Assembly (NCBI GenBank): GCA_017398805.1
Contig: JAFQEZ010000063.1
Location: forward strand, 43,472 to 107,471
Length of the DNA stretch: 64,000 bases
DNA from: Bacteroidaceae bacterium
GTDB lineage: Bacteria; Bacteroidota; Bacteroidia; Bacteroidales; Bacteroidaceae
Direction: 5' to 3'
The notes beneath the pieces were generated by a model, which had not been told where the DNA came from, searched no databases, and saw only the letters and a program-made list of their open reading frames with translations. The translations under genes were made by a program, and so were the position numbers. Below, piece by piece: positions 1 through 64,000 of this stretch. Numbering within the stretch: the first letter of the stretch is position 1; the number at the start of each line of letters is the position of its first letter.

Positions 1-1
1 A

Positions 2-1441
2 AATTGCATACGTGCTGAGGTTAATAATGGCAATGGCGGTAACATCCCTCTTCTTAATTTCTCAATACCCTTCGCATACTATGAAAGAGGAGTAAGAAAG
101 GGTGCATATGGAGATTTCTACTATGACCTTGTACGCGATGGTAGTAAGTTCAAGTGGTTTAACAGGAAAGATCGCTTCGGCAATTACATAACAGATCCTA
201 CTGATGCGGCTGCGTTTAATGCATTCCTCTCAGAGCTGATGTTCATTGTGCGCTGCCATCTGATCTGCAATGGCTATGACCTGAATAACTGCCGTATAAT
301 TTGGTCATATCCATTGTCATTCTCACCTCAGCTTCGTGAACAATATAGTTTGGCATGGACAAATGCTTACACAAAGTTCATCAGTCCTAATGCCGCTGGC
401 AATATTATGTATACAAATGAGTCAAGAACGCCGATATATGATTGTCAGGATAATCCGAATTCAAATAGCAAGCTGACTCTGCTTATGGATATTGGCGGTG
501 GTTCAACAGATGTTATTGGATATAAGAATAACGAAGTTAAGTTCGTAACATCATTTGGATTTGCAGGAAATGCCCTTTATCTTGATTCGGGTATGAATAC
601 AATTCAAAGCACTCAGATGGACGGCACACTACTCAAACAGTATGTACTGCAGCAACAGTTGTTCAAGAATTCCGAGATTGACCACACAAATGGTCAGGTT
701 TGTGATGTAAAGATTGACTCGTCACAGTCAATTAGCACTCTTATGAACTATGGATTCTCAAAGGCTACTGCAGAATTCGAGAATATCTTCAGGTACAACG
801 AGCCTGCGAAATACATGCTTTATATCCACAATGCTGCAATCGTATATCATGTTGCACAGCTTTGCAAGATATATTCTTGCGACGAGATGCCGTCATATAT
901 CTATCTAAGCGGAAATGGATCAAAACAATTCAAACTGAACGCGCAGAGGGATGGAATGATAAAGGAGATCTTCAGTCAAGTATATGGCATTGCTGATGCA
1001 AGTAACATATTTGTATCAGAAAGCGCAAATCCAAAAGCAGCTACAGTCAGAGGCGCGCTAAAGGGATTATGGATGGGTACCTTGGCTATAAACCAGAACT
1101 CTAGTACTCAATGTGTGACTATGTTGGGAGATAGCAGCACAGCAGTAACACCAGACAACTTCGGCAATACTGTAATTCCTAACCGGAATGGCGCAAAGGA
1201 GGCTGTGAAAGCAAATGTTGTATCCTTCTTCAAGATGTTCTATCGCAGTTTCTATACAACTGCAACACCGCTCATGACACTTAAAGAGATCGAAACGATT
1301 ATTGACAGTGTTGAGGATGACAGTACACTTGAAATTCCTCAGAACGGAGTAATCCATGACTCTTACTTCTTCCAGTATGTAGCACTTGTTATGCAACAGA
1401 TTTCATTGAAATTGGCTCGTGATGGGGCTGCCGGAAGATAA
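2..1441 (+). CDS. ASKHA-fold (Hsp70/actin-like) ATPase-like protein, 5' end outside window
   Basis: The frame is open from nt 2, with no stop before the listed M at 239. LLMDIGGGSTDVIGY (phosphate-2-like) and YLSGNGSK (adenosine-motif-like) are typical of Hsp70/MreB/ParM-type ATPases. Confidence 0.55.
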   Translation, partial: NCIRAEVNNGNGGNIPLLNFSIPFAYYERGVRKGAYGDFYYDLVRDGSKFKWFNRKDRFGNYITDPTDAAAFNAFLSELMFIVRCHLICNGYDLNNCRIIWSYPLSFSPQLREQYSLAWTNAYTKFISPNAAGNIMYTNESRTPIYDCQDNPNSNSKLTLLMDIGGGSTDVIGYKNNEVKFVTSFGFAGNALYLDSGMNTIQSTQMDGTLLKQYVLQQQLFKNSEIDHTNGQVCDVKIDSSQSISTLMNYGFSKATAEFENIFRYNEPAKYMLYIHNAAIVYHVAQLCKIYSCDEMPSYIYLSGNGSKQFKLNAQRDGMIKEIFSQVYGIADASNIFVSESANPKAATVRGALKGLWMGTLAINQNSSTQCVTMLGDSSTAVTPDNFGNTVIPNRNGAKEAVKANVVSFFKMFYRSFYTTATPLMTLKEIETIIDSVEDDSTLEIPQNGVIHDSYFFQYVALVMQQISLKLARDGAAGR

Positions 1442-1451
1442 ATCCTGTATT

Positions 1452-1484
1452 ACGCACTACATAAAGGCCCTTTATGTAGTGCGT
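1452..1484 (+). terminator. Strong hairpin after the ATPase-like gene
   Basis: ACGCACTACATAAAG-gcc-CTTTATGTAGTGCGT forms a perfect 15-bp stem with a 3-nt loop, followed by TTAT. Confidence 0.6.
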
Positions 1485-1517
1485 TTATAAAAGATAACAA
1501 AAAAGAAAAAAAACGCT

Positions 1518-2153
1518 ATGATGTTTAATCAAAGTGAAGAAGATGAAATTAGCAGATTGCGCTCAAGAATTGATTTCCTAGAAAAAAAGATTGACGTGCT
1601 TTGCGATATCCTATGCCGTTTATCCAGTGGTTTTAAGGACCTTTCTGATGCGACATATGTTAAATCCTATTTAGATTATACCAGTTCCGTAAAGAGCTGT
1701 ACTCTTGAGCAGGACGAGTTACAAGCTATGCAGGAGCAAGTATCTGACAATTCTGATACTGCAGGACAAATGTATGGAACGCATGCAGAAAATGTATCTG
1801 CTGAAGAGAACAAAGAAACAGAGACTATACATAGAGAATATGTCATACGCTATTTGGGAGCACCTTCTGGCAACGGTTTTGAGGTGATGAACGAGAGAAC
1901 CAACATAGGTGTAAATACTCTCTACGTATTGGAAATTGCAAGGGAGGAGAATTATGCAAGATTCTATCCCAATGTTGATAACAAGGTACAACTGATTAAT
2001 GAGAGAAACTATCTGTTTGATCCAGTGTGCGAGGCTATAGGGGATTTACAGTACTCAAGCACCTTGTCTGTAATTGAAGACAATTATGGCGAACTTGAGC
2101 TCAATGGCGACTATTGGATATTAAAGAAGAAATGTAAGGTAATAATCAAGTAA
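1518..2153 (+). CDS. Hypothetical protein: N-terminal coiled-coil plus C-terminal beta-rich domain
   Basis: 211-aa ORF with a heptad-like N-terminus (EEDEISRLRSRIDFLEKKIDVL). Its stop abuts the next ATG (TAAATG), so the two genes are tightly coupled. Confidence 0.5.
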   Translation: MMFNQSEEDEISRLRSRIDFLEKKIDVLCDILCRLSSGFKDLSDATYVKSYLDYTSSVKSCTLEQDELQAMQEQVSDNSDTAGQMYGTHAENVSAEENKETETIHREYVIRYLGAPSGNGFEVMNERTNIGVNTLYVLEIAREENYARFYPNVDNKVQLINERNYLFDPVCEAIGDLQYSSTLSVIEDNYGELELNGDYWILKKKCKVIIK

Positions 2154-3251
2154 ATGAAGAGGTTTATTTTGTGTCTTTCAATATTAGCCTTGCTACTGAT
2201 TGCATTATGGCCAGAAGAAGCTTATGACAATAAAAAACCACATAAGGCCTTGGCTATAAAAAAGGTAGTAGATGGAAATACCGTAGAACTTGATAATGGT
2301 ACTACAATCCACCTTATAGGAGTAACAAGTACAAATGAGGGAATGCAGAAACTTTCAAAACTGAATGGAACTCCTGTCCGCATTATACCTGACAGCGAAT
2401 CTCCATACAATCCTAACAAACTCAATAAACGTTCAGCTGTATATGCATACCTTATTGATGAGAATTCAAAAGAATGCATTAATTCTATGCTTTTAAAAAA
2501 CAGACTGGCAGATATTAATGAAACAAGATTTCTTAAAGACAGCCTGCATAAGTTTAAGGAATATGCCCATAAGGCGAAACAAGCAAGAAGGCAGCAACCG
2601 ACTCCAATTTACAAATCTAATGCAGACTATAATGAGGATAATATTGAGTTACCAGATTATTCTTTCGATACTGAGAGGAAGCATACCATATGGTATAATA
2701 ATGGAAACTTGAATCTTGAAATGCTCGAGACCGTGTGTGACTACACGCTTCCTTATACAAAGAACTTCGCAAACCAGCTTGCGGGACGTGTAGAAGGAAG
2801 CTACAATTTTAGGCAGGTGTGCGAGATTTTCAACTATTGTTACAAGAAGTGGGAGTATGTCAGCGATCCTAAGGATTCAGAATTTGTTGCAAAGGCTTCG
2901 GAAAGTATTGCATTCAAACTTAGGGGAGATTGTGATGATTTTGCTGTTCTTATGGCAAGTTGCATACTTGCAATAGGAGGTGATGCAAGCATCACAATTG
3001 CGAGTAACAGAGATAGTGCCCATGCATATGCAGAACTGAACATCACGGATATGGATATAGAAGGAATCAAGAAAGTCTTGGCAGAGACATATCCACACTT
3101 GTCAATACAAGATATTGCAATAAGACACGACAACTACGGGACATGGCTCAGTCTTGATTGGCAAGCAGAATATCCAGGTGGTCCATATTGGGAGTCGGAG
3201 AAGAGAAGTCATTATTGCAGGCGCGATGGTTCATGGATTTGGTATCGTTAG
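2154..3251 (+). CDS. Membrane-anchored protein with an SNase-like OB fold and a C-terminal transglutaminase-like Cys-protease fold
   Basis: N-terminal hydrophobic anchor (ILCLSILALLLIAL). VVDGNTVELDNGTTIHLIGV...YAYL...INSMLLKNRLA resembles staphylococcal nuclease, but the DTPE-type catalytic motif is not seen. RGDCDDFAVLMASCILAIGG...SAHAYAE is a transglutaminase-core-like Cys/His arrangement. Confidence 0.5.
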   Translation: MKRFILCLSILALLLIALWPEEAYDNKKPHKALAIKKVVDGNTVELDNGTTIHLIGVTSTNEGMQKLSKLNGTPVRIIPDSESPYNPNKLNKRSAVYAYLIDENSKECINSMLLKNRLADINETRFLKDSLHKFKEYAHKAKQARRQQPTPIYKSNADYNEDNIELPDYSFDTERKHTIWYNNGNLNLEMLETVCDYTLPYTKNFANQLAGRVEGSYNFRQVCEIFNYCYKKWEYVSDPKDSEFVAKASESIAFKLRGDCDDFAVLMASCILAIGGDASITIASNRDSAHAYAELNITDMDIEGIKKVLAETYPHLSIQDIAIRHDNYGTWLSLDWQAEYPGGPYWESEKRSHYCRRDGSWIWYR

Positions 3252-3305
3252 ACATGCTGTGAATAAATAGCAAACAATCACTTGATTATCATTATTGATG
3301 GCACT

Positions 3306-3409
3306 GTTTAAATTTATGTTGCCGAGTTTTATAATCTGTAAGTGAACTTAACGAGTTTTCCTCCATCTTACAGCCTGCCTAAAATGACTTCAACGACATA
3401 AATTTAAAC
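3306..3409. repeat. 14-bp perfect inverted repeat flanking a 76-nt spacer, beside the integrase gene
   Basis: GTTTAAATTTATGT (3306-3319) pairs with ACATAAATTTAAAC (3396-3409). Confidence 0.7.
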
Positions 3410-3429
3410 TGTTTCTTAATATCACTAAT

Positions 3430-4434
3430 CTAAGAATCTCCATCAAGCAAGGCCCTTATCACCAGATCATTTGCTTCATCTACTACAGACGTTTCCAATG
3501 AAGTGAGATATATGCGTGTTGTCTTTTCGTTGTCGTGACCCATACATTCGCTTATTACCGGTATCGGTACATTCTGGCACCGCGCCACACTTGCCCACGA
3601 ATGTCGTGCGACATATGTACTTAATGACCCACTCAAACGAAGTTTGTCCCCAATCTGTTTGAGCAAAAGATTTGTGGAACTGAGTGCCGATTTATACTGC
3701 AAACGTTCATCTTTACCTTCGGTCCTTATTATCGGCAGAAGATAATCACCTACACCATATCCATGTCTTTCAATGACATCCTGCATGCATTTTTCCCATT
3801 TTATCTGCAAAGTTTGCCCCGTTTTGCGACGACGGTAGACCAGGACACCGTCTTTAAGATTGTTTCTTTTGAGATATGCCATATCGACAAATGACATTCC
3901 TCTTGTGTAGAAAGAAAAGAGAAAAAGGTCACGAGCTAATTCAAGTTTTGGAGTTGCAGACAAATCGAATGCCTTTATACGGCGTAGGACATTCAGTGGC
4001 AATGCGCGTTTGACAGTTTTGTCAACACCCGTATATACATGCCTGAACGGATGTAGGTCATTTGTAATCTGTTGCTCAACAGCGCGGTTGTAGACAGCAC
4101 GCAACACTCTCAAATAGAATGAACTGCTATTGCGAGTTAAAGCACAAGAGTTCTGCAAATATGCTTCGTAGAGTTTAATAATATCTGAGTCGAGTTTATC
4201 GAAAGTTATATCATCACCTCCATGAAAGCGCAGGAAACTCCTTAATGTACTTTCATAGATTTCGCTAGTGCGAATCTTGCCTAAGGTTTTTTGCTGTGAT
4301 ATTACAACTTGCATAAAGGCGCATAGACCTTGCTTGCTCTTATTTGCCGCTTGTTTCAACAGACACTTCAGACTTGCCTCAGTACTTGGCAATGGGGCAT
4401 TCTTGTTGCCACGATTTAGAATGTTTTTCGTCAT
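3430..4434 (-). CDS. Tyrosine-type site-specific recombinase/integrase
   Basis: C-terminal ARHSWAS...GHDNEKTTRIYL gives the HxxR and catalytic Tyr context. The N-terminal SAM-like domain pattern is common in Bacteroidales integrases. Confidence 0.85.
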   Translation of the reverse strand: MTKNILNRGNKNAPLPSTEASLKCLLKQAANKSKQGLCAFMQVVISQQKTLGKIRTSEIYESTLRSFLRFHGGDDITFDKLDSDIIKLYEAYLQNSCALTRNSSSFYLRVLRAVYNRAVEQQITNDLHPFRHVYTGVDKTVKRALPLNVLRRIKAFDLSATPKLELARDLFLFSFYTRGMSFVDMAYLKRNNLKDGVLVYRRRKTGQTLQIKWEKCMQDVIERHGYGVGDYLLPIIRTEGKDERLQYKSALSSTNLLLKQIGDKLRLSGSLSTYVARHSWASVARCQNVPIPVISECMGHDNEKTTRIYLTSLETSVVDEANDLVIRALLDGDS

Positions 4435-4517
4435 AATAGAGTATTTGTTTCCTGTTATTATTTATATGGTAGGCATTATTTTACTACCTTCGCAAAGGAA
4501 AACAAAAAACATATACC

Positions 4518-4694
4518 ATGGAATTGCCCAATGACCCTATGATGCTGATGAGCGCAGTGAACATGTACCTGCGCGACCGATACCAGTCGCTCGACGAGTT
4601 GTGCGACGACCTTAATGTAGACCGCAAAGAGCTTGAAGCGAAACTGCTGCAGGCAGGGTTCGAGTATAGCGAGAAGTATAATAAGTTCTGGTAA
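4518..4694 (+). CDS. DUF4250-family small protein (58 aa, below the ORF-track cutoff)
   Basis: Hand translation gives MELPNDPMMLMSAVNMYLRDRYQSLDELCDDLNVDRKELEAKLLQAGFEYSEKYNKFW. This matches the conserved Bacteroidetes DUF4250 pattern as I remember it. Confidence 0.7.
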   Translation: MELPNDPMMLMSAVNMYLRDRYQSLDELCDDLNVDRKELEAKLLQAGFEYSEKYNKFW

Positions 4695-4780
4695 AGAAAG
4701 AATATTAGAAGCTGTTCGTTTTGAGCGAAGCGAAAAATCCCGATAATCACCGGTAATCCATCCCCGGTTCATACGACCTT

Positions 4781-5644
4781 TCACGGATTCATCTCCGCAA
4801 AAATCCTGAGACCGTCCATGGTGCTGCCGAAACAGATTCTGCCGCCTGAGGCGCGGAAAATCTTGTCGGTGGACATCGCGAGGTTTCGTTCATGTTCGGG
4901 ATAACGTTCATAATCGGGCTGCAACAGAGGGCCCGACTGCAAGCCCACCAGCATCTCGCAATAGCAGCAGGCAGTCTCATAGGTATCCATCGAGCACTCC
5001 GCACCAAAGTTGTAGACGCCACCGGGCAGAGCAAACGTAGCAGGCAAGTACTCCACCACATCGCGCACCCAGGTTATTCCGCGATACTCGCGCACAGGCA
5101 GCACCAATGGTGTGCGATCCTTTATTGCCCGTGCTATGTTCAGTACAAAGTTCGCATGTACAGGCATGCCCTCGCGCTCAATGTCATACATCCATGTTGC
5201 ACGCAAAGCAACTGCCGTAGGACATAGCTCAAGAGCACGTTGCTCCGCCTCGAGCTTGTGCCTGCCATAGACATTCTCCGGCGCTACAGCCACATCCTCA
5301 CTTAGCGGACCGCTCTCGCAGTTGCCGTTATAGACCTGGTCACTTGAGAAGAAGATGAATTTGACACCGTTACGTGCTGCAGCCGCCGCAAGATTGCACA
5401 CACCCTCTACATTCACGCGGTAACTTTCATCGGGGTGCTGTTCGCAGTACCAGGTATTTGAGATTGCCGCCAGATGCACCACCACATCGGGGGTGTGCTG
5501 CAGGAAATAACTGTCGACCGACTCGCGGTCGGTAATATCAAGTTCACTATGCGAAGGAGCAAGAATTTTGTACTCATTGCGCCACCGTGCAACAACACGG
5601 CTGCCCACAAAACCGCTCGCACCTGTTACTAAGATTTTTTGCAT
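4781..5644 (-). CDS. NAD(P)-dependent sugar-nucleotide reductase/epimerase, RmlD-like
   Basis: MQKILVTGASGFVGS Rossmann motif at the second Met (start 5644). SSDQVYNG and YGRHKLEAE give a YxxxK catalytic motif. Confidence 0.75.
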   Translation of the reverse strand: MQKILVTGASGFVGSRVVARWRNEYKILAPSHSELDITDRESVDSYFLQHTPDVVVHLAAISNTWYCEQHPDESYRVNVEGVCNLAAAAARNGVKFIFFSSDQVYNGNCESGPLSEDVAVAPENVYGRHKLEAEQRALELCPTAVALRATWMYDIEREGMPVHANFVLNIARAIKDRTPLVLPVREYRGITWVRDVVEYLPATFALPGGVYNFGAECSMDTYETACCYCEMLVGLQSGPLLQPDYERYPEHERNLAMSTDKIFRASGGRICFGSTMDGLRIFAEMNP

Positions 5645-5663
5645 GGTGTTATTGGTTATTTTC

Positions 5664-6207
5664 TTAAATTCTCTCAAGTTCGTTGTACATCACTAACCCT
5701 TTTACAGTCAACAAATATTTCTGGCGAGGATGACGAGGAGACTGAGGGTACAACATACAGACATAGCCATCACTAATCGCCGGATTAAGATAATTCTCCA
5801 AAAAGTAGGTCTATACTTCATCCCCATAGCCTCCATCACCTGCCTTACGGTTATTTGTTTAGTACCTATCGCGACTATCAATCTCGCAATGTAAACAGAA
5901 TGCTCCATCTTGTTCGGCGCTTGTTCGGTGCTTATCATATTCTTGTTCGACCACACTTACCCATTCTACTGGTGGATTCACCAACATAAACCTGTTTTTC
6001 AATTCATTGCTTTCTCCCATCAACAGATTACGGAAGAATTTTATCAAAAAGCTGTAATTCTGGTTGATTCCCTTTGCCACATTTTTATAGTTGGCCCTTA
6101 CCAATGCATTACGGAAATACCACGAATGCAACGCGCCATGCCTCGGCATATTCGCGTTTATGCGGTTCACAGACTTTCCGGTATTCGTCGAAATTGAGAT
6201 ACTTCAT
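5664..6207 (-). pseudogene. Frameshifted remnant of a Fic/ATP-binding-type regulator gene
   Basis: Coding fragments lie in three reading frames on the minus strand. The last fragment reads PTFLENYLNPAISDGYVCMLYPQSPRHPRQKYLLTVKG, a C-terminal signature I associate with Bacteroidales Fic/RecG-C-like proteins. Confidence 0.4.
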
Positions 6208-6222
6208 ATTATTTAGTCAGCC

Positions 6223-7578
6223 TTATCTGTAATCTTGAATTTTTGAGGCACTTATTGAATATTTCCAACGTATTGGCATTATTGTTTTGGTATGAGAATT
6301 CATAAAATTCAATTGAACCACATTACAGTCTAACTCAGGACATTTTGGGCCAATAATCGCCTTTCGTAATTTTAAAGGAAATGAACCATCATTTAAAGAG
6401 AATAGACAAATACGACTCACAATATTATTAGTTGAATCCATAATCCATTTTATTTCAGGTTTTATCCTATCGCAAACATCATTATTGGTTATAAACAACA
6501 ATCGAAATTCTTCTTCATCCTTGAATAGATAAGACTTAAAAAAATGTTTCCATATAAACCACCTTTTAAATTCCAATTTCCATCCATTTAATCTTTTATT
6601 TAAAATTTGACGAATGAATTCCAATTCATAATGAGTCCCATCATCTTGTCCATATGACACAGGAGATAAAAAGAACTTCTCTTCATCAATCAACTCTTCA
6701 TTTATTTCATATTCTATACAAGCACCTTTAGCATCATTACCATACAGTCTCCACATTGTCAAATCATCAGACTTACGCAAATTACAGCAAGACAAAATAA
6801 AACAATTATTATTCTCCACTATAGAACTCTGTGACTCTGCAAACGCATAAAGTCCAATATACTTATCAGTGTATGAGACTTCACCTTTATCATTCATACA
6901 TGTTATAGAGCACATTGGTTGTTTGTTGTCTCTTATTGTTAAAAACAAAGATTCAAGAGAAGTATATCTACATATTGATTTAGGGGTTGAACATGATAAG
7001 AGTAACTTAAAAAAGGAATCCTCATATTCTGTTTTTAAAAAAAACACACCATTATCATCATCGTATTCTATTGAAGATTCAGAAAACAGTTCATCAAGTT
7101 CTTTATGTGTCTCTATTGTTAGTTGTTCATCATATAGAGTAGGCTTACACGATAAAATTTCAAAAGCTATTTCATCAATCAACGGACGCAACCCAAAATT
7201 TCGTTTTTCCTTAATTGCAACAACAAGATTACTGAAATCCAAAGTTTGGAAGCCCAAAACCCCTTTATTCCAAATATAGAATTTATCACCTCTACCAAAA
7301 TAAATTATACCGCATTTTACACCGACTTTTTTAAATCTGTTTTGATATATTTCAGCATTTTGAGGTATATTGAAAGATGCAAATCCATATCTGTAATCTA
7401 ATACAGCAATAACTAGTTTCTTATGAAAAATTACTATATCAAATAATTCTTTCACGAGCCCAGCCATCGATGAAACCTCAACATTCACATCAACTTCATA
7501 ATCAGCACCTAATGTTTCTTGGATTTTTTTTGCTAGAGACTCTTTTCTTTCAAAACTTAGCAACTTAGAACTCTTCAT
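6223..7578 (-). CDS. Hypothetical protein with a C-terminal DUF2971-like domain
   Basis: 451-aa ORF. ILSCCNLRKSDDLTMWRLYGNDAKGACIEYEI matches the DUF2971 core (S/C...MW..Y....KG.CI.F). It is the last gene of the R-M gene string. Confidence 0.5.
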   Translation of the reverse strand: MKSSKLLSFERKESLAKKIQETLGADYEVDVNVEVSSMAGLVKELFDIVIFHKKLVIAVLDYRYGFASFNIPQNAEIYQNRFKKVGVKCGIIYFGRGDKFYIWNKGVLGFQTLDFSNLVVAIKEKRNFGLRPLIDEIAFEILSCKPTLYDEQLTIETHKELDELFSESSIEYDDDNGVFFLKTEYEDSFFKLLLSCSTPKSICRYTSLESLFLTIRDNKQPMCSITCMNDKGEVSYTDKYIGLYAFAESQSSIVENNNCFILSCCNLRKSDDLTMWRLYGNDAKGACIEYEINEELIDEEKFFLSPVSYGQDDGTHYELEFIRQILNKRLNGWKLEFKRWFIWKHFFKSYLFKDEEEFRLLFITNNDVCDRIKPEIKWIMDSTNNIVSRICLFSLNDGSFPLKLRKAIIGPKCPELDCNVVQLNFMNSHTKTIMPIRWKYSISASKIQDYR

Positions 7579-7632
7579 ATGTTTTTTTTAAACTCAAAGA
7601 CATTTAATCATTATGTAAAATTGACAGTCAAA

Positions 7633-9756
7633 CTAAAGGCCAACAACCTTACTAATACAAGTATCTGTGAATGCACGCCAGATTTCAAGCTTAACTTTCT
7701 TGTAGTCTTCAAATAACTGACCGACATATTCAATTTCAAACACTAGGCGAAGATCGTTCTTGTCTTCATTTTTCTGTCCCTCTTTGCGGTACCCTAGTCG
7801 TGCAATTTTGATATAGTAAAGATCTCGAATGCCTTTGCCTGAGAGGTACGGCATAAAATAGTAGAGTTTGTTGAGCGCAACCGTAGTCGGGAACTTCTTG
7901 CCTGTATAGTAAATCTTGGCTGAAGCATCAAGATACTGCTCCCAATTATCCTTCTTGACGTTGCAGATGAGGAGGTTCTTTGTGATGTCGATCGGCAAGT
8001 TACGATGAATACTCTTCGTATCGTATTCAATTAGAATGTCCTCACGGACCATGGAGTTTTGCGTGATTGGCTCGAGTTCGTATTGGGCAAAGAGATCAAG
8101 GAAATCAAGTTGCATGTGCTTCCCTTTTTCCGTTTCCTTCTTCTTCATAGGCTTTTCAAGTGTCTGGCGAGTCAAACGGCGATTGATGATTTTGTGCCAA
8201 ATGGAACGAGCTAGCTTGACCTCCTCCTCCGACAATCCCATACCCTTGTGCAAGATTATTTCATCAGTATAATCAAGAATTTCATCAGTCGTTACTTTCT
8301 TACGAAGCATACGATCAATAGTGTCAAAGATATTCTCATTCTCCTCTCTGTAAGGCAAATAGATTCCTCCGACTTCGCTTGGCATGAGTTCAAGGCAGCC
8401 GCCACCGAAGTTGCGTCCAAGAATCTCTGCAAAGGCAAATGAGAGTGAGTTATAGTAACTTGCTAGAAATGCTTTCTTGTTCACACCATCTTTGATGAAG
8501 ACCCTGTGCATGGTATCCGTAGTATATGCACCAGCCTCATTGAGCACAAACTTTGGGTATAGGTTGTTCCGACGAAGGAACAATGCGTCAGAAAGTTTTA
8601 TGGAAGGAATAACCCACCATTGATCTCTTATGCTAGTTTTATAGCCTTTGTCAATGCCAGCTGCTTCGCCACCTTCAAGATAGGCCTTTACACCTTTGTT
8701 GCCATTCTTTTTGGAATCAGGGGGGAACACCAGAAGATGTGCCTTTGCTTCAGATGCGACATTGGCTTTCCAGTCACGCTTAGTAAAGCAAAGACTGTTT
8801 ACTTGCACACTCCTTCCAACCATCGGACAAGCATAATTCTGCAACTGATACATACTAACCACAGATTGCGGAACAGTAAAGAAGTCGTTAGCCCCTGTTG
8901 TGATACCGACCTCCACCTTTGCAAATGAAGAAATCGTTGTGGTTTTCTTTACTTTGTCGAGCAAATCAAGTTCTTTCTTATCAAGGAAGTAATAGGTCCA
9001 CTTGTCTGTATGGAAATTAATGTCTTTGCTTGGAAATCTTAACTGATGAGGATCAAGTGCAAGAAGTCCCTGCGCGTCCTTTACCTCAATGTGCTCAATT
9101 TTGTGTTCGTTTGTGTCGTTTTTCTCACAAAGAAGCAGAACAACTTCCTGCTGAATCTCCTCGAAAACAAGGTTCTCAAAAGAAATAATGTTTATTTTGT
9201 TGAAAGTTTTGGCTAGGTATTTGCGTAACTGCTGGGCATATTTCACCATTAACAGTTCTGACGGAATGACGAAACCCATTTTACCATTATCGCGAAGAAG
9301 TTGTGTACATCCTACAACAAACGTTACCCACGCATTAGTGAGTTTCGTGCGCTTGAGCTTTGCATTTTTGAAGATCTCGTCAGCAAGTTTCTGTTGTGCT
9401 GTATCATAATACTGATAACGAATGAATGGAGGATTGCCAACAACAAGGTCGAAACGCTTATCAGTATCAAGGCAGAAACGGTGAAAATCCTGATTGATTA
9501 CCTCTGAATCATGCAACCCAAGTGTACGTGCCTTATTGGCCTCTGCTGCTTCGTATTCAATAGCGGTTACTGTTTTGAATAGCATATTTTCATCACGCAT
9601 GCATTCCAAGAACACACCATCACCACAACTCGGCTCGAGTACGTCGGCGTCTTGTCCACCATTTATCCCCCAATGCAGTATGAACGATGCTATTGCAGGT
9701 GGAGTGTAGTATGCTCCTCTTAATTTTTCTGCGGATGCGTCTTTAATCAGCTGCAT
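7633..9756 (-). CDS. N6-adenine DNA methyltransferase (gamma-class, Eco57I-M/TaqI-like) with an extra 160-aa C-terminal domain
   Basis: Motif I is LEPSCGDGVFL and motif IV is VVGNPPFIRYQ. It overlaps the upstream Type IIG gene by 14 nt. Confidence 0.85.
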   Translation of the reverse strand: MQLIKDASAEKLRGAYYTPPAIASFILHWGINGGQDADVLEPSCGDGVFLECMRDENMLFKTVTAIEYEAAEANKARTLGLHDSEVINQDFHRFCLDTDKRFDLVVGNPPFIRYQYYDTAQQKLADEIFKNAKLKRTKLTNAWVTFVVGCTQLLRDNGKMGFVIPSELLMVKYAQQLRKYLAKTFNKINIISFENLVFEEIQQEVVLLLCEKNDTNEHKIEHIEVKDAQGLLALDPHQLRFPSKDINFHTDKWTYYFLDKKELDLLDKVKKTTTISSFAKVEVGITTGANDFFTVPQSVVSMYQLQNYACPMVGRSVQVNSLCFTKRDWKANVASEAKAHLLVFPPDSKKNGNKGVKAYLEGGEAAGIDKGYKTSIRDQWWVIPSIKLSDALFLRRNNLYPKFVLNEAGAYTTDTMHRVFIKDGVNKKAFLASYYNSLSFAFAEILGRNFGGGCLELMPSEVGGIYLPYREENENIFDTIDRMLRKKVTTDEILDYTDEIILHKGMGLSEEEVKLARSIWHKIINRRLTRQTLEKPMKKKETEKGKHMQLDFLDLFAQYELEPITQNSMVREDILIEYDTKSIHRNLPIDITKNLLICNVKKDNWEQYLDASAKIYYTGKKFPTTVALNKLYYFMPYLSGKGIRDLYYIKIARLGYRKEGQKNEDKNDLRLVFEIEYVGQLFEDYKKVKLEIWRAFTDTCISKVVGL

Positions 9757-12751
9757 ATAGTTCTTTGATTTTGGGGATTAATGCTACTTCCTCATCTGTC
9801 ATTCCGTAGAGGTTGTTGATTGCTCGTTGCTGCTCTGTCTTCTGCAATTCAAATTGACGTTTCAGAGGCGTTGATTTTCTGGTATTGCTTCCTGCTGCTA
9901 CAATTCTATCACCTAACGTAATCAGTGACTTCTGCCGTTCGACAATTTCATTGTGCACTGCAACATCATCAGGATTGGTGAAATCAATAGTACGTATTGG
10001 GATTTGTTTCAATACTTTTGTTCCACGAGCAATGAATCCACCTCTGAATATTTCACCATATAGGGATGCTAGCCACTCACCCTGAATGGATCCAAGTATC
10101 GCTTGTATGTAATAGATGGAGTAATGACTATCAACAGGAATGCTGACTAGGCAATAACCAGCCGTACCGCCAGAAGAAACCAAAGTACCATTTGTGTCAA
10201 CCGCATATTTATTTTCCTGAGCAAGTACACCAACTATTATCTTCTCTGAAATCTCACATGCTTCAAGACTCTGATGACGGCCGAAACGATGCCATTCGTC
10301 TGCTGTTGTTGGGGTTGGCTTGATGTCTCTGCCTGGACGGTCAAGTTCTGGTTGAATTGCAGTAAGGTAATTGTAGAAATGTGGGTATTTGCGTTGGATA
10401 GTGCTAAGCTTTATAATATCCAGTTTGCCGTCAAATCCTTTTTTGTAAGGAAAAATTACACGTGCATTAGGTTTGAATGTACGATAGGTGTTGAGTGAAT
10501 CGTTACCCGATACAGTTTTGAAGTATGGTTTTGTCACCTTCTTCTCTACCTGATAATCTTGCTTGTTATACTTGAAATAATAATACTGTCCATCCTCGTT
10601 TTCAGGTTGGAAAATGTACACTTTATTAGCACTCGTTTGAATGCCATTAAAAATGTAATCGTTACCAACAATCTCGCCTAAAGGAGAACTTTGAGTTGAA
10701 ATGTGATTGAGAATTGACTGCAATCTATCAGAACAAAGGATCCAAGCATTTTCCCCTATAAGACAGACATCTCGTTCGTTTTCAGAGAATGAAGTCAAAT
10801 CACGAACTTTCCACCTTGACAAACTATCAATTTCATAATACTTGAAAGAATCATTCTTCTTATTTTGAAGAACGATAATACATGAATATGTTGATTTATC
10901 AGAAAATACCTGATGAGCACCGAATGAAGTGATTGCTTTTATGGCCTTGTGAACAGAAAGGAATTTACGCAGTTCTTTACCAGCACCAACATTCATGAAT
11001 TTACTTGGAACAATGTATCCCATCGCACCATTTTCTTTCAATAGTTTGAATGCACGTTCTATGAATAGAAAATACTTATCGTATTGTTTGTAAGCACTCT
11101 TGTAGCGTTTTGGATAAAGTTTGTGCTCTTTAGGCGTAAACTTCTTGATATCCTCAGTCTTCATGTACGGAGGGTTGCCAACAATATAGTCAAACATACG
11201 TTCTCCGAAGTCAAAAGGATTGATATCTTCAGTTTGATTGTTTGGCACATCAGATGCTTCAAGCAAACTATTTCCATAAAAGATATTCTCATCAAGTGTA
11301 GGCAATACGGGATGGAATGTAGCAATTGTTGACTCATCCTCTCCTTCAAGTAGTTTCAACAGGAGCCCAAACTTACAAGCTTCTACTGCATTGAAGTCTT
11401 TATCAACCCCATAAATACACCTCGTAAGCACCTTTCGTTTAATCTCAAATTTGAGTTTATAGGTATTTATATCTGTTTGGATCAGTTTGCTCCTATCATT
11501 TTTCGTATAAAAGTCAACCAATGCATCACAAAGAAGCTGGAATGTTTCAAGCAAGAATGCACCAGAACCACATGCAATATCAGCACATCTAAGGCTTAGA
11601 ATTTGATTATCTGTCAAATACGCAAGATTATCCTTTATCGTTTGGCGTAGTATTTCACTCACAATAAAATTAGGAGTCGTTACAATGTCTCTGTCTTCAT
11701 TTTCTGGTTTGTTGACGATACTTAACTGGCTGCCAACAACAGCAAGCCTCTGCGAAAGGAAAATCTCATAAATCTTACCGAGGATATCGGATGATAGAAC
11801 AGCAAACGAGTAAGGACTTTGTGGAAAATAAAGTTCACGGATAATTGACCAGAAAGAAGAACTTACATTACCAATAATTTCGTCTGATAGTTTTTCCTCA
11901 AAAAGACCTGAATTGTAACGTGAGTCAGCAGATTTGAACTTTGCAATCAGTTCCCGATGGCTGTTGTGGTCAGCTATCTGCAACAAACTTTGGTATGTTT
12001 CAATGTTCCTATCTTCACATACACGGAGGAAGAGAATCTTATTGATGTAACTCTGAACTACATCCCCAAGTTCCTCCATTTCGATTTCTGGGTTATTACG
12101 AAGAATCTCTGTTCCGAGCATCAAGCGCCAATCGTTAATTTGCTGCAAGAAGAGTTCATCAACCGATTTGTGATTTACGTTCACCTCAATCTTACTCCAG
12201 ACCTCATCAAAGCGACCTGAATACACAGAATTCTTACCTAGATACTCCCAAAGTTCCTCTGCGGCATCTTCGTAATCAGTATACTTGTATTCACGGACAA
12301 CAGCTTTAATACGAGTGTCGTTCTGCTCTACAGGAAAAGAGGTGTCATAAATATAAAGATACTCAAAGTTGCTCAATACACTTATCTTCAAACCCGCAGT
12401 AAAGCCATAACGACGAAGCTGCTTTGCTGGATCATCTTCACGCTCAATATGAACGCATGGTTTTTTCGCTTCTAGGAAGAATTTACGTTCACCAAAAAGA
12501 CGGAAAGTGTAGTCTGGTTTCTTAGTATGAGAAGCTACATTTGCTTTTAGCGGTTCTTCTAGCAAAACCTCACGCTCATTTGTGTTCTTGCCAGCAATAT
12601 TACGAATATCCCAACCAAGAATCTCGAACAAAGGATCAAGGAACTCATTTCGCACCTGAGTTTCATTGAAACGCGTTGTGCGATAAATATCCTTTCCTTG
12701 CTCGTATTTCTGAACAAGAGCATGTATTTTGTTTTTTATTTCAACCATCAT
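9743..12751 (-). CDS. Type IIG restriction-modification enzyme (fused PD-(D/E)xK nuclease and N6-adenine methyltransferase), Eco57I-like
   Basis: N-terminal KKPDYTFRL...FFLEAKKP is a PD..ExK motif. Motif I is DIACGSGAFLLE and motif IV is YIVGNPPYMKTED. The 1002-aa size fits this class. Confidence 0.85.
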   Translation of the reverse strand: MMVEIKNKIHALVQKYEQGKDIYRTTRFNETQVRNEFLDPLFEILGWDIRNIAGKNTNEREVLLEEPLKANVASHTKKPDYTFRLFGERKFFLEAKKPCVHIEREDDPAKQLRRYGFTAGLKISVLSNFEYLYIYDTSFPVEQNDTRIKAVVREYKYTDYEDAAEELWEYLGKNSVYSGRFDEVWSKIEVNVNHKSVDELFLQQINDWRLMLGTEILRNNPEIEMEELGDVVQSYINKILFLRVCEDRNIETYQSLLQIADHNSHRELIAKFKSADSRYNSGLFEEKLSDEIIGNVSSSFWSIIRELYFPQSPYSFAVLSSDILGKIYEIFLSQRLAVVGSQLSIVNKPENEDRDIVTTPNFIVSEILRQTIKDNLAYLTDNQILSLRCADIACGSGAFLLETFQLLCDALVDFYTKNDRSKLIQTDINTYKLKFEIKRKVLTRCIYGVDKDFNAVEACKFGLLLKLLEGEDESTIATFHPVLPTLDENIFYGNSLLEASDVPNNQTEDINPFDFGERMFDYIVGNPPYMKTEDIKKFTPKEHKLYPKRYKSAYKQYDKYFLFIERAFKLLKENGAMGYIVPSKFMNVGAGKELRKFLSVHKAIKAITSFGAHQVFSDKSTYSCIIVLQNKKNDSFKYYEIDSLSRWKVRDLTSFSENERDVCLIGENAWILCSDRLQSILNHISTQSSPLGEIVGNDYIFNGIQTSANKVYIFQPENEDGQYYYFKYNKQDYQVEKKVTKPYFKTVSGNDSLNTYRTFKPNARVIFPYKKGFDGKLDIIKLSTIQRKYPHFYNYLTAIQPELDRPGRDIKPTPTTADEWHRFGRHQSLEACEISEKIIVGVLAQENKYAVDTNGTLVSSGGTAGYCLVSIPVDSHYSIYYIQAILGSIQGEWLASLYGEIFRGGFIARGTKVLKQIPIRTIDFTNPDDVAVHNEIVERQKSLITLGDRIVAAGSNTRKSTPLKRQFELQKTEQQRAINNLYGMTDEEVALIPKIKELYAAD

Positions 12752-12778
12752 AATATTTTTGTTACGACATATTTTTAA

Positions 12779-13450
12779 CTACCTACCAGATTCTTTCCTC
12801 AATTCACTCAACGTCTTGCCCTTGTAACTAAAGTACTTAGGACCTTGATAAGTTCCTGATGCGTTTTGCTTATCTTCGGGAATGAACTCACGGGTGAAAG
12901 CAGTTAGTGACCAAAGACGACCTTGGTACTCAACCTTATCATCTGATGCCACGGTGACAGACAAGTTCAGTTCATCAAAAACAACGGTATCACCAACTTT
13001 TAAGCCAATCATGTGGAACTTGAACGCTGGCTTCTGCGCTCTACGTTCATTTTCTCTGCTGTCCGCTTCTATTTTCTTGTCCTCTTCTTTGCTACCGCTA
13101 ATTACCGGTTTACCATCTACATACACCGCAAGTTCTGCATCTTCTAGTAAATCTGCAATGTCTCGCATAATATCAAGAGCAACAGATGGCGCAATATTGA
13201 AAAACTCACGGTTCTGTCGAATGCGCAAGTCTGACAAACGGTCAATCTGCTTATGTATTTGTTTTTCTACCTTGTCATACTTTACAGTTTTCAACGTTGC
13301 ATAGATTTCAAAAGGCAGAGGAACTGCTGTATTGTCCAATTCCTTAGAGCGCACATCTACTGGACGAGAACTTTTACCAATTTTCACCCAATCTTCACGA
13401 AAGCTAGGGTTAGTCAATATGTAAACATAGCCTGAATCTTTATTACACAT
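12779..13450 (-). CDS. T5orf172/GIY-YIG-superfamily domain protein
   Basis: GYVYILTNPSFREDWVKIGKSSRPVDVRSKELDNTAVPLPFEIY. The ATG at 13450 is preferred over the TTG at 13462. Confidence 0.7.
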   Translation of the reverse strand: MCNKDSGYVYILTNPSFREDWVKIGKSSRPVDVRSKELDNTAVPLPFEIYATLKTVKYDKVEKQIHKQIDRLSDLRIRQNREFFNIAPSVALDIMRDIADLLEDAELAVYVDGKPVISGSKEEDKKIEADSRENERRAQKPAFKFHMIGLKVGDTVVFDELNLSVTVASDDKVEYQGRLWSLTAFTREFIPEDKQNASGTYQGPKYFSYKGKTLSELRKESGR

Positions 13451-13552
13451 ACCTTTCCACAAATTAATTAAACTTTTCCTGTCTTACCAAATCCAGAACT
13501 GCAACGTCATGAACAATTGCAGCTGCGGTTCTTTTTTGCCACAGAACACTTG

Positions 13553-13759
13553 TTATCCCATCTCTGTATCATTAAGAAGGTTCTTCACGTCTACATTTAA
13601 CAGTTTTGCAATTTTATCCAAAGTCGCAAGATCCGGCTGACTGGAGTTGCTGCACCATTTACTGACCGTGCAAGTGGATTTGCCCATTTGTTCAGCCAAC
13701 CATTTACCTGTTTTCTGCTGTTCAACAAGAACTACTTTTATTCGATTCAGATTTGCCAT
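13553..13759 (-). CDS. XRE-family helix-turn-helix regulator, possible controller of the R-M operon
   Basis: 68 aa. QQKTGKWLAEQMGKSTCTVSKWCSNSSQPDLATLDKIAKLLNV is a typical Cro/C1 HTH. It is the first gene of the minus-strand string. Confidence 0.8.
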   Translation of the reverse strand: MANLNRIKVVLVEQQKTGKWLAEQMGKSTCTVSKWCSNSSQPDLATLDKIAKLLNVDVKNLLNDTEMG

Positions 13760-13990
13760 TGTATCCTAATTTATTTAACTGTAACGCAAATATATTAAAA
13801 TAATTGTAAAATCAAGAATTCTTAGACTTATTTTTTGCATCCAATCACATGCAAGCCACAAGATTATTGGTTCGTTCGGTGAAAGCGCCTAAATTATCAT
13901 TGAAAAATCTTATCACTCAAAAAAAGTATATTATATTCGCAACTGAAATAAAAGTGCACGAGTAATCTTGACAGAGCAGAGTAATTTGGA

Positions 13991-14440
13991 ATGAAAACAA
14001 AATACGAAATATTCATTGACGCGGTTTCGTATGCTATGGAAGACCATTCGTACAATGTCATCTGGTATTATGATTTTGACGAGCAAGATATCGTTCCCGT
14101 TATTGAAGATAACGGATGTTATCCCAAAGATGGGCACCGGGTACTCAGAATTGAACCATTACCATCAAGGGTTTTATTCCGCATAATGGAAGATTTTGCA
14201 AACTCGCTTCCTGAGGGCCAAGAGAAAGAAAAGTTATTGATGTCATTGCGATACCGCAAGCCGTTCTCGTCATTCAAGCAGACGCTGGTCTACACAAGCC
14301 AACGTGAAAATTGGTTTGCTTTCAAGGAAAAACAGATGCAAGAAATCATTGAAGAATGGATGAGCGACGAAGGAATTGTTTACAAGGATGAAGTATTCAA
14401 CTGCAATGGACCAAGCGTCTTTGAATACCACCTAGATTGA
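13991..14440 (+). CDS. UPF0158-like small protein
   Basis: 149-aa ORF. The RKPFSSFKQTL...WFAFKEKQMQEIIEEW pattern resembles the UPF0158 family. Confidence 0.5.
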   Translation: MKTKYEIFIDAVSYAMEDHSYNVIWYYDFDEQDIVPVIEDNGCYPKDGHRVLRIEPLPSRVLFRIMEDFANSLPEGQEKEKLLMSLRYRKPFSSFKQTLVYTSQRENWFAFKEKQMQEIIEEWMSDEGIVYKDEVFNCNGPSVFEYHLD

Positions 14441-14543
14441 AACAAACAAGCAAAGAAAAAGATCCTTCCGTCGCTCCGCTCTGTCAGGATGAACAGAACC
14501 CTATAGAGATGCTTCGCGTTGCTCAGCATGACAGACAAGACCA

Positions 14544-16757
14544 TTACAGCGCATACGTCACACTCACAGTCATGTTACGGCCGGGAGCACTGATGCCGCA
14601 GCTGTAAGGACGGTAGCGCCTGTCGGTGAGGTTCTCTAAGGTAGCATTGACTGAAAGACCTTTCGCAAAGCGGTATGATGCACGCAGGTTTAGCGTAATC
14701 CACCCCGGGGAGTAAGCGTTGCCCTCCTTGTCAAGTGCATAGAGCTCGGTCTTTTCTTTCTCTTCCTCGGGCATGTCATCTGCACTGCACTCTGCCTGAA
14801 ATGTAGTGAAAGCCTCAACGGTAAGCCTGTCGCATTTATAGCCGATGGCGGCTCGCCCGAAGAGCGGCGCTGCATGGCGCGAGGGGGATTTTTCTCCATT
14901 GTCAAGCTCTTCCCGACCTCGCTGCCAGTTAAGGCTCGCATTGGCATAGAACCACTTGGCAAAGCGTGCGTCGAGAGCCGCCTGCACACCCCACACATTG
15001 GCTACAGCGGCATTCTGCAATGCCTGTACCCTACACTCCTCGCCGCCATACTCCATTGTGGGCGAACCGTCAAATGTGTAGTCGCGTCTCACTATTGCGT
15101 TATCCAAGCGTGTATAATATGCAGTGATATCGGCAGTAAGATTTGAACCGAAACGCTTGGCAATGCCTATCTCGACATTATCGGCATATTCCGGCTTCAA
15201 TGAGGGGTTAGGCACAGTGACGCAACCGTCGACACTGTCGAACAGTTTGCCCATGTCATCGACATTGGGAGCACGGAAGCCACGTGCATAGTTTACGCGG
15301 AATAGCCACCCTGATGTCGGACGCCAGTTAAGGCCGATGTTACCGCTGACACTGCCTGCCGAAGCACTCTGCCGGGGAGCGAACGGGATTTCATAGCCTG
15401 CCGTAGAAAAATCGTTCTCAATCCAGTAATAGTTATATCGCAAGCCGGCAGCTACATTCAGACGGTTTGTCACATGCCAGTCGGCCTGGGCATAGACTCC
15501 TGCACTGTGCCACTCGGCCTTGGGGTAACGTGCCGCCATGAGCTCTTTGTTGCCTGTGAGGATATCCGTTGCCACACCCTTTGAGCGCACGTCGTTCCTG
15601 ACATACTCGGCGCCATATGAGATTGAGAGCGCATCAAACGGATTCTTGAGGAAGTCTATATTAGCGCTCCATGCATCGACCTTTTCACTCTGTGTCTCGC
15701 GCATGGGTTTGTTCAGGTCACGGCTTATGCGGCTCTCCTCGAACCGTTGCAGCGCAAGGTCAAGCCTGAGCGAATCGTACACTGCACCGCCACCGGCATG
15801 CTCCACACGCAGATGACTCATAATCCACTTCTGTGGGCCATAGTTCCACTCGGCATACCGTGGTAGCCCGCCGCGCATGCGCTGATGACGGTCGTAGCGT
15901 GCATACTCCGATGTCTCGCTCAGGTGGAATGCATACTCAAGATTCCATGCGGCTGCAGGGGTATAACGCACCTTCTGCATGAAGTTCATCTGCGAATAGC
16001 CGCTGGGTGACTGTCTGCGTTTGTCGCCGTTGACAGCCACGATATCATCAATCTCGCCATTGGCATTGATGCTTGGAATTACGATATATGGCATTATATA
16101 ATCCTCGGGGCCATGCAGACCTTGTTCTAGGTCATCGAAAGAGGATGCTGTAAAACTTGTAAGCAATGCCCAACGCTTCCACCCCACCCCGGCATGAACA
16201 TGTGCGGTAAGTTCATTGGATGCTGTTGCAGTGCGCACCGTTGCCGAAGCGTATGCAACCGGCTTATCTCCTTTAGACAAGCGTGGCTAAACAGTACTGA
16301 ATACCATTGCACCGCCTATGGCATCGCTGCCGTAACTTACCGCACCCGGGCCGAACAACACCTCGGTATTGCCGATGGTGAAAGGGTCGAGCGATATTAC
16401 ATTCTGCAGATTGCCGGCACGGAAGATTGCGCTGTTCATGCGCACACCGTCAATGCTGTAGATCAGACGATTTGTGGCAAAGCCGCGTATCATGGGGCTG
16501 CCACCGCCATACTGGCTCTTCTGTATAAAGACCTCGCCGGTAAGCCCCAACATGTCGGCTGCTGTCTGCGGATTGAATGCGTTAGACTTCTCGAATGAGA
16601 GGCGTGCAATCTTTACAGGCTGCGACTCTTTATCCTGACACCAGCGGCTTGCAGAGAGAACAAACTCATCTAACCTGTGGCTGTATTCAATACTATCCTG
16701 CGCAACCGCCACAAAAGGGAGCATCGCACACAGCAAAAAGAGTATTCTGTTTTTCAT
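14544..16757 (-). pseudogene. TonB-dependent receptor interrupted by one in-frame TAG
   Basis: The plug ORF (16287-16757, signal peptide MKNRILFLLCAMLPFVAVAQ) and the barrel ORF (14544-16280) are in the same frame. They are separated only by TAG at 16287-16289: ...MVFSTV*PRLSKGDKP... Confidence 0.8.
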
Positions 16758-16766
16758 AGCCCGAGA

Positions 16767-19700
16767 TTACTTCACCAACAGTTTGCCGGTCTTCTGATAG
16801 CCGGCCTCATCGGTTGCAAGATAGAAATAGATTCCCCCTTCGTAGCCTGTTGTGTCCACACTCATGCTGCCTGCTGAGAGCAGACTTGCCACCACATTAC
16901 CTTTTGCATCGTAGACAACCAACGAGACATTGCCTGTGAGGTTACGAGGAACAAAGACAAAGCATTCGCCACCGGTCACTACATTTCCGCTCTCAAGTAT
17001 CAGTTCCTTGCCTGCAAACAACTGTTCCACCGATGTACCCTCGGGCACAGGCTTGTTGCCCTTTATCATTGCCTCGATACATTTTGTATCGCTACCGCCG
17101 GGAGTTGTTACGGTAAGTGTAATGTCATATGTCTGGTCGGGCTCTATTGTTATCTGCGGATTGCGCGCTGATGCATCGGAGATTGAGAGCGGTGCCGGAT
17201 TTATTGTCCATTGCCACTCGGCATTCTCCTGATTCACTATGCTGTAGCTGTCGAGCTGTATCGTGCGCGGATAGTTTGCCGAGGTGTTGTCACCCGATCC
17301 GGCATTCAGGATAATCGGCTGCGCAATGGGTTTGAACTGAGCATCGGCCAGTTCACGCTCCCATATTCCGTTATTGGTCGCAAGACGTATCACACCCTCT
17401 TTGTAGAAGGGCAACATGCGGTTGAGGTTCACAACCTTCGGAAGACCGTCGCTGTAGTTCACCCAACCGTCTGTTGTATCATCCCTGTAAAGCACTCTTC
17501 CACGTGGAGTAGTATAAGACTCGTTCAGGTAACCCATGGTAAATGCAATGGCATATACTGCATTTTTTTCGTTACCGGTAAGGAAGAAACGCCCGACCTG
17601 ATGAGGTTCCAGTTTATTATCCCAGCTGGTAATAGTCAAGCCGTCATCCAGTTTCTCCCACGATGCGCCATTGTCAACGGTGCGCCAGAAGCCTCCGGCA
17701 TTACCGTCGCTAACCCATATCTCGTTCTCATTGCGAGGGTGGATTCCTATCTTATAGTTTATGCTATGTGTCATTTCATCGGGGATAGGATACTCGTTGA
17801 ACGTCATGCCCGCGTCAAGCGAATAGAAGAGACGTCCCCAGGTTGAAACCACAATCTTGTCGGGGTTCGAACGCGAAACAGAAAATGCCGAAATCGGGTT
17901 CTCAAAAGTATACACAGTTGAGAACGAGGCTCCATCATCGGTTGTACGCCACAAAGTCCTGTATTCTTCATCGTATGTACCCTGCACAATGTAGAAGCAC
18001 TGCGCATAGCGGGGGTCAAATTCAAAGCCTATACCATGCTGCGATGATTCCTTGGGATATGTCCAGTAGTCGAGAAACGGCACGAACTCATCGCGCCAGT
18101 CATCAGGCATTATTACATTCTCTGAGTCGCTGAATGCCACCTTGCGCGGATTAGAGAGGAAGACATAACCTGTAGGACGCTCCGAACCTCGCATCGAAAG
18201 GGTGACACCATTGTAGCGGTCGAGCTGCGACATGTTTCCGTTGTGGTTACGACCGCCTACCATAACATCCTCGTTCCAGCCCTGGTCAAAGCCCCACATC
18301 TCCGAAGCGTAGAGACCATGGAGTTTGGGTTGAGCGTCGGAGAGGAAAAAATCATTGCTGTATATCATTCCACCGTCGGTCGAAAGCCATGTATCTCCGG
18401 CACCGTTAGTCTGTATGCACTGCATATCGCAATGCAGGTCGAAGCGACCGTAATAACCGCCAATATTCTCAAGAGTCTTTCCGCCGTCGGTCGAACGGTA
18501 AAGCTGTATTATTCCCACAAGCAACTGCTCGGGGTCTGTAGCCGATGCTGTACAGACGAGGTCGTAATATCCCTGCCCGCCGTTCTTGTCGACATGCTCC
18601 AGTTGTCCTACCGGGTCGGTAACGGTGAACGATGCACCACCGTCTGTACTCTTGTAGAGCAAAGGAGGTCCACTGAAATAGAGAGGACCCGGTTGCGAGA
18701 GATGATTTCTTCTACAGGCCCAAAGATAGAGATAATCGGCACCATTAGGAGCTTCGCTCAATCCGATGCGCGCGCTGATGAGCGGCTGGTCATCGAGCGT
18801 GAGAAGATTCCACGATGCACCGCCATCGGTGCTCTTGTATAGCTTCACGGTATAATTTTGCTCTATGGCAACATAACATACATCGGGGTTCTGCACCGAG
18901 AACTTTATATCGAAAACCATACCGCCAAGCGCCCACTGCCATGTTGCTCCGCCATCGGTCGATCGCCACAGCTGTGCGCGGTCACCTGCCAGTATTATCT
19001 TGTCATCCGAGGGGTGGAACTGCGCAGAACTTGTGCGCGCATAAGTATCCTTTTCGGGAGTTATATCATCCCAGTTCACGCCACCGTCATTACTTATCCA
19101 GAAGACGCCTCCTGCACCCACAAGCACGCGGTCAGGGTTACTAGAACTTATATCGATTGTGGTTATCTCGCCTGCCATCCACTCGCCTCCGTTGCAAGGG
19201 CTCCATGTCTCGCCTTTGTCAATGGTGCGGAACACAAGACCCGTTTCCGATCCGCAGTACAGCACATCGGGATTGGAACGTGAGGCCTTGAAACGCTGTA
19301 TGTTCGCCTGGGCGGGAGAGAGCTTCTTATGCTGATAGTCATAGGTGACAATGGGCGAGATTACTCTCCACGGAGCGACAGTACCGCCATCGCGGACAGC
19401 TGTTGTCCGCATTTTGCCTGCGCGTTCCATGCGCACCTCGGCAGCAGCCCGCTTGACTTCGTTATGATAATTCCCTGCCGGCGGAAGTTTTATCCTTCCA
19501 TCGGGCTGCACAAAGCGTGAATAGGCCTTCTGGAAACGGCGGAAATGGTTGACCACCTGCTTAGTCTCGGGGCTCTTGCGGCGAGCACCCGGATTGTCGT
19601 GAAGATATATGTTAAAACTGTCGACAAGGGCATTGTAATCGAGCCCGTCGGGGCTCATCATCTGTGCCATCCAGACAGGCGAGCCTGCCGGCAGATAATT

Positions 19701-19808
19701 CAGTTTATATGGAGTGAACAGAGAATCATGTTTGACGCTCTCCTGTGCACTCGCGCTCAACAGAGAGAGCGCACATATTGCTGATATGAGTATTTTCTTA
19801 TATTTCAT
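16767..19808 (-). CDS. BNR/Asp-box repeat (sortilin/VPS10-like) secreted protein with a PKD-like domain and T9SS C-terminal sorting domain
   Basis: Signal peptide. Repeated SxDxGxxW boxes (STDGGATW, STDGGASW, SNDGGVNW, VDNGASW). TYDITLTVTTPGG is PKD-like. The C-terminus GIYFYLATDEAGYQKTGKLLVK is CTD-like. Confidence 0.8.
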   Translation of the reverse strand: MKYKKILISAICALSLLSASAQESVKHDSLFTPYKLNYLPAGSPVWMAQMMSPDGLDYNALVDSFNIYLHDNPGARRKSPETKQVVNHFRRFQKAYSRFVQPDGRIKLPPAGNYHNEVKRAAAEVRMERAGKMRTTAVRDGGTVAPWRVISPIVTYDYQHKKLSPAQANIQRFKASRSNPDVLYCGSETGLVFRTIDKGETWSPCNGGEWMAGEITTIDISSSNPDRVLVGAGGVFWISNDGGVNWDDITPEKDTYARTSSAQFHPSDDKIILAGDRAQLWRSTDGGATWQWALGGMVFDIKFSVQNPDVCYVAIEQNYTVKLYKSTDGGASWNLLTLDDQPLISARIGLSEAPNGADYLYLWACRRNHLSQPGPLYFSGPPLLYKSTDGGASFTVTDPVGQLEHVDKNGGQGYYDLVCTASATDPEQLLVGIIQLYRSTDGGKTLENIGGYYGRFDLHCDMQCIQTNGAGDTWLSTDGGMIYSNDFFLSDAQPKLHGLYASEMWGFDQGWNEDVMVGGRNHNGNMSQLDRYNGVTLSMRGSERPTGYVFLSNPRKVAFSDSENVIMPDDWRDEFVPFLDYWTYPKESSQHGIGFEFDPRYAQCFYIVQGTYDEEYRTLWRTTDDGASFSTVYTFENPISAFSVSRSNPDKIVVSTWGRLFYSLDAGMTFNEYPIPDEMTHSINYKIGIHPRNENEIWVSDGNAGGFWRTVDNGASWEKLDDGLTITSWDNKLEPHQVGRFFLTGNEKNAVYAIAFTMGYLNESYTTPRGRVLYRDDTTDGWVNYSDGLPKVVNLNRMLPFYKEGVIRLATNNGIWERELADAQFKPIAQPIILNAGSGDNTSANYPRTIQLDSYSIVNQENAEWQWTINPAPLSISDASARNPQITIEPDQTYDITLTVTTPGGSDTKCIEAMIKGNKPVPEGTSVEQLFAGKELILESGNVVTGGECFVFVPRNLTGNVSLVVYDAKGNVVASLLSAGSMSVDTTGYEGGIYFYLATDEAGYQKTGKLLVK

Positions 19809-19946
19809 ATTTTCTTGAATTATTATTGCTGATTACGAGATATCTCGCATACGCTCGATATGACAATGCTGCTGGCTGTAAATAACAATATCGCGGATTT
19901 GTCATTCTATATTTGCAAGGTCGTTGGCTCGTTCATCCTTTAACGG

Positions 19947-19983
19947 CCCGCACGGCATGAGTTTAACCCATGCTGCGTGCGAC
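19947..19983. repeat. GC-rich intergenic hairpin element; second copy at 55921-55957
   Basis: CCCGCACGGCAT-loop-ATGCTGCGTGCGAC. The same arms with a different loop occur at 55921-55957. Confidence 0.7.
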
Positions 19984-20081
19984 CAACCGCTAATGAACTC
20001 GCCGATAACAAAACTAAAGTTTTGTCATTCCGAAACGAAGTGAGGAATCTCAAGTTTTTCCATTTGTTTACTGTTGATATA

Positions 20082-23000
20082 TCACTTTATAATGAATTGC
20101 CCGAAGAATTTCTGCGTATCACTCTTTATCAAATATATGTAAACACCTGCCGGTAGATTATCGAAATGGACATAGGCATTCTCCTTTCCGGCAGGGAGTG
20201 TCTCGCTGTGGAGCAGCTGCCCTCTCATACCATGCACTGTCAACGACGCATCCGTCTCAAGACCGCTACAGAAAATCACCAAAGGTTCACCCTGCTCAAG
20301 CAATGCACTTTCAATACCGACCTCACCCACTTTATCTTCGTCGATACCGGTACTTCCCTCAATTGTAATCATGTTCTTTATAGTTCGCGATGAGGTTCCT
20401 GCAACTGTCGTTATCGTAAGAGTCACATCATAGTTGCCGGGATTGCCGAACACCACGCGCGGGTTGCGCACAGTGGGGTCACTCACGTGCTGAGGCTGCG
20501 GAGAGAAGCTCCACTGCCAACGGGTATTCTCATCCTGACGCACTATGCTGTAGCTGTCAAGCTGTACTTCCTTATGTGGATTGGCAGTAAGGTTACCGCT
20601 ACCGAGATTCAGAGCCATAGGCTGTGGAACCGCGATAAAATCCTGATGATAGAGAGGAGCCTCCCACAATCCCTGGTCAGTTGCCATGCGAAGCACGCCG
20701 TTCTTGTAGAAAGGAACGACTTTCGAAATACGCGCACCGGGGTTCAGGCCGCTTGAGTAATCGATGAACTCACCCATGCTGTTGTCACGGAAATATACAT
20801 TCGCACCGTCGTAGGTTGTCACGTAGCAACTGCCGAAATTGTCACCCACAAGGATTATCTGGTGCACCCTTATATTTGAAAGGTTGGCAAGGTCAAACTG
20901 CTGCCAGCTGTGTCCACCGTCAAAGCTCTCCGCAACAGCGCCATACCTGTCATTACATATCACCAACAAATGGTCCTCGTCATTCGGGTCAACAACCACA
21001 CGTGTAAAGTGTGTATAGTCATCTGTTATAGGGAACGGCTTTGTACACTCACAAAAAGTTAATCCGCCATCATCTGAACGCCACAGATTCCATGCGCCTA
21101 CAATGTATATGCGGTCGGGGTCTGTACGTGCGAACTCATAGCTATAGAAATCCTCTCCCTCGCTGTCGAACACCTTCTGGAACGATGCACCTTCATCATA
21201 CGATAGGTAACCCTCCCACGTATTTGTCATATCCTGCAGGAACACCTTGAGAGCATAGCGCGGATCAGTAGCAATCTCACCGTTTATGCGTAGCACCTCA
21301 TAGGGTTTCTTCTCGGTAAACCATGTACGGAAATCCTCCTCTATCGTACCGTCAATCTCGCGAGGCATTATGCGTGTGGAAGCGTCGGTAAAATATACTT
21401 TCCAGGGATTGCTCTTCATCACATAGCCTGTAGCAATCTCCACACCGCCCACATGTACGGTGTTGCCCTCGCCATATGATGCCGCATGCACGACATCACC
21501 GTTATGCCAGCGTCCTGCAGCCATAACATCCTCGTTCCATCCCACTCCAAGACCCTGATAGTCCGAGGCATAGATACCGTCGTAGCGGTCCTCACCTTTT
21601 GTCTCGAAAAAATCGCGCGAGTATTTGATGCCGCCATCGTTGCATATCCAGGTATCCCCGCATGGATGTACTGCAATATCCTGGATGTCGCAATGCATCC
21701 AGTCGCTGCGCTGATAGCCTCCTATACCATGGTCGCGGTAGTTGCACGTGCCCTCCTCGGTGGAGCGGTAAAGTGATGTCAGGCCAAAAAGCACATGCGA
21801 CGGATCATGGGCCGATGCACCGATCATCATATCAAAATATCCTTGCCCTCCTGCACTGTCCATTATGGGAGAGAATGTATTGTCCCAGTGCCACTCGCCT
21901 TTGTTTACAGTCTTGTCTTCCCAACTATCCCCTGCATCCTTTGATAGCAGGATGAACGGTTCTCCCTTTCCACCTTGCGGCCCGCCGTCATATCCCCATG
22001 AGTCGCATGTCACAAGTGCATATAGGTAATCCTCTCCACCAGGGGCCTGGCTCACTGCAAGACGCCCGCATATCATCATAGACACAGGAAGTTCTCTCTG
22101 CTGCCAACTGTAACCGCCGTCTTCCGAGACATATATACAGGCCCATGGCCCCACCGGTTCACGGCGTACAAGATATATACGTTCCGGATTGCCCGGCTGC
22201 AGTTCATGGTCGAAACAGATTCCGTTCAAAGTACACGTAAAACTATCCCCGCCGTCATTGGAAATGTAAAAACCGCTGCCCGATTTATCTTCGTGCTTGC
22301 TTCCGGCCGAAGCTGTAATGTTCTCTCTATTCTCCGGGTTTATACGTATAGAATTCACGCGGCTTGTAATTCCGGCGCACCGCAACCAGGTTTCACCACC
22401 GTCGGTAGTTTTCCATAACCAAGGGCCGCCACCTACATAAACAATATCATCATCTACCGGGTCTATCGCTATGCTATATATTGAGCCACCGAAATTATGC
22501 TGCGGAGCACAAGGCTGCCATGTCTGTCCATGGTCCGTTGTCTTGAACACGACGCCCGATTCTGTTCCACAATAAAGCGTTGCACTGTCACTCAGGCTCA
22601 CATCAATGCGGAATACACACACCTGTGAATCCTTGCGTTTGACCTCTCCGTTCTTGTGCTCGTAAGTTCGGTTCGGGCCAATATTCCGCCAAAGAAGATC
22701 ATCTGCCTTCGCATCACGTTCTGCCGCACGGCGGTTCATAGAGTCAATCTTTGCAGCGAACTGCTGAATTGTAGGCAAAACAATGCTGCCGTCGGATGCC
22801 ACATACTTGCGGTAGGCAGCCATCCAACGCCGATAGAAATTGAATGCCGGCTTGTGGTCTACGGTCTTTACGCGCACATCCACATCCGACGCACGCCACT
22901 CGTTGAAAAGTCGCTGCATCTCATTGAAGTTCACTCCCGACGGGGATTCGGCAATCCGTTTCATCCAATCGGGTGCGCTCAATGGCAAAGGTTCTGCAAA

Positions 23001-23135
23001 ATAAGGGTCGAAATTTCTGGATTCAGCACTTGTTGTTGCCGTATCGGCAGGAAATGAATATTGAGGAGATGCCACTCCTTGCAAAGAACCGACTATTAGA
23101 ATAGCCGCAAGAACTTTTTTAAATTTATTGTTCAT
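20082..23135 (-). CDS. BNR/Asp-box repeat T9SS-secreted protein, paralog of 16767-19808
   Basis: Same architecture as the neighbour. Asp-boxes TTDHGQTW, TTDGGETW, SEDGGYSW and FDGGHSW. PKD-like NYDVTLTITT. CTD-like AGVYIYLIKSDTQKFFGQFIIK. Confidence 0.8.
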   Translation of the reverse strand: MNNKFKKVLAAILIVGSLQGVASPQYSFPADTATTSAESRNFDPYFAEPLPLSAPDWMKRIAESPSGVNFNEMQRLFNEWRASDVDVRVKTVDHKPAFNFYRRWMAAYRKYVASDGSIVLPTIQQFAAKIDSMNRRAAERDAKADDLLWRNIGPNRTYEHKNGEVKRKDSQVCVFRIDVSLSDSATLYCGTESGVVFKTTDHGQTWQPCAPQHNFGGSIYSIAIDPVDDDIVYVGGGPWLWKTTDGGETWLRCAGITSRVNSIRINPENRENITASAGSKHEDKSGSGFYISNDGGDSFTCTLNGICFDHELQPGNPERIYLVRREPVGPWACIYVSEDGGYSWQQRELPVSMMICGRLAVSQAPGGEDYLYALVTCDSWGYDGGPQGGKGEPFILLSKDAGDSWEDKTVNKGEWHWDNTFSPIMDSAGGQGYFDMMIGASAHDPSHVLFGLTSLYRSTEEGTCNYRDHGIGGYQRSDWMHCDIQDIAVHPCGDTWICNDGGIKYSRDFFETKGEDRYDGIYASDYQGLGVGWNEDVMAAGRWHNGDVVHAASYGEGNTVHVGGVEIATGYVMKSNPWKVYFTDASTRIMPREIDGTIEEDFRTWFTEKKPYEVLRINGEIATDPRYALKVFLQDMTNTWEGYLSYDEGASFQKVFDSEGEDFYSYEFARTDPDRIYIVGAWNLWRSDDGGLTFCECTKPFPITDDYTHFTRVVVDPNDEDHLLVICNDRYGAVAESFDGGHSWQQFDLANLSNIRVHQIILVGDNFGSCYVTTYDGANVYFRDNSMGEFIDYSSGLNPGARISKVVPFYKNGVLRMATDQGLWEAPLYHQDFIAVPQPMALNLGSGNLTANPHKEVQLDSYSIVRQDENTRWQWSFSPQPQHVSDPTVRNPRVVFGNPGNYDVTLTITTVAGTSSRTIKNMITIEGSTGIDEDKVGEVGIESALLEQGEPLVIFCSGLETDASLTVHGMRGQLLHSETLPAGKENAYVHFDNLPAGVYIYLIKSDTQKFFGQFIIK

Positions 23136-23478
23136 TGATCAATTACATTTTCCTTAGTTGTTTCCTTGCAAATATAACTTACCGTTTTAACACATTATAG
23201 AAAGAGATACGTAAATTATGTTAACTGAAATGTTTTTTCACACATTGCATATTACCTGCATATTGTACTTACTGCCAACAACATTCATTGCAGAGCAGAC
23301 AATTCCAAAAGCAGTACCAAGAAGTTTGCGAAAAGCAAACATAAAAAAGTTAACAACAAAAAATATTTTCCAATGGAAAATTTGTAATAAAGAAAATATT
23401 CATCATCTTTGCAACGTCATTAGAGCAAGAAAGGATTTTCCAAAAGATATTGATTAAACAACTTAGAAAACATCGGAC

Positions 23479-25941
23479 ATGAAAACAAAGACAAATTCCA
23501 AATTCATTATTGTAGGCGGCGTTGCAGGAGGCGCAACAGCAGCCGCGCGTATTCGCCGCAACACAGAGCAGGCCGAGATTATACTATTTGAGAAAGGAGA
23601 GTACATTTCATACGCCAACTGCGGCTTACCATATTACCTTGGAAATGTAATTGAAGAACGCGACCGCCTTTTCGTACAGACTCCTGAGAGTTTCGGCAAA
23701 CGATTCAATATCGATGTGCGCGTAAAGAGCGAAGTCATAGACATCGATACCGCAGCAAAGCAAGTACATATCCGCACCTCCGACGGACGCGAGTACACTG
23801 AAAGCTACGACAAGCTTTTACTTTCACCGGGAGCATCCCCGGTACGTCCTCCTCTGCCGGGCATCGACAACGAAGGAATATTCACTCTGCGAAACGTAGC
23901 CGACACGGACAGGATAAAAAGCTACATGCAACAAAAAAAGATAAAAAATGCAGTGATAGTGGGTGGCGGATTCATCGGTCTGGAAATGGCTGAGAATCTA
24001 CACCATGCAGGAGCCAAGGTCAGCATTGTAGAAATGGGCAACCAGGTCATGAATCCCATCGATTTCTCTATGGCATCATTCGTCCACAAGCACCTGCAGG
24101 AAAAAGGCATACAACTATTATTGGGAGAAGCCGTGGAGTCATTTACCGGCAAGGACGGAAGGCTCACGGTGCATTTCAAATCGGGTATAAAGTTAGAATC
24201 GGATTTGGTTCTGCTCTCCATTGGAGTAAAAGCAGAAACCACTTTAGCCCGGAAAGCAGGACTGAGATTAGGTGAGATGCAGGGAATATATGTCAACAGA
24301 CACCTGCAGACATCCGATGAGAACATTTATGCCGTTGGCGACGCCATTGAGTACCCACATCCAATCACAGGAAAACCCTGGCTTAATTTTCTTGCAGGCC
24401 CGGCCAACCGCCAAGCACGCATTGTCGCAGACAATATGGTGTTCGGCAACATCCTTAGTTATGAAGGTTCAATAGGGACATCCATTGCCAAGGTTTTTGA
24501 CATTACGGTTGCGAGCACCGGACTGCCGGCCAAAAGACTCAAGCAAATGGGAATCCCTTACCTCTCGGCCACAACGCATGCAGGCTCACACGCAGGCTAT
24601 TACCCCGGAGCATTACAGATGAGCATAAAGATAACCTTTTCACCCACAGATGGCCGCTTATATGGAGCACAGATTGTAGGATACGACGGTGTGGACAAGC
24701 GGATAGACCAATATGCTCTGCACATCAAGAACGGGGCTACAGTAAAGGATCTCACCCAACTGGAACATGCCTACGCACCTCCTTATTCTTCGGCAAAAGA
24801 CCCAGTTGCCATTACCGGATATATCGCCGGCAATATACTGAGCGGCAAGATGACACCACTCTACTGGAGAGATTTGGCCGCAACAGACATATCCCGGATT
24901 ACATTGGTTGATGTGCGCACAAAAGAGGAATCTGAATTGGGAACTATTCCGGGAGCAATAAATATTCCTCTGGATGAACTGCGAGACCGTATGAAAGAAC
25001 TGCCTGCAGATCGTCCGGTATATCTGTTCTGCAGCGTGGGCTTAAGAGGTTACCTGGCCTCGAACATTCTAAAAAGCAATGGTTATAAGGACGTACGCAA
25101 TCTCATAGGCGGACTCAAGACATACGAAACATCAACAGCCCCACTGCTCCCGGTTACAAAACACGACGACAATGAACCGGAAGAACATCCAGGTGCTCAC
25201 TCAAGCCCGACTACGACAATAAAGGTTGACGCTTGCGGAATCCAATGCCCCGGGCCTATTCTCAAATTGAAAAAATCCATTGAGCCCCTAAAGCCCGGAG
25301 AGCGTATTGAAGTTTGCGCCACCGATGGCGGTTTCCCAAGGGATGCCGAAGCATGGTGCCACACAACCGGCAATACGTTTATAGGGAAACACTCAGAGAA
25401 TGGCATACACCATGTTATAATTGAGAAATCCGACTCAAGAATGAGGACAACAGACAAATTAGAAAAAGAAGAGAACGGCAAGACACTCATATTGTTCAGC
25501 GACGACCTCGACAAAACTTTAGCTACATTTGTACTTGCAAACGGAGCAGCTGCCACAGGCAAGAAAGTATCCATCTTCTTCACTTTTTGGGGACTCAATG
25601 CCATAAAAAAAGTTCAGAAACCGAAAGTGAAAAAAGACATTTTCGGCAAGATGTTCGGTTGGATGCTCCCATCAGATTCCACCAAGCTGGCTCTTTCGAA
25701 GATGAACATGATGGGCATCGGCAGCAAGATGATGCGCTTCCTTATGAAGAAGAAAAATGTATCTTCATTAGAAGAACTCAGGTTACAAGCCATTGAAAAC
25801 GGCGTTGAATTTATCGCCTGCCAGATGTCTATGGACGTTATGGGGATAAAACGTGAAGAACTACTCGACAATGTAGTGATTGGCGGTGTCGCCACATACA
25901 TGGAGAGAGCCGAACAAGCAAATGTCAATTTATTCATATAA
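23479..25941 (+). CDS. CoA-disulfide reductase-family FAD oxidoreductase fused to rhodanese, TusA/SirA-like and DsrE-like domains
   Basis: GGVAGGATAA FAD motif. SYANCGLPYY is a CoADR/Nox-type redox Cys. LFCSVGLRGY is a rhodanese loop. DACGIQCPGPILKLKK is a TusA CPxP motif. A DsrE-like tail follows. Confidence 0.8.
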   Translation: MKTKTNSKFIIVGGVAGGATAAARIRRNTEQAEIILFEKGEYISYANCGLPYYLGNVIEERDRLFVQTPESFGKRFNIDVRVKSEVIDIDTAAKQVHIRTSDGREYTESYDKLLLSPGASPVRPPLPGIDNEGIFTLRNVADTDRIKSYMQQKKIKNAVIVGGGFIGLEMAENLHHAGAKVSIVEMGNQVMNPIDFSMASFVHKHLQEKGIQLLLGEAVESFTGKDGRLTVHFKSGIKLESDLVLLSIGVKAETTLARKAGLRLGEMQGIYVNRHLQTSDENIYAVGDAIEYPHPITGKPWLNFLAGPANRQARIVADNMVFGNILSYEGSIGTSIAKVFDITVASTGLPAKRLKQMGIPYLSATTHAGSHAGYYPGALQMSIKITFSPTDGRLYGAQIVGYDGVDKRIDQYALHIKNGATVKDLTQLEHAYAPPYSSAKDPVAITGYIAGNILSGKMTPLYWRDLAATDISRITLVDVRTKEESELGTIPGAINIPLDELRDRMKELPADRPVYLFCSVGLRGYLASNILKSNGYKDVRNLIGGLKTYETSTAPLLPVTKHDDNEPEEHPGAHSSPTTTIKVDACGIQCPGPILKLKKSIEPLKPGERIEVCATDGGFPRDAEAWCHTTGNTFIGKHSENGIHHVIIEKSDSRMRTTDKLEKEENGKTLILFSDDLDKTLATFVLANGAAATGKKVSIFFTFWGLNAIKKVQKPKVKKDIFGKMFGWMLPSDSTKLALSKMNMMGIGSKMMRFLMKKKNVSSLEELRLQAIENGVEFIACQMSMDVMGIKREELLDNVVIGGVATYMERAEQANVNLFI

Positions 25942-25951
25942 GTAAAACAAA

Positions 25952-26317
25952 ATGGAGAAAATAACATGCATATGCGTCATGAGAGAGTTGTTTGCAGCTC
26001 TCTCATATCTTGAGAAAGAATTGACAGAAATACATGGAGTCAATTTGAACGAAGCCATGGTACTTTGCGCCGTAGGCAATGAAGATGTTACCGCATCAGA
26101 CATTTCCAACAGGACAGGCTTGCTTCCATCGCACACCTCAAAGGTGATTGGGTCATTGGAAAAACAAAGACTCATTGAACGTCGATTAGGCAAACAGGAT
26201 AAGCGGAAAATATACTTGTCACTCACAAAAGAGGGGAAATCACGTCTTGAAAGAATCAAGGTTCACGAATTTGACATTCCCGACTTGCTGGAGCCATTAT
26301 TTGAAAAATACCACTAA
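25952..26317 (+). CDS. MarR-family winged-helix regulator
   Basis: 121 aa. TASDISNRTGLLPSHTSKVIGSLEKQRLIERR...DKRKIYLSLTKEG is a MarR-type recognition helix and wing. Confidence 0.7.
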   Translation: MEKITCICVMRELFAALSYLEKELTEIHGVNLNEAMVLCAVGNEDVTASDISNRTGLLPSHTSKVIGSLEKQRLIERRLGKQDKRKIYLSLTKEGKSRLERIKVHEFDIPDLLEPLFEKYH

Positions 26318-26529
26318 AAGCAAGAATCATAAAGCCGGTTGGAAAGCGATAAAAGAAGTTGCTCAATACAGTTATAATAGATATTAAAGAAGTATATGAA
26401 GTATTAGCAAATAAACTATTGCAAAGATTAGAAAATTTCACTTTAAAGCACTATTTTCGCATTTGAAAAACTGTAAGGAACAGACTTTCATGTACGGTAA
26501 AAGAAAGAACTTAAAAGAACCATAGACAG

Positions 26530-27783
26530 ATGAAATCACTACGTTCACTATTCAGGATTGGCCTTGGACCATCCAGCAGCCATACCATGGGTCCAAACCG
26601 CGCTGCGAAGATATTCGCAGAACGTTGCCCCGATGTCGACACATACCGAGTAACCCTTTACGGCAGCCTTGCCGCAACCGGTGAGGGACACATGACCGAC
26701 AAGGCAATCATGAGCGTGCTTGAACCGATTGCCAAGCTGGAGTTGCTATGGGAACCGAAGACATTCCTCCCGTTCCACCCCAACGGTATGCTCTTCGAAG
26801 GTATCAAGGATGGCAAAGTAGTTGACAAATGGACAATTTACAGTATCGGTGGCGGAGAGCTCGCCAACGAGGAGACCACAAAGAACGAAGAGGATATATA
26901 CCCGTTGACAACGATTCATGAGATAATGGATTGGTGCGATGAAACAGGATGCACTTTTTGGGAGTATGTCGAAAAGTATGAAGGCCCTGAAATCTGGGAC
27001 TACCTCTCCGAAGTGTGGGAGACCATGAAGAGCACAATCAGACGCGGACTTGAGAACGAAGGCGTACTGCCCGGAGGTCTCGGGTTGCAGCGCAAGGCAA
27101 ACGTCTATCTCAATAAATCGCAGTCATACAATGCCGCAGTGAGCAGCAAGGCAAAAGTCTATGCCTATGCACTTGCGACAAGCGAGGAGAATGCAAGCGG
27201 AAGCACTATTGTGACGACACCCACATGCGGTTCGAGCGGAGTGTTGCCTGCTGTGCTCTACCATCTGCATACATCGCACAACTGCTCGGACAAACGTATC
27301 CTGCGTGCAATTGCCACAGCCGGACTGTTCGGCAATGTAGCCAAGGAACATGCATCAATATCGGGTGCCGACGTAGGCTGTCAGGGCGAGATAGGTGTTG
27401 CCTGTGCAATGGCTGCAGCAGCTGCATGCCAACTCTTCGGCGGAACAATCAACCAGATTGAATATGCAGCCGAAATGGGCCTTGAACATCATCTCGGACT
27501 AACATGTGATCCGTTATGCGGCCTTGTTCAGGTACCTTGTATCGAACGTAACGCCATTGCCGCATCACGCGCACTCGATGCTTGCACATACTCTGCACTA
27601 TCCGACGGCAAGCACAAGATTGACTACGACCGCATTGTAGAGGTGATGAAGGAGACCGGACACGACCTTCCGAGCCTATACAAAGAGACATCGACAGGAG
27701 GAATAGCCAAAATCGACATAAGCAAGCGCCGTGGCTTCCGTAAGATACTGGATACGCTGCATATCACAAAGAAGAAAGAATAA
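26530..27783 (+). CDS. sdaA: L-serine ammonia-lyase (iron-sulfur dependent, single chain)
   Basis: The N-terminus SLFRIGLGPSSSHTMGP is the canonical SdaA signature. The CGSSGV and GEIGVAC regions are consistent. Confidence 0.85.
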   Translation: MKSLRSLFRIGLGPSSSHTMGPNRAAKIFAERCPDVDTYRVTLYGSLAATGEGHMTDKAIMSVLEPIAKLELLWEPKTFLPFHPNGMLFEGIKDGKVVDKWTIYSIGGGELANEETTKNEEDIYPLTTIHEIMDWCDETGCTFWEYVEKYEGPEIWDYLSEVWETMKSTIRRGLENEGVLPGGLGLQRKANVYLNKSQSYNAAVSSKAKVYAYALATSEENASGSTIVTTPTCGSSGVLPAVLYHLHTSHNCSDKRILRAIATAGLFGNVAKEHASISGADVGCQGEIGVACAMAAAAACQLFGGTINQIEYAAEMGLEHHLGLTCDPLCGLVQVPCIERNAIAASRALDACTYSALSDGKHKIDYDRIVEVMKETGHDLPSLYKETSTGGIAKIDISKRRGFRKILDTLHITKKKE

Positions 27784-27947
27784 GATAAATGAATAAAAGG
27801 CAATCTGCAGTGTTATACGAAGCCTGATAAATCCTCATTTACGCTCAGTAAACTCCGGTTTATTAGGCTTCGTAAGCCTTGCATCCTATTCTTTTATTAA
27901 TTTATCCTACTACTAGTCAACAAAAAATAAAAACAACATTATACACA

Positions 27948-30452
27948 ATGAAAAGACTACTTTTACTGATGGCTCTTCCGCTGATGTTCGTGGCGGTTAA
28001 GGGCAATGCACAGAATGACAACAAAGTCAAGCCAAACTATGCGCTTGCAGAACGTTTCTCGCCCAAAAAAATAGGCAGAATGGTAAAACAGACAAGAGTG
28101 CAGCCTGTATGGTTCGAGGACGGCAAGCAGTTCATATACTCATGGAGCGACACAAAAGATCGCAAGTTCTACGTTGTAGATGCCGTTAAAGGCACAAAGC
28201 GCGAACTTTGGGACATGGAATGGCTGGCAAAGGAGGTGACCATGCGCACCGGTGACCCTTACGATGCACAGCACCTGCCAATAGGAATCAACAGAATAAT
28301 ACGAGAAGGCCGATACGTACGTTTCGACATTCAATCAAAGAAGGAGGTCGACCGTGAGCTTCCACGCCACGAGCGCAACGACAGCACCAAAATCAAGGAG
28401 AACAAGGGCAAGAAGATGAACAAGACCTTCTACTTCGAGTATGACATGAAGAGCGGTGAACTCCTTGAACGCACAAAGGATGAAATTGATGACCTCTACC
28501 CCAACTACCCCAGTTGGGCAAATGTATCCCCCGACGGCAAGGTCGCTATCTATGAGAAGAACTACAATCTGTGGTACATGTCAATGGAAGACCTTGAGAA
28601 ACTGCGTATCTGGGACAAGGACAGCACTGTTGTAGAGCATCAGCTGACATTCAACGGCCGCCCCAACTGGTGCTATGCACACCACTCGCTCGACGAGAAA
28701 CCCGACAGCACCAAGCGCTACCGCGTATATGCATTGTGGAGTCCCGACTCACGTCACTTTGTGACAGGACACCGCGCCGACTCTATCCTGTCGAAGATGT
28801 GGGTCATAAACTCGCTGAGCAACCCACGCCCGAAACTTGAATCATACTACTATCAGATGCCGGGCGAGCAGACTCCTGACATGTACATGGAACTGTTCGA
28901 CTTTGAGAACAAGACAAGCAGAATGATTGACGTGTCGCAGTTCAAACAGCAGCGCTTCAGCATCTTCAGCAAGCACGGGACTCATGCAACACACTACGAG
29001 AACCCACGCAAGAGCGTATGGTTGGGCGACGAGGATGGATTCTATTTCGAGCGCATAAGCCGCGACATGAAGAAGATTGAGGTGTGCCGTTACACCATCA
29101 GCAACGATTCGGTACAGATGCTCGTACACGAGGAGATGAACACCAGCATCGAGAGCAAGCCAATACGCCTTGTCAACGACGGCAAGCAGTTCATACAGTG
29201 GTCGGAACGTACAGGATGGGCAATGCTCTACATGTATAATGCCGACGGAACACTAAAGAATGCCATAACAGACGGTGCATACCACGTTGAGGACGTTGTT
29301 GCAGTGGATGAAAAGGCAAAGAAAATCTATTTCACTGCGTGCGGATACAACAAGAAGGAGAACCCGTACTACATGCATCTCTTCAGCGTGAACTTCGACG
29401 GCAGCGGCCTGAAGCAGATTGACGACACAGACATGAACATAAGCAGCTACTCTGCAACCGACAATGGCGAGGCATTCGTTGTAACGGCATCACGCGTGGA
29501 TACCACACCGGTAAACCATGTTTACAGCAAGAACGGCAAGAAAAGCGTTGAGCTTGGAACAGCCGACCTTTCACAGCTTTTTGCAGCAGGCTACAAGTTC
29601 CCCGAGCGTTTCACCGTAAAAGCAGCCGACGGCATCACCGACCTGCACGGAGTGATGTACAAACCTTTTGACTTTGACTCCACAAAATGCTATCCGCTTA
29701 TCGAGTATGTATATCCAGGACCTCAGACCGAAGCCGTGAACGAGAGCTGGTCAAGCGGCATGAACCGCATAGACCGTCTTGCACAGATGGGATTCGTTGT
29801 AATTACCGTGGGTAACCGAGGCGGACACCCCAACCGATCCAAGTGGTATCACAACTTTGGTTACGGCAACCTGCGCGACTATGGCCTTGCCGACAAAAAG
29901 GTGGCAGCACAGCAGCTCATTGCACGTCACAACTTCATCGACGGCAACAACGTAGGTATCCACGGACACTCAGGCGGCGGTTTTATGTCAACAGCAGCCA
30001 TACTCACATACAACGACTTCTTCAAGGCAGCCGTTTCATGTGCCGGCAACCACGATAACCGTATCTACAACAACTGGTGGAGCGAGAAGCACCATGGTAT
30101 AAAGGAGAATATCAAGGAGAAGACAAACAAGGAGGGTGTCATTGAGTGCGACACCACATTCTCTTACAACATCAGTACCAACCAGGAGCTTGCAGGCCGC
30201 CTCAAGGGACACCTGTTGTTGGTGACAGGCGACATGGACAACAACGTTCACCCTGCCAACACCACACGTGTAGTGGATGCTCTCATCCGCGCCAACAAAC
30301 GCTTTGAGATGCTTGTACTCCCAGGCCAACGCCACGGTTTCGAGACCATGGACGAATACTTCTTCTGGAAAATGGCCGACTTCTTCAGCAAACACCTGCT
30401 TGGCGAAGCAAAGGAGAGCGAGGTAGATATAAAGGAGATGAATAATGACTGA
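27948..30452 (+). CDS. S9-family serine peptidase (DPP-IV-like beta-propeller plus alpha/beta hydrolase)
   Basis: The ATG at 27948 yields the signal peptide MKRLLLLMALPLMFVAVKGNAQ. GIHGHSGGG is the GxSxGG nucleophile elbow. A C-terminal D/H region (GDMDNNVHP...) follows. Confidence 0.8.
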   Translation: MKRLLLLMALPLMFVAVKGNAQNDNKVKPNYALAERFSPKKIGRMVKQTRVQPVWFEDGKQFIYSWSDTKDRKFYVVDAVKGTKRELWDMEWLAKEVTMRTGDPYDAQHLPIGINRIIREGRYVRFDIQSKKEVDRELPRHERNDSTKIKENKGKKMNKTFYFEYDMKSGELLERTKDEIDDLYPNYPSWANVSPDGKVAIYEKNYNLWYMSMEDLEKLRIWDKDSTVVEHQLTFNGRPNWCYAHHSLDEKPDSTKRYRVYALWSPDSRHFVTGHRADSILSKMWVINSLSNPRPKLESYYYQMPGEQTPDMYMELFDFENKTSRMIDVSQFKQQRFSIFSKHGTHATHYENPRKSVWLGDEDGFYFERISRDMKKIEVCRYTISNDSVQMLVHEEMNTSIESKPIRLVNDGKQFIQWSERTGWAMLYMYNADGTLKNAITDGAYHVEDVVAVDEKAKKIYFTACGYNKKENPYYMHLFSVNFDGSGLKQIDDTDMNISSYSATDNGEAFVVTASRVDTTPVNHVYSKNGKKSVELGTADLSQLFAAGYKFPERFTVKAADGITDLHGVMYKPFDFDSTKCYPLIEYVYPGPQTEAVNESWSSGMNRIDRLAQMGFVVITVGNRGGHPNRSKWYHNFGYGNLRDYGLADKKVAAQQLIARHNFIDGNNVGIHGHSGGGFMSTAAILTYNDFFKAAVSCAGNHDNRIYNNWWSEKHHGIKENIKEKTNKEGVIECDTTFSYNISTNQELAGRLKGHLLLVTGDMDNNVHPANTTRVVDALIRANKRFEMLVLPGQRHGFETMDEYFFWKMADFFSKHLLGEAKESEVDIKEMNND

Positions 30453-30453
30453 C

Positions 30454-30489
30454 AAAGCAATTGCGCCCGGTTTAGGGCGCAATTGCTTT
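30454..30489. terminator. Perfect 15-bp hairpin after the peptidase gene
   Basis: AAAGCAATTGCGCCC-ggttta-GGGCGCAATTGCTTT. Confidence 0.7.
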
Positions 30490-30571
30490 GTAAAAGCTTT
30501 ATGAGAACTATTGCAATTTAAAGTAAAACAAATTTGTGCCGGTAAAGTTATGCCGTTTGATTTTTTTGCAC

Positions 30572-30579
30572 TACCTTTG
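30572..30579 (+). promoter_or_regulatory. Bacteroidetes -7 box (TAnnTTTG) for tRNA-Leu
   Basis: TACCTTTG ends 11 nt upstream of the mature tRNA 5' end. Confidence 0.5.
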
Positions 30580-30590
30580 CAGGCACAGTC

Positions 30591-30672
30591 GCGCGTGTGG
30601 CGAAATTGGTAGACGCGCCAGACTTAGGATCTGGTGTTTTGCGACGTGTAGGTTCGAGTCCTATCACGCGCA
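30591..30672 (+). tRNA. tRNA-Leu (anticodon UAG), type II with long variable arm, no encoded CCA
   Basis: Acceptor stem GCGCGTG/CACGCGC. Anticodon arm CCAGA-CTTAGGA-TCTGG. T arm GTAGG-TTCGAGT-CCTAT. The variable arm is 13 nt. Confidence 0.9.
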
Positions 30673-32166
30673 CGATGAGACAAAAGAGGAGAATTCAAAA
30701 GAATTTTCCTCTTTTTTATTTTTGTAATTCACTGATAATCGTGCAATTATAGAAAGCGCCTCATTCTCATCAAAGGTTCGATAATTGTCTTTCTCCTTAT
30801 CCCACAAAATTCCATTAGGGAAAAGCAGATTTTGCAGTTTTTGGCAAGTTTCAAGCGAACCATCACGCCACAAACTGTCTAATTTACAGCACATTGCAAG
30901 TATGTCATCTACCTCGCCATCAAGGTTCGATAAATTTTTTCTGCACTCTGCCAAACCTCGCTCTATGTTATCAAGTTTTTCTTGCAAATCCTTGTTTGTC
31001 ATTTCGTATATCTCCTCATCAATCTCGCCCATGCCAAACCTAACCTTGCACTTCTTCAACTTGCCAATATATTCACTCTTTTGCTTTTTAAGCAATGTTT
31101 CCATGCTTCTAGCCTCATCATCATTGGAAATAATCATTTTTGAGATAATATCCCTCAAAAGCGGTTTAAGGCACTCTGCCACGTTAAAGAAACGCAATAG
31201 GCATTCATACCTCTCATGCAATTTCTTCGCTGATACGTTGGTTTTACAACCACTCTGATTGCATTTATAATAGTCGATGTTCTTCTTCTTGACTGTATAT
31301 GCAGTAAAAGGCGTTTTGTCTTTGGAACACAAGATATGGCGTTTCAAAGGGAAACGAGGAGTTTCCTTTTTGTGTTTGTAAACACCCGTTCTTCCACCCA
31401 ATATATCTTGCACACGCAAGAAATCCTCATAACTTACCAACTTTGGTTGATTACCATCGACCAACCTACCTTGCAACATCTTATGGCGTATTTTACCAGC
31501 ATAGAAAGGATTGGTAAGGATATGATGTAGTTTCTGTTTTCTCATAGTAAGTCCATAATCAGAGAGTTTCTTCAAAATCTCACAGTTTGCATACCCTTGC
31601 AGTTTCCACTTGAACGCCTTGCGTATCAAATGCCCTTTGTCGTTTACTGTAAAATATGTACCCAACGACTTGCCATGTTTATCATATCCCAACGGTTTAG
31701 CGGCACCACAATAGACACCACTTTCAAGGCAATGCTTACGACCTGACACAAATTTGTCAGTACGATTGCCGTTATCCCACTCAGCCAACCCCAACTTGAT
31801 ATGTATCATCATTCTTCCCTCATTAGTTGAACTATCTACGCCAGATGAAACATCAACAATGATAACATTCAGTTGTTTCAACTTTGAAACAATCATTGCT
31901 CCTTGTGCCACATTACGACTAAATCGGTCAATAGCAGGAACAAGTAGATGGGTTATTTTTTTATTTTTCTTTATAGACTCATACATTTCTTTAAGCATGG
32001 GGCCAGGCGTTTTTGCAGACTCATGCTTCCCTCCAAAGTAACCTTTTATAACAAATCCGTTTTGCCTTGCATACAACTCACATTTGGTCTTTTGGTCGCT
32101 TAAAGAAGCGCCATTATCCTCTTGGTGTTTTGTTGAGACTCTTGTCCAAATAACACAATTCTTCAT
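30664..32166 (-). CDS. Large serine recombinase (integrase)
   Basis: The N-terminus CVIWTRVSTKHQEDNGASLSDQ carries the catalytic Ser context. A recombinase domain, Cys-rich region (CSKD..C..SGC) and coiled-coil tail follow. The 3' end runs into the att junction. Confidence 0.85.
   Translation of the reverse strand: MKNCVIWTRVSTKHQEDNGASLSDQKTKCELYARQNGFVIKGYFGGKHESAKTPGPMLKEMYESIKKNKKITHLLVPAIDRFSRNVAQGAMIVSKLKQLNVIIVDVSSGVDSSTNEGRMMIHIKLGLAEWDNGNRTDKFVSGRKHCLESGVYCGAAKPLGYDKHGKSLGTYFTVNDKGHLIRKAFKWKLQGYANCEILKKLSDYGLTMRKQKLHHILTNPFYAGKIRHKMLQGRLVDGNQPKLVSYEDFLRVQDILGGRTGVYKHKKETPRFPLKRHILCSKDKTPFTAYTVKKKNIDYYKCNQSGCKTNVSAKKLHERYECLLRFFNVAECLKPLLRDIISKMIISNDDEARSMETLLKKQKSEYIGKLKKCKVRFGMGEIDEEIYEMTNKDLQEKLDNIERGLAECRKNLSNLDGEVDDILAMCCKLDSLWRDGSLETCQKLQNLLFPNGILWDKEKDNYRTFDENEALSIIARLSVNYKNKKEENSFEFSSFVSSCA
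30670..30690 (+). repeat. attL-like junction: tRNA 3' end GCAC joined to the element left-end sequence GATGAGACAAAAGAGGA
   Basis: GCACGATGAGACAAAAGAG recurs at 41258-41276 and 44105-44123. Confidence 0.8.
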
Positions 32167-32303
32167 AAGTCAATTTCTTTTTCTACAAAATTATTTATCC
32201 CAATTTCTGCCAATGCTGTCAAATATCCAATCAACACACTAGCCTCATCTTTAGTAATGTTTATTTTATTAAAGTATTCTTCATAATCACTGTATTTAAT
32301 CAT
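32163..32303 (-). CDS. Possible 46-aa upstream ORF coupled to the large serine recombinase
   Basis: Hand-translated MIKYSDYEEYFNKINITKDEASVLIGYLTALAEIGINNFVEKEIDL. Its TGA overlaps the recombinase ATG (ATGA). There is no other support. Confidence 0.25.
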   Translation of the reverse strand: MIKYSDYEEYFNKINITKDEASVLIGYLTALAEIGINNFVEKEIDL

Positions 32304-32658
32304 TCACAAAATACATTTTTCCTTGCCACAATACTCTGTGGCTTATTTTTTTGGTGCTTTGTGGCATACCAACAACGAGGAAACGCTGGAGCGTAAAGCA
32401 CCTGCTCGTTGCCATATAGATATTGCGAAAACAGACAGCACTCGCTGTGAAAGGAAATAAATTTCCTCTCGCTCGTTTGTAGCGTCTTTGCCTTTCGTGT
32501 TTGCAATAAACCTAATTCTTTCAAGGGTTGCCACCTTGTATTTTTACAATGTCTTTATTGATTATAACCCACTGTTGGAATATTCTCTTTTGCGCTTTGT
32601 TTCAGTGAGTTGTTTCGAAACATGGCAAACATATATTTTTTATTTTGAAAAAACAAAT

Positions 32659-33291
32659 TTACGCTTGCAATTTGTTAATATTTCTTAATTTTCTTAATGT
32701 ATTGACACTTGTCGATGTTATTGCAGATACATTACGAAGCGATAAACCTTTGCGCAAGAGTTGAATTTCCTTTGCATATTCCACCCTCATTGCTTCCTCG
32801 CTTTTGCGATAACCCTCTTTACGACCAACCTTGCCACCAATCGCTCTATAATGATTGTAACCACTCTCCATTCTGCTTCTTATGAGGCTACGCTCCATAC
32901 TGTTGAACTGTGCAAGAATACCCATTACAAGTTGTGCTATTGGATTGGATTGCCCATTGGGGAGCAGTGTTTCAAGTCCATTTTGGAGAATATATACGCT
33001 GATTTTCTTCGCTGTAAGATTTTCTATTACAGTAAGGAAATCTATTGCACGCCTCGATAAGCGACTGCACTCATAGATTAGAACCTTATCCACGTTGTTG
33101 CTCTCAACGAAAGAAAGCAACTCTGTAAGGGCTTGGCGTTCTGCGACTGTCTTTGCGCCACTAACCTTTTCGCAGAACTCCATCACAACCTCATATTCCA
33201 TCTTACGAGCATACTCACGCAACTCTGCCAACTGTCGCTCATAGTCTTGTCCTTGCGTGCTTACACGAGCGTATATAACAACCTTTGCCAT
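32659..33291 (-). CDS. Small serine recombinase (resolvase/invertase type) with a C-terminal HTH
   Basis: MAKVVIYARVSTQGQDYERQ at the ATG at 33291. Also has ...SRLSRR... and a C-terminal HTH (NVSAITSTSVNTLRKL). Confidence 0.8.
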   Translation of the reverse strand: MAKVVIYARVSTQGQDYERQLAELREYARKMEYEVVMEFCEKVSGAKTVAERQALTELLSFVESNNVDKVLIYECSRLSRRAIDFLTVIENLTAKKISVYILQNGLETLLPNGQSNPIAQLVMGILAQFNSMERSLIRSRMESGYNHYRAIGGKVGRKEGYRKSEEAMRVEYAKEIQLLRKGLSLRNVSAITSTSVNTLRKLRNINKLQA

Positions 33292-33304
33292 ACCCCTACT
33301 ACTA

Positions 33305-33556
33305 TTAAAGAACCTCGATAAGATTTTCAAAGCGAAGTGAACGAAATCCACCCTTTTCACAATCCCAATAGCAGACAGTGTTCACGCTATCTCTTGAAAT
33401 GCCTCTGCCATTGATGTTTGCTTTCATCAAGTTGCTTGCTGTTGTACCCCACGCCTCACGAAGCGTGCCATCTTTCTTCATATATACAAAGTGAGCAACA
33501 CCCATCTGCAACTTTGCTTTGAGTAAGTCAATCATCTGTGCCTTGATTACGCCCAT
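33305..33556 (-). CDS. DUF2693-like (SH3 beta-barrel) small protein
   Basis: 83 aa. The VAHFVYMKKDGTLREAWGT...CYWDCEKGGFRSLRFENL pattern resembles DUF2693 proteins of Bacteroidales mobile elements. Confidence 0.5.
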   Translation of the reverse strand: MGVIKAQMIDLLKAKLQMGVAHFVYMKKDGTLREAWGTTASNLMKANINGRGISRDSVNTVCYWDCEKGGFRSLRFENLIEVL

Positions 33557-33746
33557 TGCCTCGCTGTTTGTTCTACGAGCGATTACGCTTGCTCAACGAC
33601 TTGTAAGATTATTTATTACAACAACTGAATTATTTGCTACTGCTATCATGTCTCTATTGGTTAAGTGGTTAAACATATCTTTGTTTCCTTTTCGCACAGC
33701 AAAGATATGGAATATATTTAATATAATCAAACAAAATGCAATATTT

Positions 33747-33775
33747 TTATGGAATATTTTGATTATATTCCATAA
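33747..33775. promoter_or_regulatory. Operator-like palindrome in the divergent intergenic region
   Basis: TTATGGAATAT-N7-ATATTCCATAA has perfect 11-bp arms. A third ATGGAATAT lies at 33707-33715. Confidence 0.45.
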
Positions 33776-33806
33776 ATAACTACATTTGAAAATTAAAAAG
33801 CATAAA

Positions 33807-34031
33807 ATGGAAGCAAATAAACAAGAACGCACTGTAATACATCTAGAATTAAATGGAGAACATTACTATTTTGGCAGTGTAAAAGCACTTTGCGATAATT
33901 TTAGTAAAGAACAGATTGGTATTGGATACAAAAGTCTTGCAAACTATGGAATAACAGCAGATAAACCATATAGAAACAAATACTGTACTGTTAGAAAAGG
34001 AGTATTGATAACGGCTCCAAAAACTGAATAA
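33807..34031 (+). CDS. Small putative DNA-binding protein; truncated paralog at 41486-41648
   Basis: First ATG at 33807. The C-terminus YRNKYCTVRKGVLITAPKT parallels IYKNKKCTIRKGTLYVKPTT in element B. Confidence 0.4.
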   Translation: MEANKQERTVIHLELNGEHYYFGSVKALCDNFSKEQIGIGYKSLANYGITADKPYRNKYCTVRKGVLITAPKTE

Positions 34032-34088
34032 AATTTAATGTACAAAGTGTAATAAATACACGCAAAATAAACATGAAATAATAAGACT

Positions 34089-36158
34089 ATGAAAGCAAAT
34101 GAAGTGAGATTAACAGATTTCTTATCCAAAACAGATACGCAATTTGTCATCCCTATATATCAACGCAATTATGATTGGAAAAAGAATCATTGCGAACAGC
34201 TCATAAATGATATTTTAGAAGCTGGCAGAAATGAGAAAATACATTTTATAGGAAGTATTGTATATGTTCATGATGGGGTTTATTCAAGTGGTATTAAAGA
34301 GTTAGTTGTTATTGATGGACAGCAAAGAATAACAACTATTACCTTGCTATGTATAGCATTGTACCATTTCTTAAGGGAGAAAAATCCTACAGATATGCAA
34401 GCAAATAAGATTCTAAAACAATTCATTGTTAACGAGTTTGCAGAAGAGAATCAGAGGTTAAAATTAAAAGTTTCAGAAAACAATGACTCTGATTTAAAAG
34501 CGTTAATAAATGATTATCATACAGATGAAGAAACTTATTCTAACATTATAACGAATTACAAATATTTTAAACATCAAATATCAGATGAGAATGTTGATAC
34601 TATTTTGCGAGGTATTAACATGCTAATATTTGTAGAAGTTTCATTAGACAGAATACAAGATAATGCTCAACGCATCTTTGAAAGTATGAATTCAACTGGT
34701 TTGGATTTATCTCAAGCTGATTTAATTCGCAATTATATTCTTATGAACTTGTCTGCAAAAGAGCAGAATGAAATTTATAAAAAATATTGGGAATATATTG
34801 AAATATCAACTCGTATTGGCGCAGACAATAAAATGTCTGAATTTATAAGAGATTATCTTACTTTAAAGACTAAATGCATTACAAAGGAAGAAGAGGTATA
34901 TAAAACATTTAAACAGAAATACCCTCACCAAGACATAAATCAATTAGAGGATGTTTTGTCAGAGATAAAACAACTTGCAAAACCATATTCTAGACTTCTA
35001 TCTCCAACGAAAGAAGAAGACAAAAAAATCCAACAAGAAATCAAAAACATCAATTTACTCAAGATAAACACATCTTATCCTTTCCTTATGAAAGTTTATG
35101 ATGATTATTTGACTGATAAAATTGACAAGGATTGCTTCTATCGAATTTTGAGATTCATACAAACATTTGCCATAAGGCGATTTGTATTAGACCTCCCCAC
35201 AAATTCTTTCAATAAAATCTTTATGGTTTTATACGACAGGATAGACCAATCCAATTATGAAGAATCTATCTATAAATATATAATGTCTTTGGGAGGAAAA
35301 CAAAGAATCCCTAATGATAGTGAAATAAGGGAAACTTTGAAAGATAAAGATATATATTCTGCAAGGGGGAAAAACAAGGAATACCTTTTAGCACAACTTG
35401 AGAATTGGCAAAATAAAGAATTTGTTGAGATTGTTGGAAATGATAACATAACAATAGAACATATATTTCCACAGACACCAAATAATGATTGGAAAATACA
35501 ATTAAACAAAGAAGAATACAATGATTTTGCTTCAACATATCTACATACATTAGGCAATCTAACACTATCAGGGAACAACGGTTCGCTTGGGAATAAGACA
35601 TTTGAGCAAAAGAAGTACATGAATTACGATGGAAAAGAACAAGGATACATATATAGTCGTTTGTGGATGAATTCATATTTGAAAACCATAGACACTTGGA
35701 ATATCAAAAATTATCAAGAGCGTACAAAAATCCTCACAGACAGATTTCTTGAAGTGTGGAAATTGCCAAACATACATATTGAGAAAGATTCTTATGCAGG
35801 TGAAATCAATATATTTGATATAGATGACCCTACTGGAAAAACGATGCAATATGCTAGATTCTTTGGTAAAATTGTAAGGACTACAGACTCTAAATTGGAA
35901 TATGCGGGATTGTTGATTTATGTTGCAAAAAACATATACGAAATTGCTCCTAAAGAATTTATAGAAAATCTTTCAACAGAACTGAATCTTGGTAAAGATT
36001 TACCAAATTGGAGAAGACCTCAAAAAATAGATGAAGAATATAGTATAGAAACAAACCTTTCTGCTAAAGATATATTCAAAAGAGTTCGCTCAATTTTGAA
36101 TACATTTAGATTAGAAGAGGATTTGTATATCTGCTTTAAAGATGATGATGTAATTTAA
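34089..36158 (+). CDS. GmrSD-family (DUF262 + DUF1524) modification-dependent Type IV restriction endonuclease
   Basis: FVIPIYQRNYDW and VIDGQQRITT are DUF262/ParB-like motifs. ITIEHIFPQ...LHTLGNLTLSGNNGSLGNKTF is the DUF1524 His-Me finger. Confidence 0.85.
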   Translation: MKANEVRLTDFLSKTDTQFVIPIYQRNYDWKKNHCEQLINDILEAGRNEKIHFIGSIVYVHDGVYSSGIKELVVIDGQQRITTITLLCIALYHFLREKNPTDMQANKILKQFIVNEFAEENQRLKLKVSENNDSDLKALINDYHTDEETYSNIITNYKYFKHQISDENVDTILRGINMLIFVEVSLDRIQDNAQRIFESMNSTGLDLSQADLIRNYILMNLSAKEQNEIYKKYWEYIEISTRIGADNKMSEFIRDYLTLKTKCITKEEEVYKTFKQKYPHQDINQLEDVLSEIKQLAKPYSRLLSPTKEEDKKIQQEIKNINLLKINTSYPFLMKVYDDYLTDKIDKDCFYRILRFIQTFAIRRFVLDLPTNSFNKIFMVLYDRIDQSNYEESIYKYIMSLGGKQRIPNDSEIRETLKDKDIYSARGKNKEYLLAQLENWQNKEFVEIVGNDNITIEHIFPQTPNNDWKIQLNKEEYNDFASTYLHTLGNLTLSGNNGSLGNKTFEQKKYMNYDGKEQGYIYSRLWMNSYLKTIDTWNIKNYQERTKILTDRFLEVWKLPNIHIEKDSYAGEINIFDIDDPTGKTMQYARFFGKIVRTTDSKLEYAGLLIYVAKNIYEIAPKEFIENLSTELNLGKDLPNWRRPQKIDEEYSIETNLSAKDIFKRVRSILNTFRLEEDLYICFKDDDVI

Positions 36159-36174
36159 CTTTTATTTTGTCCAT

Positions 36175-36213
36175 AAATTGATTGCCACCGGCTTCGCCGA
36201 TGGCAATCAATTT
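36175..36213. terminator. Bidirectional hairpin between convergent genes; duplicated at 42676-42710
   Basis: AAATTGATTGCCACCGGC-ttc-GCCGATGGCAATCAATTT forms an 18-bp stem with one mismatch. Confidence 0.7.
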
Positions 36214-36223
36214 ATATAAAAAT

Positions 36224-37219
36224 CTATTTTATTTCATTATCAAATAAGAATAGAGGATAATCAATTTTGTAGTCAATAGAACCATTATCACGCAGTATTG
36301 TGAGTATCTTGCCCATTGCATTTTCGCCAATCAAGGTGTAGTTGCATTGGGCAAGTATTGTCTGTTCACATATATCCACAATATCGTTCATAGACTGCAA
36401 CTGTGCTTTGAGTTTATCATCAAAAGATTTCTGTTTAGAGGCACTACGAGGTTTTTTAAGCGAGGCAGTCTTTGCCAAAGCGTCTTTCTCAAACGAACGA
36501 ATATAACGCCCTGTAGAGGTTCTCACTGCCCTTACAAGGTCTTTTTTCTGCAAGTCTTGACAACCCCAACGATGAACGCTGTTTGTTGAGTTTTGCATGG
36601 TAGTATCTTCAACGATGATTTTTCCTTTTGTCTTTGCAAGCAACTTTTGAAAACCCTTATTTTGAGCATACTTCAAGTTTACAATATATTTCATTACCTC
36701 TACATCAAAATGGTTGTCATGCCAATTAGGGTGATGGAATTTCTTGTATTTTTCACCATTGACAAATATTTTCTTGCAATACATAGAATTGGGATATTCC
36801 ATAATCTCACGCTGTAAATCGGGATAACCCGAAAATCGCAAGGCAATAAACAAATGTTCGCTTGTCTTGAATTTATATCCACAGCACTCGACTGGGTACG
36901 CTGTGCTCATATTAGAAAATGCACCAAACTCACCATTCAATTTGCCAAAGGTTACAATATCATTTGACTTGTAATATTCAGTTCTGCCAAATACGATTTC
37001 ATAAGGATTGTATATGCTCTCTATCTCATTGGGTTTAGTATATAAATCCCTTATTGGGAGATTAAGGGCACGCCCCATAGTTTCGACAATCTTTTGACTT
37101 GCGTGTTCTCCTTTTAATAATGAATAGCAATATTCACGAGTAACACCTATCATTTGAGCAAACTCACGAACTGATATGCCTCTTTGGTTTATTATCTCTT
37201 TTACTCTTAATTCTGCCAT
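36224..37219 (-). CDS. HTH (XRE-like) fused to a NADAR (YbiA/DUF1768-like) domain protein
   Basis: The N-terminus is KEIINQRGISVREFAQMIGVTREYCYSLLKG. The central region GAFSNMSTAYPVECCGYKFKTSEHLFIALRF...NLKYAQNKGFQKLLAKTKGKIIVEDT...WGC follows the NADAR pattern. Confidence 0.6.
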   Translation of the reverse strand: MAELRVKEIINQRGISVREFAQMIGVTREYCYSLLKGEHASQKIVETMGRALNLPIRDLYTKPNEIESIYNPYEIVFGRTEYYKSNDIVTFGKLNGEFGAFSNMSTAYPVECCGYKFKTSEHLFIALRFSGYPDLQREIMEYPNSMYCKKIFVNGEKYKKFHHPNWHDNHFDVEVMKYIVNLKYAQNKGFQKLLAKTKGKIIVEDTTMQNSTNSVHRWGCQDLQKKDLVRAVRTSTGRYIRSFEKDALAKTASLKKPRSASKQKSFDDKLKAQLQSMNDIVDICEQTILAQCNYTLIGENAMGKILTILRDNGSIDYKIDYPLFLFDNEIK

Positions 37220-37297
37220 GAGAAATTGATTTTGACAAATGTAATATTATTTATTACAATATTGATAAATTGTCGATGTATTTGTATTAAAATAAAA

Positions 37298-37337
37298 ATG
37301 TATCAATATAACCTTAAAATTAGTCGTATTGATACAT
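37298..37337. promoter_or_regulatory. 11-bp perfect inverted repeat in the AT-rich region between the Rep_trans-like and NADAR genes
   Basis: ATGTATCAATA-N18-TATTGATACAT. Further TATCAATA/TATTGATA copies lie near 37258 and 37411. Confidence 0.45.
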
Positions 37338-37466
37338 TCTTTTTGTATTATTCTAACATAAAATATTAAACTGCATTTCATACATAGGTTTAATATAGAT
37401 TATCCTCTATTATATCAATAAATTAGAGTAATAATACATGTATTCATAGGGTGGTTTACTAATACC

Positions 37467-38351
37467 CTACGCTACAATATCAAGGACATCGAGGGTCTGT
37501 TTACCCTTGACTGTTTGGAAGCGTAGCACTCTGTTTGAAAAGTCAAGAAACAAACGCCAAAGGAAATCTTCGTTGCAGAACAGCATTGGATTGTATTCTA
37601 TACCCAAGTGTTGGAAATATTCTCGCAAGGTATCGCCATTGACACGAACCTCTAAACGAAAAAGATAGTTGGGGTTGCCATTGGCTTCTGCGATGTAGTG
37701 TTTGCCACTGTTGCTTTCGATTTCTCGTTTCTTGTTGTAGGCAGAGAGGCGTAAATCGCCATTCTTCTGCTGAACGATGAGGCTGTATTCCTTAATTCTA
37801 CGACAAGAACCTACACCAATGTAGAGTATATCTTCAAGGAGTTTATCCCTATCTGTTACCTTTGTGCCATTGACTATGGGGATAAGTGCTTCATCACGAA
37901 TGGCACGAATTAAGCGTTTGGATAGGTTGCGAGTGTCATCGAAAGCGAGGTCAAGGCGTGTAAGGTTGTGGAATTTCAATCCCAACATTCCCTCAATGTA
38001 ATCGAGGTAAACAAGGCGATTGTGGGTGTTATAGTTGTAGTTGAGGTATAGTTGCTTGTTGTCTATCTCAATCCATACGAAACCACTCATTTCGCCCTCT
38101 TTGTCTGCTTTCAATCCCCAACGCAATGTGCCAAAGCATTGCATATCGTACTCACTGTTGGGGTTGTTGCTTGTTCGTTCAAGATAGATGATTTTGTAGA
38201 TGTTATCGTAATATTTGCCCTCTGTCCTTTCAAGGCGAAAATCCCAATGTGGGAGTTCATAGACTTCGAGGGGTGTTTCCATTAGTTGATATAATGGAGA
38301 GTTCTCATAAAGTGTGTAGCATAGTTTTACTTTGTCAGCACTGATTTTCAT
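37467..38351 (-). CDS. Rep_trans-like rolling-circle replication initiator or MobT-type relaxase
   Basis: LTRLDLAFDD and RLSAYNKKREIE resemble the Rep_trans motifs (R.D.A.D and YdK..E). The start is taken at MKISADKV (38351). Confidence 0.5.
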   Translation of the reverse strand: MKISADKVKLCYTLYENSPLYQLMETPLEVYELPHWDFRLERTEGKYYDNIYKIIYLERTSNNPNSEYDMQCFGTLRWGLKADKEGEMSGFVWIEIDNKQLYLNYNYNTHNRLVYLDYIEGMLGLKFHNLTRLDLAFDDTRNLSKRLIRAIRDEALIPIVNGTKVTDRDKLLEDILYIGVGSCRRIKEYSLIVQQKNGDLRLSAYNKKREIESNSGKHYIAEANGNPNYLFRLEVRVNGDTLREYFQHLGIEYNPMLFCNEDFLWRLFLDFSNRVLRFQTVKGKQTLDVLDIVA

Positions 38352-38532
38352 TGTTAATACTGTTTTTATTCTCATTATTTCCATCATTGGGCTTATTGGG
38401 GATTGTACTCCAATATGCCCTCATGCCATCGCTGATGGCTTGTTTGTGGCTGTCGCTTAACGTGCGATTTTTCAACCCTTGACTGATACGCTGTTTGGTA
38501 TCTGCATTTAATTCTCTAAATTGTCTTTTCAT
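38335..38532 (-). CDS. Small basic protein with NUMOD3-like repeats
   Basis: ADTKQRISQGLKNRTLSDSHKQAISDGMRAYW. It overlaps the Rep-like start by 17 nt. Confidence 0.3.
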   Translation of the reverse strand: MKRQFRELNADTKQRISQGLKNRTLSDSHKQAISDGMRAYWSTIPNKPNDGNNENKNSINNENQC

Positions 38533-38744
38533 AAGCAATACTGTTTATATATAAATATTTCACAAACGAGCGAGATATAAAGCTTGCTTTAATATTTCAA
38601 AGCGAGTGCAGTAAATATTCATCGTTTACGATAAATAGTAGCATAAGTAGAAAAAGAGTAAATAGTAAGTAACTTTTTTGAAAAATATTTTTTGTACAAA
38701 AAACGAAAAACAGTTTTTACCTATACTACTAAAATGGTTTTGTG

Positions 38745-38860
38745 ATAAGCGATAGAGGTTACATAGATAAAAAGCACCCACAGAGGGGTGCTGAATGTGT
38801 TTTGCTATTTGATACCATTACCAACCTTGTCAAAAGTCACCATATCACAAACATTTCGAG
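38745..38860 (-). repeat. Backbone junction: minus-strand terminator hairpin plus 3' remnant of the 92-95-aa end gene
   Basis: AGCACCC-acagag-GGGTGCT (38773-38792) is followed on the minus strand by a T-run. The remnant encodes ...CDMVTFDKVGNGIK*. Nts 38745-38831 are near-identical to 42781-42864. Confidence 0.7.
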
Positions 38861-38976
38861 ATGTTGTTTTGTTTAAATTTGAGAGTTTTCCTCAAAACCA
38901 CTTGCAAAATAGGATTTTGCATACTATTTTTGAAAAGTTTTTGAGATTTATTAGCAACAATCTAACAATCAATCAT

Positions 38977-40245
38977 ATGTTACTAGAATTTTCTTGTGCA
39001 AATTTTAGGTCTATTCATAAAGTATGCACATTATCAATGGTCGCTCAAAAAATTACAGATGAGCCCAAAAACAATATCGCTTATGTAAACGATAAACTAA
39101 ACATTTTGAAGACTGCTGCAATTTATGGAGCAAACTCTAGTGGAAAATCGAATGTGCTTAATGCATTTGCATCAATGGTTTGGCATATTATATATTCTGT
39201 AAAATTAAATGATGGAGATGAACTACGCTATGAGCCGTTCAAATTATCTTCCGCTGGTAAAGAGGCTACATATTATGAAGCAAAGTTTATATTAAATGGT
39301 CAAACATATCGTTATGGTTTTGAACATGATGACAAAACAATTATTAGTGAATGGCTTTATTCATCTTCTATTGGTAGTAAAAAAGAGCAAATTTTGTTTC
39401 TTCGCAATGAAGATGGTATTGGAGTTAATGAAAAAAGTTTTCCAGAAGGTGTTGATAAGGAAGAAAGCACTGTTGAAAACCGACTTTTCTTATCCTTATG
39501 TGCACAATTAAATGGTAAATGTTCAAAACAAATAATAGATAAATTCAAGACATTCAATGTTATATCAGGTATAAACTCCAATCGTTATGCAGGTTATTCA
39601 AAAGCAATGTTGCATAAACAATTAGATGGATATGGAGATGCTATTGATTTTTTTAAAACACTTCAATTAGGATTTGAATCAATTCAAACGAAAGAACGGG
39701 AAGTTGAAATTCCTGAAGATTTTCCAGAAAGAATAAAAGAAGAACTTACGAACAAACTAAAAGGCAAAAAAGATATTGAGTTAAGAAGCATTCATAATGT
39801 GTATGATGAAGATGGAAGAATCGTTGGTACTACTTTGTTTGATTTTAATAGAGCAGAATCTGAAGGAACAAAAAAAATAATTCAATTATCAGGTCCGATA
39901 TTTGATACTTTAAATAGGGGACTTGTACTCTGTGTAGATGAAATTGATGTAAAGATGCACCCACTTATATCGCAGTTCATTATTAACTTATTTAATGATC
40001 CCGAAAAGAATACAAAAAATGCCCAACTTATATTTACAACACACGACACTCATTTGCTCTCATCTAAAATGTTAAGAAGAGACCAAATTTGGTTTACGGA
40101 AAAGGATGCCACAGAGCAAACTGACCTATACAACATGATGGACATTGAACTCCCTGATGGAAGCAAGCCTCGTCCTGATGCAAATTATAAGCGCAACTAC
40201 ATCGCTGGTAGATATGGTGCTATTCCATATATAATAAATGAATGA
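38977..40245 (+). CDS. AAA/ABC-type ATPase (AbiLi/RloA-like)
   Basis: The ATG at 38977 gives MLLEFSCANFRSI. Walker A is GANSSGKSN, Walker B is LCVDEIDVKMHP, and QLIFTTHDTHLL follows. Confidence 0.8.
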   Translation: MLLEFSCANFRSIHKVCTLSMVAQKITDEPKNNIAYVNDKLNILKTAAIYGANSSGKSNVLNAFASMVWHIIYSVKLNDGDELRYEPFKLSSAGKEATYYEAKFILNGQTYRYGFEHDDKTIISEWLYSSSIGSKKEQILFLRNEDGIGVNEKSFPEGVDKEESTVENRLFLSLCAQLNGKCSKQIIDKFKTFNVISGINSNRYAGYSKAMLHKQLDGYGDAIDFFKTLQLGFESIQTKEREVEIPEDFPERIKEELTNKLKGKKDIELRSIHNVYDEDGRIVGTTLFDFNRAESEGTKKIIQLSGPIFDTLNRGLVLCVDEIDVKMHPLISQFIINLFNDPEKNTKNAQLIFTTHDTHLLSSKMLRRDQIWFTEKDATEQTDLYNMMDIELPDGSKPRPDANYKRNYIAGRYGAIPYIINE

Positions 40246-40967
40246 TTATGGCTAGAAAAATAAAAATAGACAATGCTATCTTAAAGCGCTTTGAGCAAAA
40301 AACAAGAAAGCAAAAGGCTAGTAAGAAAATTTCTTGTCGAATTCTTATTGTTTGCGAAGGCGAAAAAACCGAGCCTAATTACTTTAAAAAATTCAAATTG
40401 ATAAGCAATAACAGCTTTACTTATGAAGTCCATTGTGAAGGCTGTGGCGAGGGAACAATGAAGGTTGTTAATACAGCTATTCACTTAGCAAAAAAAACAG
40501 AACTTTCGTCACAGCCTTATGATAGCGTTTGGGCTGTTTTTGACAAAGATAATTTTGCTGATTTCAATGCAGCTATTGAAAAAGCAGAGAACAACAATAT
40601 CAATGTTGCATGGAGTAATGAAGCTTTTGAATTATGGTATTTATACCATTTCCATAATCGTACAACACGAATGAGTAGAAATGACTATAAAAAAGCAATT
40701 TCTGATGCCGTAAACGCCACTGGTAAATGGCCTAAGAAGCAACCATATGAATACAAAAAAGAAGATGAAAATAATTACAACATCATGAACACTTATGGCA
40801 ATATAAGGAATGCTATAAAGTGGGCAAAACAACAACATCAGACATTTGCTGACAAAAATTACGCAAACCAAAACCCATGCACTACAGTATATAAACTTGC
40901 ACTACAGTTATTGAATGAAGATAAAGATTTGATTGATGCTGTAATGAATAAGATAAACTCCAACTAA
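40242..40967 (+). CDS. RloB-like (AbiLii-like, Toprim-related) protein
   Basis: RILIVCEGEKTEPNYFK and AWSNEAFELWYLYHF are RloB signatures. The start overlaps the ATPase stop (ATGA). Confidence 0.8.
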   Translation: MIMARKIKIDNAILKRFEQKTRKQKASKKISCRILIVCEGEKTEPNYFKKFKLISNNSFTYEVHCEGCGEGTMKVVNTAIHLAKKTELSSQPYDSVWAVFDKDNFADFNAAIEKAENNNINVAWSNEAFELWYLYHFHNRTTRMSRNDYKKAISDAVNATGKWPKKQPYEYKKEDENNYNIMNTYGNIRNAIKWAKQQHQTFADKNYANQNPCTTVYKLALQLLNEDKDLIDAVMNKINSN

Positions 40968-41251
40968 CAATTAAGCATATCGGGTTTATCAACATCACAA
41001 ACTCTCTCAAAAGTTACCATATCGTAACCCTCTGCTCTCAAATAATGAACGAAATCCACGACTTTTAGAAAGTCTCGTTTAAAGTTGGCTGTGCCGACAA
41101 TTTCTTGCCACGGCATAGATGAAACAAGTTTCTCTCTGCCCGTTTGGCTTAACGAAATGTTGGCTTCGCCTTCAATTTCTCGCCATGGCAAAGTGCAAGC
41201 AAGCTCGCCTTTGCTCATTTGGCTTAACGAAATTGTTCGATAATTTGTCAC
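40964..41251 (-). CDS. Uncertain 95-aa ORF (GTG start) covering two 75-nt repeat units plus a conserved C-terminal segment
   Basis: Paralog of 43820-44098. Only the C-terminal part (ANFKRDFLKVVDFVHYLRAEGYDMVTF) is conserved in all copies and remnants. The N-terminal part may be non-coding repeat. Confidence 0.35.
   Translation of the reverse strand: MTNYRTISLSQMSKGELACTLPWREIEGEANISLSQTGREKLVSSMPWQEIVGTANFKRDFLKVVDFVHYLRAEGYDMVTFERVCDVDKPDMLNC
41084..41233. repeat. Two tandem 75-nt units (type A then type B), each with an internal imperfect hairpin
   Basis: The units begin GTTGGCT and end TTTGGCTTAACGAAA. The hairpins lie at 41112-41140 and 41188-41214. Confidence 0.8.
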
Positions 41252-41278
41252 AAATTTGCACGATGAGACAAAAGAGGA
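41245..41278 (+). repeat. attP-like junction between elements A and B
   Basis: TTGTCACA-aatttGCACga-TGAGACAA is an imperfect dyad. It equals the right-end 16-mer plus the left-end GATGAGACAAAAGAG. Confidence 0.75.
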
Positions 41279-41309
41279 ATTCTCAAAAAAAGAGAGTTCC
41301 TCTTTTTTT

Positions 41310-41492
41310 GAGAATCGACAATACTTGCAGCAATAGGTCGCAGGATGCGTGGCGTAGTCACGCCCTGCGGGTTGCGAAAAGCGAGTGTTGTCAATTTTAC
41401 TATCAGAATCGACAATGCCGACAGCGGTTGGTCAAACGAAGTACGGGCGAAGCTCGTACCGTTTGGGCCGCGATAAGGAGGCGTTGTCAATT
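41310..41492 (+). repeat. Two tandem ~95-nt modules: AGAATCGACAAT box, bulged hairpin, GTTGTCAATT box
   Basis: Boxes lie at 41311/41405 and 41387/41483. Hairpins lie at 41339-41369 and 41433-41465. Confidence 0.7.
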
Positions 41493-41648
41493 AAAAAAGC
41501 AGGTATTTCCCAAGCGGCATTAAACAACTATTTCAGCAAGTTGGGAGAGAATGATGAACCCATATATAAAAACAAAAAGTGTACCATAAGAAAAGGTACA
41601 CTCTATGTTAAACCCACAACAAGGGGGCGTAAGAAACAAGGGGAATAA
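41486..41648 (+). pseudogene. Probable 5'-truncated paralog of the small DNA-binding gene 33807-34031
   Basis: Only the C-terminal half is homologous, and there is no ATG near the start of homology (TTG at 41486). Confidence 0.3.
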
Positions 41649-41806
41649 GATTGATAAAATTTATAATTTGCTTTATCAAAATTAGTAACTTTGCTAACAA
41701 ATGCGAATAGTGTTATAAAATAGACTTATAACACCTAAAAACTCTACCAAAGTGGAGATTTTGCAGAAATAATGACTTATTCATTCGGTATAAATCTAAA
41801 ACATAT

Positions 41807-41814
41807 TATATTTG
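41807..41814 (+). promoter_or_regulatory. Candidate -7 box TATATTTG upstream of the TM/zinc-ribbon gene
   Basis: Matches TAnnTTTG, about 290 nt upstream of the ATG at 42105. Confidence 0.35.
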
Positions 41815-42104
41815 CAGAAACATAACAAAAAACACATGCCTATGAAGCATTGACAAATTAAAGACATATAAATAAAAAGCGTTAGCTTGTATTCTTGTTC
41901 TTGAAAATCGCCAAATTTTAAAGAGCACCAAGGGTAAAAGTTAATGCTCACGTCATTCTATGGCGTGGGCTTTTACTCGTATATGGTGCACGGTGTTTGG
42001 CGATACCTCAAGAACATAGACGAAGTTTTAGTCCACGTTTTTTATTTGTCTAAATTGGGGGATTTTGGACAATTACAACAATTTAATTTTAAAAAAATAA
42101 GTTT

Positions 42105-42641
42105 ATGGAAAATTTTGATTTTACTTGGGTAGCATGCGGTATAATATGGGCATTAATCGCAGTATCAGGCACTTGGATTGCAGCTCAAGTTATGGATAAT
42201 TTTACAACCAAGAAAAATAACATCATAATTATACTGTCAATCTTGTCTATAATAGAAATAGTTCTATTTATAAAATTGCTCGATTATATGGGACCTGAAT
42301 ATGGTGGAGGTTATAGTAAATTCAGTTTCGGGAACAAATTTCATTTAGGTTATTTAGCTAGTATGGTTTTACAAGGAGTTTTTGGTTACATCTTTGCAAG
42401 AAATACAAGTGACATCTGCCCGCATTGTGGAACTTGGAACGAGATTAACGGAATTGCCGAGGTTGATAGTCGTGAATATTCTAAATGGGAAACTCATAGC
42501 AACAACATAAGGGATAAACACGGAAATAAAGTCGGGTCTTATGATAGTAGGCATTTACATAATTACAACGAAAAAGAGTTTTTGGTTGAATGTAAAAAAT
42601 GTGGAACGCAATTTTATGTAAAAAGAACATATGAAGCCTAA
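42105..42641 (+). CDS. Membrane protein (about 3 TM helices) with a C-terminal CxxC...CxxC zinc-ribbon
   Basis: 178 aa. The hydrophobic segments are WVACGIIWALIAVSGTWIAAQV, IIIILSILSIIEIVLFIKLL and LGYLASMVLQGVFGYIFA, followed by CPHCG...CKKCG. Confidence 0.6.
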   Translation: MENFDFTWVACGIIWALIAVSGTWIAAQVMDNFTTKKNNIIIILSILSIIEIVLFIKLLDYMGPEYGGGYSKFSFGNKFHLGYLASMVLQGVFGYIFARNTSDICPHCGTWNEINGIAEVDSREYSKWETHSNNIRDKHGNKVGSYDSRHLHNYNEKEFLVECKKCGTQFYVKRTYEA

Positions 42642-42675
42642 TCAAAATCCATTAATAACTGATTAAACTTTATAC

Positions 42676-42864
42676 AATGATTGCCACCGGCTTCGCCGAT
42701 GGCAATCATTTAATATAAAAATCTACTTTATTTCATTATCAAATAAGAATAAGGGATAATCAATTTTGTAGTCAACGAATATAAGGATAGGGGTTACATA
42801 GATAAACAGCACCCACAGAGGGTGCTGGTACTGTTTTAGGATTTGATACCATTACCAACCTTGT
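42676..42864. repeat. Backbone blocks shared with element A, fused by deletion of the NADAR-Rep module
   Basis: Nts 42676-42775 match 36176-36276 (terminator plus the last ~50 nt of the NADAR gene). Nts 42781-42864 match 38745-38831. Confidence 0.8.
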
Positions 42865-42949
42865 AAGAATATTTATTTAGAAATATTTTAAATTACGTTA
42901 AAAAATAGATTTTGTGGCAATACAAATTGTTTTGTATAATATAATGCAT

Positions 42950-42957
42950 TATATTTG
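42950..42957 (+). promoter_or_regulatory. Candidate -7 box TATATTTG, with TTTG at 42931-42934
   Basis: Matches the Bacteroidetes promoter consensus immediately upstream of the structured leader. Confidence 0.45.
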
Positions 42958-42964
42958 CAGTAAC

Positions 42965-43056
42965 GATTAGGCTCACGGCAAAGCGTATCCGATAGCATCC
43001 AATCAGTTGCTAATCTCGATAGTGGATACGCCTACCCTTGAGCATTTTTTATTTTA
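42965..43056 (+). ncRNA. Structured ~90-nt leader or small RNA ending in a terminator-like T-run, 12 nt before the NYN gene ATG
   Basis: There are three nested stems: GCTCA/TGAGC (42971-75/43039-43), GCGTATCC/GGATACGC (42983-90/43024-31) and TAGCA/TGCTA (42993-97/43008-12). ATTTTTTATTTT follows. Confidence 0.4.
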
Positions 43057-43068
43057 TTACTTATTACC

Positions 43069-43764
43069 ATGAAAACAAATTCCTTTCCTCCAGTAAAAAT
43101 TGCAGTGTTAATTGATGGTGGTTTCTTTATAAAGCGTTTTAATGCTTTATATAATAAAGATAGAAAAATGTCTGGTAAAGATGTCGCAGAGTGCTTATAT
43201 ACTTTCGCACATAGTCATGTCGGTAATGAAAATACGTTATATAGGATTTTTTATTATGACTGCCTACCGCTGGATAAAAAAATGCATAACCCTATAACAA
43301 AAAAAGCTATTGATTTTTCAAAAAGTGAAGAGTACAAGTTTAGGGTTGAGTTATTTGAAACTCTAAAGATGAAACGTAAAGTCGCTTTGAGACTTGGCAA
43401 TTTAAAAGATAATGGAAAATGGTGCATACATAGTAATAAAGTTAAAGAATTATTATCTGGAAAAATAAAAGTTGAAGACTTAAAAGAAAATGATGTATAT
43501 CTTGAAATACGCCAGAAAGGCATTGACATGAAAATTGGTGTTGATATATCTTCAATCGCATTAAAAAGATTTGTCGACAGAATTATATTAATATCAGGAG
43601 ACGCGGATTTTGTACCTGCGGCAAAACTAGCAAGAAGGGAAGGCGTGGACTTCATTCTTGACCCTATGGGAGCAAATGTAGAACCTAGTTTATTTGAACA
43701 TATAGACGGTTTAGAAAACAAAAATATTCGAATTAATAGAAAGAACAAACCAAAAAAGAAATAA
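43069..43764 (+). CDS. NYN-domain (LabA/PIN-like) putative ribonuclease
   Basis: VKIAVLIDGGFF...RIFYYDC...QKGIDMKIGVDISS...IILISGDADFVPAAKLARREGVDFILDPM follows the NYN pattern. Confidence 0.8.
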   Translation: MKTNSFPPVKIAVLIDGGFFIKRFNALYNKDRKMSGKDVAECLYTFAHSHVGNENTLYRIFYYDCLPLDKKMHNPITKKAIDFSKSEEYKFRVELFETLKMKRKVALRLGNLKDNGKWCIHSNKVKELLSGKIKVEDLKENDVYLEIRQKGIDMKIGVDISSIALKRFVDRIILISGDADFVPAAKLARREGVDFILDPMGANVEPSLFEHIDGLENKNIRINRKNKPKKK

Positions 43765-43819
43765 ACGTTTTTCATTTCCTTTATTCTGTTTCATATCTAT
43801 TTTAAATCGAATAACACTT

Positions 43820-44098
43820 TTATTGTTTATTGACAGCATTGCTACCAACCTTGTCAAAAGTTACCATATCGTAACCCTCTGCTCTCAAATAATGAACAAA
43901 ATCCACGACTTTAAGAAAGTCTCGTTTAAAGTTGGCTTCGCCTTCAATTTCTCGCCATGGCAAAGTGCAAGCAAGCTCGCCTTTGCTCATTTGGCTTAAC
44001 GAAAAGTTGGCTTCGCCGACAATTTCTCGCCACGGCATAGATGAAACAAGTTTCTCTCTGCCCGTTTGGCTTGACGAAATTGTTCGATAATCTGTCAC
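43820..44098 (-). CDS. Uncertain 92-aa ORF (GTG start), paralog of 40964-41251
   Basis: It has the same C-terminal segment. The N-terminal part is the two 75-nt units in the opposite order. Confidence 0.35.
   Translation of the reverse strand: MTDYRTISSSQTGREKLVSSMPWREIVGEANFSLSQMSKGELACTLPWREIEGEANFKRDFLKVVDFVHYLRAEGYDMVTFDKVGSNAVNKQ
43931..44080. repeat. Two tandem 75-nt units (type B then type A)
   Basis: Near-identical to the 41084-41233 units, but the order is swapped. Confidence 0.8.
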
Positions 44099-44123
44099 AA
44101 ATTTGCACGATGAGACAAAAGAG
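44092..44123 (+). repeat. attP-like junction between elements B and C
   Basis: CTGTCACAAATTTGCACGATGAGACAAAAGAG. Confidence 0.75.
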
Positions 44124-44565
44124 CAGAGTTTTCCGCTCTTTTTTTATGCAAACTCCTCCGCTTTTCATAGAAAAGGTGTCACGCAGTGACGGAGGAGTTC
44201 CTTAAGCCCTGTGGTTGCGGTCAGCAAGCATATCGCTATATTTACACCGACAATTTAGAATCTATGGAATACAAATATCCTTTTGGAGAAATAGTTAAAC
44301 CGTTAGTACAAAAAGACAGAACAGCAAAGCAGGTATTTGTCCTTGGTGTATATGCCAGTGCTGTGCATGCAAAATGGAAAAAGGGGAATGAAATTGTATG
44401 TCAGGCATTGGCAGTTACAAGTGAACCAAGAATTTTTTGGGATGGCAACCCTGATGAAGCCAAGGAAATTATCAGTAAAATCCATATTCCAGATGAGTTT
44501 GGGACTTTAGAGCCATCAGGGAGTCATTTAAATGGGCCTTCAGCAAAAGTGTCACAAATTTGCAC
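44109..44565. mobile_element. Element C: 0.46-kb remnant retaining both element ends
   Basis: The left end is GATGAGACAAAAGAG plus a hairpin (44117-44142). The right end is TGTCACAAATTTGCAC (44550-44565). Confidence 0.55.
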
Positions 44566-44611
44566 TACCCCAACTGCGCTTTTGAAAAAAAATCAAGAAT
44601 ATTTTGATTAA
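44186..44611 (+). CDS. Hypothetical ORF, probably a gene fragment running across the element C right end
   Basis: GTG start. Homology-free by eye. The 16-mer right end lies inside codons ...AKVSQICTT... Confidence 0.25.
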   Translation: MTEEFLKPCGCGQQAYRYIYTDNLESMEYKYPFGEIVKPLVQKDRTAKQVFVLGVYASAVHAKWKKGNEIVCQALAVTSEPRIFWDGNPDEAKEIISKIHIPDEFGTLEPSGSHLNGPSAKVSQICTTPTALLKKNQEYFD

Positions 44612-44624
44612 TTATAAAAAGTAT

Positions 44625-44632
44625 TACCTTTG
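44625..44632 (+). promoter_or_regulatory. Candidate promoter (-7 TACCTTTG, -33 TTTG at 44603-44606) far upstream of rtcB
   Basis: Good match to TTTG-N18-TAnnTTTG. Confidence 0.5.
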
Positions 44633-44639
44633 CAGCCGA

Positions 44640-45049
44640 AAATTAACGAATTCAAATAACAAACATGACAGCAAACTGTACTAAAGCTAATGAACAGAGG
44701 TATAGTAACTGAAAGGTGAGCGTGTCGGATTTCAGCTCATCATTTCAGTAAAAGAAGATGTTGAAATCCGGAAAAACAGAACGAGTAAGCAGACTCACCA
44801 GAATCATGTAATAGAAAAGAATGAGTAGAACGCAACAGATTCCCCGACTACAGCAGAATGGCTGAATGCCGTCGGGTCCCTGTCATCGACTTCCTTCAAG
44901 AAGCACAACAATCCATGCCACACCGAGCAGAAGGTAAAGGTGTACGTATCAGAGGCATGTGAAAGAGAAAATCACTATTTTTACAAACACGACAAGAAGT
45001 GCTGCATAACAGATGCGGCATAAGAGTTGTCATAAACACATATAAGACA
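44640..45049 (+). other. ~400-nt non-coding leader upstream of rtcB with several strong hairpins
   Basis: GGTGAG/CTCACC (44715-20/44794-99) encloses CGGATTTCA/TGAAATCCG (44726-34/44762-70). CCCGAC/GTCGGG lies at 44843-48/44871-76. There is no ORF longer than 15 codons with an ATG. Confidence 0.4.
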
Positions 45050-46279
45050 ATGTTAGATCTTAAAGGCAAATTCTGTAAGGACTGTAAGATCTTTACAGAC
45101 AACATAGAACAGGATGCACTTTCCATGATTTATCACTTCCTTGACCACCCGATGTTTGATGGTTCAAAGATACGTATCATGCCCGATGTGCACGCAGGAA
45201 AGGATATTGTAGTTGGTTTCACAGTTCCATTTACCGACCATGTGAACCCTGACCACGTTGGAGGCGACATTGGCTGCTCGGTAAGCACAGCCATTACTGA
45301 CCTGCCAATAAACAAGGATGATTACCCTGCCATTGAGCAGGCCATACGCAACAAGGTCAAGTTCGGCATGACCATACACAGCAAGGCTGTGTATGATTAC
45401 AAGGAGCTGTACAAGCACCTGGACAATGCTCTTCAGAAAGCACGCCAGCAGTGGCCCGAAATGGTGAACAACGTTGACGTAGGCGAGAGAGGTATAACAG
45501 CATTCCTCAAGCGCGTAAACCAGACTGAGCACATGTTCTACCACAGCATAGGAACAGTAGGCGGAGGCAACCACTTCATTGAGGTAGGAGTAACTCCTGA
45601 GGGTAGCTATGCGTTCACTGTACACTGCGGAAGCCGTAATCTTGGACAGAAGGTATGGAAGTACTGGAAGATGGAGGCAGGAAAGCTTCAGGGTGTATCA
45701 AACGGATACCTCACAGGAGAGCCTATGAAGGGATATATTACCGACATGGTGATATCTCAGGCCTATGCAGAGTTCAATCACAAGGTCATTGACCGCCTTG
45801 TGCTCGAGGCTATCAATGAGAGCAGCGGCAAGAATGCAGCCATTGTGGAGCAGATATATACCACACACAACTACATTGAGTTCTCTTCGAAGACACTCAG
45901 GAAGGGTGCAGTGGCTGCTCCGGCAGGACGCAGGCTTGTAATTCCGTTCAACATGCGCGACGGACTCATCATCTGCCGCGGAAAGGGCAACCCCGACTGG
46001 AACGAGAGTGCACCTCATGGCGCAGGACGTCTGATGTCACGCGCTGCCGCAAAGGAGCTGATTGACCTTGAGGAGTTCAAGGAGACTATGAAGGATGTAT
46101 ACTCATCGAGTGTCGGTGTCGGCACTATTGACGAGAGTCCTATGGCCTATAAGGACCCTAAGGAGATTCTCTCGCTTATTGAGGATACTGTTGAAGTCGA
46201 GTTCTTCATCAAGCCTGTCATTAACCTGAAGGCAACCAACAGCTACGACTCAAGTGTCGAGATTGACATGAACGAATAG
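45050..46279 (+). CDS. rtcB: RtcB-family RNA 3'-phosphate ligase
   Basis: PDVHAGKD, GGGNHFIEVG and APHGAGR motifs. The ATG at 45050 is preferred over the GTG at 44999. Confidence 0.85.
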   Translation: MLDLKGKFCKDCKIFTDNIEQDALSMIYHFLDHPMFDGSKIRIMPDVHAGKDIVVGFTVPFTDHVNPDHVGGDIGCSVSTAITDLPINKDDYPAIEQAIRNKVKFGMTIHSKAVYDYKELYKHLDNALQKARQQWPEMVNNVDVGERGITAFLKRVNQTEHMFYHSIGTVGGGNHFIEVGVTPEGSYAFTVHCGSRNLGQKVWKYWKMEAGKLQGVSNGYLTGEPMKGYITDMVISQAYAEFNHKVIDRLVLEAINESSGKNAAIVEQIYTTHNYIEFSSKTLRKGAVAAPAGRRLVIPFNMRDGLIICRGKGNPDWNESAPHGAGRLMSRAAAKELIDLEEFKETMKDVYSSSVGVGTIDESPMAYKDPKEILSLIEDTVEVEFFIKPVINLKATNSYDSSVEIDMNE

Positions 46280-46640
46280 GCTGACTAAAAGTTTCTACGT
46301 TCAATGAACGGAGTTCGATATGACGTATTATACTGAACTATCGCATACTTGTCATATTTCGGGACCGAAGGATCTAAAGTCAAGAATCTAATAGCACAAA
46401 AAAGATTCTTCGCTACGCTCCAGGATGACAAGTTCGCGATTTGGTTGAATTTATATTGAACTCACGTTAATGAGAAAAGTTTAGTATCTAACCGATTAAA
46501 CACTAAGCGAGTATTTCGAAGGAGGAAACCCCAAAAAGGATTCCTCCTTTTTTGTCTGCCATGCCGGTAAAATTTCCCTTTTGCACGTACGTATTATTGC
46601 TCAAAAGGCATAACTTTGCATAGACCAAAACTGCAACCTC

Positions 46641-47159
46641 ATGAAAAAAGACAACAGCAACGAAATATTCCCGATAGTGGATGAAAAGGGCAACACCATT
46701 GGTTCTGCAACGCGTGGCGAGTGCCACAACGGCAGCAAGCTGTTGCATCCTGTAGTGCATCTCCACTTGCTTGACAGCGAGGGAAGGCTCTACCTGCAGC
46801 AGAGACCTCTTTGGAAAGAGATTCAGCCGGGCAAGTGGGATACAGCCGTTGGCGGTCATGTGGACTTTGGAGAAAAGGTCGAGGATGCATTGTTTCGCGA
46901 AGCTCGTGAAGAGATTGGCATTGAGGGGTTCACCCCACAGTTCCTTATGAAGTATCTTTTTGAGAGTGAAAGGGAGCGGGAACTGGTGTACGTCTATTGT
47001 ACAATCCACAACGGAGATGTGAAACCGAGCGATGAACTTGACGGCGGACGTTTCTGGAGTTTTCAGGAGATAGACGAGGCTATCGGGAATAGTGTACTGA
47101 CACCGAATTTCGAATTGGAATTCAACAGAATAAGGGAACTGTTACCCAGCAAGAAGTAA
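46641..47159 (+). CDS. NUDIX hydrolase
   Basis: The Nudix box is GGHVDFGEKVEDALFREAREEIGI. Confidence 0.8.
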   Translation: MKKDNSNEIFPIVDEKGNTIGSATRGECHNGSKLLHPVVHLHLLDSEGRLYLQQRPLWKEIQPGKWDTAVGGHVDFGEKVEDALFREAREEIGIEGFTPQFLMKYLFESERERELVYVYCTIHNGDVKPSDELDGGRFWSFQEIDEAIGNSVLTPNFELEFNRIRELLPSKK

Positions 47160-47164
47160 CGTAA

Positions 47165-52437
<5,273 letters not shown>

Positions 52438-52556
52438 TTATAAAAAAACAGAAGATTGATTTATTAAGTAAATTTAATATTATCTCATACTGCAAAAGCA
52501 GCGATAAAAACGTACCTTTGCAGCACGCAAATCCAAAAACATAATCGCAAAAAACA

Positions 52557-53861
52557 ATGACAAAAAAAATATTCACAGCTGTCTCGATAGCCTTCATAGC
52601 ACTTTTTATATGTTGTACCGGAGCCGAAGATGCCAAAGAGAGCAAGATATCAGACAAAAAGGGGAACAAGGGTAAAACACAAGACGTCAAGAAAGCAGAA
52701 ACGTCGGCAGATTCAGCATATCTGTTCGGTATTCCATGCAACGGAATGATAATAGAGAAAGACACCTTCAAGAAGAACGAGACACTTGCCGAGGTGCTTT
52801 ACGGGTTGGGATTCAACTCGCAGCAGATATACAACCTCACACAATGCTCCGACTCTGTTTTCGATGACAGAAAAATAAGACCGGGTGAGACATGTACACT
52901 TTTTTCATCAAAGGACAGCATTGCGCGCTATCTTGTGATAGAGAGAGGAGAAAGAGCTTATGTCACTTTTGACGTTGCAGACAACATGAGTGCCACAAGA
53001 CACGAAAGAGCTGTAGAATGGCGTCAGAAAGAGGTTGCCGGACGAGTAAACTCATCGCTCTGGATTGCCATGGAGGAGAGCAACGCCTCACCACAGTTGG
53101 CGGTACTGATGTCACATATTTTCGGTTGGTCAATCGATTTCTTCGGAATCCAGAAGGGAGATGAGTTCCGTCTTATATATTCACAGGAGCATGTCGACGG
53201 CAAACCGCTCAACAGCTACCGCATCGATGCCGCATCGTTCTGTGCATCAGGGAACACAGTTTATGCGATACCTTTCACGCAGGAGGGAGAGGAACTTTTC
53301 TACAACAATGACGGCAACAGCCTTGAAGGAGCATTCCTGAAAGCCCCACTCGACTACTACCGCATATCATCGAAATTCTCGAACAGCCGATACCACCCCG
53401 TGCTCAAGCGCTATCGCGCGCACCATGGTGTAGACTACGCAGCACCCAAAGGCACGCCGGTGTATGCTATCGGCAGCGGTAAGGTCATAAAGAAAGCATA
53501 TCAGGCAAACGGTGCCGGATACTATCTGAAAATACGCCATAACAGCACATACACCACAAGTTACATGCATCTTTCTAAATATGCGGCAGGGCTTAAAGAG
53601 GGTGATTTCGTGCAGCAGAAACAGGTTATCGGTTATGTAGGTTCAACCGGACTATCCACCGGACCACACCTCGATTTCCGTGTATATGAGAACGGCAAGG
53701 CCATAGACCCATTGACAATCAAGTCGCAGCCCAAGATGCCTATCAGCCAGGAGAACAAGGAGGCATTTGCGGCCGTCAGGGATGCGCTCGTAAAGAGACT
53801 TGCAGCCATACCTTTGGCCGTTGTCAAAGAGAAGGCCGAGGAGGAACTTGAAGAGGAATAA
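52557..53861 (+). CDS. M23-family metallopeptidase
   Basis: HHGVDYAAPKGTPVYA and GSTGLSTGPHLDFRV motifs. N-terminal lipoprotein-like signal (FIALFICCTG). Confidence 0.85.
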   Translation: MTKKIFTAVSIAFIALFICCTGAEDAKESKISDKKGNKGKTQDVKKAETSADSAYLFGIPCNGMIIEKDTFKKNETLAEVLYGLGFNSQQIYNLTQCSDSVFDDRKIRPGETCTLFSSKDSIARYLVIERGERAYVTFDVADNMSATRHERAVEWRQKEVAGRVNSSLWIAMEESNASPQLAVLMSHIFGWSIDFFGIQKGDEFRLIYSQEHVDGKPLNSYRIDAASFCASGNTVYAIPFTQEGEELFYNNDGNSLEGAFLKAPLDYYRISSKFSNSRYHPVLKRYRAHHGVDYAAPKGTPVYAIGSGKVIKKAYQANGAGYYLKIRHNSTYTTSYMHLSKYAAGLKEGDFVQQKQVIGYVGSTGLSTGPHLDFRVYENGKAIDPLTIKSQPKMPISQENKEAFAAVRDALVKRLAAIPLAVVKEKAEEELEEE

Positions 53862-53880
53862 GAGACCCCGTCGACCAACA

Positions 53881-53924
53881 CATAGCCATGGGACATTGTC
53901 CGCGGACAATGTCCCATGGCTATG
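53881..53924. terminator. Perfect 44-nt palindrome between convergent genes
   Basis: CATAGCCATGGGACATTGTCCG|CGGACAATGTCCCATGGCTATG. Confidence 0.75.
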
Positions 53925-53940
53925 TTATATACACTTTCTA

Positions 53941-54237
53941 TTACTTCCGTTTTCTCTTGGGGTTTGCAGGAAACCACCCCTTCTCCACCCTCTTCTTCTG
54001 CTGGAACACCTCGCCAATGCTCCAAAAAGAGGAGAATGCCACCACACCAAGGATTATTGACAAGGTAAGGTCTGCCACAAGCAGAGATGCACCGCCGGCA
54101 ACAATGCCGAGCAACAGGAAAAGCCACCAGCTCTTTACTCCGATATAGTATTCCGCCTTGATGACAAGCGGATGAAAAAGCCCTATCACAAGAAACGTTG
54201 CAACGCCTATTACTATTCCCGAAAAATTGAGTTCCAT
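53941..54237 (-). CDS. DUF4491-like small membrane protein
   Basis: 98 aa with three hydrophobic helices and a basic tail (KGWFPANPKRKRK). It resembles Bacteroidales DUF4491. Confidence 0.55.
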   Translation of the reverse strand: MELNFSGIVIGVATFLVIGLFHPLVIKAEYYIGVKSWWLFLLLGIVAGGASLLVADLTLSIILGVVAFSSFWSIGEVFQQKKRVEKGWFPANPKRKRK

Positions 54238-54356
54238 GTTTTTTTCTTATTTTGAGTGCAAAATTAGCACTGCAAAAGCCAAACACAAAGAAAATAATTT
54301 GTAGTTTTCAATACCTTAACTTATTTTTGCAATAAACAGAACAAAACTTAATAACC

Positions 54357-55682
54357 ATGAATATCCTAAAGAGAATAATCAAGACCGGCACATTGGCGTC
54401 ACTGCTATTTGTATCAACCACAGCCAATGCACAAGAGGCTAAGTACACACCCTCACCCGAGAACCTGCAGGCACGCCAGGAGTTTGCCGACAGCAAGTTC
54501 GGCATATTCATCCATTGGGGTGTATACAGCATGTTCGCGCAAGGCGAATGGTACTTGCAGAACTTCCCCATCGACAAGGCGGAATATGCAAAGGCTGCAG
54601 ATGCGTTCTACCCACACCGTTTTGATGCCAAAGCATGGGTGTCGGCAATAAAGGATGCCGGAGCAAAGTACATCTGCTTCACCAGCCGTCATCATGACAG
54701 TTTCTCGATGTGGGACACGGAGCAGAGCGACTACAACATCGTTGATGCGACCCCGTTCGGGCGTGATGTCATAAAGGAACTCGCTGAGGAGTGCCACAAG
54801 CAGGGAATCAAACTGCATCTTTACTACTCGCACATCGACTGGGCACGTGACGAGTATCCTTTAGGACGTACCGGTACACAGGTAATAGGCCGTGACAAGT
54901 CAAAGGCAGACTGGCCCGCATATTACGATTTCATGAACAAGCAGCTGACCGAGTTGCTCACAAAATATGGCGAAATAGGCGCAATTTGGTTCGATGGCAA
55001 GTGGGACCGCGACCAGGACTCAATACCTTTCAATTGGCAACTCGAAGAGCAATATGCAATGATACATCGTCTGCAGCCTGCCTGCCTCATAGGCAACAAC
55101 CACCACGAGACACCGAACCCGGGCGAGGATATACAGATATTCGAGCGTGACCTACCGGGAGAGAACAAGGCCGGACTCAGTGGTCAGGAGGTAAGCCGTC
55201 TGCCGCTTGAAACTTGTCAGACAATGAACGGCATGTGGGGTTACAAGCTCGTTGACCAGAATTACAAGAGTACAGAGACCCTTCTCCGCCTGCTCATCAG
55301 CACATCGGGCAAGGGTGCGAACCTATTGCTGAATGTAGGTCCTCAGCCCAACGGAGAAATTCCTGCCGCAGCGCTTGAACGCATGAAGGAGATGGGAGAA
55401 TGGTTGCGTGCAAACGGCGAGACAGTCTACGGCACAACAGCAGGTGACATTCCTGCGCAGGAGTGGGGTGTTACCACACGCAAGGGCAACCGTCTTTTCG
55501 TACACATATTCGACCTCGATAAGAAGGAACTCCTGTTACCGCTCGACTGCAAAGTGAAGAAGGCATTTACATACAGCGACAAACAGCCGGTAAAGTTCAA
55601 GAAGACAAAAGAGGGTGTTAAGCTGATGCTCAACGAGGTTCCAAGCGGCACTGATTATATTGTAGAACTTATCACAAAGTAA
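54357..55682 (+). CDS. GH29 alpha-L-fucosidase
   Basis: Signal peptide. KFGIFIHWGVYS, TSRHHDSFSMWDT and WFDGKWD are GH29 signatures. Confidence 0.85.
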   Translation: MNILKRIIKTGTLASLLFVSTTANAQEAKYTPSPENLQARQEFADSKFGIFIHWGVYSMFAQGEWYLQNFPIDKAEYAKAADAFYPHRFDAKAWVSAIKDAGAKYICFTSRHHDSFSMWDTEQSDYNIVDATPFGRDVIKELAEECHKQGIKLHLYYSHIDWARDEYPLGRTGTQVIGRDKSKADWPAYYDFMNKQLTELLTKYGEIGAIWFDGKWDRDQDSIPFNWQLEEQYAMIHRLQPACLIGNNHHETPNPGEDIQIFERDLPGENKAGLSGQEVSRLPLETCQTMNGMWGYKLVDQNYKSTETLLRLLISTSGKGANLLLNVGPQPNGEIPAAALERMKEMGEWLRANGETVYGTTAGDIPAQEWGVTTRKGNRLFVHIFDLDKKELLLPLDCKVKKAFTYSDKQPVKFKKTKEGVKLMLNEVPSGTDYIVELITK

Positions 55683-55920
55683 TCATACATTAAACATTTT
55701 TATAGTTTCTACACTTGACAACGCCAATTACTCCCCGGTACCCTTCACTGCTTCGCGAAGCCGAAAATACAACACACATTTCTGTTTCCAACTCCTCCCC
55801 TGTCTTAGGGGAGGTGCCAAAGGCGGAGGGGTATCAACAGTGGACTCCTATTATCGAATGTTGAACCGCAAGCGGTTTCACGTTTCACCTTTCAGTTTTG
55901 ACAACGCCGTCTCTTCGCAA

Positions 55921-55957
55921 CCCGCACGGCATCACTTGCAGCGATGCCGCGTGCGAC
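55921..55957. repeat. Second copy of the GC-rich hairpin element, within a cluster of short palindromes (55740-55990)
   Basis: CCCGCACGGCAT-cacttgcagcg-ATGCCGCGTGCGAC. Nearby is CTCCCCTGTCTTAGGGGAGG. Confidence 0.7.
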
Positions 55958-56012
55958 AAGATGCTGCCGGCATTACCGAAACTTTCCGTTTTAACATTTA
56001 ACTTTTCAAAAT

Positions 56013-56747
56013 ATGCCAATACTTGAAATATGCGCGGGCAGCGTGGAAAGCGCTCTCGCAGCACGTGACGGAGGAGCACAACGCATAGAGCTTTGCGCAG
56101 CACTTGAAGTGGGCGGCGTCACACCGTCGGCAGGCCTTATTGCAGAGGCACGCAAAGTTGAAGGAATTACCTTGAATGTAATCATACGTCCTCGTGGCGG
56201 CGATTTTCTCTACAACGAATACGAAGCCGCATGCATGGAGCAGGACATACACACATGCAAGCAGCTGGGTGTTGACGGTGTAGTCATTGGCGCACTCACA
56301 GCCGATGGCGATATTGACACAGCACTATGCAAACGCTTGATAACCGCAGCCGACGGCATGAGCGTAACCTTCCATCGCGCATTCGACATGTGCCGCGACC
56401 CCAAAGCGGCTCTTGAAGAACTCATCACCATCGGGTGCGACAGGGTTCTCACATCGGGACAGGCAGCAACAGCCCAGGCAGGTATTCCCCTGCTGAAAGA
56501 GCTTGTGGAGCAGGCCGACGGGCGCATAATAATAATGCCCGGATGCGGAGTGAACAGCGGTAACGCAAGCGCAATACTACAGGCTACAGGCGCCAATGAG
56601 ATTCACGCATCGGCACGCAAGATTGTAGGCAGCGGCATGAAGTTCCGTCATAGCGGTGTCTCAATGGGCAACCCCGACAGCGATGAGTACGCCCGCAAGG
56701 AGACATGCGAGGAAGAGGTAAAGAGAATTGTTGAGGCAATATCTTAA
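56013..56747 (+). CDS. cutC: Copper homeostasis protein CutC
   Basis: LEICAGSVESALAARDGGAQRIELC, IIRPRGGDFLY, VTFHRAFD and VLTSGQ are collinear with E. coli CutC. Confidence 0.85.
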   Translation: MPILEICAGSVESALAARDGGAQRIELCAALEVGGVTPSAGLIAEARKVEGITLNVIIRPRGGDFLYNEYEAACMEQDIHTCKQLGVDGVVIGALTADGDIDTALCKRLITAADGMSVTFHRAFDMCRDPKAALEELITIGCDRVLTSGQAATAQAGIPLLKELVEQADGRIIIMPGCGVNSGNASAILQATGANEIHASARKIVGSGMKFRHSGVSMGNPDSDEYARKETCEEEVKRIVEAIS

Positions 56748-56759
56748 TGCTACAAATCA

Positions 56760-56809
56760 CCGACACAAGCAGCTCCGCACGATGCATCGTGCGGAGCTGC
56801 TTGTGTCGG
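56760..56809. terminator. Perfect 50-nt palindrome between convergent genes
   Basis: CCGACACAAGCAGCTCCGCACGATG|CATCGTGCGGAGCTGCTTGTGTCGG. Confidence 0.75.
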
Positions 56810-56976
56810 GCTGTATCAGACAACCCCTATCGTCTGTAACCAATAATGGAAATCATCCACTGTTGCATACTCGTTCATTTCGATGTAGTTTATCGCATAG
56901 TCAAGCGATACGGAATATCCGTAGTTGGCATACAGTTCCTCAATGAGAACTTCAGGGGCTATCGGAACAAACATTT

Positions 56977-59625
56977 TTACTCGGAAAGTTGCTTTACCAC
57001 TTTTATCAGCTGCTCACCAAGACCTATCGAGTAACCCTGTGACATAAAGACTACTCGGTTGAAAGTATCGGCTACAAGTATAATCGGTCGGTTAGAACTC
57101 TTCAGTTTCATATTCTTCACTATCTCATTGTATATAGTGTCGTCAATGTCTGTGCCCCATACGACAGTAGATGGCAGGTCAGGGAAATCGTTTACAAAGC
57201 GGCTTGCCTCTTCCTGGTTACGGAACAGGAGCACCATCTTCTGGCCCCACTTTTCGAACTCATTCTTATAAGGCATCACGTCGCGCAGGAAGTGGTTTGT
57301 AGGTTCGCTGTTGGGGTCTATTAGCGCAATCACGTAATAACCACGGCCTGTTGCCGAAAGCAATGAACGTTCGCGGTTCTCCTTAGTATCATAGAAGAGA
57401 TTCTCGCTATTGAAATCACCGATAACCTGAAGTTCCTCACTGCTCTCGCGCTGCACATAGTTTATAACATTTTCCTCACCCTCCTTTACAGTGAAGAATG
57501 TAAGGTGCGCTTGGACACCGCCGTCAGCCATACGTGTACCGGTCATCATCAGATAATCCCCGGCATCCATAGGTGTGCCACCGCGGAAATGGGAATCTAC
57601 TGTGGTCTTCTCCTCGGGATAACCGAGCAGTTGCAGACGGCCGTCTGTAATTTTCGAAATTGAGAAGTGGGAATAGTATTTGGGATTATCGAAATAACGG
57701 GTCGGAGTAAACTCCAGTTTAATGCGTCCCTGAGGTGCATTCTCACCTACTGTGGCCTCAAAATCCACATCGGTCCACCGCCCCGGAGCATGCATATACT
57801 GGGTTTTGCCTGTAACCTCGTCGATACGCGCCGGTATACCGATTGCCCTTGCTCCTGAGACAAAGAAGATATCACGTGAATGAGGGTCGGCAACACGCAA
57901 ATTCCACACACCCTCGGGAGACATGCAGAGCGACAACGGGTTCCATTCACCATTAACTGCAATACTGTCACGGCACCAGTTTACCCAGCGCTGGGGGTCA
58001 CCGGCAAAGAACTGTCGTTGCTCTGCATCGAACTGTTTGCGGAAGAAAGCCTTGTAAGGAGTAAGCATCTCGTTGCTTACTCTTGGATTGAGGATATAAT
58101 TGCGGAAATCCTCATCATAGCTGCCGTTGCGTGCAGTGTTCATCAAATGGTCGTCAAGAACCTCAAGGCTTATGTCGCGGAGATCCTTGTCCGATATTAC
58201 AGAAAGCAGATAGTATGCAAGCGCCAACTCCTCGCGCGGAGTTTCGGAAAGGAATTTCACTATTGTCTCGTGATTGCCGCGTGACTTGCGCAGGAGATCT
58301 ACGATATCCCTCTCATGAAGGCCAACGAATCCCAGGAACTGGGCAAACATACCCGCCTTCTCCGGAGTAATGAATGTAGCCACATAGGCATTACGGATAG
58401 AATCCTCCCGAGCGAAACGGCGTGCATTCTCTGCAGCCTGCTTCGGGCTTACAGGCGGTACATTGTTACGCTCGCATGGGGGAGTGATATCCATTTCAAG
58501 AGTCGCTGTATAGCCGGGTGCCTTGTCGATGACAACCTTCACACTCTTATCCTTGCCTGCAGTGAACTTTGCAAAACCGAACTTGCCGTTGTGCGAAGCC
58601 CATGCAACCATGTCACCGAGTCCTGTAGTGATTGAAGTTTTGCCCTTTTTATCGCTCTTTTTTGTCGCAGCGGTAAAAAATTCGGCATAGTTGTATATCT
58701 TGAACTCAACGGTTGCACCCTGCAGCGGTGCACCGGCCTCATCAACAACCTCGATATATGTAGTCGCAACAGGAGCATAATTGGATGTGACATTTATCTC
58801 GGTAAAACAAGGGGTAACGCTCAGCACCTCTTCGGGACCGTCGTAACTGCCGAAAGCGTTGGTGTGCATGAGCATGCCTCGTGACGCAGGAGCATTGAAC
58901 CATGCAAGATTAAGCACCGGCTCGGGTTCGCATGCACCCAGGAAATACCATTTTCCGTCTACCCAGGCCTCCACCCAAGCATGGTTGTTGTCGGTGTGCG
59001 CCCAACGTGGAGTATATACCTGACGGGCCGGAATACCGACTGCACGCAGAGCCGCTACAGTAAAAGTAGATTCCTCACCGCAACGTCCGTATGCAGTGCG
59101 CACAGTTGCAAGTGGGGAACTTGTGCGAATGTCGCTCGGAGTATATGTCACCTTCTCGTGACACCAATGGTTCACCTCAAGCACAGCATCGTGCATGGAT
59201 AGACCCTCTACCCTCTCCTTCAACTCCTTGAAGAAGACTTCCCGGCTGTTGTCAAGATTTTCGTTGTTCACACGCACCGGCAACACAAAGTGCAGGAACT
59301 CCCTTACAGGGACACTCTTGCCCCATGGCATCTCGGCACGTGCCCTCAAGGCATAGTTCACATTGTTGAGATGAAACTCGCCCGGATAGTCTGTAATGTC
59401 GGGAAGCGGCATATATGCATATACGAACTGCAGTGCCTGACGCTGCTCATCGGAGAGCACTTTATTGAAAACGGCAAAGCAGTTGTCGTTACCGACTACA
59501 GAGCGTCTTTTCTCGAAATCACGTGCAATCTTTCCGTTCTTGTCAAGATTCTTCTGTGCAAAAGAGTTGCATGGGGCAAGCAGCAAAACCGCCGCAGCAA
59601 TGGATATCAGTAGTGTCTTCTTCAT
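56977..59625 (-). CDS. Secreted transglutaminase-domain protein
   Basis: The ATG at 59625 gives the signal peptide MKKTLLISIAAAVLLLAPCNSFAQ. GRCGEESTFTVAALRAVGIPARQVYTPRWAHTDNNHAWVEAW is a canonical transglutaminase core. Confidence 0.75.
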   Translation of the reverse strand: MKKTLLISIAAAVLLLAPCNSFAQKNLDKNGKIARDFEKRRSVVGNDNCFAVFNKVLSDEQRQALQFVYAYMPLPDITDYPGEFHLNNVNYALRARAEMPWGKSVPVREFLHFVLPVRVNNENLDNSREVFFKELKERVEGLSMHDAVLEVNHWCHEKVTYTPSDIRTSSPLATVRTAYGRCGEESTFTVAALRAVGIPARQVYTPRWAHTDNNHAWVEAWVDGKWYFLGACEPEPVLNLAWFNAPASRGMLMHTNAFGSYDGPEEVLSVTPCFTEINVTSNYAPVATTYIEVVDEAGAPLQGATVEFKIYNYAEFFTAATKKSDKKGKTSITTGLGDMVAWASHNGKFGFAKFTAGKDKSVKVVIDKAPGYTATLEMDITPPCERNNVPPVSPKQAAENARRFAREDSIRNAYVATFITPEKAGMFAQFLGFVGLHERDIVDLLRKSRGNHETIVKFLSETPREELALAYYLLSVISDKDLRDISLEVLDDHLMNTARNGSYDEDFRNYILNPRVSNEMLTPYKAFFRKQFDAEQRQFFAGDPQRWVNWCRDSIAVNGEWNPLSLCMSPEGVWNLRVADPHSRDIFFVSGARAIGIPARIDEVTGKTQYMHAPGRWTDVDFEATVGENAPQGRIKLEFTPTRYFDNPKYYSHFSISKITDGRLQLLGYPEEKTTVDSHFRGGTPMDAGDYLMMTGTRMADGGVQAHLTFFTVKEGEENVINYVQRESSEELQVIGDFNSENLFYDTKENRERSLLSATGRGYYVIALIDPNSEPTNHFLRDVMPYKNEFEKWGQKMVLLFRNQEEASRFVNDFPDLPSTVVWGTDIDDTIYNEIVKNMKLKSSNRPIILVADTFNRVVFMSQGYSIGLGEQLIKVVKQLSE

Positions 59626-59784
59626 ATCATAGTTTTTTAACATTAGCGCAAATATAACCATTATTGTCGAAAAGGGAGCAAACAGGGAACAAATATTGAC
59701 AAAAAGAGAGCTGCCGGAGATTTTTACATGCGCACGCACGCGATATTATTGGGATAATTCGTATATTCGCAGATTATAACGATA

Positions 59785-61473
59785 TTGGAGATATTAGTGG
59801 AAAAGCAAAATAGAGAGAACAGGCCATTGGGTTACATAGTAAAATGGCTGTGGAGAAATTCAAAGGGTGCACGCAAGCAGGCTGTAATAAATACGGCAAT
59901 AGGGCTCGTGGATGTAGTGTGCCAGTTGCTCTGGGTACTGGCCTGCAAGCATGCCATAGACATTGCGACCGGAGATGCGAGAGGTTCGTTGACAACAACC
60001 GGCATAATCATTGCCGTGCTTATGTTCGCTGAGATATTCTCGCGCGGTGTAAGCCGCTGGATACATTCCGTAGTGGGCAACAAAGTTCGCAACAGAATGA
60101 GGCTGAAGATTTTCTCGCGTCTGTTGCGAGGAGACTGGATGCGTCTGCAGAAGCACCATACAGGCGACCTCACAAACCGTCTCGAAGGGGATGTCAACAG
60201 CATCACCGCACTCATCACAGAGAGTATTCCTGCAACTATAGTCGTCCTTGTACAGCTGATAGCATCGTTCATACTCCTGTTCTGCCTTAGTCCTATGCTC
60301 GCTGTTGCGATAACCATAATCCTGCCTATCTGCCTCCTCGTCAGCAAGTTCTACATCGACAGGATGAGAAAACTGAACCGCGAGGTACGTGACAGCGACA
60401 GCAAGATACAGTCGGTTCTCCAGGAGAGCCTGCAACACAAGGAACTCATAAAGGCCCTTGAGCAGAACAACTCTACCGAAAACCAACTGAAAGAGTTGCA
60501 GGGGCAGTTACAGGAACAGGTCACACGCAGGACCAAGTTCTCAATCAGTGCATTCACACTCATACAGCTGGGCTTTGCAGCCGGTTACCTCGTCGCATTC
60601 CTTTGGGGTGTAGACAGCCTGCGCGACGGTGCTATAACATTCGGTACAATGTCGGCATACCTGCAGCTTGTCGGCCTCATACAACGCCCCACCATGGACC
60701 TGAGCAAGTTCATTCCCGGAATAGTATCATCACTTACGGCAGCAGATCGTCTGTGCGAGCTTGAGGACATTCCGCTTGAGAAGCAGGGAGAAACAATAAT
60801 GCTTGAAGGAACTGCTGGAGTACGTTTCAAGGGCGTTTCATTCCAGTATACCGAGACAAGCAGGATGATTCTCGACAACTTCAGTTTCGACTTTTCGCCG
60901 AACAGCAGCACAGCCATTGTGGGAGAGACCGGAGCAGGTAAAACGACACTTATCCGCCTGCTTGTCGCACTCATAAATCCCAAGAGCGGAAGCATTGAAC
61001 TTTATAACGATAACGAGTGCCGTACATCATCTACACTCACCCGACGCAACTTCGTATATATTCCGCAGGGGAACAGCCTCGTAAGCGGAACAATCAGGGA
61101 AAACCTGCTTATGGGAGACCCGGATGCCACTGAAGAACAGATGAAGAGAGCGCTCTACATCGCATGCGCCGACTATGTCTACGACCTGCCGAGAGGCATT
61201 GACAACGAGGTGACCGAGCGTGGAGGAGGACTCAGCGAAGGACAGGCACAACGCATAGCCGTTGCACGTTCCATCCTGCGCCCCGGAAGCATACTCATCC
61301 TTGACGAGGTGACATCGGCGCTCGATGAGGAGACCGAGCAGGAGATGCTGCGACGCCTCACGCAGAGCCAGATTGGCAAGACACTCATATTCGTGACGCA
61401 CCGCCCCGCAATAATCCGATACTGTAACCAGGTACTGCGCATCGAGAAGCCCAAAAAACCGATACAAGGATAA
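59785..61473 (+). CDS. ABC transporter, fused permease/ATP-binding (MsbA-like exporter)
   Basis: An N-terminal TM domain is followed by Walker A GETGAGKTT, signature LSEGQAQR and Walker B ILILDE. The start is uncertain (TTG at 59785 or GTG at 59797). Confidence 0.8.
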   Translation: MEILVEKQNRENRPLGYIVKWLWRNSKGARKQAVINTAIGLVDVVCQLLWVLACKHAIDIATGDARGSLTTTGIIIAVLMFAEIFSRGVSRWIHSVVGNKVRNRMRLKIFSRLLRGDWMRLQKHHTGDLTNRLEGDVNSITALITESIPATIVVLVQLIASFILLFCLSPMLAVAITIILPICLLVSKFYIDRMRKLNREVRDSDSKIQSVLQESLQHKELIKALEQNNSTENQLKELQGQLQEQVTRRTKFSISAFTLIQLGFAAGYLVAFLWGVDSLRDGAITFGTMSAYLQLVGLIQRPTMDLSKFIPGIVSSLTAADRLCELEDIPLEKQGETIMLEGTAGVRFKGVSFQYTETSRMILDNFSFDFSPNSSTAIVGETGAGKTTLIRLLVALINPKSGSIELYNDNECRTSSTLTRRNFVYIPQGNSLVSGTIRENLLMGDPDATEEQMKRALYIACADYVYDLPRGIDNEVTERGGGLSEGQAQRIAVARSILRPGSILILDEVTSALDEETEQEMLRRLTQSQIGKTLIFVTHRPAIIRYCNQVLRIEKPKKPIQG

Positions 61474-61517
61474 TAAAACAGACAATTCCACGTTTTTAGA
61501 AGACAAATAGAACTGCT

Positions 61518-62111
61518 ATGATTGAATATCTGAGAGGAGAACTCGCCGAATTGACACCGGCAACAGCCATTATCGAGTGCTGCGGAGTAGGTTACGAGAC
61601 GAGTATAACACTTAACACATACAGCGCCCTTCAGGGGAAAAAGGATGTCAAGGTATACATCTACGAAGTGATACGCGAGGACACACACCAGTTGTTCGGC
61701 TTTTATAACAAGCATGAGCGCGAGCTCTTCCTGCTGCTCATTTCCGTTTCGGGAATAGGCGGCAACACTGCGCGCACTATCCTGTCGGCATTCACGGTAA
61801 ATGAACTATGCGAAGCTATTGCAACAGGCAATGAAGCTGCCATAAAGAGCGTCAAGGGCATAGGTCTGAAGACAGCCCAGCGACTCATCGTAGACCTCAA
61901 GGACAAGATTGGCGGAATGTATGACGGTTCAACACCTGCAGCAGGCAACACAGCCGTTGTAAACAACGACAACGTCGACGGTGCCGTACAGGCTTTGGCC
62001 ATGCTCGGTTTCCCCGTATCGGCAGCCAACAAGGTGGTACAGTCCATTGCAAAGAGCGAACCGAATGCCACTATCGAGCAACTTATCAAATTGGCATTGA
62101 AGCAATTATAA
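61518..62111 (+). CDS. ruvA: Holliday junction branch-migration protein RuvA
   Basis: MIEYLRGELAELTPATAIIECCGVGYE..., HhH motifs (GIGGNTARTIL, GIGLKTAQRLI) and a C-terminal domain III. Confidence 0.9.
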   Translation: MIEYLRGELAELTPATAIIECCGVGYETSITLNTYSALQGKKDVKVYIYEVIREDTHQLFGFYNKHERELFLLLISVSGIGGNTARTILSAFTVNELCEAIATGNEAAIKSVKGIGLKTAQRLIVDLKDKIGGMYDGSTPAAGNTAVVNNDNVDGAVQALAMLGFPVSAANKVVQSIAKSEPNATIEQLIKLALKQL

Positions 62112-62127
62112 CACTCTTTGGCCTACT

Positions 62128-64000
62128 ATGCAAAAACGCACATTGACACTTATTCTGTTCCTGTTCACAAGTATTGCCATACTTGCGCAGGGCAATGTGC
62201 GTTCCGACGAAGTACGCAAGGCCGCAAAAGAGAGAAGGGCTGCAGCAAAGGCCGCGAAGGATACGATTCCTGCGCGCTATCCTGTTGCAAAGACATCACC
62301 CGACAACATCAACGACCTGCAGCACCATGCACTCGACCTCAAGAGTCCCGAGAATATTGTAACCGACACCACATACAACGAGAAGGAGAACACATACCTC
62401 ATCAGGACAATGCTTGGGGAAAGTTCCATTCTTGGAACACCTCTTTTGCTCGGCAATGACGAATACTCGAAGTGGCACGAGAAGAAACAGATGCAGAGTT
62501 TCTTCAGGAAAAAGACCAACGAAGAGTGGGAAAATTCAAAGAAGAAGGACAAGTTCGACTTCACGGACATGCATTTCGACCTTGGACCTGCCGAGAAGAT
62601 TTTCGGCCCTGGCGGTGTAAGGATAAAGACACAGGGAAATGCCGAAATGAAAATCGGCTACTCCTTGCAGAGCATCGACAACCCCTCACTCCCCTCGCGT
62701 AGCCGCAATACCAACAGTTTCGACTTTGACGAAAAGATAAACCTCAACATGCGAGGCAGTGTCGGTGACAAGATGAATATGGACTTCAACTACAATACCG
62801 AAGCCACATTCAGTTACGACGCCAAAAAGATAAACCTGAAATATGAGGGCAAGGAGGATGAGATAATCAAGCTGCTTGAGGCAGGAAACGTATCATTCCC
62901 TACAAACTCAAGCCTCATCAAAGGTGCATCGTCACTCTTCGGTATCAGAGCCGACTTCCAGTTCGGAAAACTCTCGTTGCAGACAGTGGTTTCACAGAAG
63001 ACATCAAGCACCAATGTCGTGAACTCAAAGGGAGGAACACAGCTCACCACCTACGAGCTTGAAATCACGAATTACGACGAGAACAAGCACTTTTTTCTCG
63101 CTCACTACTTCCGTGACAACTACGACCGTTCGATGTCGCAGTTGCCCACAGTGCTCTCGGGCGTAACCATAAACCGCATCGAGGTTTGGATAACCAACAA
63201 GACAAGCGACTACAACAATCCGCGCAACATCGTGGCATTCACCGATATAGCCGAAAGCAACCACATAAGCAACCCCTTCTGGAGCAGCAACGGCGGAATG
63301 GCAATTCCACACAACGGAGCAAACAACCTCTATGCACAGTTGAACAGCACCTATGCAGGAATCCGTGACATCGACCAGGTAAACAGCGTCCTGGGCAGCA
63401 TGGAGGGAATAAACGGAGGACTCGATTATGAGAAGCTCTCCAATGCACGCCTGCTCTCATCATCGGAATATACCCTCAACAGCGCACTCGGATTCATCTC
63501 GCTGAAGACTCCGCTTCGTGCCGACGAGGTGCTTGCAGTTGCATACGAGTTCACATACGGTGGACAGACATACCAGGTGGGTGAGTTCTCCAACGATGTC
63601 AAGGACTCAAAGACAACACTCTTCGTCAAGTTGCTGAAACCGAATGCATGTTCACCAAAGAACGGTTGCTGGGACCTTATGATGAAGAACGTCTACTCCC
63701 TTGGAACACGCAACCTCAAGAGCACCGATTTCAAGCTTGACGTATATTACGCCAGCGACAGCCTCGGAACAAACATCACCTACCTGCCGGAGCAGGAACT
63801 CAAGAGCAAGAGTCTGTTGCAACTTATGGGGCTCGACCGTCTCGACAGCAACAACAGCAAGGAGAACCCCAACGGCATATTCGACTTCATCGAAGGATAC
63901 ACCATCGATGCCGCATCGGGCAGAATCTTCTTCCCCTCGGTAGAGCCTTTCGGCAGATACCTAAGAGAGAAAATAGGAAACGATGCGCTTGCCGACAAAT
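62128..64000 (+). CDS. sprA: SprA (T9SS translocon / gliding motility protein), N-terminal part, continues beyond the window
   Basis: Not in the ORF track because there is no stop in the window. Hand translation from the ATG at 62128 is open to nt 64000. It contains SprA-like segments (YEFTYGGQTYQVGEF, GRIFFPSVEPFG). ruvA-sprA synteny is typical of Bacteroidetes. Confidence 0.8.
   Translation, partial: MQKRTLTLILFLFTSIAILAQGNVRSDEVRKAAKERRAAAKAAKDTIPARYPVAKTSPDNINDLQHHALDLKSPENIVTDTTYNEKENTYLIRTMLGESSILGTPLLLGNDEYSKWHEKKQMQSFFRKKTNEEWENSKKKDKFDFTDMHFDLGPAEKIFGPGGVRIKTQGNAEMKIGYSLQSIDNPSLPSRSRNTNSFDFDEKINLNMRGSVGDKMNMDFNYNTEATFSYDAKKINLKYEGKEDEIIKLLEAGNVSFPTNSSLIKGASSLFGIRADFQFGKLSLQTVVSQKTSSTNVVNSKGGTQLTTYELEITNYDENKHFFLAHYFRDNYDRSMSQLPTVLSGVTINRIEVWITNKTSDYNNPRNIVAFTDIAESNHISNPFWSSNGGMAIPHNGANNLYAQLNSTYAGIRDIDQVNSVLGSMEGINGGLDYEKLSNARLLSSSEYTLNSALGFISLKTPLRADEVLAVAYEFTYGGQTYQVGEFSNDVKDSKTTLFVKLLKPNACSPKNGCWDLMMKNVYSLGTRNLKSTDFKLDVYYASDSLGTNITYLPEQELKSKSLLQLMGLDRLDSNNSKENPNGIFDFIEGYTIDAASGRIFFPSVEPFGRYLREKIGNDALADK

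Follow-up and report, generated by a model that had tools for sequence, protein, structure and literature searches.

A probable tandem array of serine-integrase islands with predicted anti-phage cargo at the tRNA-Leu(UAG) 3′ end in a gut Bacteroidales genome

SCC and SCCmec elements form composite or tandem arrays that include recombinase-less pseudo-SCC units, and their Ccr enzymes are relaxed in site pairing. Streptococcal CIMEs are non-autonomous units that keep only their att ends, are stacked beside an ICE and can be mobilised with it. In the integration-dependent switches of mycobacteriophages, attP lies inside a gene, and the integrated and free forms differ in their C-terminus. The ssrA islands of Dehalococcoides (DsiB/DsiA) stand in tandem at the 3′ terminus of a gene for a stable RNA (McMurdie et al. 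2011, PMC3146451). Their large serine recombinase (LSR, ~500–540 aa) overlaps, in all cases, both attL and the RNA gene and has no stop codon within the element, a second serine recombinase of ~200 aa adjoins it, and integrase-less units are read as cis-mobilisable; the same authors cite the accretion–mobilisation concept and already raised the question of whether only the circle holds the complete integrase (PMC3146451).

The Dehalococcoides islands and the SCC elements are the closest precedents for the locus analysed here, which lies in a 64-kb stretch of DNA from a Bacteroidaceae bacterium (‘the window’). As in Dehalococcoides, a reverse-strand module adjoins attL, its LSR ORF runs into the RNA gene, and it includes a small (~200 aa) serine recombinase. 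The ssrA target with its 20-bp direct repeat is replaced here by tRNA-Leu(UAG) with the 4-bp GCAC only, dehalogenase cargo by predicted anti-phage cargo in a Bacteroidales host, and RecF, ParB and Mom by WYL_2 and orf46; purifying selection on a right-end gene fragment is a further difference, shown here. With SCC/SCCmec (CcrAB, CcrC) the locus shares large serine recombinases, cassette insertion at a single conserved gene's 3′ end, and stacked arrays with recombinase-less units, whereas the second recombinase is small here (~210 aa) and large in SCC, the target is a tRNA instead of rlmH, and the elements are much smaller (0.5–11 kb) with a 4-bp core. Non-autonomous units stacked at an autonomous element recall the streptococcal CIME/ICE systems, which, however, use tyrosine recombinases and long identical att cores; conjugation genes are absent here. 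An attP within a coding sequence, giving two C-termini according to state, is common to the mycobacteriophage switches, but the gene concerned is the repressor of a tyrosine-integrase phage there and the serine integrase gene itself here.

The region is probably an array of three units of one family of small islands, which an LSR inserts into gut Bacteroidales genomes at the very 3′ end of tRNA-Leu(UAG) (Table 1). A sequence-only reading of the window had proposed serine-integrase elements in tandem at this tRNA, and that interpretation holds because the same left ends occur at the same tRNA in other genomes and a 99% identical LSR occurs in a second context.

Table 1. Coordinates of the tRNA, the three units and their parts in the window
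Feature	Position	Strand	Basis
tRNA-Leu(UAG)	30591-30673	+	ARAGORN, Rfam in agreement
Low-GC island, three units	30674-44565	.	End motifs and GC
Element A, autonomous unit, 10.6 kb	30674-41261	.	Left integration module, defence cargo (predicted) rightward
P′ arm of A, GATGAGACAAAAGAG and terminator-like hairpin	30674-30715	+	
LSR, 500 aa	30664-32166	-	Pfam, AF2, Foldseek
P-arm-like DNA motif TCATCAAAGGTTCGATAATTGTC in LSR gene	30766-30789	+	Right-end alignment
orf46, 46-aa ORF overlapping LSR start	32163-32303	-	Conservation
Small serine recombinase, resolvase/invertase type, 210-233 aa	32659-33360	-	Resolvase domain, E 2e-33
WYL_2 small protein, integration module	33305-33556	-	Conserved in relatives
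GmrSD-type type IV restriction enzyme, cargo	34089-36158	+	PADLOC
HTH-NADAR protein, cargo	36224-37219	-	Domain match
Uncharacterised protein, 294-306 aa	37467-38387	-	98% conserved in L011
Conserved module ending in cassette boundary TTTGATACCATTACCAACCTTGT (38812-38834)	38631-38846	.	Alignment
AbiLi/AbiLii (AAA_21 + RloB) cassette, inserted at boundary site	38847-41010	+	PADLOC, domains
Tail ORF of A, 95 aa, two 26-codon repeats	40964-41251	-	Frame analysis, homologues
P arm of A, GTTCGATAATTTGTCACAAATTT-GCAC	41235-41261	+	Junction read, alignment
Element B, integrase-less B-type unit, 2.85 kb	41262-44108	.	Junctions, domain search
Two tandem long-hairpin units, B-type left-end mark	41313-41394, 41407-41490	+	Covariation
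178-aa uncharacterised protein, B cargo	42105-42641	+	
NYN-nuclease cassette, flanked by ACCAACCTTGT (42855, 43844)	42870-43842	+	Domain, weak PADLOC match
Tail ORF of B, 92 aa	43820-44098	-	Frame analysis, homologues
Element C, decay remnant, 0.46 kb	44109-44565	.	L057 alignment
Host B′ flank, TACCCCAACTGCGCTTTTG...	44566-44600	+	Junction read

The tRNA target and its junctions

tRNA-Leu(UAG) is the single tRNA of the window (ARAGORN), and its end at 30673, as first reported, agrees with both ARAGORN and Rfam. With A30672 as the discriminator base, C30673 falls past the mature acceptor end. The 3′ half of the gene, GGTTCGAGTCCTATCACGC-GCAC, is the B half-site. The 15-nt left-end motif has exact copies at 30674, 41262 and 44109, all other similar stretches of the window matching only at 3 mismatches; the 16-nt right-end motif TGTCACAAATTTGCAC has exact copies at 41246, 44093 and 44550, and no further one in the 64-kb window even allowing 3 mismatches. 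These are the three left and three right ends of the sequence-only reading, whose four junctions also stand exactly as given and in the same order: tRNA to left end (...CACGCGCAC/GATGAGAC), right end to left end twice (...AAATTTGCAC/GATGAGAC) and right end to host flank (...AAATTTGCAC/TACCCCAAC). GCAC, at 30670–30673 in the tRNA, is the sole sequence common to all four, as claimed, and the imperfect dyad described at the element–element junction is present (TTGTCACA-N11-TGAGACAA), with its centre at the G of GCAC. Three abutting exact 15-mers and 16-mers beside a tRNA in 64 kb cannot be due to chance. The GC content is 29–39% in the island against ~45–51% in its flanks, and the B′ flank of this host is unrelated to those of other hosts.

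Two properties of the ends can be refined. A hairpin with a T-run had been reported at all three left ends, as each element's own terminator for the tRNA; those of A (30682–30715) and B (41278–41316, called on the minus strand) are called terminator-like, while that of C is visible by eye only. The right-end repeat holds as 16 nt in all three units, but in A and B its real extent is a common 280-nt module (85% identity), of which C shares the last 16 nt only. Terminator-like hairpins just past a tRNA might suggest ordinary dispersed repeats, or the tRNA's own terminators, without any mobile DNA. This is very improbable and is refuted: in the window the motifs occur nowhere else and delimit low-GC DNA, and in a set of 77 genomes A-, B- and C-type left ends stand directly 3′ of the tRNA's GCAC, right ends being found downstream of the tRNA, at junctions or at the host flank. 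The repeats are thus element ends.

Integration module, cargo and tail ORF

The 500-aa protein, earlier taken for a recombinase, is an LSR according to Pfam (Resolvase, E 6e-21, residues 5–149; Recombinase, E 3e-11) and to structural matches of its AF2 model. Its motif R9-V10-S11-T12, with the nucleophilic serine, is invariant across 34 relatives, and sequence matches in the PDB point to the TP901-1 catalytic domain. The model (pLDDT 79) has long helices at 331–448 with beta strands on either side and gives full-length Foldseek matches to the SPbeta, phiC31, Bxb1 and LI integrases (E 1e-17 to 1e-8), at a sequence identity of only 12–19%; PF13408 is present in some relatives. The predicted fold places a Recombinase domain before a zinc ribbon with an inserted coiled coil, and the order of catalytic domain, recombinase domain, zinc ribbon and coiled coil is that of phiC31, Bxb1, A118/LI and SPbeta. 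The best named NCBIfam match is CcrB, at 70.7 bits against an equivalog cut-off of 900 (CcrC, 25 bits), and orthology with CcrA, CcrB or CcrC was rejected on these scores.

The LSR ORF spans attL. Its stop codon (30664–30666) lies within the tRNA gene, and the minus strand of the P′ arm codes for its final 17 residues, which are disordered; farther upstream in the ORF, the P-arm-like motif codes for an invariant YRT strand. orf46, kept in all intact relatives, is a candidate directionality factor (RDF), as are WYL_2 and the tail ORF. The small serine recombinase has the Mpi invertase as its best named family, under the cut-off of that family, and is conserved in loci L011, L083, L084 and L086; L073 ends with a C-terminal fragment of it. 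The module of LSR, orf46, small recombinase and WYL_2 is kept in intact relatives as far as the sequence reaches, all four parts being present in L011 and L084. A domain search of the three units bears out that recombinases are confined to A.

The cargo of the array matches known anti-phage defence systems in PADLOC (GmrSD-like, E 2e-135; AbiLi, 2e-91; AbiLii, 9e-30; the NYN match is weak), and a defence island is predicted. Cargo cassettes are exchanged at one fixed site, and the conserved module ending there also holds a relic of the tail-ORF end. Element B was rightly read as non-autonomous: it has no recombinase and belongs to a widespread integrase-less class, marked by covarying hairpin repeats at its left ends and found in 16 of 77 species, with no LSR in any B-type locus of that set and no integrase-like ORF by eye in the six such loci with ORFs listed. 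Element C consists of a C-type left end, the first half of a UDG-like gene and the last 16 nt of the right end. Locus L057 is 96% identical over 44109–44550 and then runs on into a complete 281-aa UDG-like gene where C breaks off, which bears out the proposal that C is a decay product.

Across an attP-type junction, the LSR frame continues into the conserved right-end (tail) ORF, which is under purifying selection even in B, a unit without integrase. This ORF could instead be a small stand-alone gene, for instance a directionality factor or regulator, and not a C-terminal extension of the integrase, an option that we consider a serious though lesser one. Its homologues are all short (137 of 137 within 52–164 aa), gene callers choose internal Met starts, and the tail shows no BLASTP similarity to the C-terminus of the LSR. 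A conserved start codon or promoter is nevertheless absent, and copies that lack repeats would give only ~33 aa from their first Met. Moreover, in eight of the nine right ends that reach the P arm the frame runs without a stop up to the element's end, whether no, one or two repeats (25 or 26 codons each) are inserted; the exception, L045, has a stop codon directly past the P arm and retains the conserved part of the tail, as a stand-alone gene would. In contigs P0171, P0156 and P0173 the LSR C-terminus is fused in frame with the tail.

Relatives at the same tRNA end

The same tRNA 3′ end is found in 77 species genomes, and in ~50 of them an A-, B- or C-type left end lies directly 3′ of GCAC; motif typing gives 23 A-type, 16 B-type and 6 C-type loci, plus variant ends. 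The attL/attP-like/attR series of the sequence-only reading recurs in L011, L040, L056, L075 and L080. LSR homologues number more than 500, mostly of exactly 500 aa and ending in ...CA before the stop, the longer variants (511–566 aa) continuing into antisense tRNA.

L011 carries an LSR 99% identical to that of the window, at a tRNA whose two flanks are both unrelated; there too the intact LSR unit is tRNA-proximal, and an integrase-less 2.8-kb unit with an A-type left end follows. This shared order would be expected if A and B, or all three units, had arrived by a single integration as one composite circle, reaching in the donor from the tRNA site to a distal junction. Such a circle joins the right end of B to the left end of A with the LSR frame open across the joint, and selection on B's tail ORF fits a tail that completes A's integrase. 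Near-identical A cores, however, have different partners (B and C in the window, the 2.8-kb unit in L011), L045 has L011's flanks (98.7–99.2% identity) around a lone 1.29-kb B-type unit, and B- and C-type units stand alone beside the tRNA in many species. The units therefore also change independently, and composite arrival, rather unlikely as the account of this array, and LSR-mediated insertion of the units are not mutually exclusive.

A full LSR is found in only 3 of the 23 A-type species loci (L073, L084, L086), 17 of the 23 having at least 1 kb downstream of the tRNA, and many tRNA-proximal A-type ends retain only LSR 3′-end fragments. Since most members seen are decayed remnants, the pattern could largely be old and vertically inherited. 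Many breakpoints also look random, two variants of this species (L104/L105) differ at a non-att site, and in one synteny group nearly every locus is occupied. All this would suit fossils of ancient insertions, reshaped by homologous recombination, deletion and gene conversion around a now inactive integrase. We regard this as improbable: LSR proteins that are 99% identical sit in two chromosomal contexts unrelated to each other, all four module parts (LSR, small recombinase, WYL_2, orf46) are intact at 87–99% conservation, and the content of the site varies within one species. The empty site that the sequence-only reading proposed to look for in related genomes was not found for this species: a metagenome scan gave 0 hits, and the island is present on all contigs that have the identical flanking peptidase or RtcB, which tells against LSR-mediated insertion of the units.

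Half-sites and the build-up of the array

GTTCGA, a T-arm motif, is 12 nt away from GCAC in the tRNA; in the right ends of A and B the distance is 17 nt, 5 bp more in the P arm. For LI integrase, the outer (zinc-ribbon) DNA motif is farther from the centre in attP than in attB, by 5 bp (PMC3783163), a likeness extending to phiC31, Bxb1, A118/LI and SPbeta. The shift seen here fits this rule for the left halves only, no matching outer motif being visible in P′ or B′.

In large serine recombinase systems attP and attB are imperfect dyads with only a short common core, which contains the 2-bp crossover. With a 4-bp shared core and a dyad centred on G, the nearest shared dinucleotide would here be the palindromic GC. 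A crossover at this dinucleotide would be unusual for large serine integrases and counts against insertion of the units by the LSR.

Repeated integration into one attB had been proposed. The LSR and the junction series support it, but the first insertion destroys the original attB, so later arrivals need the hybrid site tRNA/P′, or else travel as a composite array. Well-studied serine integrases show no attP × attL recombination (PMC3783163), and accretion at tRNA/P′ would consequently need relaxed selectivity. The phage-type enzymes are strict for attP × attB and need a directionality factor for reversal, whereas the arrays here imply use of the hybrid site and argue for an LSR of relaxed site selectivity.

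In the proposed scheme, the LSR would cut inside GCAC and use the left halves, with their GTTCGA spacing, to distinguish ‘host’ from ‘element’ sites. The right half appears to matter little, since different hosts have unrelated flanks and the outer P′ varies by type; integration would hence remake a usable target, tRNA/P′, beside the tRNA. Newcomers would accumulate tRNA-proximally while older distal units decay, and the order seen here, an intact A, a non-autonomous B and a stump C, is in line with such accretion; the truncation of C and the LSR 3′-end fragments at many A-type ends speak for decay. Between the tRNA site and any internal junction, this reaction may release a circle of one or more units, which would make integrase-less units movable in cis or trans. 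With neither an empty site nor a circular or excised form seen, we infer these activities of the LSR from its gene and its ends. The nearest bases distinguishing A from B lie ~35 nt apart across the junction and the available contigs are 31-mer assemblies, too short a word to separate circle from array junction.

The family is tied to the end of tRNA-Leu, its left module reads into the tRNA and it carries defence cargo; units with and without the integration module carry common ends and are stacked head to tail. It is a large and apparently undescribed family of serine-integrase anti-phage defence islands at tRNA-Leu of gut Bacteroidales. If the three units were indeed inserted by the LSR, island-free strains of this species would join the tRNA to TACCCCAACTGCGC.

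Ends and composition of the array

The tRNALeu(UAG) ends in ...CACGCGCAC and is directly abutted by GATGAGACAAAAGAG, after which come a hairpin and a T-run. This left-end 15-mer has further exact copies at 41262 and 44109, both immediately preceded on their 5′ side by the 16-mer TGTCACAAATTTGCAC, of which a third copy lies at 44550 and is followed by TACCCCAACTGCGC. Neither the 15-mer nor the 16-mer has any other exact copy in the 64-kb window, and no extra copy of the right-end motif is found there even when three mismatches are allowed. The GC content is 29–39% in the segment thus bounded versus about 45–51% outside. The sequence-only reading had placed three related elements in tandem at this tRNA on the basis of these end motifs; the motifs stand at these coordinates and, given the exact copies, the lack of others in 64 kb and the GC contrast, go beyond chance. 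The resulting units A, B and C are listed in the table. The right ends of A and B have more than the 16 nt in common, namely a 280-nt module of 85% identity, and that of C shares only the last 16 nt with them. At another locus, L057, a sequence 96% identical to window 44109–44550 continues into a 281-aa UDG-superfamily gene, itself followed by a DUF4160/DUF2442 pair; judged from its sequence, C is a decay remnant in the window.

Two other features accompany the array. A palindrome with 27-nt arms lies, in near-identical form (93% over 104 nt), on the downstream side of both GmrSD in A and the 178-aa gene in B. This bidirectional terminator module, common to the two units, is a further sign of segment exchange between them. 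Next to the array, a leader of ~430 nt separates a Bacteroidetes-type promoter (TACCTTTGCAG, ~44627) from the start of RtcB (45050), and may be a non-coding RNA associated with this RNA-repair gene.

Features of the tRNALeu(UAG) locus, in window positions
Feature	Position	Strand	Description
tRNALeu(UAG)	30591–30673	+	Sole tRNA in the window by ARAGORN; Rfam agrees
Unit A	30674–41261		Resolvase + Recombinase 500-aa protein, 46-aa ORF (orf46), small resolvase-type recombinase, WYL_2 protein
Unit A cargo, after the integration module			GmrSD, HTH-NADAR, unknown 294–306-aa protein, AbiLi/AbiLii
Unit B	41262–44108		Unknown 178-aa protein and NYN-domain protein; without recombinase
Unit C	44109–44565		Single ORF running out over the right junction
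B hairpin units	41313–41394 and 41407–41490	+	z = −6.6 and −5.4
Cassette-boundary regions	38812–38846, 42846–42868, 43841–43870, 41000–41027
Loci with cassette boundary			L011, L041, L056, L057, L075, L001, L104
Cassette-site sequence pair			...CATTACCAACCTTGT... / ...CATCACRAACTTTCTTG...
75–78-nt repeats in tail ORFs	41078–41232 and 43928–44079	−	Coding
Palindrome	36166–36222 (A) and 42671–42721 (B)
RtcB leader	44620–45049

The integrase family and its target tRNA

The AlphaFold model of the 500-aa protein of A (mean pLDDT 79, 34-sequence alignment) comprises a catalytic domain, a long helix E, a recombinase domain and a zinc-ribbon region with an inserted coiled coil. Since this full-length model is matched from end to end by Foldseek to the SPbeta, phiC31, Bxb1 and LI integrases, the protein is, by its predicted fold, a large serine recombinase (LSR). 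A PDB sequence search with the LSR gave matches to catalytic domains only, the fold search being needed for the rest. Among named families, the LSR comes closest to CcrB and the small recombinase to the Mpi invertase family, with both scores far under the curated cut-offs. The module made of the LSR, orf46, the small recombinase and the WYL_2 protein is 87–99% conserved in the stretches available from intact relatives, and its four parts are all present at loci L011 and L084.

More than 500 homologues of the LSR were found. Most have exactly 500 aa with a ...CA C-terminus, and those of 511–566 aa read on as ...CARRDSNPHASRH..., which is antisense tRNA; the 3′ end of the integrase gene thus abuts the tRNA family-wide. 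Scanning one genome per species for the last 23 nt of the tRNA yielded 77 loci, nearly all from gut Bacteroidaceae and their relatives in ruminant and other animal hosts, which were typed by the motif directly after GCAC. The A-type left end, coding for the C-terminus of the LSR, occurs at 23 of these loci, the B-type at 16 and the C-type at 6; at several others there is a variant end or an LSR of a sister lineage, and at truly empty sites unrelated sequences follow GCAC. It follows from this typing that each type of unit seen in the window occurs alone beside the tRNA elsewhere. Further arrays with junctions of a right end to a left end are present at L011, L040, L056, L075 and L080. The sister lineage (L025 and L031; C-terminus 62% identical) sits at the same tRNA end with a different left arm (GCAC followed by AAGTTTACTT...), so that some sites counted as ‘empty/other’ are actually occupied by relatives.

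The layout of this island family is already known from the ssrA islands of Dehalococcoides, and the Bacteroidales family itself is apparently undescribed, literature searches having returned no description of it. In both systems, islands stand in tandem at the gene of a stable RNA, the LSR gene lies beside attL and extends into that RNA gene, a further serine recombinase of small size is present, and some units are integrase-less (PMC3146451), but target, repeat length, host and cargo differ. SCC elements also work similarly to the window islands, although the LSR is not a Ccr orthologue. Small serine recombinases have recently been linked to defence loci in general (PMC13552941).

Signs of movement, decay and cargo exchange

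At L011, an LSR 99% identical to that of the window adjoins the same tRNA between flanks that are both unrelated to those of the window (Peptidase_S41, topoisomerase IV and GlyRS upstream; GGCTAAGAGG... downstream), and behind the 7.4-kb LSR unit there is again an integrase-less unit of 2.8 kb. L045 has the L011 flanks (98.7–99.2% identity) but one 1.29-kb B-type unit, so the content of the site varies within a species. Present-day activity of the units is what we infer from such sequences. Decay is also apparent: a full LSR is found at 3 of the 23 A-type species loci (L073, L084 and L086), the others holding C-terminal LSR fragments or merely the left arm and hairpin, and many A-type breakpoints look random.

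JGI metagenome contigs scanned for the empty site GCACTACCCCAACTGCGCTTTTG gave 0 matches, contigs with an identical S9 peptidase or RtcB were all island-bearing, and the flanks of the window were found at 0 of the 77 genome loci. A scan for attP-type junctions, in which a right end is joined to a left end, matched two short JGI contigs and none in IMG/VR, so that these are not phage-like contigs; in Logan 31-mer contigs of the public runs holding the locus, circle and array junctions are not separable. A ‘skip’ joint from 30678 to 41270 (with TA between), considered as a precise excision of A, was rejected as a variant B-type end at the tRNA of another strain. L001 and L093, considered as a shorter A with another right flank, were likewise rejected as a probable assembly chimera via a ~1.1-kb repeat, because depth is doubled over 37.7–38.9 kb in three samples and the window arrangement occurs in the same sample. 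This repeat (window 37700–38830) has a second copy elsewhere in the community or genome, with a branch at 38830 towards DUF4476, Polysacc_synt and RuvB. Loci L104 and L105 (positions 1–80), with the same RtcB flank as the window, represent other samples of the same species. The DNA upstream of their TCAGCAAAAGTGTCACAAATTTGCAC/TACCCC is not that of the window and terminates in the motif of the cassette boundary, which makes the distal array portion variable within the species, owing to an event outside the att sites.

Cargo is found at one fixed place within the 3′ end of the tail ORF, a conserved ORF of the right end. The left boundary of the cassettes is always ...TTTGATACCATTACCAACCTTGT, and at the right boundary ...GAGGTCATCACRAACTTTCTTG is followed by AAAGTYACC. 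One DUF4160/DUF2442(-HTH) cassette is common to A-, B- and C-type units, its left junction being identical in all of them, and the same place is taken by AbiLi/ii and NYN in the window and by a Gp49/HTH pair in L075. The fixed boundary suggests either that cassettes are exchanged site-specifically, the small serine recombinase being a candidate enzyme for this, or that they are replaced by homologous recombination in the conserved flanks.

B-type left ends carry 2–5 tandem units of ~96 nt, each with a long hairpin of ~84 nt, which are also present in L018, L019, L021, L041, L044, L045 and others. Compensatory double changes affect 10 of the 24 base pairs (25 distinct hairpin units), and Rfam has no family for them. 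The hairpin region has by far the highest depth in three metatranscriptome assemblies, and one RNA contig joins it to the tRNA 3′ end. In the non-autonomous units, these repeats may act as structured RNA or else as a signal in single-stranded DNA.

A possibly split integrase gene and the proposed reuse of a hybrid attachment site

The stop codon of the LSR gene (30664–30666) is within the tRNA, and its last 17 codons are the left (P′) arm and the terminator hairpin; residues 483–500 are predicted to be disordered. In a circle linking 41261 to 30674, the LSR frame would run into a 95-aa ORF of the A right end, and it also stays open into the B right end. Among the nine right ends extending to the P arm, the tail frame is open to the very end of the element in eight, the exception being L045 with a stop codon just past the P arm. 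Inserts of 25 or 26 codons number 0, 1 or 2 per tail copy. In the conserved part of the tail, (K/R)DFLKVVDFVHYLRAEGYDMVTF, most variation falls on third codon positions (3, 5 and 14 variable columns at positions 1, 2 and 3), with 260 synonymous versus 64 non-synonymous codon differences. The 137 tail homologues are all short, and in three contig-end fragments (P0171, P0156 and P0173) the LSR C-terminus is fused in frame with the tail. On account of the third-position variation and the in-frame fusion contigs, the tail is, as far as sequence can tell, a genuine coding sequence able to be linked with that of the integrase, and may serve either to extend the integrase or to make a small protein of its own. 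The idea that it duplicates the last LSR helix as a protein was dropped, BLASTP of the tail against the LSR C-terminus giving no similarity, and the resemblance is retained at the level of DNA motifs only.

The 75–78-nt repeats (25–26 codons) of the tail ORFs each have a variable internal hairpin and are inserted in frame after YRT codons, with 0–3 copies per tail ORF. They are also noted for P0237, P0232 and P0192, in other family members occur within the LSR gene itself, and recall the in-frame palindromic elements of Rickettsia; Rfam has no family for these right-end repeats.

One conceivable reading, to which we give rather low credence, is that integration splits the LSR gene and that an attP-type junction adds the conserved tail as a topology sensor, making the system reversible and accretive without a separate directionality factor. 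The chromosomal LSR would end in a disordered stub with a stop codon borrowed from the tRNA; across the circle, or in a unit behind another unit, it would gain a tail of 45–97 aa encoded in the right end of the adjoining unit, whichever that is. The tail would sense element topology and tune the activity, direction or stability of the integrase. Integrase-less hitchhikers would keep it because it completes the integrase of the carrying unit, and a topology-sensing tail together with interchangeable right half-sites would make a separate directionality factor unnecessary. The Dehalococcoides islands show the same overlap of integrase and attL, and the idea that the integrase is completed by joining across the junction was raised for them too (PMC3146451).

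As to the sites, the tRNA half-site is GTTCGA-GTCCTATCACGC-GCAC and the A right end GTTCGA-TAATTTGTCACAAATTT-GCAC, with C replacing the fifth T in the B right end. GTTCGA is 5 bp nearer the core in the tRNA than in these right ends, and the same 5-bp relation holds between attB and attP of the LI integrase (PMC3783163). On the other side, host flanks are completely different between hosts, and agreement of the three left-end types is limited to the first 15 nt. On these grounds, it is proposed that site identity would be read from the left halves, the right halves being largely interchangeable. The hybrid of tRNA and P′ arm formed upon insertion would act as attB and any junction of a right end to a left end as attP, so that units would stack tRNA-proximally and excision would be possible by the same reaction. 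This proposal conflicts with the strict pairing of sites by model integrases (PMC3783163). Alternatively, A and B may have moved as one composite, which does not exclude accretion.

Within the LSR gene, TCATCAAAGGTTCGATAATTGTC at 30766–30789 resembles the outer P arm (TCATAAAAGTTCGATAATCTGTC in repeat-less right ends). It has the same orientation as the P arm, is ~100 nt from the crossover and encodes the invariant YRT strand, and a deletion endpoint in L075 falls exactly at this motif. Possibly it is a relic or serves for accessory binding.

To our knowledge, the purifying selection on the tail and the in-frame junction contigs are the first sequence-level support for integrases that are complete only on the excised form, an idea raised for the Dehalococcoides islands. 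The array is also a natural case of a serine integrase apparently reusing a hybrid site, which bears on selectivity and direction control in enzymes widely used for genome engineering. Two more features that lend themselves to testing are the fixed site of cassette swaps and the hairpin repeats with their covariation. Altogether, gut Bacteroidales contain a large family of compact serine-integrase islands that pass anti-phage defence genes between them, a family which sits at one tRNA in most species having that tRNA end.

Follow-up and report, generated by a model that had tools for sequence, protein, structure and literature searches.

Organization of the island

The window, that is, the whole stretch of 64,000 nt analysed here (Bacteroidaceae bacterium, GCA_017398805.1, contig JAFQEZ010000063.1, 43,472-107,471 of the forward strand), contains a 13.9-kb island of low GC (30670-44565) at the 3' end of a tRNA-Leu gene with anticodon TAG (30591-30673, plus strand; ARAGORN; Rfam tRNA, 61 bits), the apparent integration target. 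Three units follow this gene head to tail, namely A (30674-41261, 10.6 kb), B (41262-44108, 2.85 kb), and C' (44109-44565), and comparison of the junctions places a crossover core, GCAC, on the final tRNA bases plus C (30670-30673, plus strand). Next to the core lies the P' arm of unit A (30674-30720, plus strand), which begins with GATGAGACAAAAGAG, a start common to the left ends of B and C, and which holds a replacement terminator hairpin for the tRNA as well as the final codons of the integrated large serine recombinase (LSR). The A/B junction (41258-41310, plus strand) consists of the core followed by B's P' arm, which has a terminator hairpin of its own; the final 12 nt of a P arm plus GCAC form attR (44550-44565, plus strand), with host sequence from 44566.

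The P-arm 16-mer TGTCACAAATTTGCAC occurs three times (41246, 44093, and 44550), as does the P'-start 19-mer GCACGATGAGACAAAAGAG (30670, 41258, and 44105), each with a chance expectation of zero. These positions define four junctions and hence three units beginning at the tRNA, in place of the two elements whose limits a first-pass annotation had drawn. The island probably comprises three tandemly arrayed units, all from a single family of small integrative elements, at the tRNA-Leu(TAG) 3' end, and that degree of confidence applies to the explanation developed below as a whole.

Unit A, the autonomous form

Unit A is the autonomous form, carrying the LSR, a small serine recombinase, a WYL_2 protein, a phrog_10608 protein, an HTH-NADAR protein, and a predicted Rep_trans-like initiator or relaxase. 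The LSR in its integrated form has 500 aa (30664-32166, minus strand; Pfam Resolvase 6e-21, Recombinase 3e-11; phrog_95 integrase 7e-59). It is followed by the small serine recombinase of the resolvase/invertase type (32659-33360, minus strand; Pfam Resolvase 2e-33; phrog_125 1e-38), with a likely start at Met24 (33291), by the small WYL_2 backbone protein (33305-33556, minus strand; PF10902, 7e-22), conserved in the related loci L035 and L119, and by the small phrog_10608 gene (33786-34031, plus strand, likely start 33807). The first cargo place, slot 1, holds a GmrSD type IV restriction enzyme (34089-36158, plus strand; Pfam GmrSD_N 1e-38, GmrSD_C 1e-19; PADLOC). Between it and NADAR lies H1, a bidirectional terminator hairpin (36166-36222) formed by an inverted repeat with 27-nt arms and copied in B. 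The HTH-NADAR gene (36224-37219, minus strand; Pfam NADAR 3e-13, HTH_3) matches the NCBIfam anti-phage NADAR model DS32_2 at 1e-28, below its cut-off, and its place is variable, being taken by RhuM-like and Fic genes in relatives (L007, L035).

The next backbone gene encodes p306 (37467-38387, minus strand), for which sequence searches gave no significant Rep_trans match; a distant plasmid homologue has a sub-threshold one. Its AF2 model (pLDDT 80.8) resembles PDB entries 4cij/4cwe in Foldseek (E 1e-7, probability 1.0, TM 0.44-0.54), and p306 is accordingly predicted to be a Rep_trans-like rolling-circle initiator or relaxase, which would drive replication or transfer. Slot 2 begins after H2 (38745-38846), a terminator plus a remnant of the last LSR-tail codons that forms its left flank and is contiguous with the tail at the empty sites of L020, L022, and L024. 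Its cargo (38977-40967, plus strand) is the pair AbiLi (38977-40245) and AbiLii/RloB (40242-40967), recognized by PADLOC (2e-91 and 9e-30) and Pfam (AAA_21, RloB). The cargo identities proposed on first reading (GmrSD, AbiL-like plus RloB, and, in B, NYN and a TM/zinc-ribbon protein) hold, by Pfam, PADLOC, and PHROG matches for all but the TM/zinc-ribbon protein, which has no family, and the Pfam and PADLOC matches support defence as the cargo of A.

Units B and C'

Units A and B had been described as sharing a collinear backbone with two cargo places and four near-identical blocks. Three of these blocks are indeed 87-93% identical (blastn), namely the hairpin with the NADAR 3' end (36173-36276 vs 42672-42775, 93.3% over 104 nt, E 1e-39), which comprises the hairpin and the last 17 NADAR codons; the terminator with the tail remnant (38745-38830 vs 42781-42864, 87.5% over 88 nt, E 2e-22); and the tail with its 75-nt units (41007-41276 vs 43854-44123, 86.8% over 272 nt, E 2e-83). 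Similarity is only distant for the small gene (33807-34031 vs 41486-41648), whose two copies align at the DNA level over no more than 33 nt at 82% (best match, E 0.08); the products are homologous at the protein level alone (phrog_10608, E 6e-18 in A and 9e-4 in B). Collinearity and variable cargo stand, but B is no full parallel backbone. It has neither a recombinase nor the NADAR and Rep-like genes and is a recombinase-less deletion derivative, which retains both LSR recognition arms and backbone-terminator scars and bears lineage-specific structured RNA modules.

At its left end are two 94-nt structured repeats (r94; 41311-41498, plus strand), specific to B-type units and without an Rfam match, whose consensus fold from 12 units has 28 pairs, 14 of them with compensatory changes. 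They take the place of the 5' half of the small backbone gene, of which B keeps a 3' remnant (41497-41648, plus strand; aligned with the full-length L035 copy). A non-coding leader conserved among B-type units (41770-42075, plus strand; six copies aligned) follows a Bacteroides-type promoter and precedes differing slot-1 genes from unit to unit. In B this gene encodes a membrane protein with a C-terminal zinc ribbon (42105-42641, plus strand), a near-orphan with three homologues and without a family match in Pfam, NCBIfam, and PADLOC searches; L117 contains the same type of unit. The H1 copy and NADAR 3' remnant (42669-42775) are then directly followed by the H2 copy (42781-42864), an adjacency (42669-42864 in all) common to B, L003, and L018 that is, to judge from the sequence, the scar of a NADAR and p306 deletion. 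Slot 2 (42950-43764, plus strand) holds a promoter, a conserved structured leader (~42965-43060; covariation at 7 of 13 pairs), and an NYN gene (43069-43764; Pfam NYN 4e-9, phrog_5783 9e-88; weak PADLOC match, E 4e-6). For the two cargo genes of B a defence role is a candidate by guilt by association.

The remnant C' (44105-44549, plus strand) consists of the GCAC core, a hairpin-bearing P' arm of the C type, and the 5' ~96 codons of a gene starting at 44264. It is 96.4% identical over 446 nt to L019, where the gene encodes 255 aa inside an att-bounded unit, and C' is clearly a deletion remnant. At 0.46 kb, it was absent from the earlier reading of the region.

B and C' might be the inert decay of once complete A-like elements, with blocks shared through descent and deletion, no mobilization in trans, and no ongoing slot exchange. 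The scars in B, where H1 adjoins H2 and both NADAR and the small gene are truncated, the state of C', and the frequency of LSR fragments with varied deletion end points all agree with this possibility, which nevertheless seems improbable, if the least so of the alternatives. B-type units form a recognisable lineage, in which r94 and leader are 80-98% identical across genomes with differing host flanks and cargo; their left ends adjoin tRNA-Leu in L003, L005, L011, L014, and L117, and they occur first and also later in arrays. Both LSR arms are intact in B, and the same cargo is found in different backbone types, NYN in a p306-bearing unit (L023) as well as in B, and a DUF4160 module behind A-, B-, and C-type left ends. 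Unit B may instead be mobilized in trans.

The split tail of the recombinase

The 'end gene' of the first-pass annotation, taken there for a separate backbone gene, is in fact the 3'-terminal part of the LSR frame. The integrated LSR stops at a TGA within the tRNA gene, and its 453 homologues are nearly all exactly 500 aa or read through another tRNA. Tail A (40964-41257, minus strand) includes two in-frame 75-nt units (41081-41155 and 41156-41232) and the P arm (41246-41257), and when the circular junction of A is joined in silico, LSR and tail fuse in frame into a 596-aa ORF. Tail B (43820-44104, minus strand; P arm 44093-44104) carries the two units in the opposite order (43928-44004 matches 41155-41232 at 98.7%, and 44003-44084 matches 41081-41161 at 93.9%). 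At every tail-bearing junction the frame stays open, and the tail is continuous with LSR fragments in L002, L005, L010, L020, L022, and L024 and likewise in frame in lineages of 72% (L030) and 63% (L121) identity, giving three LSR lineages in total. Differences in the tail are biased by codon position (928/1044/3401), and the last 25 codons are under purifying selection at the protein level.

The LSR 3' end is split off because the attachment site falls within the LSR frame. Integration would remove the last ~30-95 codons, leaving the LSR to end at the stop within the tRNA; the crossover core would be short, ~GCAC, with the P arm inside the LSR frame and the P' arm supplying the replacement tRNA terminator. 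That the tail is rather an independent small gene, such as a directionality factor or regulator, adjoining att by chance is doubtful. A possible start of its own (GTG in the window, ATG in L030), the protein-level constraint, and its retention in units without LSR speak for it, but no stop codon closes the element-encoded LSR frame ahead of the core, so that in the circle it must read into the tail; three lineages that differ in core and tail all keep this frame open and matched; and at the tail start of L121 there is neither ATG nor GTG. The two readings are compatible with each other.

The units would have been integrated at the tRNA-Leu 3' end by the LSR, which would also excise them. Many of 29 related loci found with the tail, mostly MAG contigs, contain multiple att junctions (e.g., three in L010), and at the terminal junctions of L011, L012, L029, and the window (44550) identity ends past GCAC and gives way to host-specific sequence, a terminator hairpin in L012 and L029. 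No circular form was recovered, nor, in two metagenome scans, an empty attB for the predicted tRNA-Leu site. Canonical LSRs recombine attP with attB only, so array formation requires another route, for which relaxed specificity (SCC-like), co-integrates, or homologous recombination between tails are candidates. Besides the window, L010 alone among the 29 has an intact LSR; since the other arrays contain 3' fragments only, many may be immobile fossils.

Variable cargo at two slots

The tabulation of homologous elements proposed with the first-pass annotation was carried out on ~35 related units, from the 29 tail-found loci and loci found with LSR homologues. The slots do vary, and Abi, TA, and restriction-type genes dominate. 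Slot 2 contains at least eight different modules or none: AbiL (four), NYN (two), Gp49/HigB-HTH (five), DUF4160-DUF2442-HTH (six), Panacea TA (three), PDC-S01 (one), an acyltransferase (one), and a 355-aa protein without assignment (three), with four empty sites (L020, L022, L024, and L035). Abi, TA, or PADLOC-type genes occupy 21 of the 25 filled sites. Slot 1 contains GmrSD, Mrr, McrBC, ResIII helicase, T5orf172, a DUF4379/REase protein, or small envelope proteins. Backbone genes are encoded on the minus strand, most cargo genes on the plus strand, and both slots are situated at convergent gene ends, slot 1 before H1 and slot 2 directly past the conserved LSR-tail end.

Exchange at the tail-end sequence had been suggested for slot 2, which is flanked by a partial and a full copy of it (TACCAACCTTGT..., 38819-38846 vs 43843-43870, 96% over 28 nt, blastn). 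Breakpoints do cluster at TACCAACCTTGT/CAAAAGT, within a 28-nt window at the tail end, but a single precise site is not borne out, as junction details differ between cargo types. Survivorship of insertions at a permissive site accounts for the clustering equally well as exchange at one site. An integron-like system, in which a site-specific recombinase such as the small serine recombinase moves cassettes at the tail end, is unlikely. In its favour, the left breakpoint ...CCAACCTTGT| is identical to the nucleotide in five cargo types, an imperfect palindrome (AACCTTG-T-CAAAAGTT) makes up the empty site, and a statistical link between small serine recombinases and defence genes has been reported (PMC13552941). 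However, no conserved attC-like motif is common to the cassette ends, the right breakpoint shifts by several nt, the Panacea TA module is inserted elsewhere (ref 56-84), duplications measure between 0 and 31 nt, and B-type units have variable cargo without a small recombinase.

Relation to known elements

The closest analogue is the tandem SCC-like defence cassettes of staphylococci, where composite SCC/SCCmec islands are mobilized by Ccr LSRs (Hossain et al. 2024, PMC11470126). Common to both are LSR-driven integration at a conserved housekeeping gene's 3' end (predicted here), head-to-tail cassettes divided by att-like junctions, recombinase-less cassettes adjoining a recombinase-bearing one, and cargo rich in anti-phage defence; the best NCBIfam match of the LSR is CcrB (E 1e-19), although at 70.7 bits it is far below the cut-off of 900. 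Here, however, there is one LSR instead of CcrA plus CcrB, the target is tRNA-Leu instead of rlmH, the host belongs to Bacteroidales, the backbone adds a small serine recombinase and a Rep_trans-like gene, and attP lies within the LSR frame. In that last respect the elements recall SSV1-type fuselloviruses, in which integration splits the integrase gene (reviewed in PMC8371274), with the att site inside the recombinase gene, different enzyme forms encoded in the excised and integrated states, and a tRNA target. The SSV1 enzyme is an archaeal-virus tyrosine recombinase split into two large parts, whereas the bacterial serine recombinase here loses only a C-terminal tail of ~30-95 residues and keeps all recognised domains.

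A conserved backbone with few permissive places for alternating, unrelated defence or TA modules, non-autonomous derivatives retaining att sites only, and accretion at tRNA genes are also features of other small elements. P2/P4 hot spots and PICIs are defence hot spots on small elements, and ICESt1/CIME exemplifies tandem accretion with cis-mobilizable elements. Pipolins, too, are defence hot spots on small integrative elements (PMC11551731). All of these differ in tyrosine integrases (some pipolins excepted), replication modules, and hosts. The RADS pipeline has associated small serine recombinases with defence genes, also in Bacteroidota, TA, Abi, and restriction being the top categories (PMC13552941); here, too, defence cargo lies within 1-2 kb of such a recombinase gene, but that association is statistical and without element anatomy, whereas the small recombinase described here belongs to the backbone of an LSR-bounded element, and cargo is also found in units without a recombinase. 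PICI- or P4-like phage satellites that need a helper phage for packaging are the least probable reading. The small units do combine an integrase, a Rep-like gene, and regulators, several genes match PHROG, and gut phage contigs commonly contain NYN relatives, but genes for capsid, terminase, or packaging redirection are absent, and neither the LSR nor p306 nor the TM/zinc-ribbon protein has a close relative among 2.9 million IMG/VR contigs.

Under the preferred explanation of LSR-bounded integrative elements, related units would trade cargo at both slots via their conserved flanks. By annotation, relatives from other gut Bacteroidales mostly carry defence and TA modules in these slots, and a defence function may extend to the unannotated cargo.

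Organization of the island and its attachment site

The low-GC island begins at a tRNA-Leu(TAG) gene (30591-30673), where a large serine recombinase (LSR; 500 aa, 30664..32166, minus strand) is encoded by the first of several head-to-tail units. A 19-nt sequence, GCACGATGAGACAAAAGAG, is found at 30670, 41258 and 44105, and TGTCACAAATTTGCAC, which comprises the end of the so-called end gene and the attachment (att) core, at 41246, 44093 and 44550; for both, less than one copy is expected by chance. The four junctions, with consistent P and P' arms, read tRNA/P', P/P', P/P' and P/host, and thus delimit three units, A (30674-41261), B (41262-44108) and C' (44109-44565). C' opens with a third kind of left end, continues with the first ~96 codons of a gene, and is then joined by a deletion to the final 12 nt of a P arm; the gene encodes 255 aa in L019, a related locus in another genome, where it lies inside an att-bounded unit. 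The hairpin to the right of 44123 is not host flank, as the same sequence opens an att-bounded unit in L015 and L019.

At the terminal right junctions of related loci in several genomes, identity with host DNA stops after GCAC, which implies a short common core, as is usual for serine integrases, and excludes the 19-nt repeat as a whole as the core; its remaining 15 nt form the conserved beginning of the P' arms, each of which bears its own tRNA terminator hairpin. All integrated copies are located at a tRNA 3' end. The circle junction is predicted to be ...TGTCACAAATTT-GCAC-GATGAGACAAAAGAG... and the empty site ...CCTATCACGCGCAC-TACCCCAACTGCGC...; the predicted empty attB was not found in two metagenome scans. 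Three lineages have kept a DNA motif, GATTATCGAAC, in the P arm, at a set distance from the core. An Rfam scan of 30000-45000 (E<=1) recovered the tRNA and no other family, a sub-threshold psRNA14 match being merely the terminator hairpin H1.

The LSR carries N-terminal resolvase catalytic and 'Recombinase' domains (Pfam PF00239, 6e-21; PF07508, 3e-11) and belongs to the phrog_95 integrases (7e-59); PF13408 is also present in some homologues. Both this domain make-up and the hybrid att sites with a very short core at a specific target are those of an LSR integrative element, in which the recombinase measures about 450-600 aa. Besides the LSR, unit A encodes a small serine recombinase, a WYL_2 protein, a small phrog_10608 protein, an HTH-NADAR protein and a 306-aa protein (p306).

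A recombinase frame split by the attachment site

When integrated, the LSR gene has its stop codon inside the tRNA, and within the element its frame stays open up to the core. If the two ends of A are joined as they would be in a circle, the result is a single 596-aa ORF running ...EFSSFVSSC-KFVTNYRT... into the end gene. The frame is open at all tail-bearing junctions of 29 related loci, and wherever an A-type unit comes after another unit, it joins LSR fragments without a break. Judged from these reading frames, what the first-pass annotation had treated as a separate end gene forms the final, 3' part of the LSR frame, here called the tail. More distant relatives are predicted to have tails of the same kind in the circular form: ...KLC-EYMKDYRTFKEDFFKIIDFCHYLHEEGYDLMKF* in L030 (LSR identity 72%), which has just ~6 nt around the core in common, and ...NLC-ADLTDYRTFINDLKKITCFLDWYNDRKV* in L121 (63%). 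No tail was found within 10 kb in L119, the LSR of which is 59% identical.

Across 32 distinct sequences, the number of variable columns in the last 25 tail codons is 10, 9 and 23 for codon positions 1, 2 and 3, with 928, 1044 and 3401 pairwise differences, respectively, a pattern indicating that this part of the tail is under protein-level constraint. The 75-nt units inside the tail (minus strand, 41081-41232 and 43928-44079) lack such codon-position bias (626, 746 and 558 differences), contain an in-frame stop in one copy, and vary in copy number from 0 to 5 between loci. The lack of bias and the stop speak against protein repeats, and the units are read here as an in-frame insertion that acts at the level of DNA or RNA. 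They occur in two types distinguished by an exchanged palindromic core. In L002 and L005, 75-nt units also adjoin an LSR C-terminal fragment. Possible roles for such units are as binding sites for a protein or as an origin.

Of 453 LSR homologues, the best 120 are nearly all exactly 500 aa long and include no full-length LSR-plus-tail protein; in the longer ones among them, the frame runs on through a different tRNA lying on the opposite strand. LSR relatives with 57-75% identity (P0008, P0015, P0021, P0036, P0083 and others) carry C-terminal extensions such as ...LCARRDSNPHASRHQILSLARLPITP, which correspond to another tRNA gene translated from its reverse strand. It follows that the LSR family targets more than one tRNA, the ORF always running into the target. 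In addition, an LSR segment, DNYRTFDENEALSIIARLS (~residues 455-473; 31480-31500), resembles the tail start TDYRTF(M/K)xDFLKVVDFVHYL (41233-41250, in the coding sense), a likeness that suggests an internal duplication. By contrast, a 25-nt likeness between 33338-33362 and 41046-41070 (family D6) is attributed to chance, as the reading frames differ (CEKGGFRS vs FLKVVDFVH).

It is conceivable, though we think it rather unlikely, that the LSR is a topology-dependent switch whose tail changes directionality, as a built-in directionality factor or an auto-inhibitor. Since attP sits inside the LSR frame, an integrated element would make the 500-aa LSR ending in tRNA-derived sequence, and an excised circle, or an LSR located right of another array unit, would make a form of ~530-596 aa. 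The longer form ends in a conserved peptide (...DYRTF..DF.K..DF.HYL...GYD..TF) resembling the DNYRTFDENEAL segment that precedes it in the LSR. Should the tail alter directionality, integration and excision would be controlled by the state of the element itself with no separate factor, and recombinase-less units retaining the tail would supply it to neighbouring LSRs.

Blocks shared by units A and B

Four blocks of A and B had been described in the first-pass annotation as near-identical, and self-comparison of the island bears this out for three of them (86.8-93.3%). The hairpin and NADAR 3' end (A 36173-36276, B 42672-42775) match at 93.3% over 104 nt, the terminator and end-gene remnant (A 38745-38830, B 42781-42864) at 87.5% over 88 nt, and the end gene with its 75-nt units (A 41007-41276, B 43854-44123) at 86.8% over 272 nt. 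In the last block, the order of the 75-nt units is inverted between A and B, and cross-matches reach 98.7% and 93.9%. Moreover, TACCAACCTTGTCAAAAGTTACC at 38819-38846 reappears at 43843-43870 with 96% identity. The claim fails for the block of the small gene, where the best DNA match is only 82% over 33 nt; as proteins the two are homologous, each matching phrog_10608, and the small gene of B lacks its 5' half.

Two cargo slots at convergent gene ends

The cargo identities proposed earlier were confirmed: GmrSD and AbiLi with AbiLii/RloB in A, and an NYN protein and a membrane/zinc-ribbon (TM/Zn) protein assigned to no family in B. Across related loci, cargo occupies two places, slot 1 before the terminator hairpin H1 and slot 2 after the hairpin H2 and the tail end. 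In L020, H2, tail and att are contiguous, and this locus serves as the empty-site reference for slot 2. In 18 units, slot-2 cargo is inserted at reference positions 102-129, a 28-nt window right after the conserved ...YDMVTF; the exception is the Panacea toxin-antitoxin pair, at positions 56-84. A left breakpoint, ...CCAACCTTGT|, is common to five cargo types, and the right breakpoints vary, with duplications of 0-31 nt. The AbiL cassettes share a single junction with a 17-nt duplication that has decayed in 3/4 copies.

Slot 2 is occupied by DUF4160-DUF2442-HTH (6 units), Gp49/HigB-like plus HTH (5), AbiL (4), a SocA/Panacea pair (3), a 355-aa protein (3), NYN (2), AAA_14/DUF4143 (PDC-S01; 1) and Acyltransferase_3 (1), and is empty in 4 units. 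Slot 1 holds GmrSD, alone or with a ResIII helicase, Mrr with a DUF4379/REase protein, McrBC, T5orf172 or a BspA-like repeat protein and, in B-type units, small membrane proteins or lipoproteins after a leader. A third variable place contains NADAR, or RhuM-like plus Fic (PDC-M59A, E 2e-125), and AbiH is carried by the relative with 59% LSR identity. As the backbone is encoded on the minus strand and most cargo genes on the plus strand, the slots are at convergent gene ends, and the clustering of breakpoints may hence reflect insertion tolerance as much as origin.

The 355-aa protein of slot 2 (L007, L010, L014) has an N-terminal CxxC motif and, like the 155-aa partner of the SocA/Panacea antitoxin (slot 2 of L012, L017, L018), matches nothing in Pfam or PADLOC; both are promising as toxins or defence effectors of a new kind. 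The NYN protein of B is phrog_5783, with 111 relatives in gut phage contigs and weak PADLOC matches (NYN, E 4e-6; HEC-09, E 1.6e-3). For the TM/Zn protein, three homologues were found among 5.8 billion proteins and no close relatives in IMG/VR, and PADLOC and Pfam defence families gave no meaningful match; the sole homologue with its context examined (L117) is in a B-type unit at tRNA-Leu. Both cargoes of B are candidate defence genes by position only.

The backbone protein p306

No Pfam family matches p306 at E<=0.01. An alignment of the protein comprises 23 homologues. An AF2 model (pLDDT 80.8, pTM 0.80) retrieved chains of the Rep_trans initiator entries 4cij and 4cwe as the top five Foldseek matches in the PDB (E 1e-7 to 3e-7, prob 1.0, TM 0.33-0.54), followed by TBP-fold proteins; the model thus has the Rep_trans fold, and the sequence falls outside Pfam PF02486. 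A distant homologue on a 4.1-kb gut plasmid has sub-threshold Rep_trans and Phage_CRI matches (PF02486, E 0.0025, 17.9 bits, cut-off 29.6). Invariant tyrosines are present in p306, such as Y189 in a low-confidence loop. From its fold, we infer that p306 may be a Rep_trans-like rolling-circle initiator or a MobT-like relaxase. Sequence and profile searches of the PDB gave nothing significant for p306, the TM/Zn protein or NYN.

A ~75-nt stretch from upstream of p306 (38553-38630) is found as 1-3 tandem inverted copies in L017, L018 and L027, located right of the array's last recognisable tail in the first two and ~3 kb from the tail in L027. A small dispersed repeat and an origin-like sequence are both possible readings of it.

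B-type units and their structured RNAs

Unit B lacks both a recombinase and p306. Its H1 and H2 copies are adjacent, a scar of a NADAR-p306 deletion that is also seen in L003 and L018. B-type left ends directly adjoin tRNA-Leu in L003, L005, L011, L014 and L117, with differing cargo and host contexts, and both LSR arms are intact in B. Comparison of these loci indicates that B is a lineage, beyond mere debris. It fits a non-autonomous element that could be moved by an A-type LSR; such movement of recombinase-less SCC-like cassettes has been shown by experiment (PMC11470126).

B has non-coding modules of its own. The left end of B-type units contains tandem 94-nt structured repeats (41311-41498, plus strand), also found in L003, L005, L008, L009, L011, L014, L015 and L016, with a long-hairpin fold and strong covariation, 14/28 predicted pairs showing compensatory changes. 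Their flanks, AGAATCGACAAT...GTTGTCAATT, are invariant, and the 5' flank is like the conserved P-arm motif TCGATAAT. The B leader is a highly conserved non-coding region of ~300 nt (41770-42075, plus strand), also found in L005, L008, L011 (two copies) and L117; it lies behind a Bacteroides-type TAnnTTTG promoter and upstream of differing small envelope-protein genes, and contains obvious long-range complementary segments in copies too similar for a covariation test. A further structured leader, that of the NYN cargo gene (the NYN leader; 42950-43068, plus strand), is shared with many gut phage contigs (L037-L116) and follows a pattern of GATTA, P1, a variable P2 hairpin, GATAATGG, P1' and a U-run just before the start codon, with compensatory changes at 7/13 pairs. 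It looks like an attenuator or another cis-regulator. Neither the 94-nt repeat nor the NYN leader has an Rfam family.

Relation to known systems and implications

In its way of working the island resembles SCC composite islands and further defence-hot-spot elements, but it lacks defining traits of SCC, of integrons and of satellites. Identity as a phage or satellite is unlikely, since no close relatives of the LSR or p306 were found in IMG/VR and no packaging genes are present; in particular, no helper-phage packaging-redirection genes, a trait of PICI/P4-like satellites, were found in the island. An LSR search of PLSDB returned nothing. An integron has an IntI tyrosine recombinase, attI and attC-bounded cassettes, whereas the island has serine recombinases only, and its cassette ends, unlike those of attC cassettes, share no common conserved motif. 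SCC is the closest in logic, but it is defined by a Ccr-family recombinase (CcrAB or CcrC) and integrates at the 3' end of rlmH (orfX), whereas the target here is tRNA-Leu(TAG) and the LSR scores 70.7 bits against NCBIfam CcrB and 25 bits against CcrC, with a cut-off of 900 for each.

A link between serine recombinases and defence genes has already been published, Bacteroidota included (PMC13552941). What appears to be new is the element family with its tRNA target, the recombinase-less lineages with structured RNAs, and the reading frame split by attP. This split frame suggests a testable coupling of recombinase form to integration state, and an LSR with a short core and defined arms may interest genome engineers. 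Both slots are clearly delimited and offer a practical bait for finding new defence genes, with the NYN protein and its structured leader, the TM/Zn protein, the 355-aa protein, the Panacea-antitoxin partner and several others as candidates. For gut Bacteroidales, the island offers an anatomical explanation of why serine recombinases mark defence genes, so far a statistical association only. The island also shows that the SCC-like logic, namely one recombinase, tandem cassettes, recombinase-less passengers and defence cargo, has been matched independently in another phylum, with a tRNA as the target.

What the first reader, a model, noticed from the sequence alone, without database searches (positions are those of the whole stretch)
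42931..43764. NYN-domain nuclease gene preceded by a promoter, a ~90-nt three-stem RNA and a terminator-like T-run
A consensus-like promoter (TTTG...TATATTTG, 42931-42957) is followed by nested stems of 5, 8 and 5 bp (42971-43043). Then comes ATTTTTTATTTT, with the NYN start codon only 12 nt beyond that T-run (25 nt past the outer stem).

Transcription would yield a discrete small structured RNA unless it reads through into the nuclease gene. This is the same layout as type III toxin-antitoxin loci (RNA antitoxin, terminator, endoribonuclease toxin), although the RNA here is single-copy rather than tandemly repeated.

The module sits in the same cargo position that holds the AbiL-like system in element A. 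I do not recognise the RNA as a known riboswitch or leader.
Basis: partly seen in the sequence, partly recalled or inferred. Interest (0 to 1): 0.7.

Follow-up and report, generated by a model that had tools for sequence, protein, structure and literature searches.

The report
Conserved hairpin RNA guarding NYN nuclease
A previously uncatalogued, strongly conserved small hairpin RNA that ends in its own terminator sits directly in front of a widespread mobile-element NYN ribonuclease gene, which makes the pair a good candidate for a new RNA-controlled toxin or phage-defence module, although its function has not been tested.

Summary
At 42950-43055 a Bacteroides-type -7 promoter box is followed by a three-stem hairpin (P1, P2, P3) and a T-run. 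The NYN gene starts 25 nt after the outer stem.

The feature is a conserved RNA motif. It lies in the same position upstream of all 80 NYN homologues fetched from genomes and 79 of 80 fetched from viral contigs. Covariation is strong: 15 of 16 P1/P2 pairs show compensatory changes. The same architecture recurs in Proteobacteria, Firmicutes phages and Thermus. A motif-only metagenome scan found NYN downstream in 16 of 17 testable hits.

Rfam 15 has no matching family, and I found no paper describing the motif. No neighbouring protein gene is conserved.

The module rides on prophages, plasmids and integrative elements. It occupies the rexAB position of E. coli lambdoid/Stx2a phages and a repressor-integrase slot in a Streptococcus phage. 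In this window it fills the slot that holds AbiL in the adjacent element.

Best reading (about 0.45): a type III-like toxin-antitoxin or abortive-infection module. The self-terminating hairpin RNA is the cognate partner and inhibitor of the NYN RNase, which is made only by read-through. Toxicity, binding and defence are untested.

The parts
42807..42827 (.). Bidirectional terminator-like hairpin CAGCACCCACAGAGGGTGCTG in the conserved pre-cargo block. It would insulate the module from upstream transcription.
   Evidence: 8 bp, 6 GC, T-rich tails on both strands. Conserved with element A at about 38772-38792.
42845..42869 (+). Left boundary of the cargo slot: GATACCATTACCAACCTTGTAAGAA. It is a partial duplicate of the 3' end of the 92-aa gene, and the same block precedes the AbiL cargo at 38811-38835.
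   Evidence: (families D5 and D7).
42931..42934 (+). Possible -33 TTTG element. Not conserved in homologues.
   Evidence: Upstream regions of homologues.
42950..42957 (+). Bacteroidota -7 promoter box TATATTTG (TAnnTTTG).
   Evidence: An exact TAnnTTTG lies 12-15 nt upstream of P1 in 59 of 79 distinct homologous loci (60 of 79 counting one at 10 nt). Sigma-70 -35/-10 pairs occupy the same place in Proteobacteria.
42965..42970 (+). Conserved single-stranded hexamer GAUUAG. Predicted to be the 5' tail of the RNA, with the transcription start at about 42963-42966.
   Evidence: The start site is inferred from promoter spacing and was not measured.
42971..42978 (+). P1 5' strand, GCUCACGG.
42979..42982 (+). 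Internal loop, 5' side (CAAA; family consensus C-N-A-C/A).
42983..42990 (+). P2 5' strand, GCGUAUCC.
42993..43012 (+). P3, a variable and optional hairpin (UAGCA...UGCUA).
   Evidence: Stems covary between loci. P3 is absent from the minimal 54-nt forms.
43013..43023 (+). Conserved apical-loop tail AUCUCGAUAGU. It contains the second hexamer GAUAGU (43018-43023), which lies immediately 5' of the P2 3' strand.
43024..43031 (+). P2 3' strand, GGAUACGC.
43032..43035 (+). Internal loop, 3' side (CUAC; consensus C-N-A-C).
43036..43043 (+). P1 3' strand, CCUUGAGC.
43044..43055 (+). T-run ATTTTTTATTTT directly after P1. Together with P1 and P2 it looks like an intrinsic terminator. The predicted short RNA is about 80-90 nt.
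   Evidence: T columns at least 90% conserved. A T-run is also present in distant versions that were found through the protein alone.
43069..43764 (+). NYN-domain protein gene, 231 aa, with the catalytic aspartates intact.
   Evidence: Pfam NYN. phrog_5783, E = 9e-88. Invariant D16, D64, D153, D159, D178 and D180. AF2 model with pLDDT 90.5. Best PDB fold matches are the NYN domains 2qip and 5yaa.
43841..43871 (+). Right boundary of the cargo slot: GCTACCAACCTTGTCAAAAGTTACCATATCG. This is the 3' end of the 92-aa gene on the minus strand and a direct repeat of the left boundary.
   Evidence: (family D1).

Best explanation
The locus is a self-contained two-part RNA-protein module carried by mobile elements.

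Proposed sequence of events:
1. A constitutive promoter starts transcription about 6 nt before a hairpin RNA. The RNA has a 5' tail, P1, a symmetric internal loop, P2, an optional P3 and a conserved apical loop.
2. The outer stem P1 is followed directly by a U-tract, so most transcripts end there as an abundant RNA of about 55-90 nt.
3. A minority read through. Only these transcripts encode the NYN endoribonuclease.
4. The hairpin is the cognate ligand of the NYN protein. It presents two similar single-strand/helix half-sites arranged with pseudo-two-fold symmetry, which fits a protein dimer. It holds the nuclease inactive, and it may also feed back on its own terminator.
5. When transcription of the module stops or the RNA is destroyed, for example during phage infection or after loss of the element, free NYN cleaves cellular or phage RNA. 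The result would be abortive infection, superinfection exclusion or element addiction.

What is shown: the RNA structure, its strong covariation, its near-obligate coupling to this NYN family, the promoter/terminator/gene geometry, the absence of any conserved protein partner, and the mobile-element and lysogeny-module contexts.

What is inferred: RNA-protein binding, inhibition, toxicity, the trigger and the defence phenotype.
For: (1) Structure and covariation. RNAalifold finds compensatory changes in 12 of 13 pairs. For the P1+P2 structure I named, 15 of 16 pairs change on both sides, 91.7% of cells are paired, and no shuffle of 500 reaches any measure. P3 stems also covary.

(2) Coupling to NYN. 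The covariance model R1 hits the position directly upstream of the NYN homologue in all 80 genome loci and in 79 of 80 viral loci. In the reverse direction, a motif-only pattern scan of metagenomes gave 18 model-validated hits. Of the 17 with downstream sequence, 16 are followed at once by NYN.

(3) Geometry.
- The promoter box lies 12-15 nt before P1.
- The T-run abuts P1.
- The ATG lies 8-41 nt after P1, which leaves no room for a second promoter.
- The leader has no ATG, and no + strand ORF of 40 aa or more lies within it.
- The same geometry appears in E. coli phage ev099, Burkholderia phiE202, Xanthomonas plasmids, a Thermus megaplasmid, and Streptococcus, Moraxella and Dorea phages.

(4) No conserved neighbour. 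Among the 80 genome loci only NYN is shared, and the neighbouring genes are heterogeneous. A protein antitoxin or partner is therefore unlikely.

(5) Concerted change of the two single-stranded hexamers between lineages. The pairs are GAUUAY/GAUAAU, UAUUGU/UAUAGC, GAUAGC/GAUAGC and CAUCNA/CAUCNA. Identity within a locus is 4.09 of 6, against 3.10 for shuffled pairings, with 0 of 10000 shuffles as high. This argues for co-evolution with a protein rather than with a universal small ligand.

(6) Context.
- In this window the module fills the slot that holds AbiLi/AbiLii in the tandem sister element.
- In E. coli lambdoid phage ev099 it lies between cI and N, the position of rexAB in lambda. The same NYN gene is found in 48 Stx2a-converting phage records, which are unannotated.
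- In a P2-like Burkholderia phage it lies between a TA pair and the integrase.
- In Streptococcus phage Javan85 it lies between the repressor and the integrase.
- Viral-contig neighbours include integrase, Ant, terminase and portal.

(7) The protein is a catalytically intact NYN fold with an insertion of about 80 aa that is basic and rich in beta-strands.

(8) Precedents for a single-copy RNA inhibitor encoded upstream of its toxin: AvcI/AvcD (PMC10511110) and RCd22/AbiF (PMC12373285).
Against: - There is no experimental evidence of any kind for an RNA species, binding, toxicity or phage protection.
- Classical type III features are missing. There are no tandem repeats, and nothing shows that the nuclease processes the RNA.
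- Many chromosomal copies sit among housekeeping genes rather than in recognisable defence islands.
- The family matches no PADLOC defence model beyond a weak hit to the generic NYN core.
- The symmetry and dimer idea rests on sequence pattern alone. The hexamer test is confounded by phylogeny, and some proteobacterial hexamers were re-registered by hand.
- A purely cis-acting autoregulatory leader would explain the same geometry.
- The Campylobacter pTet homologue (about 42% identity to the Cupriavidus query) has a different-looking upstream hairpin.
Confidence: 0.45

Rival explanations
1. Cis-only autoregulatory attenuator. The hairpin is simply the 5' leader of the NYN mRNA. NYN protein binds or cleaves its own nascent leader. 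That stabilises P1 and increases termination, or destabilises the transcript, and so keeps nuclease levels low. The short RNA has no function in trans, and there is no toxin-antitoxin logic.
For: The geometry is identical. The terminator is part of the conserved structure. The lineage-specific change of the loop sequences fits protein recognition. NYN and PIN-like RNases commonly recognise stem-loops; this last point is established knowledge about Regnase-1/MCPIP1 and was not tested here.
Against: Universal retention of an efficient-looking terminator means the short RNA is made in excess, which is wasteful for feedback alone. Orphan copies with their own promoter exist: L074:707-783 scores 50.7 bits and lies beside an NYN gene, and L188 is a second example. 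Those copies hint at a role in trans, but they could also be remnants.
Confidence: 0.25
2. RNA cofactor or sensor ribonucleoprotein. The hairpin is a required structural or targeting subunit of an NYN ribonucleoprotein, or a decoy that a phage factor displaces. In this reading it is not merely an inhibitor.
For: The one-to-one coupling and apparent co-evolution. The excess of short RNA implied by the terminator. The conserved loops, including an AGUA/GAA loop-E-like internal loop in the proteobacterial and Firmicutes versions (identification of the loop type is from my own knowledge).
Against: The RNA has no variable 'guide-like' segment other than P3, which is optional and absent from many members. 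There is no precedent for RNA-guided NYN enzymes.
Confidence: 0.12
3. Small-molecule or ion riboswitch, or an RNA thermosensor. Ligand binding to the hairpin would set how often transcription reads through into NYN.
For: The element is a conserved structured 5' leader ending in a terminator, with conserved internal-loop and apical-loop nucleotides.
Against: No alternative anti-terminator pairing is possible upstream, because transcription starts about 6 nt before P1. The minimal forms are simple two-stem hairpins of about 54 nt. The 'conserved' unpaired nucleotides differ between lineages, and the two hexamers change together, whereas riboswitch ligand pockets are usually the same across lineages. 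The only associated gene is a nuclease on mobile elements, which is not a metabolic or transport gene. There is no Rfam match.
Confidence: 0.08
4. A generic element with no specific partner: a 5' stabilising stem-loop, or an ordinary terminator left from an upstream gene and inherited together with NYN.
For: It does look like an intrinsic terminator. The window fold z-score is only -2.6.
Against: The promoter lies upstream of the hairpin, not downstream. Sequence conservation in the loops and strong covariation persist down to 50% protein identity, and hand-identified versions of the same hairpin occur at about 40%. The architecture is retained across phyla and across unrelated genomic contexts. 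A separate insulating terminator already exists upstream at 42807-42827.
Confidence: 0.05

Closest known systems
Type III toxin-antitoxin / abortive-infection systems (ToxIN, CptIN, TenpIN)
   Same: A single promoter drives a non-coding RNA, then a Rho-independent terminator, then an endoribonuclease gene that depends on read-through. There is no protein antitoxin. The systems are carried by plasmids and phages.
   Different: Here the RNA is a single copy with no tandem repeats. The terminator is the RNA's own outer helix rather than a separate hairpin. The protein has an NYN/PIN-like fold, not ToxN/AbiQ. Processing, binding, toxicity and abortive infection are all untested.
RCd22 / abiF-motif RNA with AbiF (Abi_2) in a C. 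difficile prophage (PMC12373285)
   Same: A prophage-borne structured ncRNA lies immediately upstream of a nuclease-like Abi gene. In the paper the RNA carries two copies of a conserved motif and neutralises the toxin in cis and in trans by direct binding. That resembles the two similar half-sites seen here.
   Different: The protein family differs (Abi_2/HEPN-like versus NYN) and so does the RNA. No Rfam hit, including to abiF, was found in the window or in 14 diverse loci.
AvcID (PMC10511110)
   Same: A non-repeated sRNA encoded upstream inhibits its protein toxin. The toxin is activated when phage shuts off host transcription and the labile RNA decays.
   Different: AvcD is a dCTP/dCMP deaminase. 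AvcI is about 170-300 nt, and the paper reports no terminator between the two genes. Here the RNA is 55-90 nt and is itself a terminator.
NYN / PIN-like ribonucleases (MARF1 NYN 5yaa, VPA0982 2qip, LabA/DUF88; Rae1/YacP and Regnase-1 from my own knowledge)
   Same: The Pfam NYN domain, the conserved acidic residues and the fold.
   Different: This subfamily (phrog_5783) has an extra insertion of about 80 aa that is basic and rich in beta-strands. It has no LOTUS/OST-HTH domain. It has an obligate upstream RNA. No member has been characterised: the only names found are 'NYN domain-containing', 'LabA/DUF88 family' and 'Cpp15'.
Lambda rexAB and other lysogeny-module exclusion genes
   Same: The genomic position in E. 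coli lambdoid phage ev099, downstream of cI and before N, and between the repressor and integrase in a Streptococcus phage.
   Different: There is no sequence or mechanistic relationship. The resemblance is positional only.

Membership tests
Type III toxin-antitoxin (ToxIN/CptIN/TenpIN sense) | [quoted passage not shown] | tested here: met
   The promoter box lies 12-15 nt before P1. The ATG lies 8-41 nt after P1 with no room for a second promoter.
Type III toxin-antitoxin (ToxIN/CptIN/TenpIN sense) | A Rho-independent terminator between the RNA and the toxin ORF. | tested here: met
   A GC-rich P1 is directly followed by a T-run in all lineages. Termination itself was not measured.
Type III toxin-antitoxin (ToxIN/CptIN/TenpIN sense) | The antitoxin is encoded as tandem direct repeats that the toxin processes. 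| tested here: not met
   TRF finds no tandem repeat in 42700-43300. The covariance model finds a single + strand copy in the window.
Type III toxin-antitoxin (ToxIN/CptIN/TenpIN sense) | The toxin belongs to the ToxN/AbiQ/CptN endoRNase fold. | tested here: not met
   Pfam gives NYN only. The top Foldseek matches are NYN domains.
Type III toxin-antitoxin (ToxIN/CptIN/TenpIN sense) | The RNA binds and neutralises a growth-inhibiting protein, and the system gives abortive infection. | not testable with these tools
   This needs toxicity, binding and phage assays.
NYN domain nucleases (PF01936) | A Pfam profile match above the gathering score. | tested here: met
   37.6 bits against a cut-off of 24.2.
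NYN domain nucleases (PF01936) | A conserved acidic catalytic set on a PIN-like fold. | tested here: met
   Invariant D16, D64, D153, D159, D178 and D180 in 44 sequences. AF2 pLDDT 90.5. Foldseek matches 2qip (E = 2.4e-7) and 5yaa (E = 4.7e-5).
Any Rfam 15 RNA family (including abiF, ToxI, riboswitches) | A covariance-model match at or near the gathering score. | tested here: not met
   The only family reaching its gathering score in the window is a tRNA elsewhere. An E-value-threshold scan (E up to 10) of 42700-43300 gave nothing over the hairpin itself; the only nearby hits are noise. No family lies at the motif in 14 diverse loci.
Catalogued anti-phage defence systems (PADLOC-DB 2.0) | A full-length match to a defence protein model. 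| tested here: not met
   Only partial, weak hits to the generic NYN core (PDLC01154, E = 4e-6; HEC-09, E = 1.6e-3). This holds for the window protein and for five distant homologues.
Intrinsic (Rho-independent) terminator | A GC-rich stem immediately followed by a U-tract. | tested here: met
   P1 and P2 are followed by ATTTTTTATTTT. The simple scanner missed it because the enclosed loop exceeds its 8-nt limit.

The most novel reading that the evidence does not exclude
The hairpin defines a new class of RNA-antitoxin system in which one small RNA has three roles at once.

- It is the transcription terminator that sets the RNA:nuclease ratio.
- It is a pseudo-two-fold-symmetric clamp that holds an NYN RNase dimer inactive.
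- It is the infection sensor, being lost or displaced when a phage shuts off transcription.

This class would be one of the more widespread prophage and plasmid exclusion modules. It occupies the rexAB slot of the E. coli lambdoid phage ev099; its NYN gene also occurs in Stx2a-converting phages. It is also found in Bacteroidota gut phages, P2-like Burkholderia phages, Streptococcus phages, and Xanthomonas and Thermus plasmids.
Probability: 0.3. Interest if true: 0.85.

Novelty: new variant of a known kind. Interest (0 to 1): 0.7.

Why it matters
If the reading is correct, several things follow.

- **A new toxin fold and RNA design.** It adds the NYN fold and a new RNA architecture (a terminator that is also the antitoxin) to RNA-controlled toxin/defence systems.
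- **A first functional lead for a large family.** The protein family currently has no assigned function. It corresponds to phrog_5783. Each of two searches returned about 8000 clusters at 90% identity, the search's candidate cap, and 218 clusters at 50% identity match with E below 1e-30.
- **A tractable test system.** The family is present in 275 of 5426 complete E. coli genomes, including O121 STEC, and in Stx2a-converting phages. An E. coli version is therefore available for experiments.
- **Value regardless of function.** The RNA is a well-supported structured motif that is absent from Rfam 15. It could be curated now and used to annotate these loci.

Tried and rejected
- **Known RNA families.** Rfam at the gathering threshold on the whole window, and at E up to 10 on 42700-43300, gave no relevant family. 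The same was true for 14 diverse homologous loci.
- **tRNA or tmRNA.** None at the site.
- **Tandem repeats of the RNA.** None. There is no second copy in the window.
- **Leader-peptide attenuation.** The leader has no ATG, and no + strand ORF of 40 aa or more lies within it.
- **Pseudoknot between the 5' GAUUA and the loop UAAU.** Rejected. In other lineages the two hexamers are alike rather than complementary.
- **A conserved partner protein gene.** None. All-against-all clustering of the neighbours of 80 loci shares only NYN, and the neighbours' Pfam families are heterogeneous.
- **Membership in catalogued defence systems.** Only weak hits to the NYN core in PADLOC.
- **A close solved structure by sequence.** Only a marginal hit to 2qip.
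- **Motif-pattern scan of viral contigs.** It returned 8 chance matches with no model hit and no NYN. The protein-based viral scan succeeded instead.
- **Literature.** Searches combining NYN with type III TA, structured RNA, riboswitch, Bacteroides sRNA, prophage and exclusion found nothing that describes this motif. The first 200 of 408 supplementary files of Fremin & Bhatt 2021 contain no mention of NYN or LabA.
- **An explicit dimer or RNA-protein model.** Not possible with the tools available.
Full report
**Observation.**
- Promoter elements: a TTTG at 42931-42934 and a Bacteroidota -7 box TATATTTG at 42950-42957.
- P1: GCTCACGG (42971-42978) pairs with CCTTGAGC (43036-43043), as 5 bp, one C/U mismatch and 2 bp.
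- P2: GCGTATCC (42983-42990) pairs with GGATACGC (43024-43031), 8 bp.
- P3: TAGCA (42993-42997) pairs with TGCTA (43008-43012), 5 bp.
- T-run: ATTTTTTATTTT (43044-43055).
- ORF: a 231-aa ORF starts at 43069, 25 nt after P1.

RNAfold reproduces the nested fold at -26 kcal/mol with z = -2.57 against dinucleotide shuffles. The ORF is an NYN-domain protein (Pfam PF01936, above the gathering score). The leader contains no ATG, and no + strand ORF of 40 aa or more lies within it. It has no tandem repeats and no tRNA.

**The hairpin is a conserved RNA motif.** A protein-guided scan of one genome per species returned 80 loci with NYN homologues at 50-87% identity. They come from Bacteroidales, Chitinophagaceae, Burkholderiaceae, Alphaproteobacteria and Pseudomonadales.

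Nearly every one shows the same hairpin 8-41 nt upstream of the start codon, visible by eye and by a simple stem search.
- P1 examples: GCUCAYGG/CCUUGAGC, GCCUUUGG/CCAAAGGC, GCCCAUGG/CCAUGGGC, GCUCCUGG/CCAGGAGC.
- P2 examples: GCGUAUCC/GGAUACGC, GCACAUCC/GGAUGUGC, GUUUGUUC/GAACAAGC, GCAUUCUC/GAGAAUGC.

On a MAFFT alignment of 63 distinct leaders (A1), RNAalifold predicts 13 pairs, 12 of them with compensatory changes. For the 16-pair P1+P2 structure I specified:
- 91.7% of cells are paired, against 75.7% in shuffles;
- 15 of 16 pairs change on both sides;
- the covariation score is 0.508, against 0.218 for shuffles and at most 0.146 when partners are slid;
- no shuffle of 500 reaches any measure.

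P3 is a variable-length, optional insertion whose stem also covaries. The minimal members are 54-nt two-stem hairpins.

**Coupling in both directions.** A covariance model built from A1 (R1) gave these results:
- It finds the motif directly upstream of NYN in all 80 genome loci, and only once in the window (42961-43053, 79 bits).
- A second, independent protein-guided scan of IMG/VR found 111 viral contigs with NYN relatives. Of the 80 fetched, 79 have the motif in place, and the exception is truncated.
- For the reverse test I scanned metagenome contigs with a pattern taken only from the RNA's 5' half. Eighteen hits were validated by R1. Of the 17 with downstream sequence, 16 are followed at once by an NYN gene.

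The exception, L188, is a degenerate orphan copy. One strong orphan copy with its own TAnnTTTG box lies just downstream of another NYN gene (L074:707-783). A weak second copy lies in a prophage lysis region (L026:5785-5867).

**Geometry of transcription.**
- An exact TAnnTTTG box lies 12-15 nt upstream of P1 in 59 of 79 distinct loci (60 of 79 counting one at 10 nt). The proteobacterial members instead have sigma-70 -35/-10 pairs, with the -10 six nt before a conserved CAUCNA.
- By standard promoter spacing, the RNA would begin with the conserved hexamer that precedes P1.
- The U-tract abuts P1 in every lineage.
- The distance to the ATG is too short for another promoter.

I therefore infer that most transcripts end as a short hairpin RNA and that NYN is translated only from read-through transcripts. 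This was not measured. A separate bidirectional terminator-like hairpin at 42807-42827 would insulate the module from upstream transcription.

**Conservation beyond the model's reach.** Protein searches of annotated phages and plasmids found the family in many mobile elements:
- E. coli lambdoid and Stx2a-converting phages;
- Burkholderia phage phiE202 (gp9, 'Cpp15');
- Moraxella, Dorea, Lactococcus and Streptococcus phages;
- Campylobacter pTet plasmids, Xanthomonas plasmids and a Thermus megaplasmid.

Reading the upstream DNA directly, the same layout appears in six of them: E. coli phage ev099, Xanthomonas, Thermus, Streptococcus phage Javan85, Moraxella phage Mcat4 and Dorea phage DO134P1. 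In each, a promoter is followed by a short tail, P1, an internal loop, P2, an apical loop, a U-tract and then the ATG. In ev099 the elements are TTGACG-N17-TAGATT, then GCCCAG...CTGGGC, then TATTTTTTT, then the ATG.

In the proteobacterial and Firmicutes versions the internal loop reads AGUA on one strand and GAA or GAG on the other. From my own knowledge this resembles a loop-E/sarcin-ricin module, a common protein-binding platform. In Bacteroidales the loop is a symmetric C-N-A-C / C-N-A-C. The Campylobacter homologue has a different-looking hairpin.

**What the RNA probably recognises.** Two single-stranded hexamers are conserved. One is the 5' tail before the P1 5' strand. The other is the end of the apical loop before the P2 3' strand. 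On a coaxial P1-P2 helix these two strand/tail units are related by a pseudo-dyad through the internal loop.

The two hexamers change together between lineages:
- Bacteroidales: GAUUAY and GAUAAU.
- Chitinophagaceae: UAUUGU and UAUAGC, or GAUAGC and GAUAGC.
- Proteobacteria: CAUCNA and CAUCNA.

Identity within a locus is 4.09 of 6, against 3.10 for shuffled pairings, with 0 of 10000 shuffles as high. This test has two weaknesses: some proteobacterial registers were corrected by hand, and it does not remove phylogenetic relatedness. A 5'-tail/loop pseudoknot was rejected because the hexamers are alike rather than complementary.

This pattern is what one expects of a binding site for a dimeric protein that co-evolves with the RNA. 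It is not what one expects of a small-molecule pocket. No protein gene other than NYN is conserved nearby, so NYN is the obvious candidate partner. That is an inference.

**The protein.** The family is large and unnamed. Each of two word-indexed searches returned about 8000 clusters (the search's candidate cap) at 90% identity. The only names are 'NYN domain-containing' and 'LabA/DUF88 family'. An exhaustive search of 50%-identity representatives gives 218 clusters with E at or below 1e-30 and 1048 with E at or below 1e-10. The family equals phrog_5783, of unknown function.

The acidic residues expected of an NYN/PIN-like active site are invariant (D16, D64, D153, D159, D178, D180). An AlphaFold2 model is confident, with pLDDT 90.5 and pTM 0.84. 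Its best PDB matches are the NYN domains of VPA0982 (2qip) and MARF1 (5yaa). About 80 residues (roughly 66-150) form an extra beta-rich insertion that is strongly basic, with invariant R103, K104 and R108. That insertion is a plausible RNA-binding surface, which is again an inference.

The family matches no PADLOC defence model beyond the generic NYN core.

**Context.** In the window, a tRNA-Leu gene (30591-30673) is followed by three copies of GCACGATGAGACAAAAGAG, at 30670, 41258 and 44105. These delimit two tandem integrative elements.
- Element A (about 10.6 kb) carries a large serine recombinase, a resolvase, GmrSD, an HTH-NADAR protein and AbiLi/AbiLii.
- Element B (about 2.85 kb) is a recombinase-less relative. 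In it the RNA-NYN module lies between the same conserved flanks that bracket AbiL in A: 38751-38835 resembles 42786-42869, and 40997-41276 resembles 43844-44123.

Elsewhere the module occupies positions typical of lysogen-expressed accessory or exclusion genes:
- between cI and N in E. coli phage ev099, the position of rexAB in lambda;
- between a TA pair and the integrase in the P2-like phage phiE202;
- between the XRE repressor and the integrase in Streptococcus phage Javan85;
- on conjugative and mobilisable plasmids.

Viral-contig neighbours include integrases, anti-repressors, terminases and portals. Many chromosomal copies, however, sit among ordinary metabolic genes. That is typical of small selfish modules but does not specifically indicate defence. 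The E. coli version is present in 275 of 5426 complete genomes.

**Interpretation.** The best-supported model is a type III-like toxin-antitoxin or abortive-infection module. The self-terminating hairpin is produced in excess and is the cognate inhibitor, and perhaps also the autoregulatory operator, of a read-through-encoded NYN RNase.

Steps that are shown: the RNA structure, the coupling, the geometry, the lack of a protein partner, and the carriage on mobile elements.

Steps that are inferred: termination efficiency, RNA-NYN binding, inhibition, toxicity, the trigger and the phenotype.

The main rival is a purely cis-acting autoregulatory attenuator. Less likely rivals are an RNA cofactor or sensor ribonucleoprotein, a riboswitch, and a generic stabiliser or terminator. 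The riboswitch reading is disfavoured for three reasons: no anti-terminator can form, the unpaired nucleotides are lineage-specific, and the minimal forms are tiny.

**Comparison with known systems.** The locus works like classical type III TA systems in layout, but it fails two of their defining features. It lacks tandem repeats processed by the toxin, and it lacks a ToxN-fold toxin. I therefore do not file it as a member.

The closest functional analogues are the single-copy RNA inhibitors AvcI/AvcD (PMC10511110) and RCd22/AbiF (PMC12373285). In the second, a prophage ncRNA with two conserved motifs neutralises a nuclease-like Abi protein in cis and in trans. Neither shares sequence or fold with this module.

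The RNA is not in Rfam 15. Eight full-text searches found no description of it. Papers in subscription journals could not be searched exhaustively.

**Verdict.** I rate the finding as a new variant of a known kind: an RNA-controlled nuclease module with a new RNA motif and a new effector fold. Interest is about 0.7.

Noticed in passing
window 30591-44123: Two tandem integrative elements follow tRNA-Leu (30591-30673). They are delimited by three copies of GCACGATGAGACAAAAGAG, at 30670, 41258 and 44105. Element A (about 10.6 kb) has a 500-aa serine recombinase whose stop abuts the tRNA 3' end. Element B (about 2.85 kb) has no recombinase and looks like a deletion derivative that A could mobilise.
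   Followed up: partly
window 38811-38848 / 41005-41030 and 42845-42869 / 43841-43871: Both cargo slots (AbiL in A, RNA-NYN in B) are flanked by direct repeats of ACCAACCTTGTCAAAAGT.., which is the 3' end of the small minus-strand gene (95 aa in A, 92 aa in B). This suggests cassette-like insertion or exchange at a fixed hotspot. A conserved bidirectional terminator hairpin precedes each slot.
   Followed up: partly
window 34089-36276 and 42105-42775: A second variable slot exists. GmrSD (34089-36158) in A and a 178-aa membrane protein with a C-terminal zinc ribbon (42105-42641) in B are each followed by the same 104-nt block (36173-36276 and 42672-42775, 93% identical). Each is preceded by a related 81- or 87-aa ORF (phrog_10608). 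The 178-aa protein may be another defence or exclusion cargo.
   Followed up: no
window 40964-41251(-) and 43820-44098(-): The 95-aa and 92-aa proteins consist of two internal repeats of about 25 aa (…SQMSKGELACTLPWREIEGEANF… and …SQTGREKLVSSMPWREIVGEANF…). The order of the repeats is swapped between the two elements. Neither protein has a Pfam, NCBIfam or PHROG match.
   Followed up: no
window 36224-37219(-): Element A encodes an HTH_3-NADAR fusion protein of 331 aa. NADAR domains reverse DarT-type DNA ADP-ribosylation (from my own knowledge), so this could be an antitoxin-like or anti-defence gene.
   Followed up: no
L074:707-783; L188:212-309; L026:5785-5867: Orphan copies of the RNA motif are not followed by NYN. 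One strong copy has its own TAnnTTTG box and lies about 100 nt downstream of another NYN gene. The other two are degenerate, and one of those sits after a prophage lysozyme gene. They may be extra trans-acting copies or remnants of decayed modules.
   Followed up: partly
L169:2880-3000 (E. coli phage ev099), also Stx2a-converting phages and 275 of 5426 E. coli genomes: The E. coli version of the module lies between cI and N, the position of rexAB in lambda. It has its own sigma-70 promoter and hairpin, which makes it a convenient experimental model.
   Followed up: partly
L068, L070, L075-L078, L080, L172, L266, L267 leaders: In the proteobacterial and Firmicutes versions the internal loop reads AGUA opposite GAA or GAG. 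This resembles a loop-E/sarcin-ricin module. Bacteroidales instead have a symmetric CNAC/CNAC loop, so the motif has two structural sub-classes.
   Followed up: no
alignment A1, columns 18 and 93 (window 42976 and 43038): A non-Watson-Crick position (U/U or C/U) inside P1 is conserved in 26 of 63 leaders, mostly from Bacteroidales. It is a standard pair in other lineages. It may tune terminator strength or act as a recognition feature.
   Followed up: no
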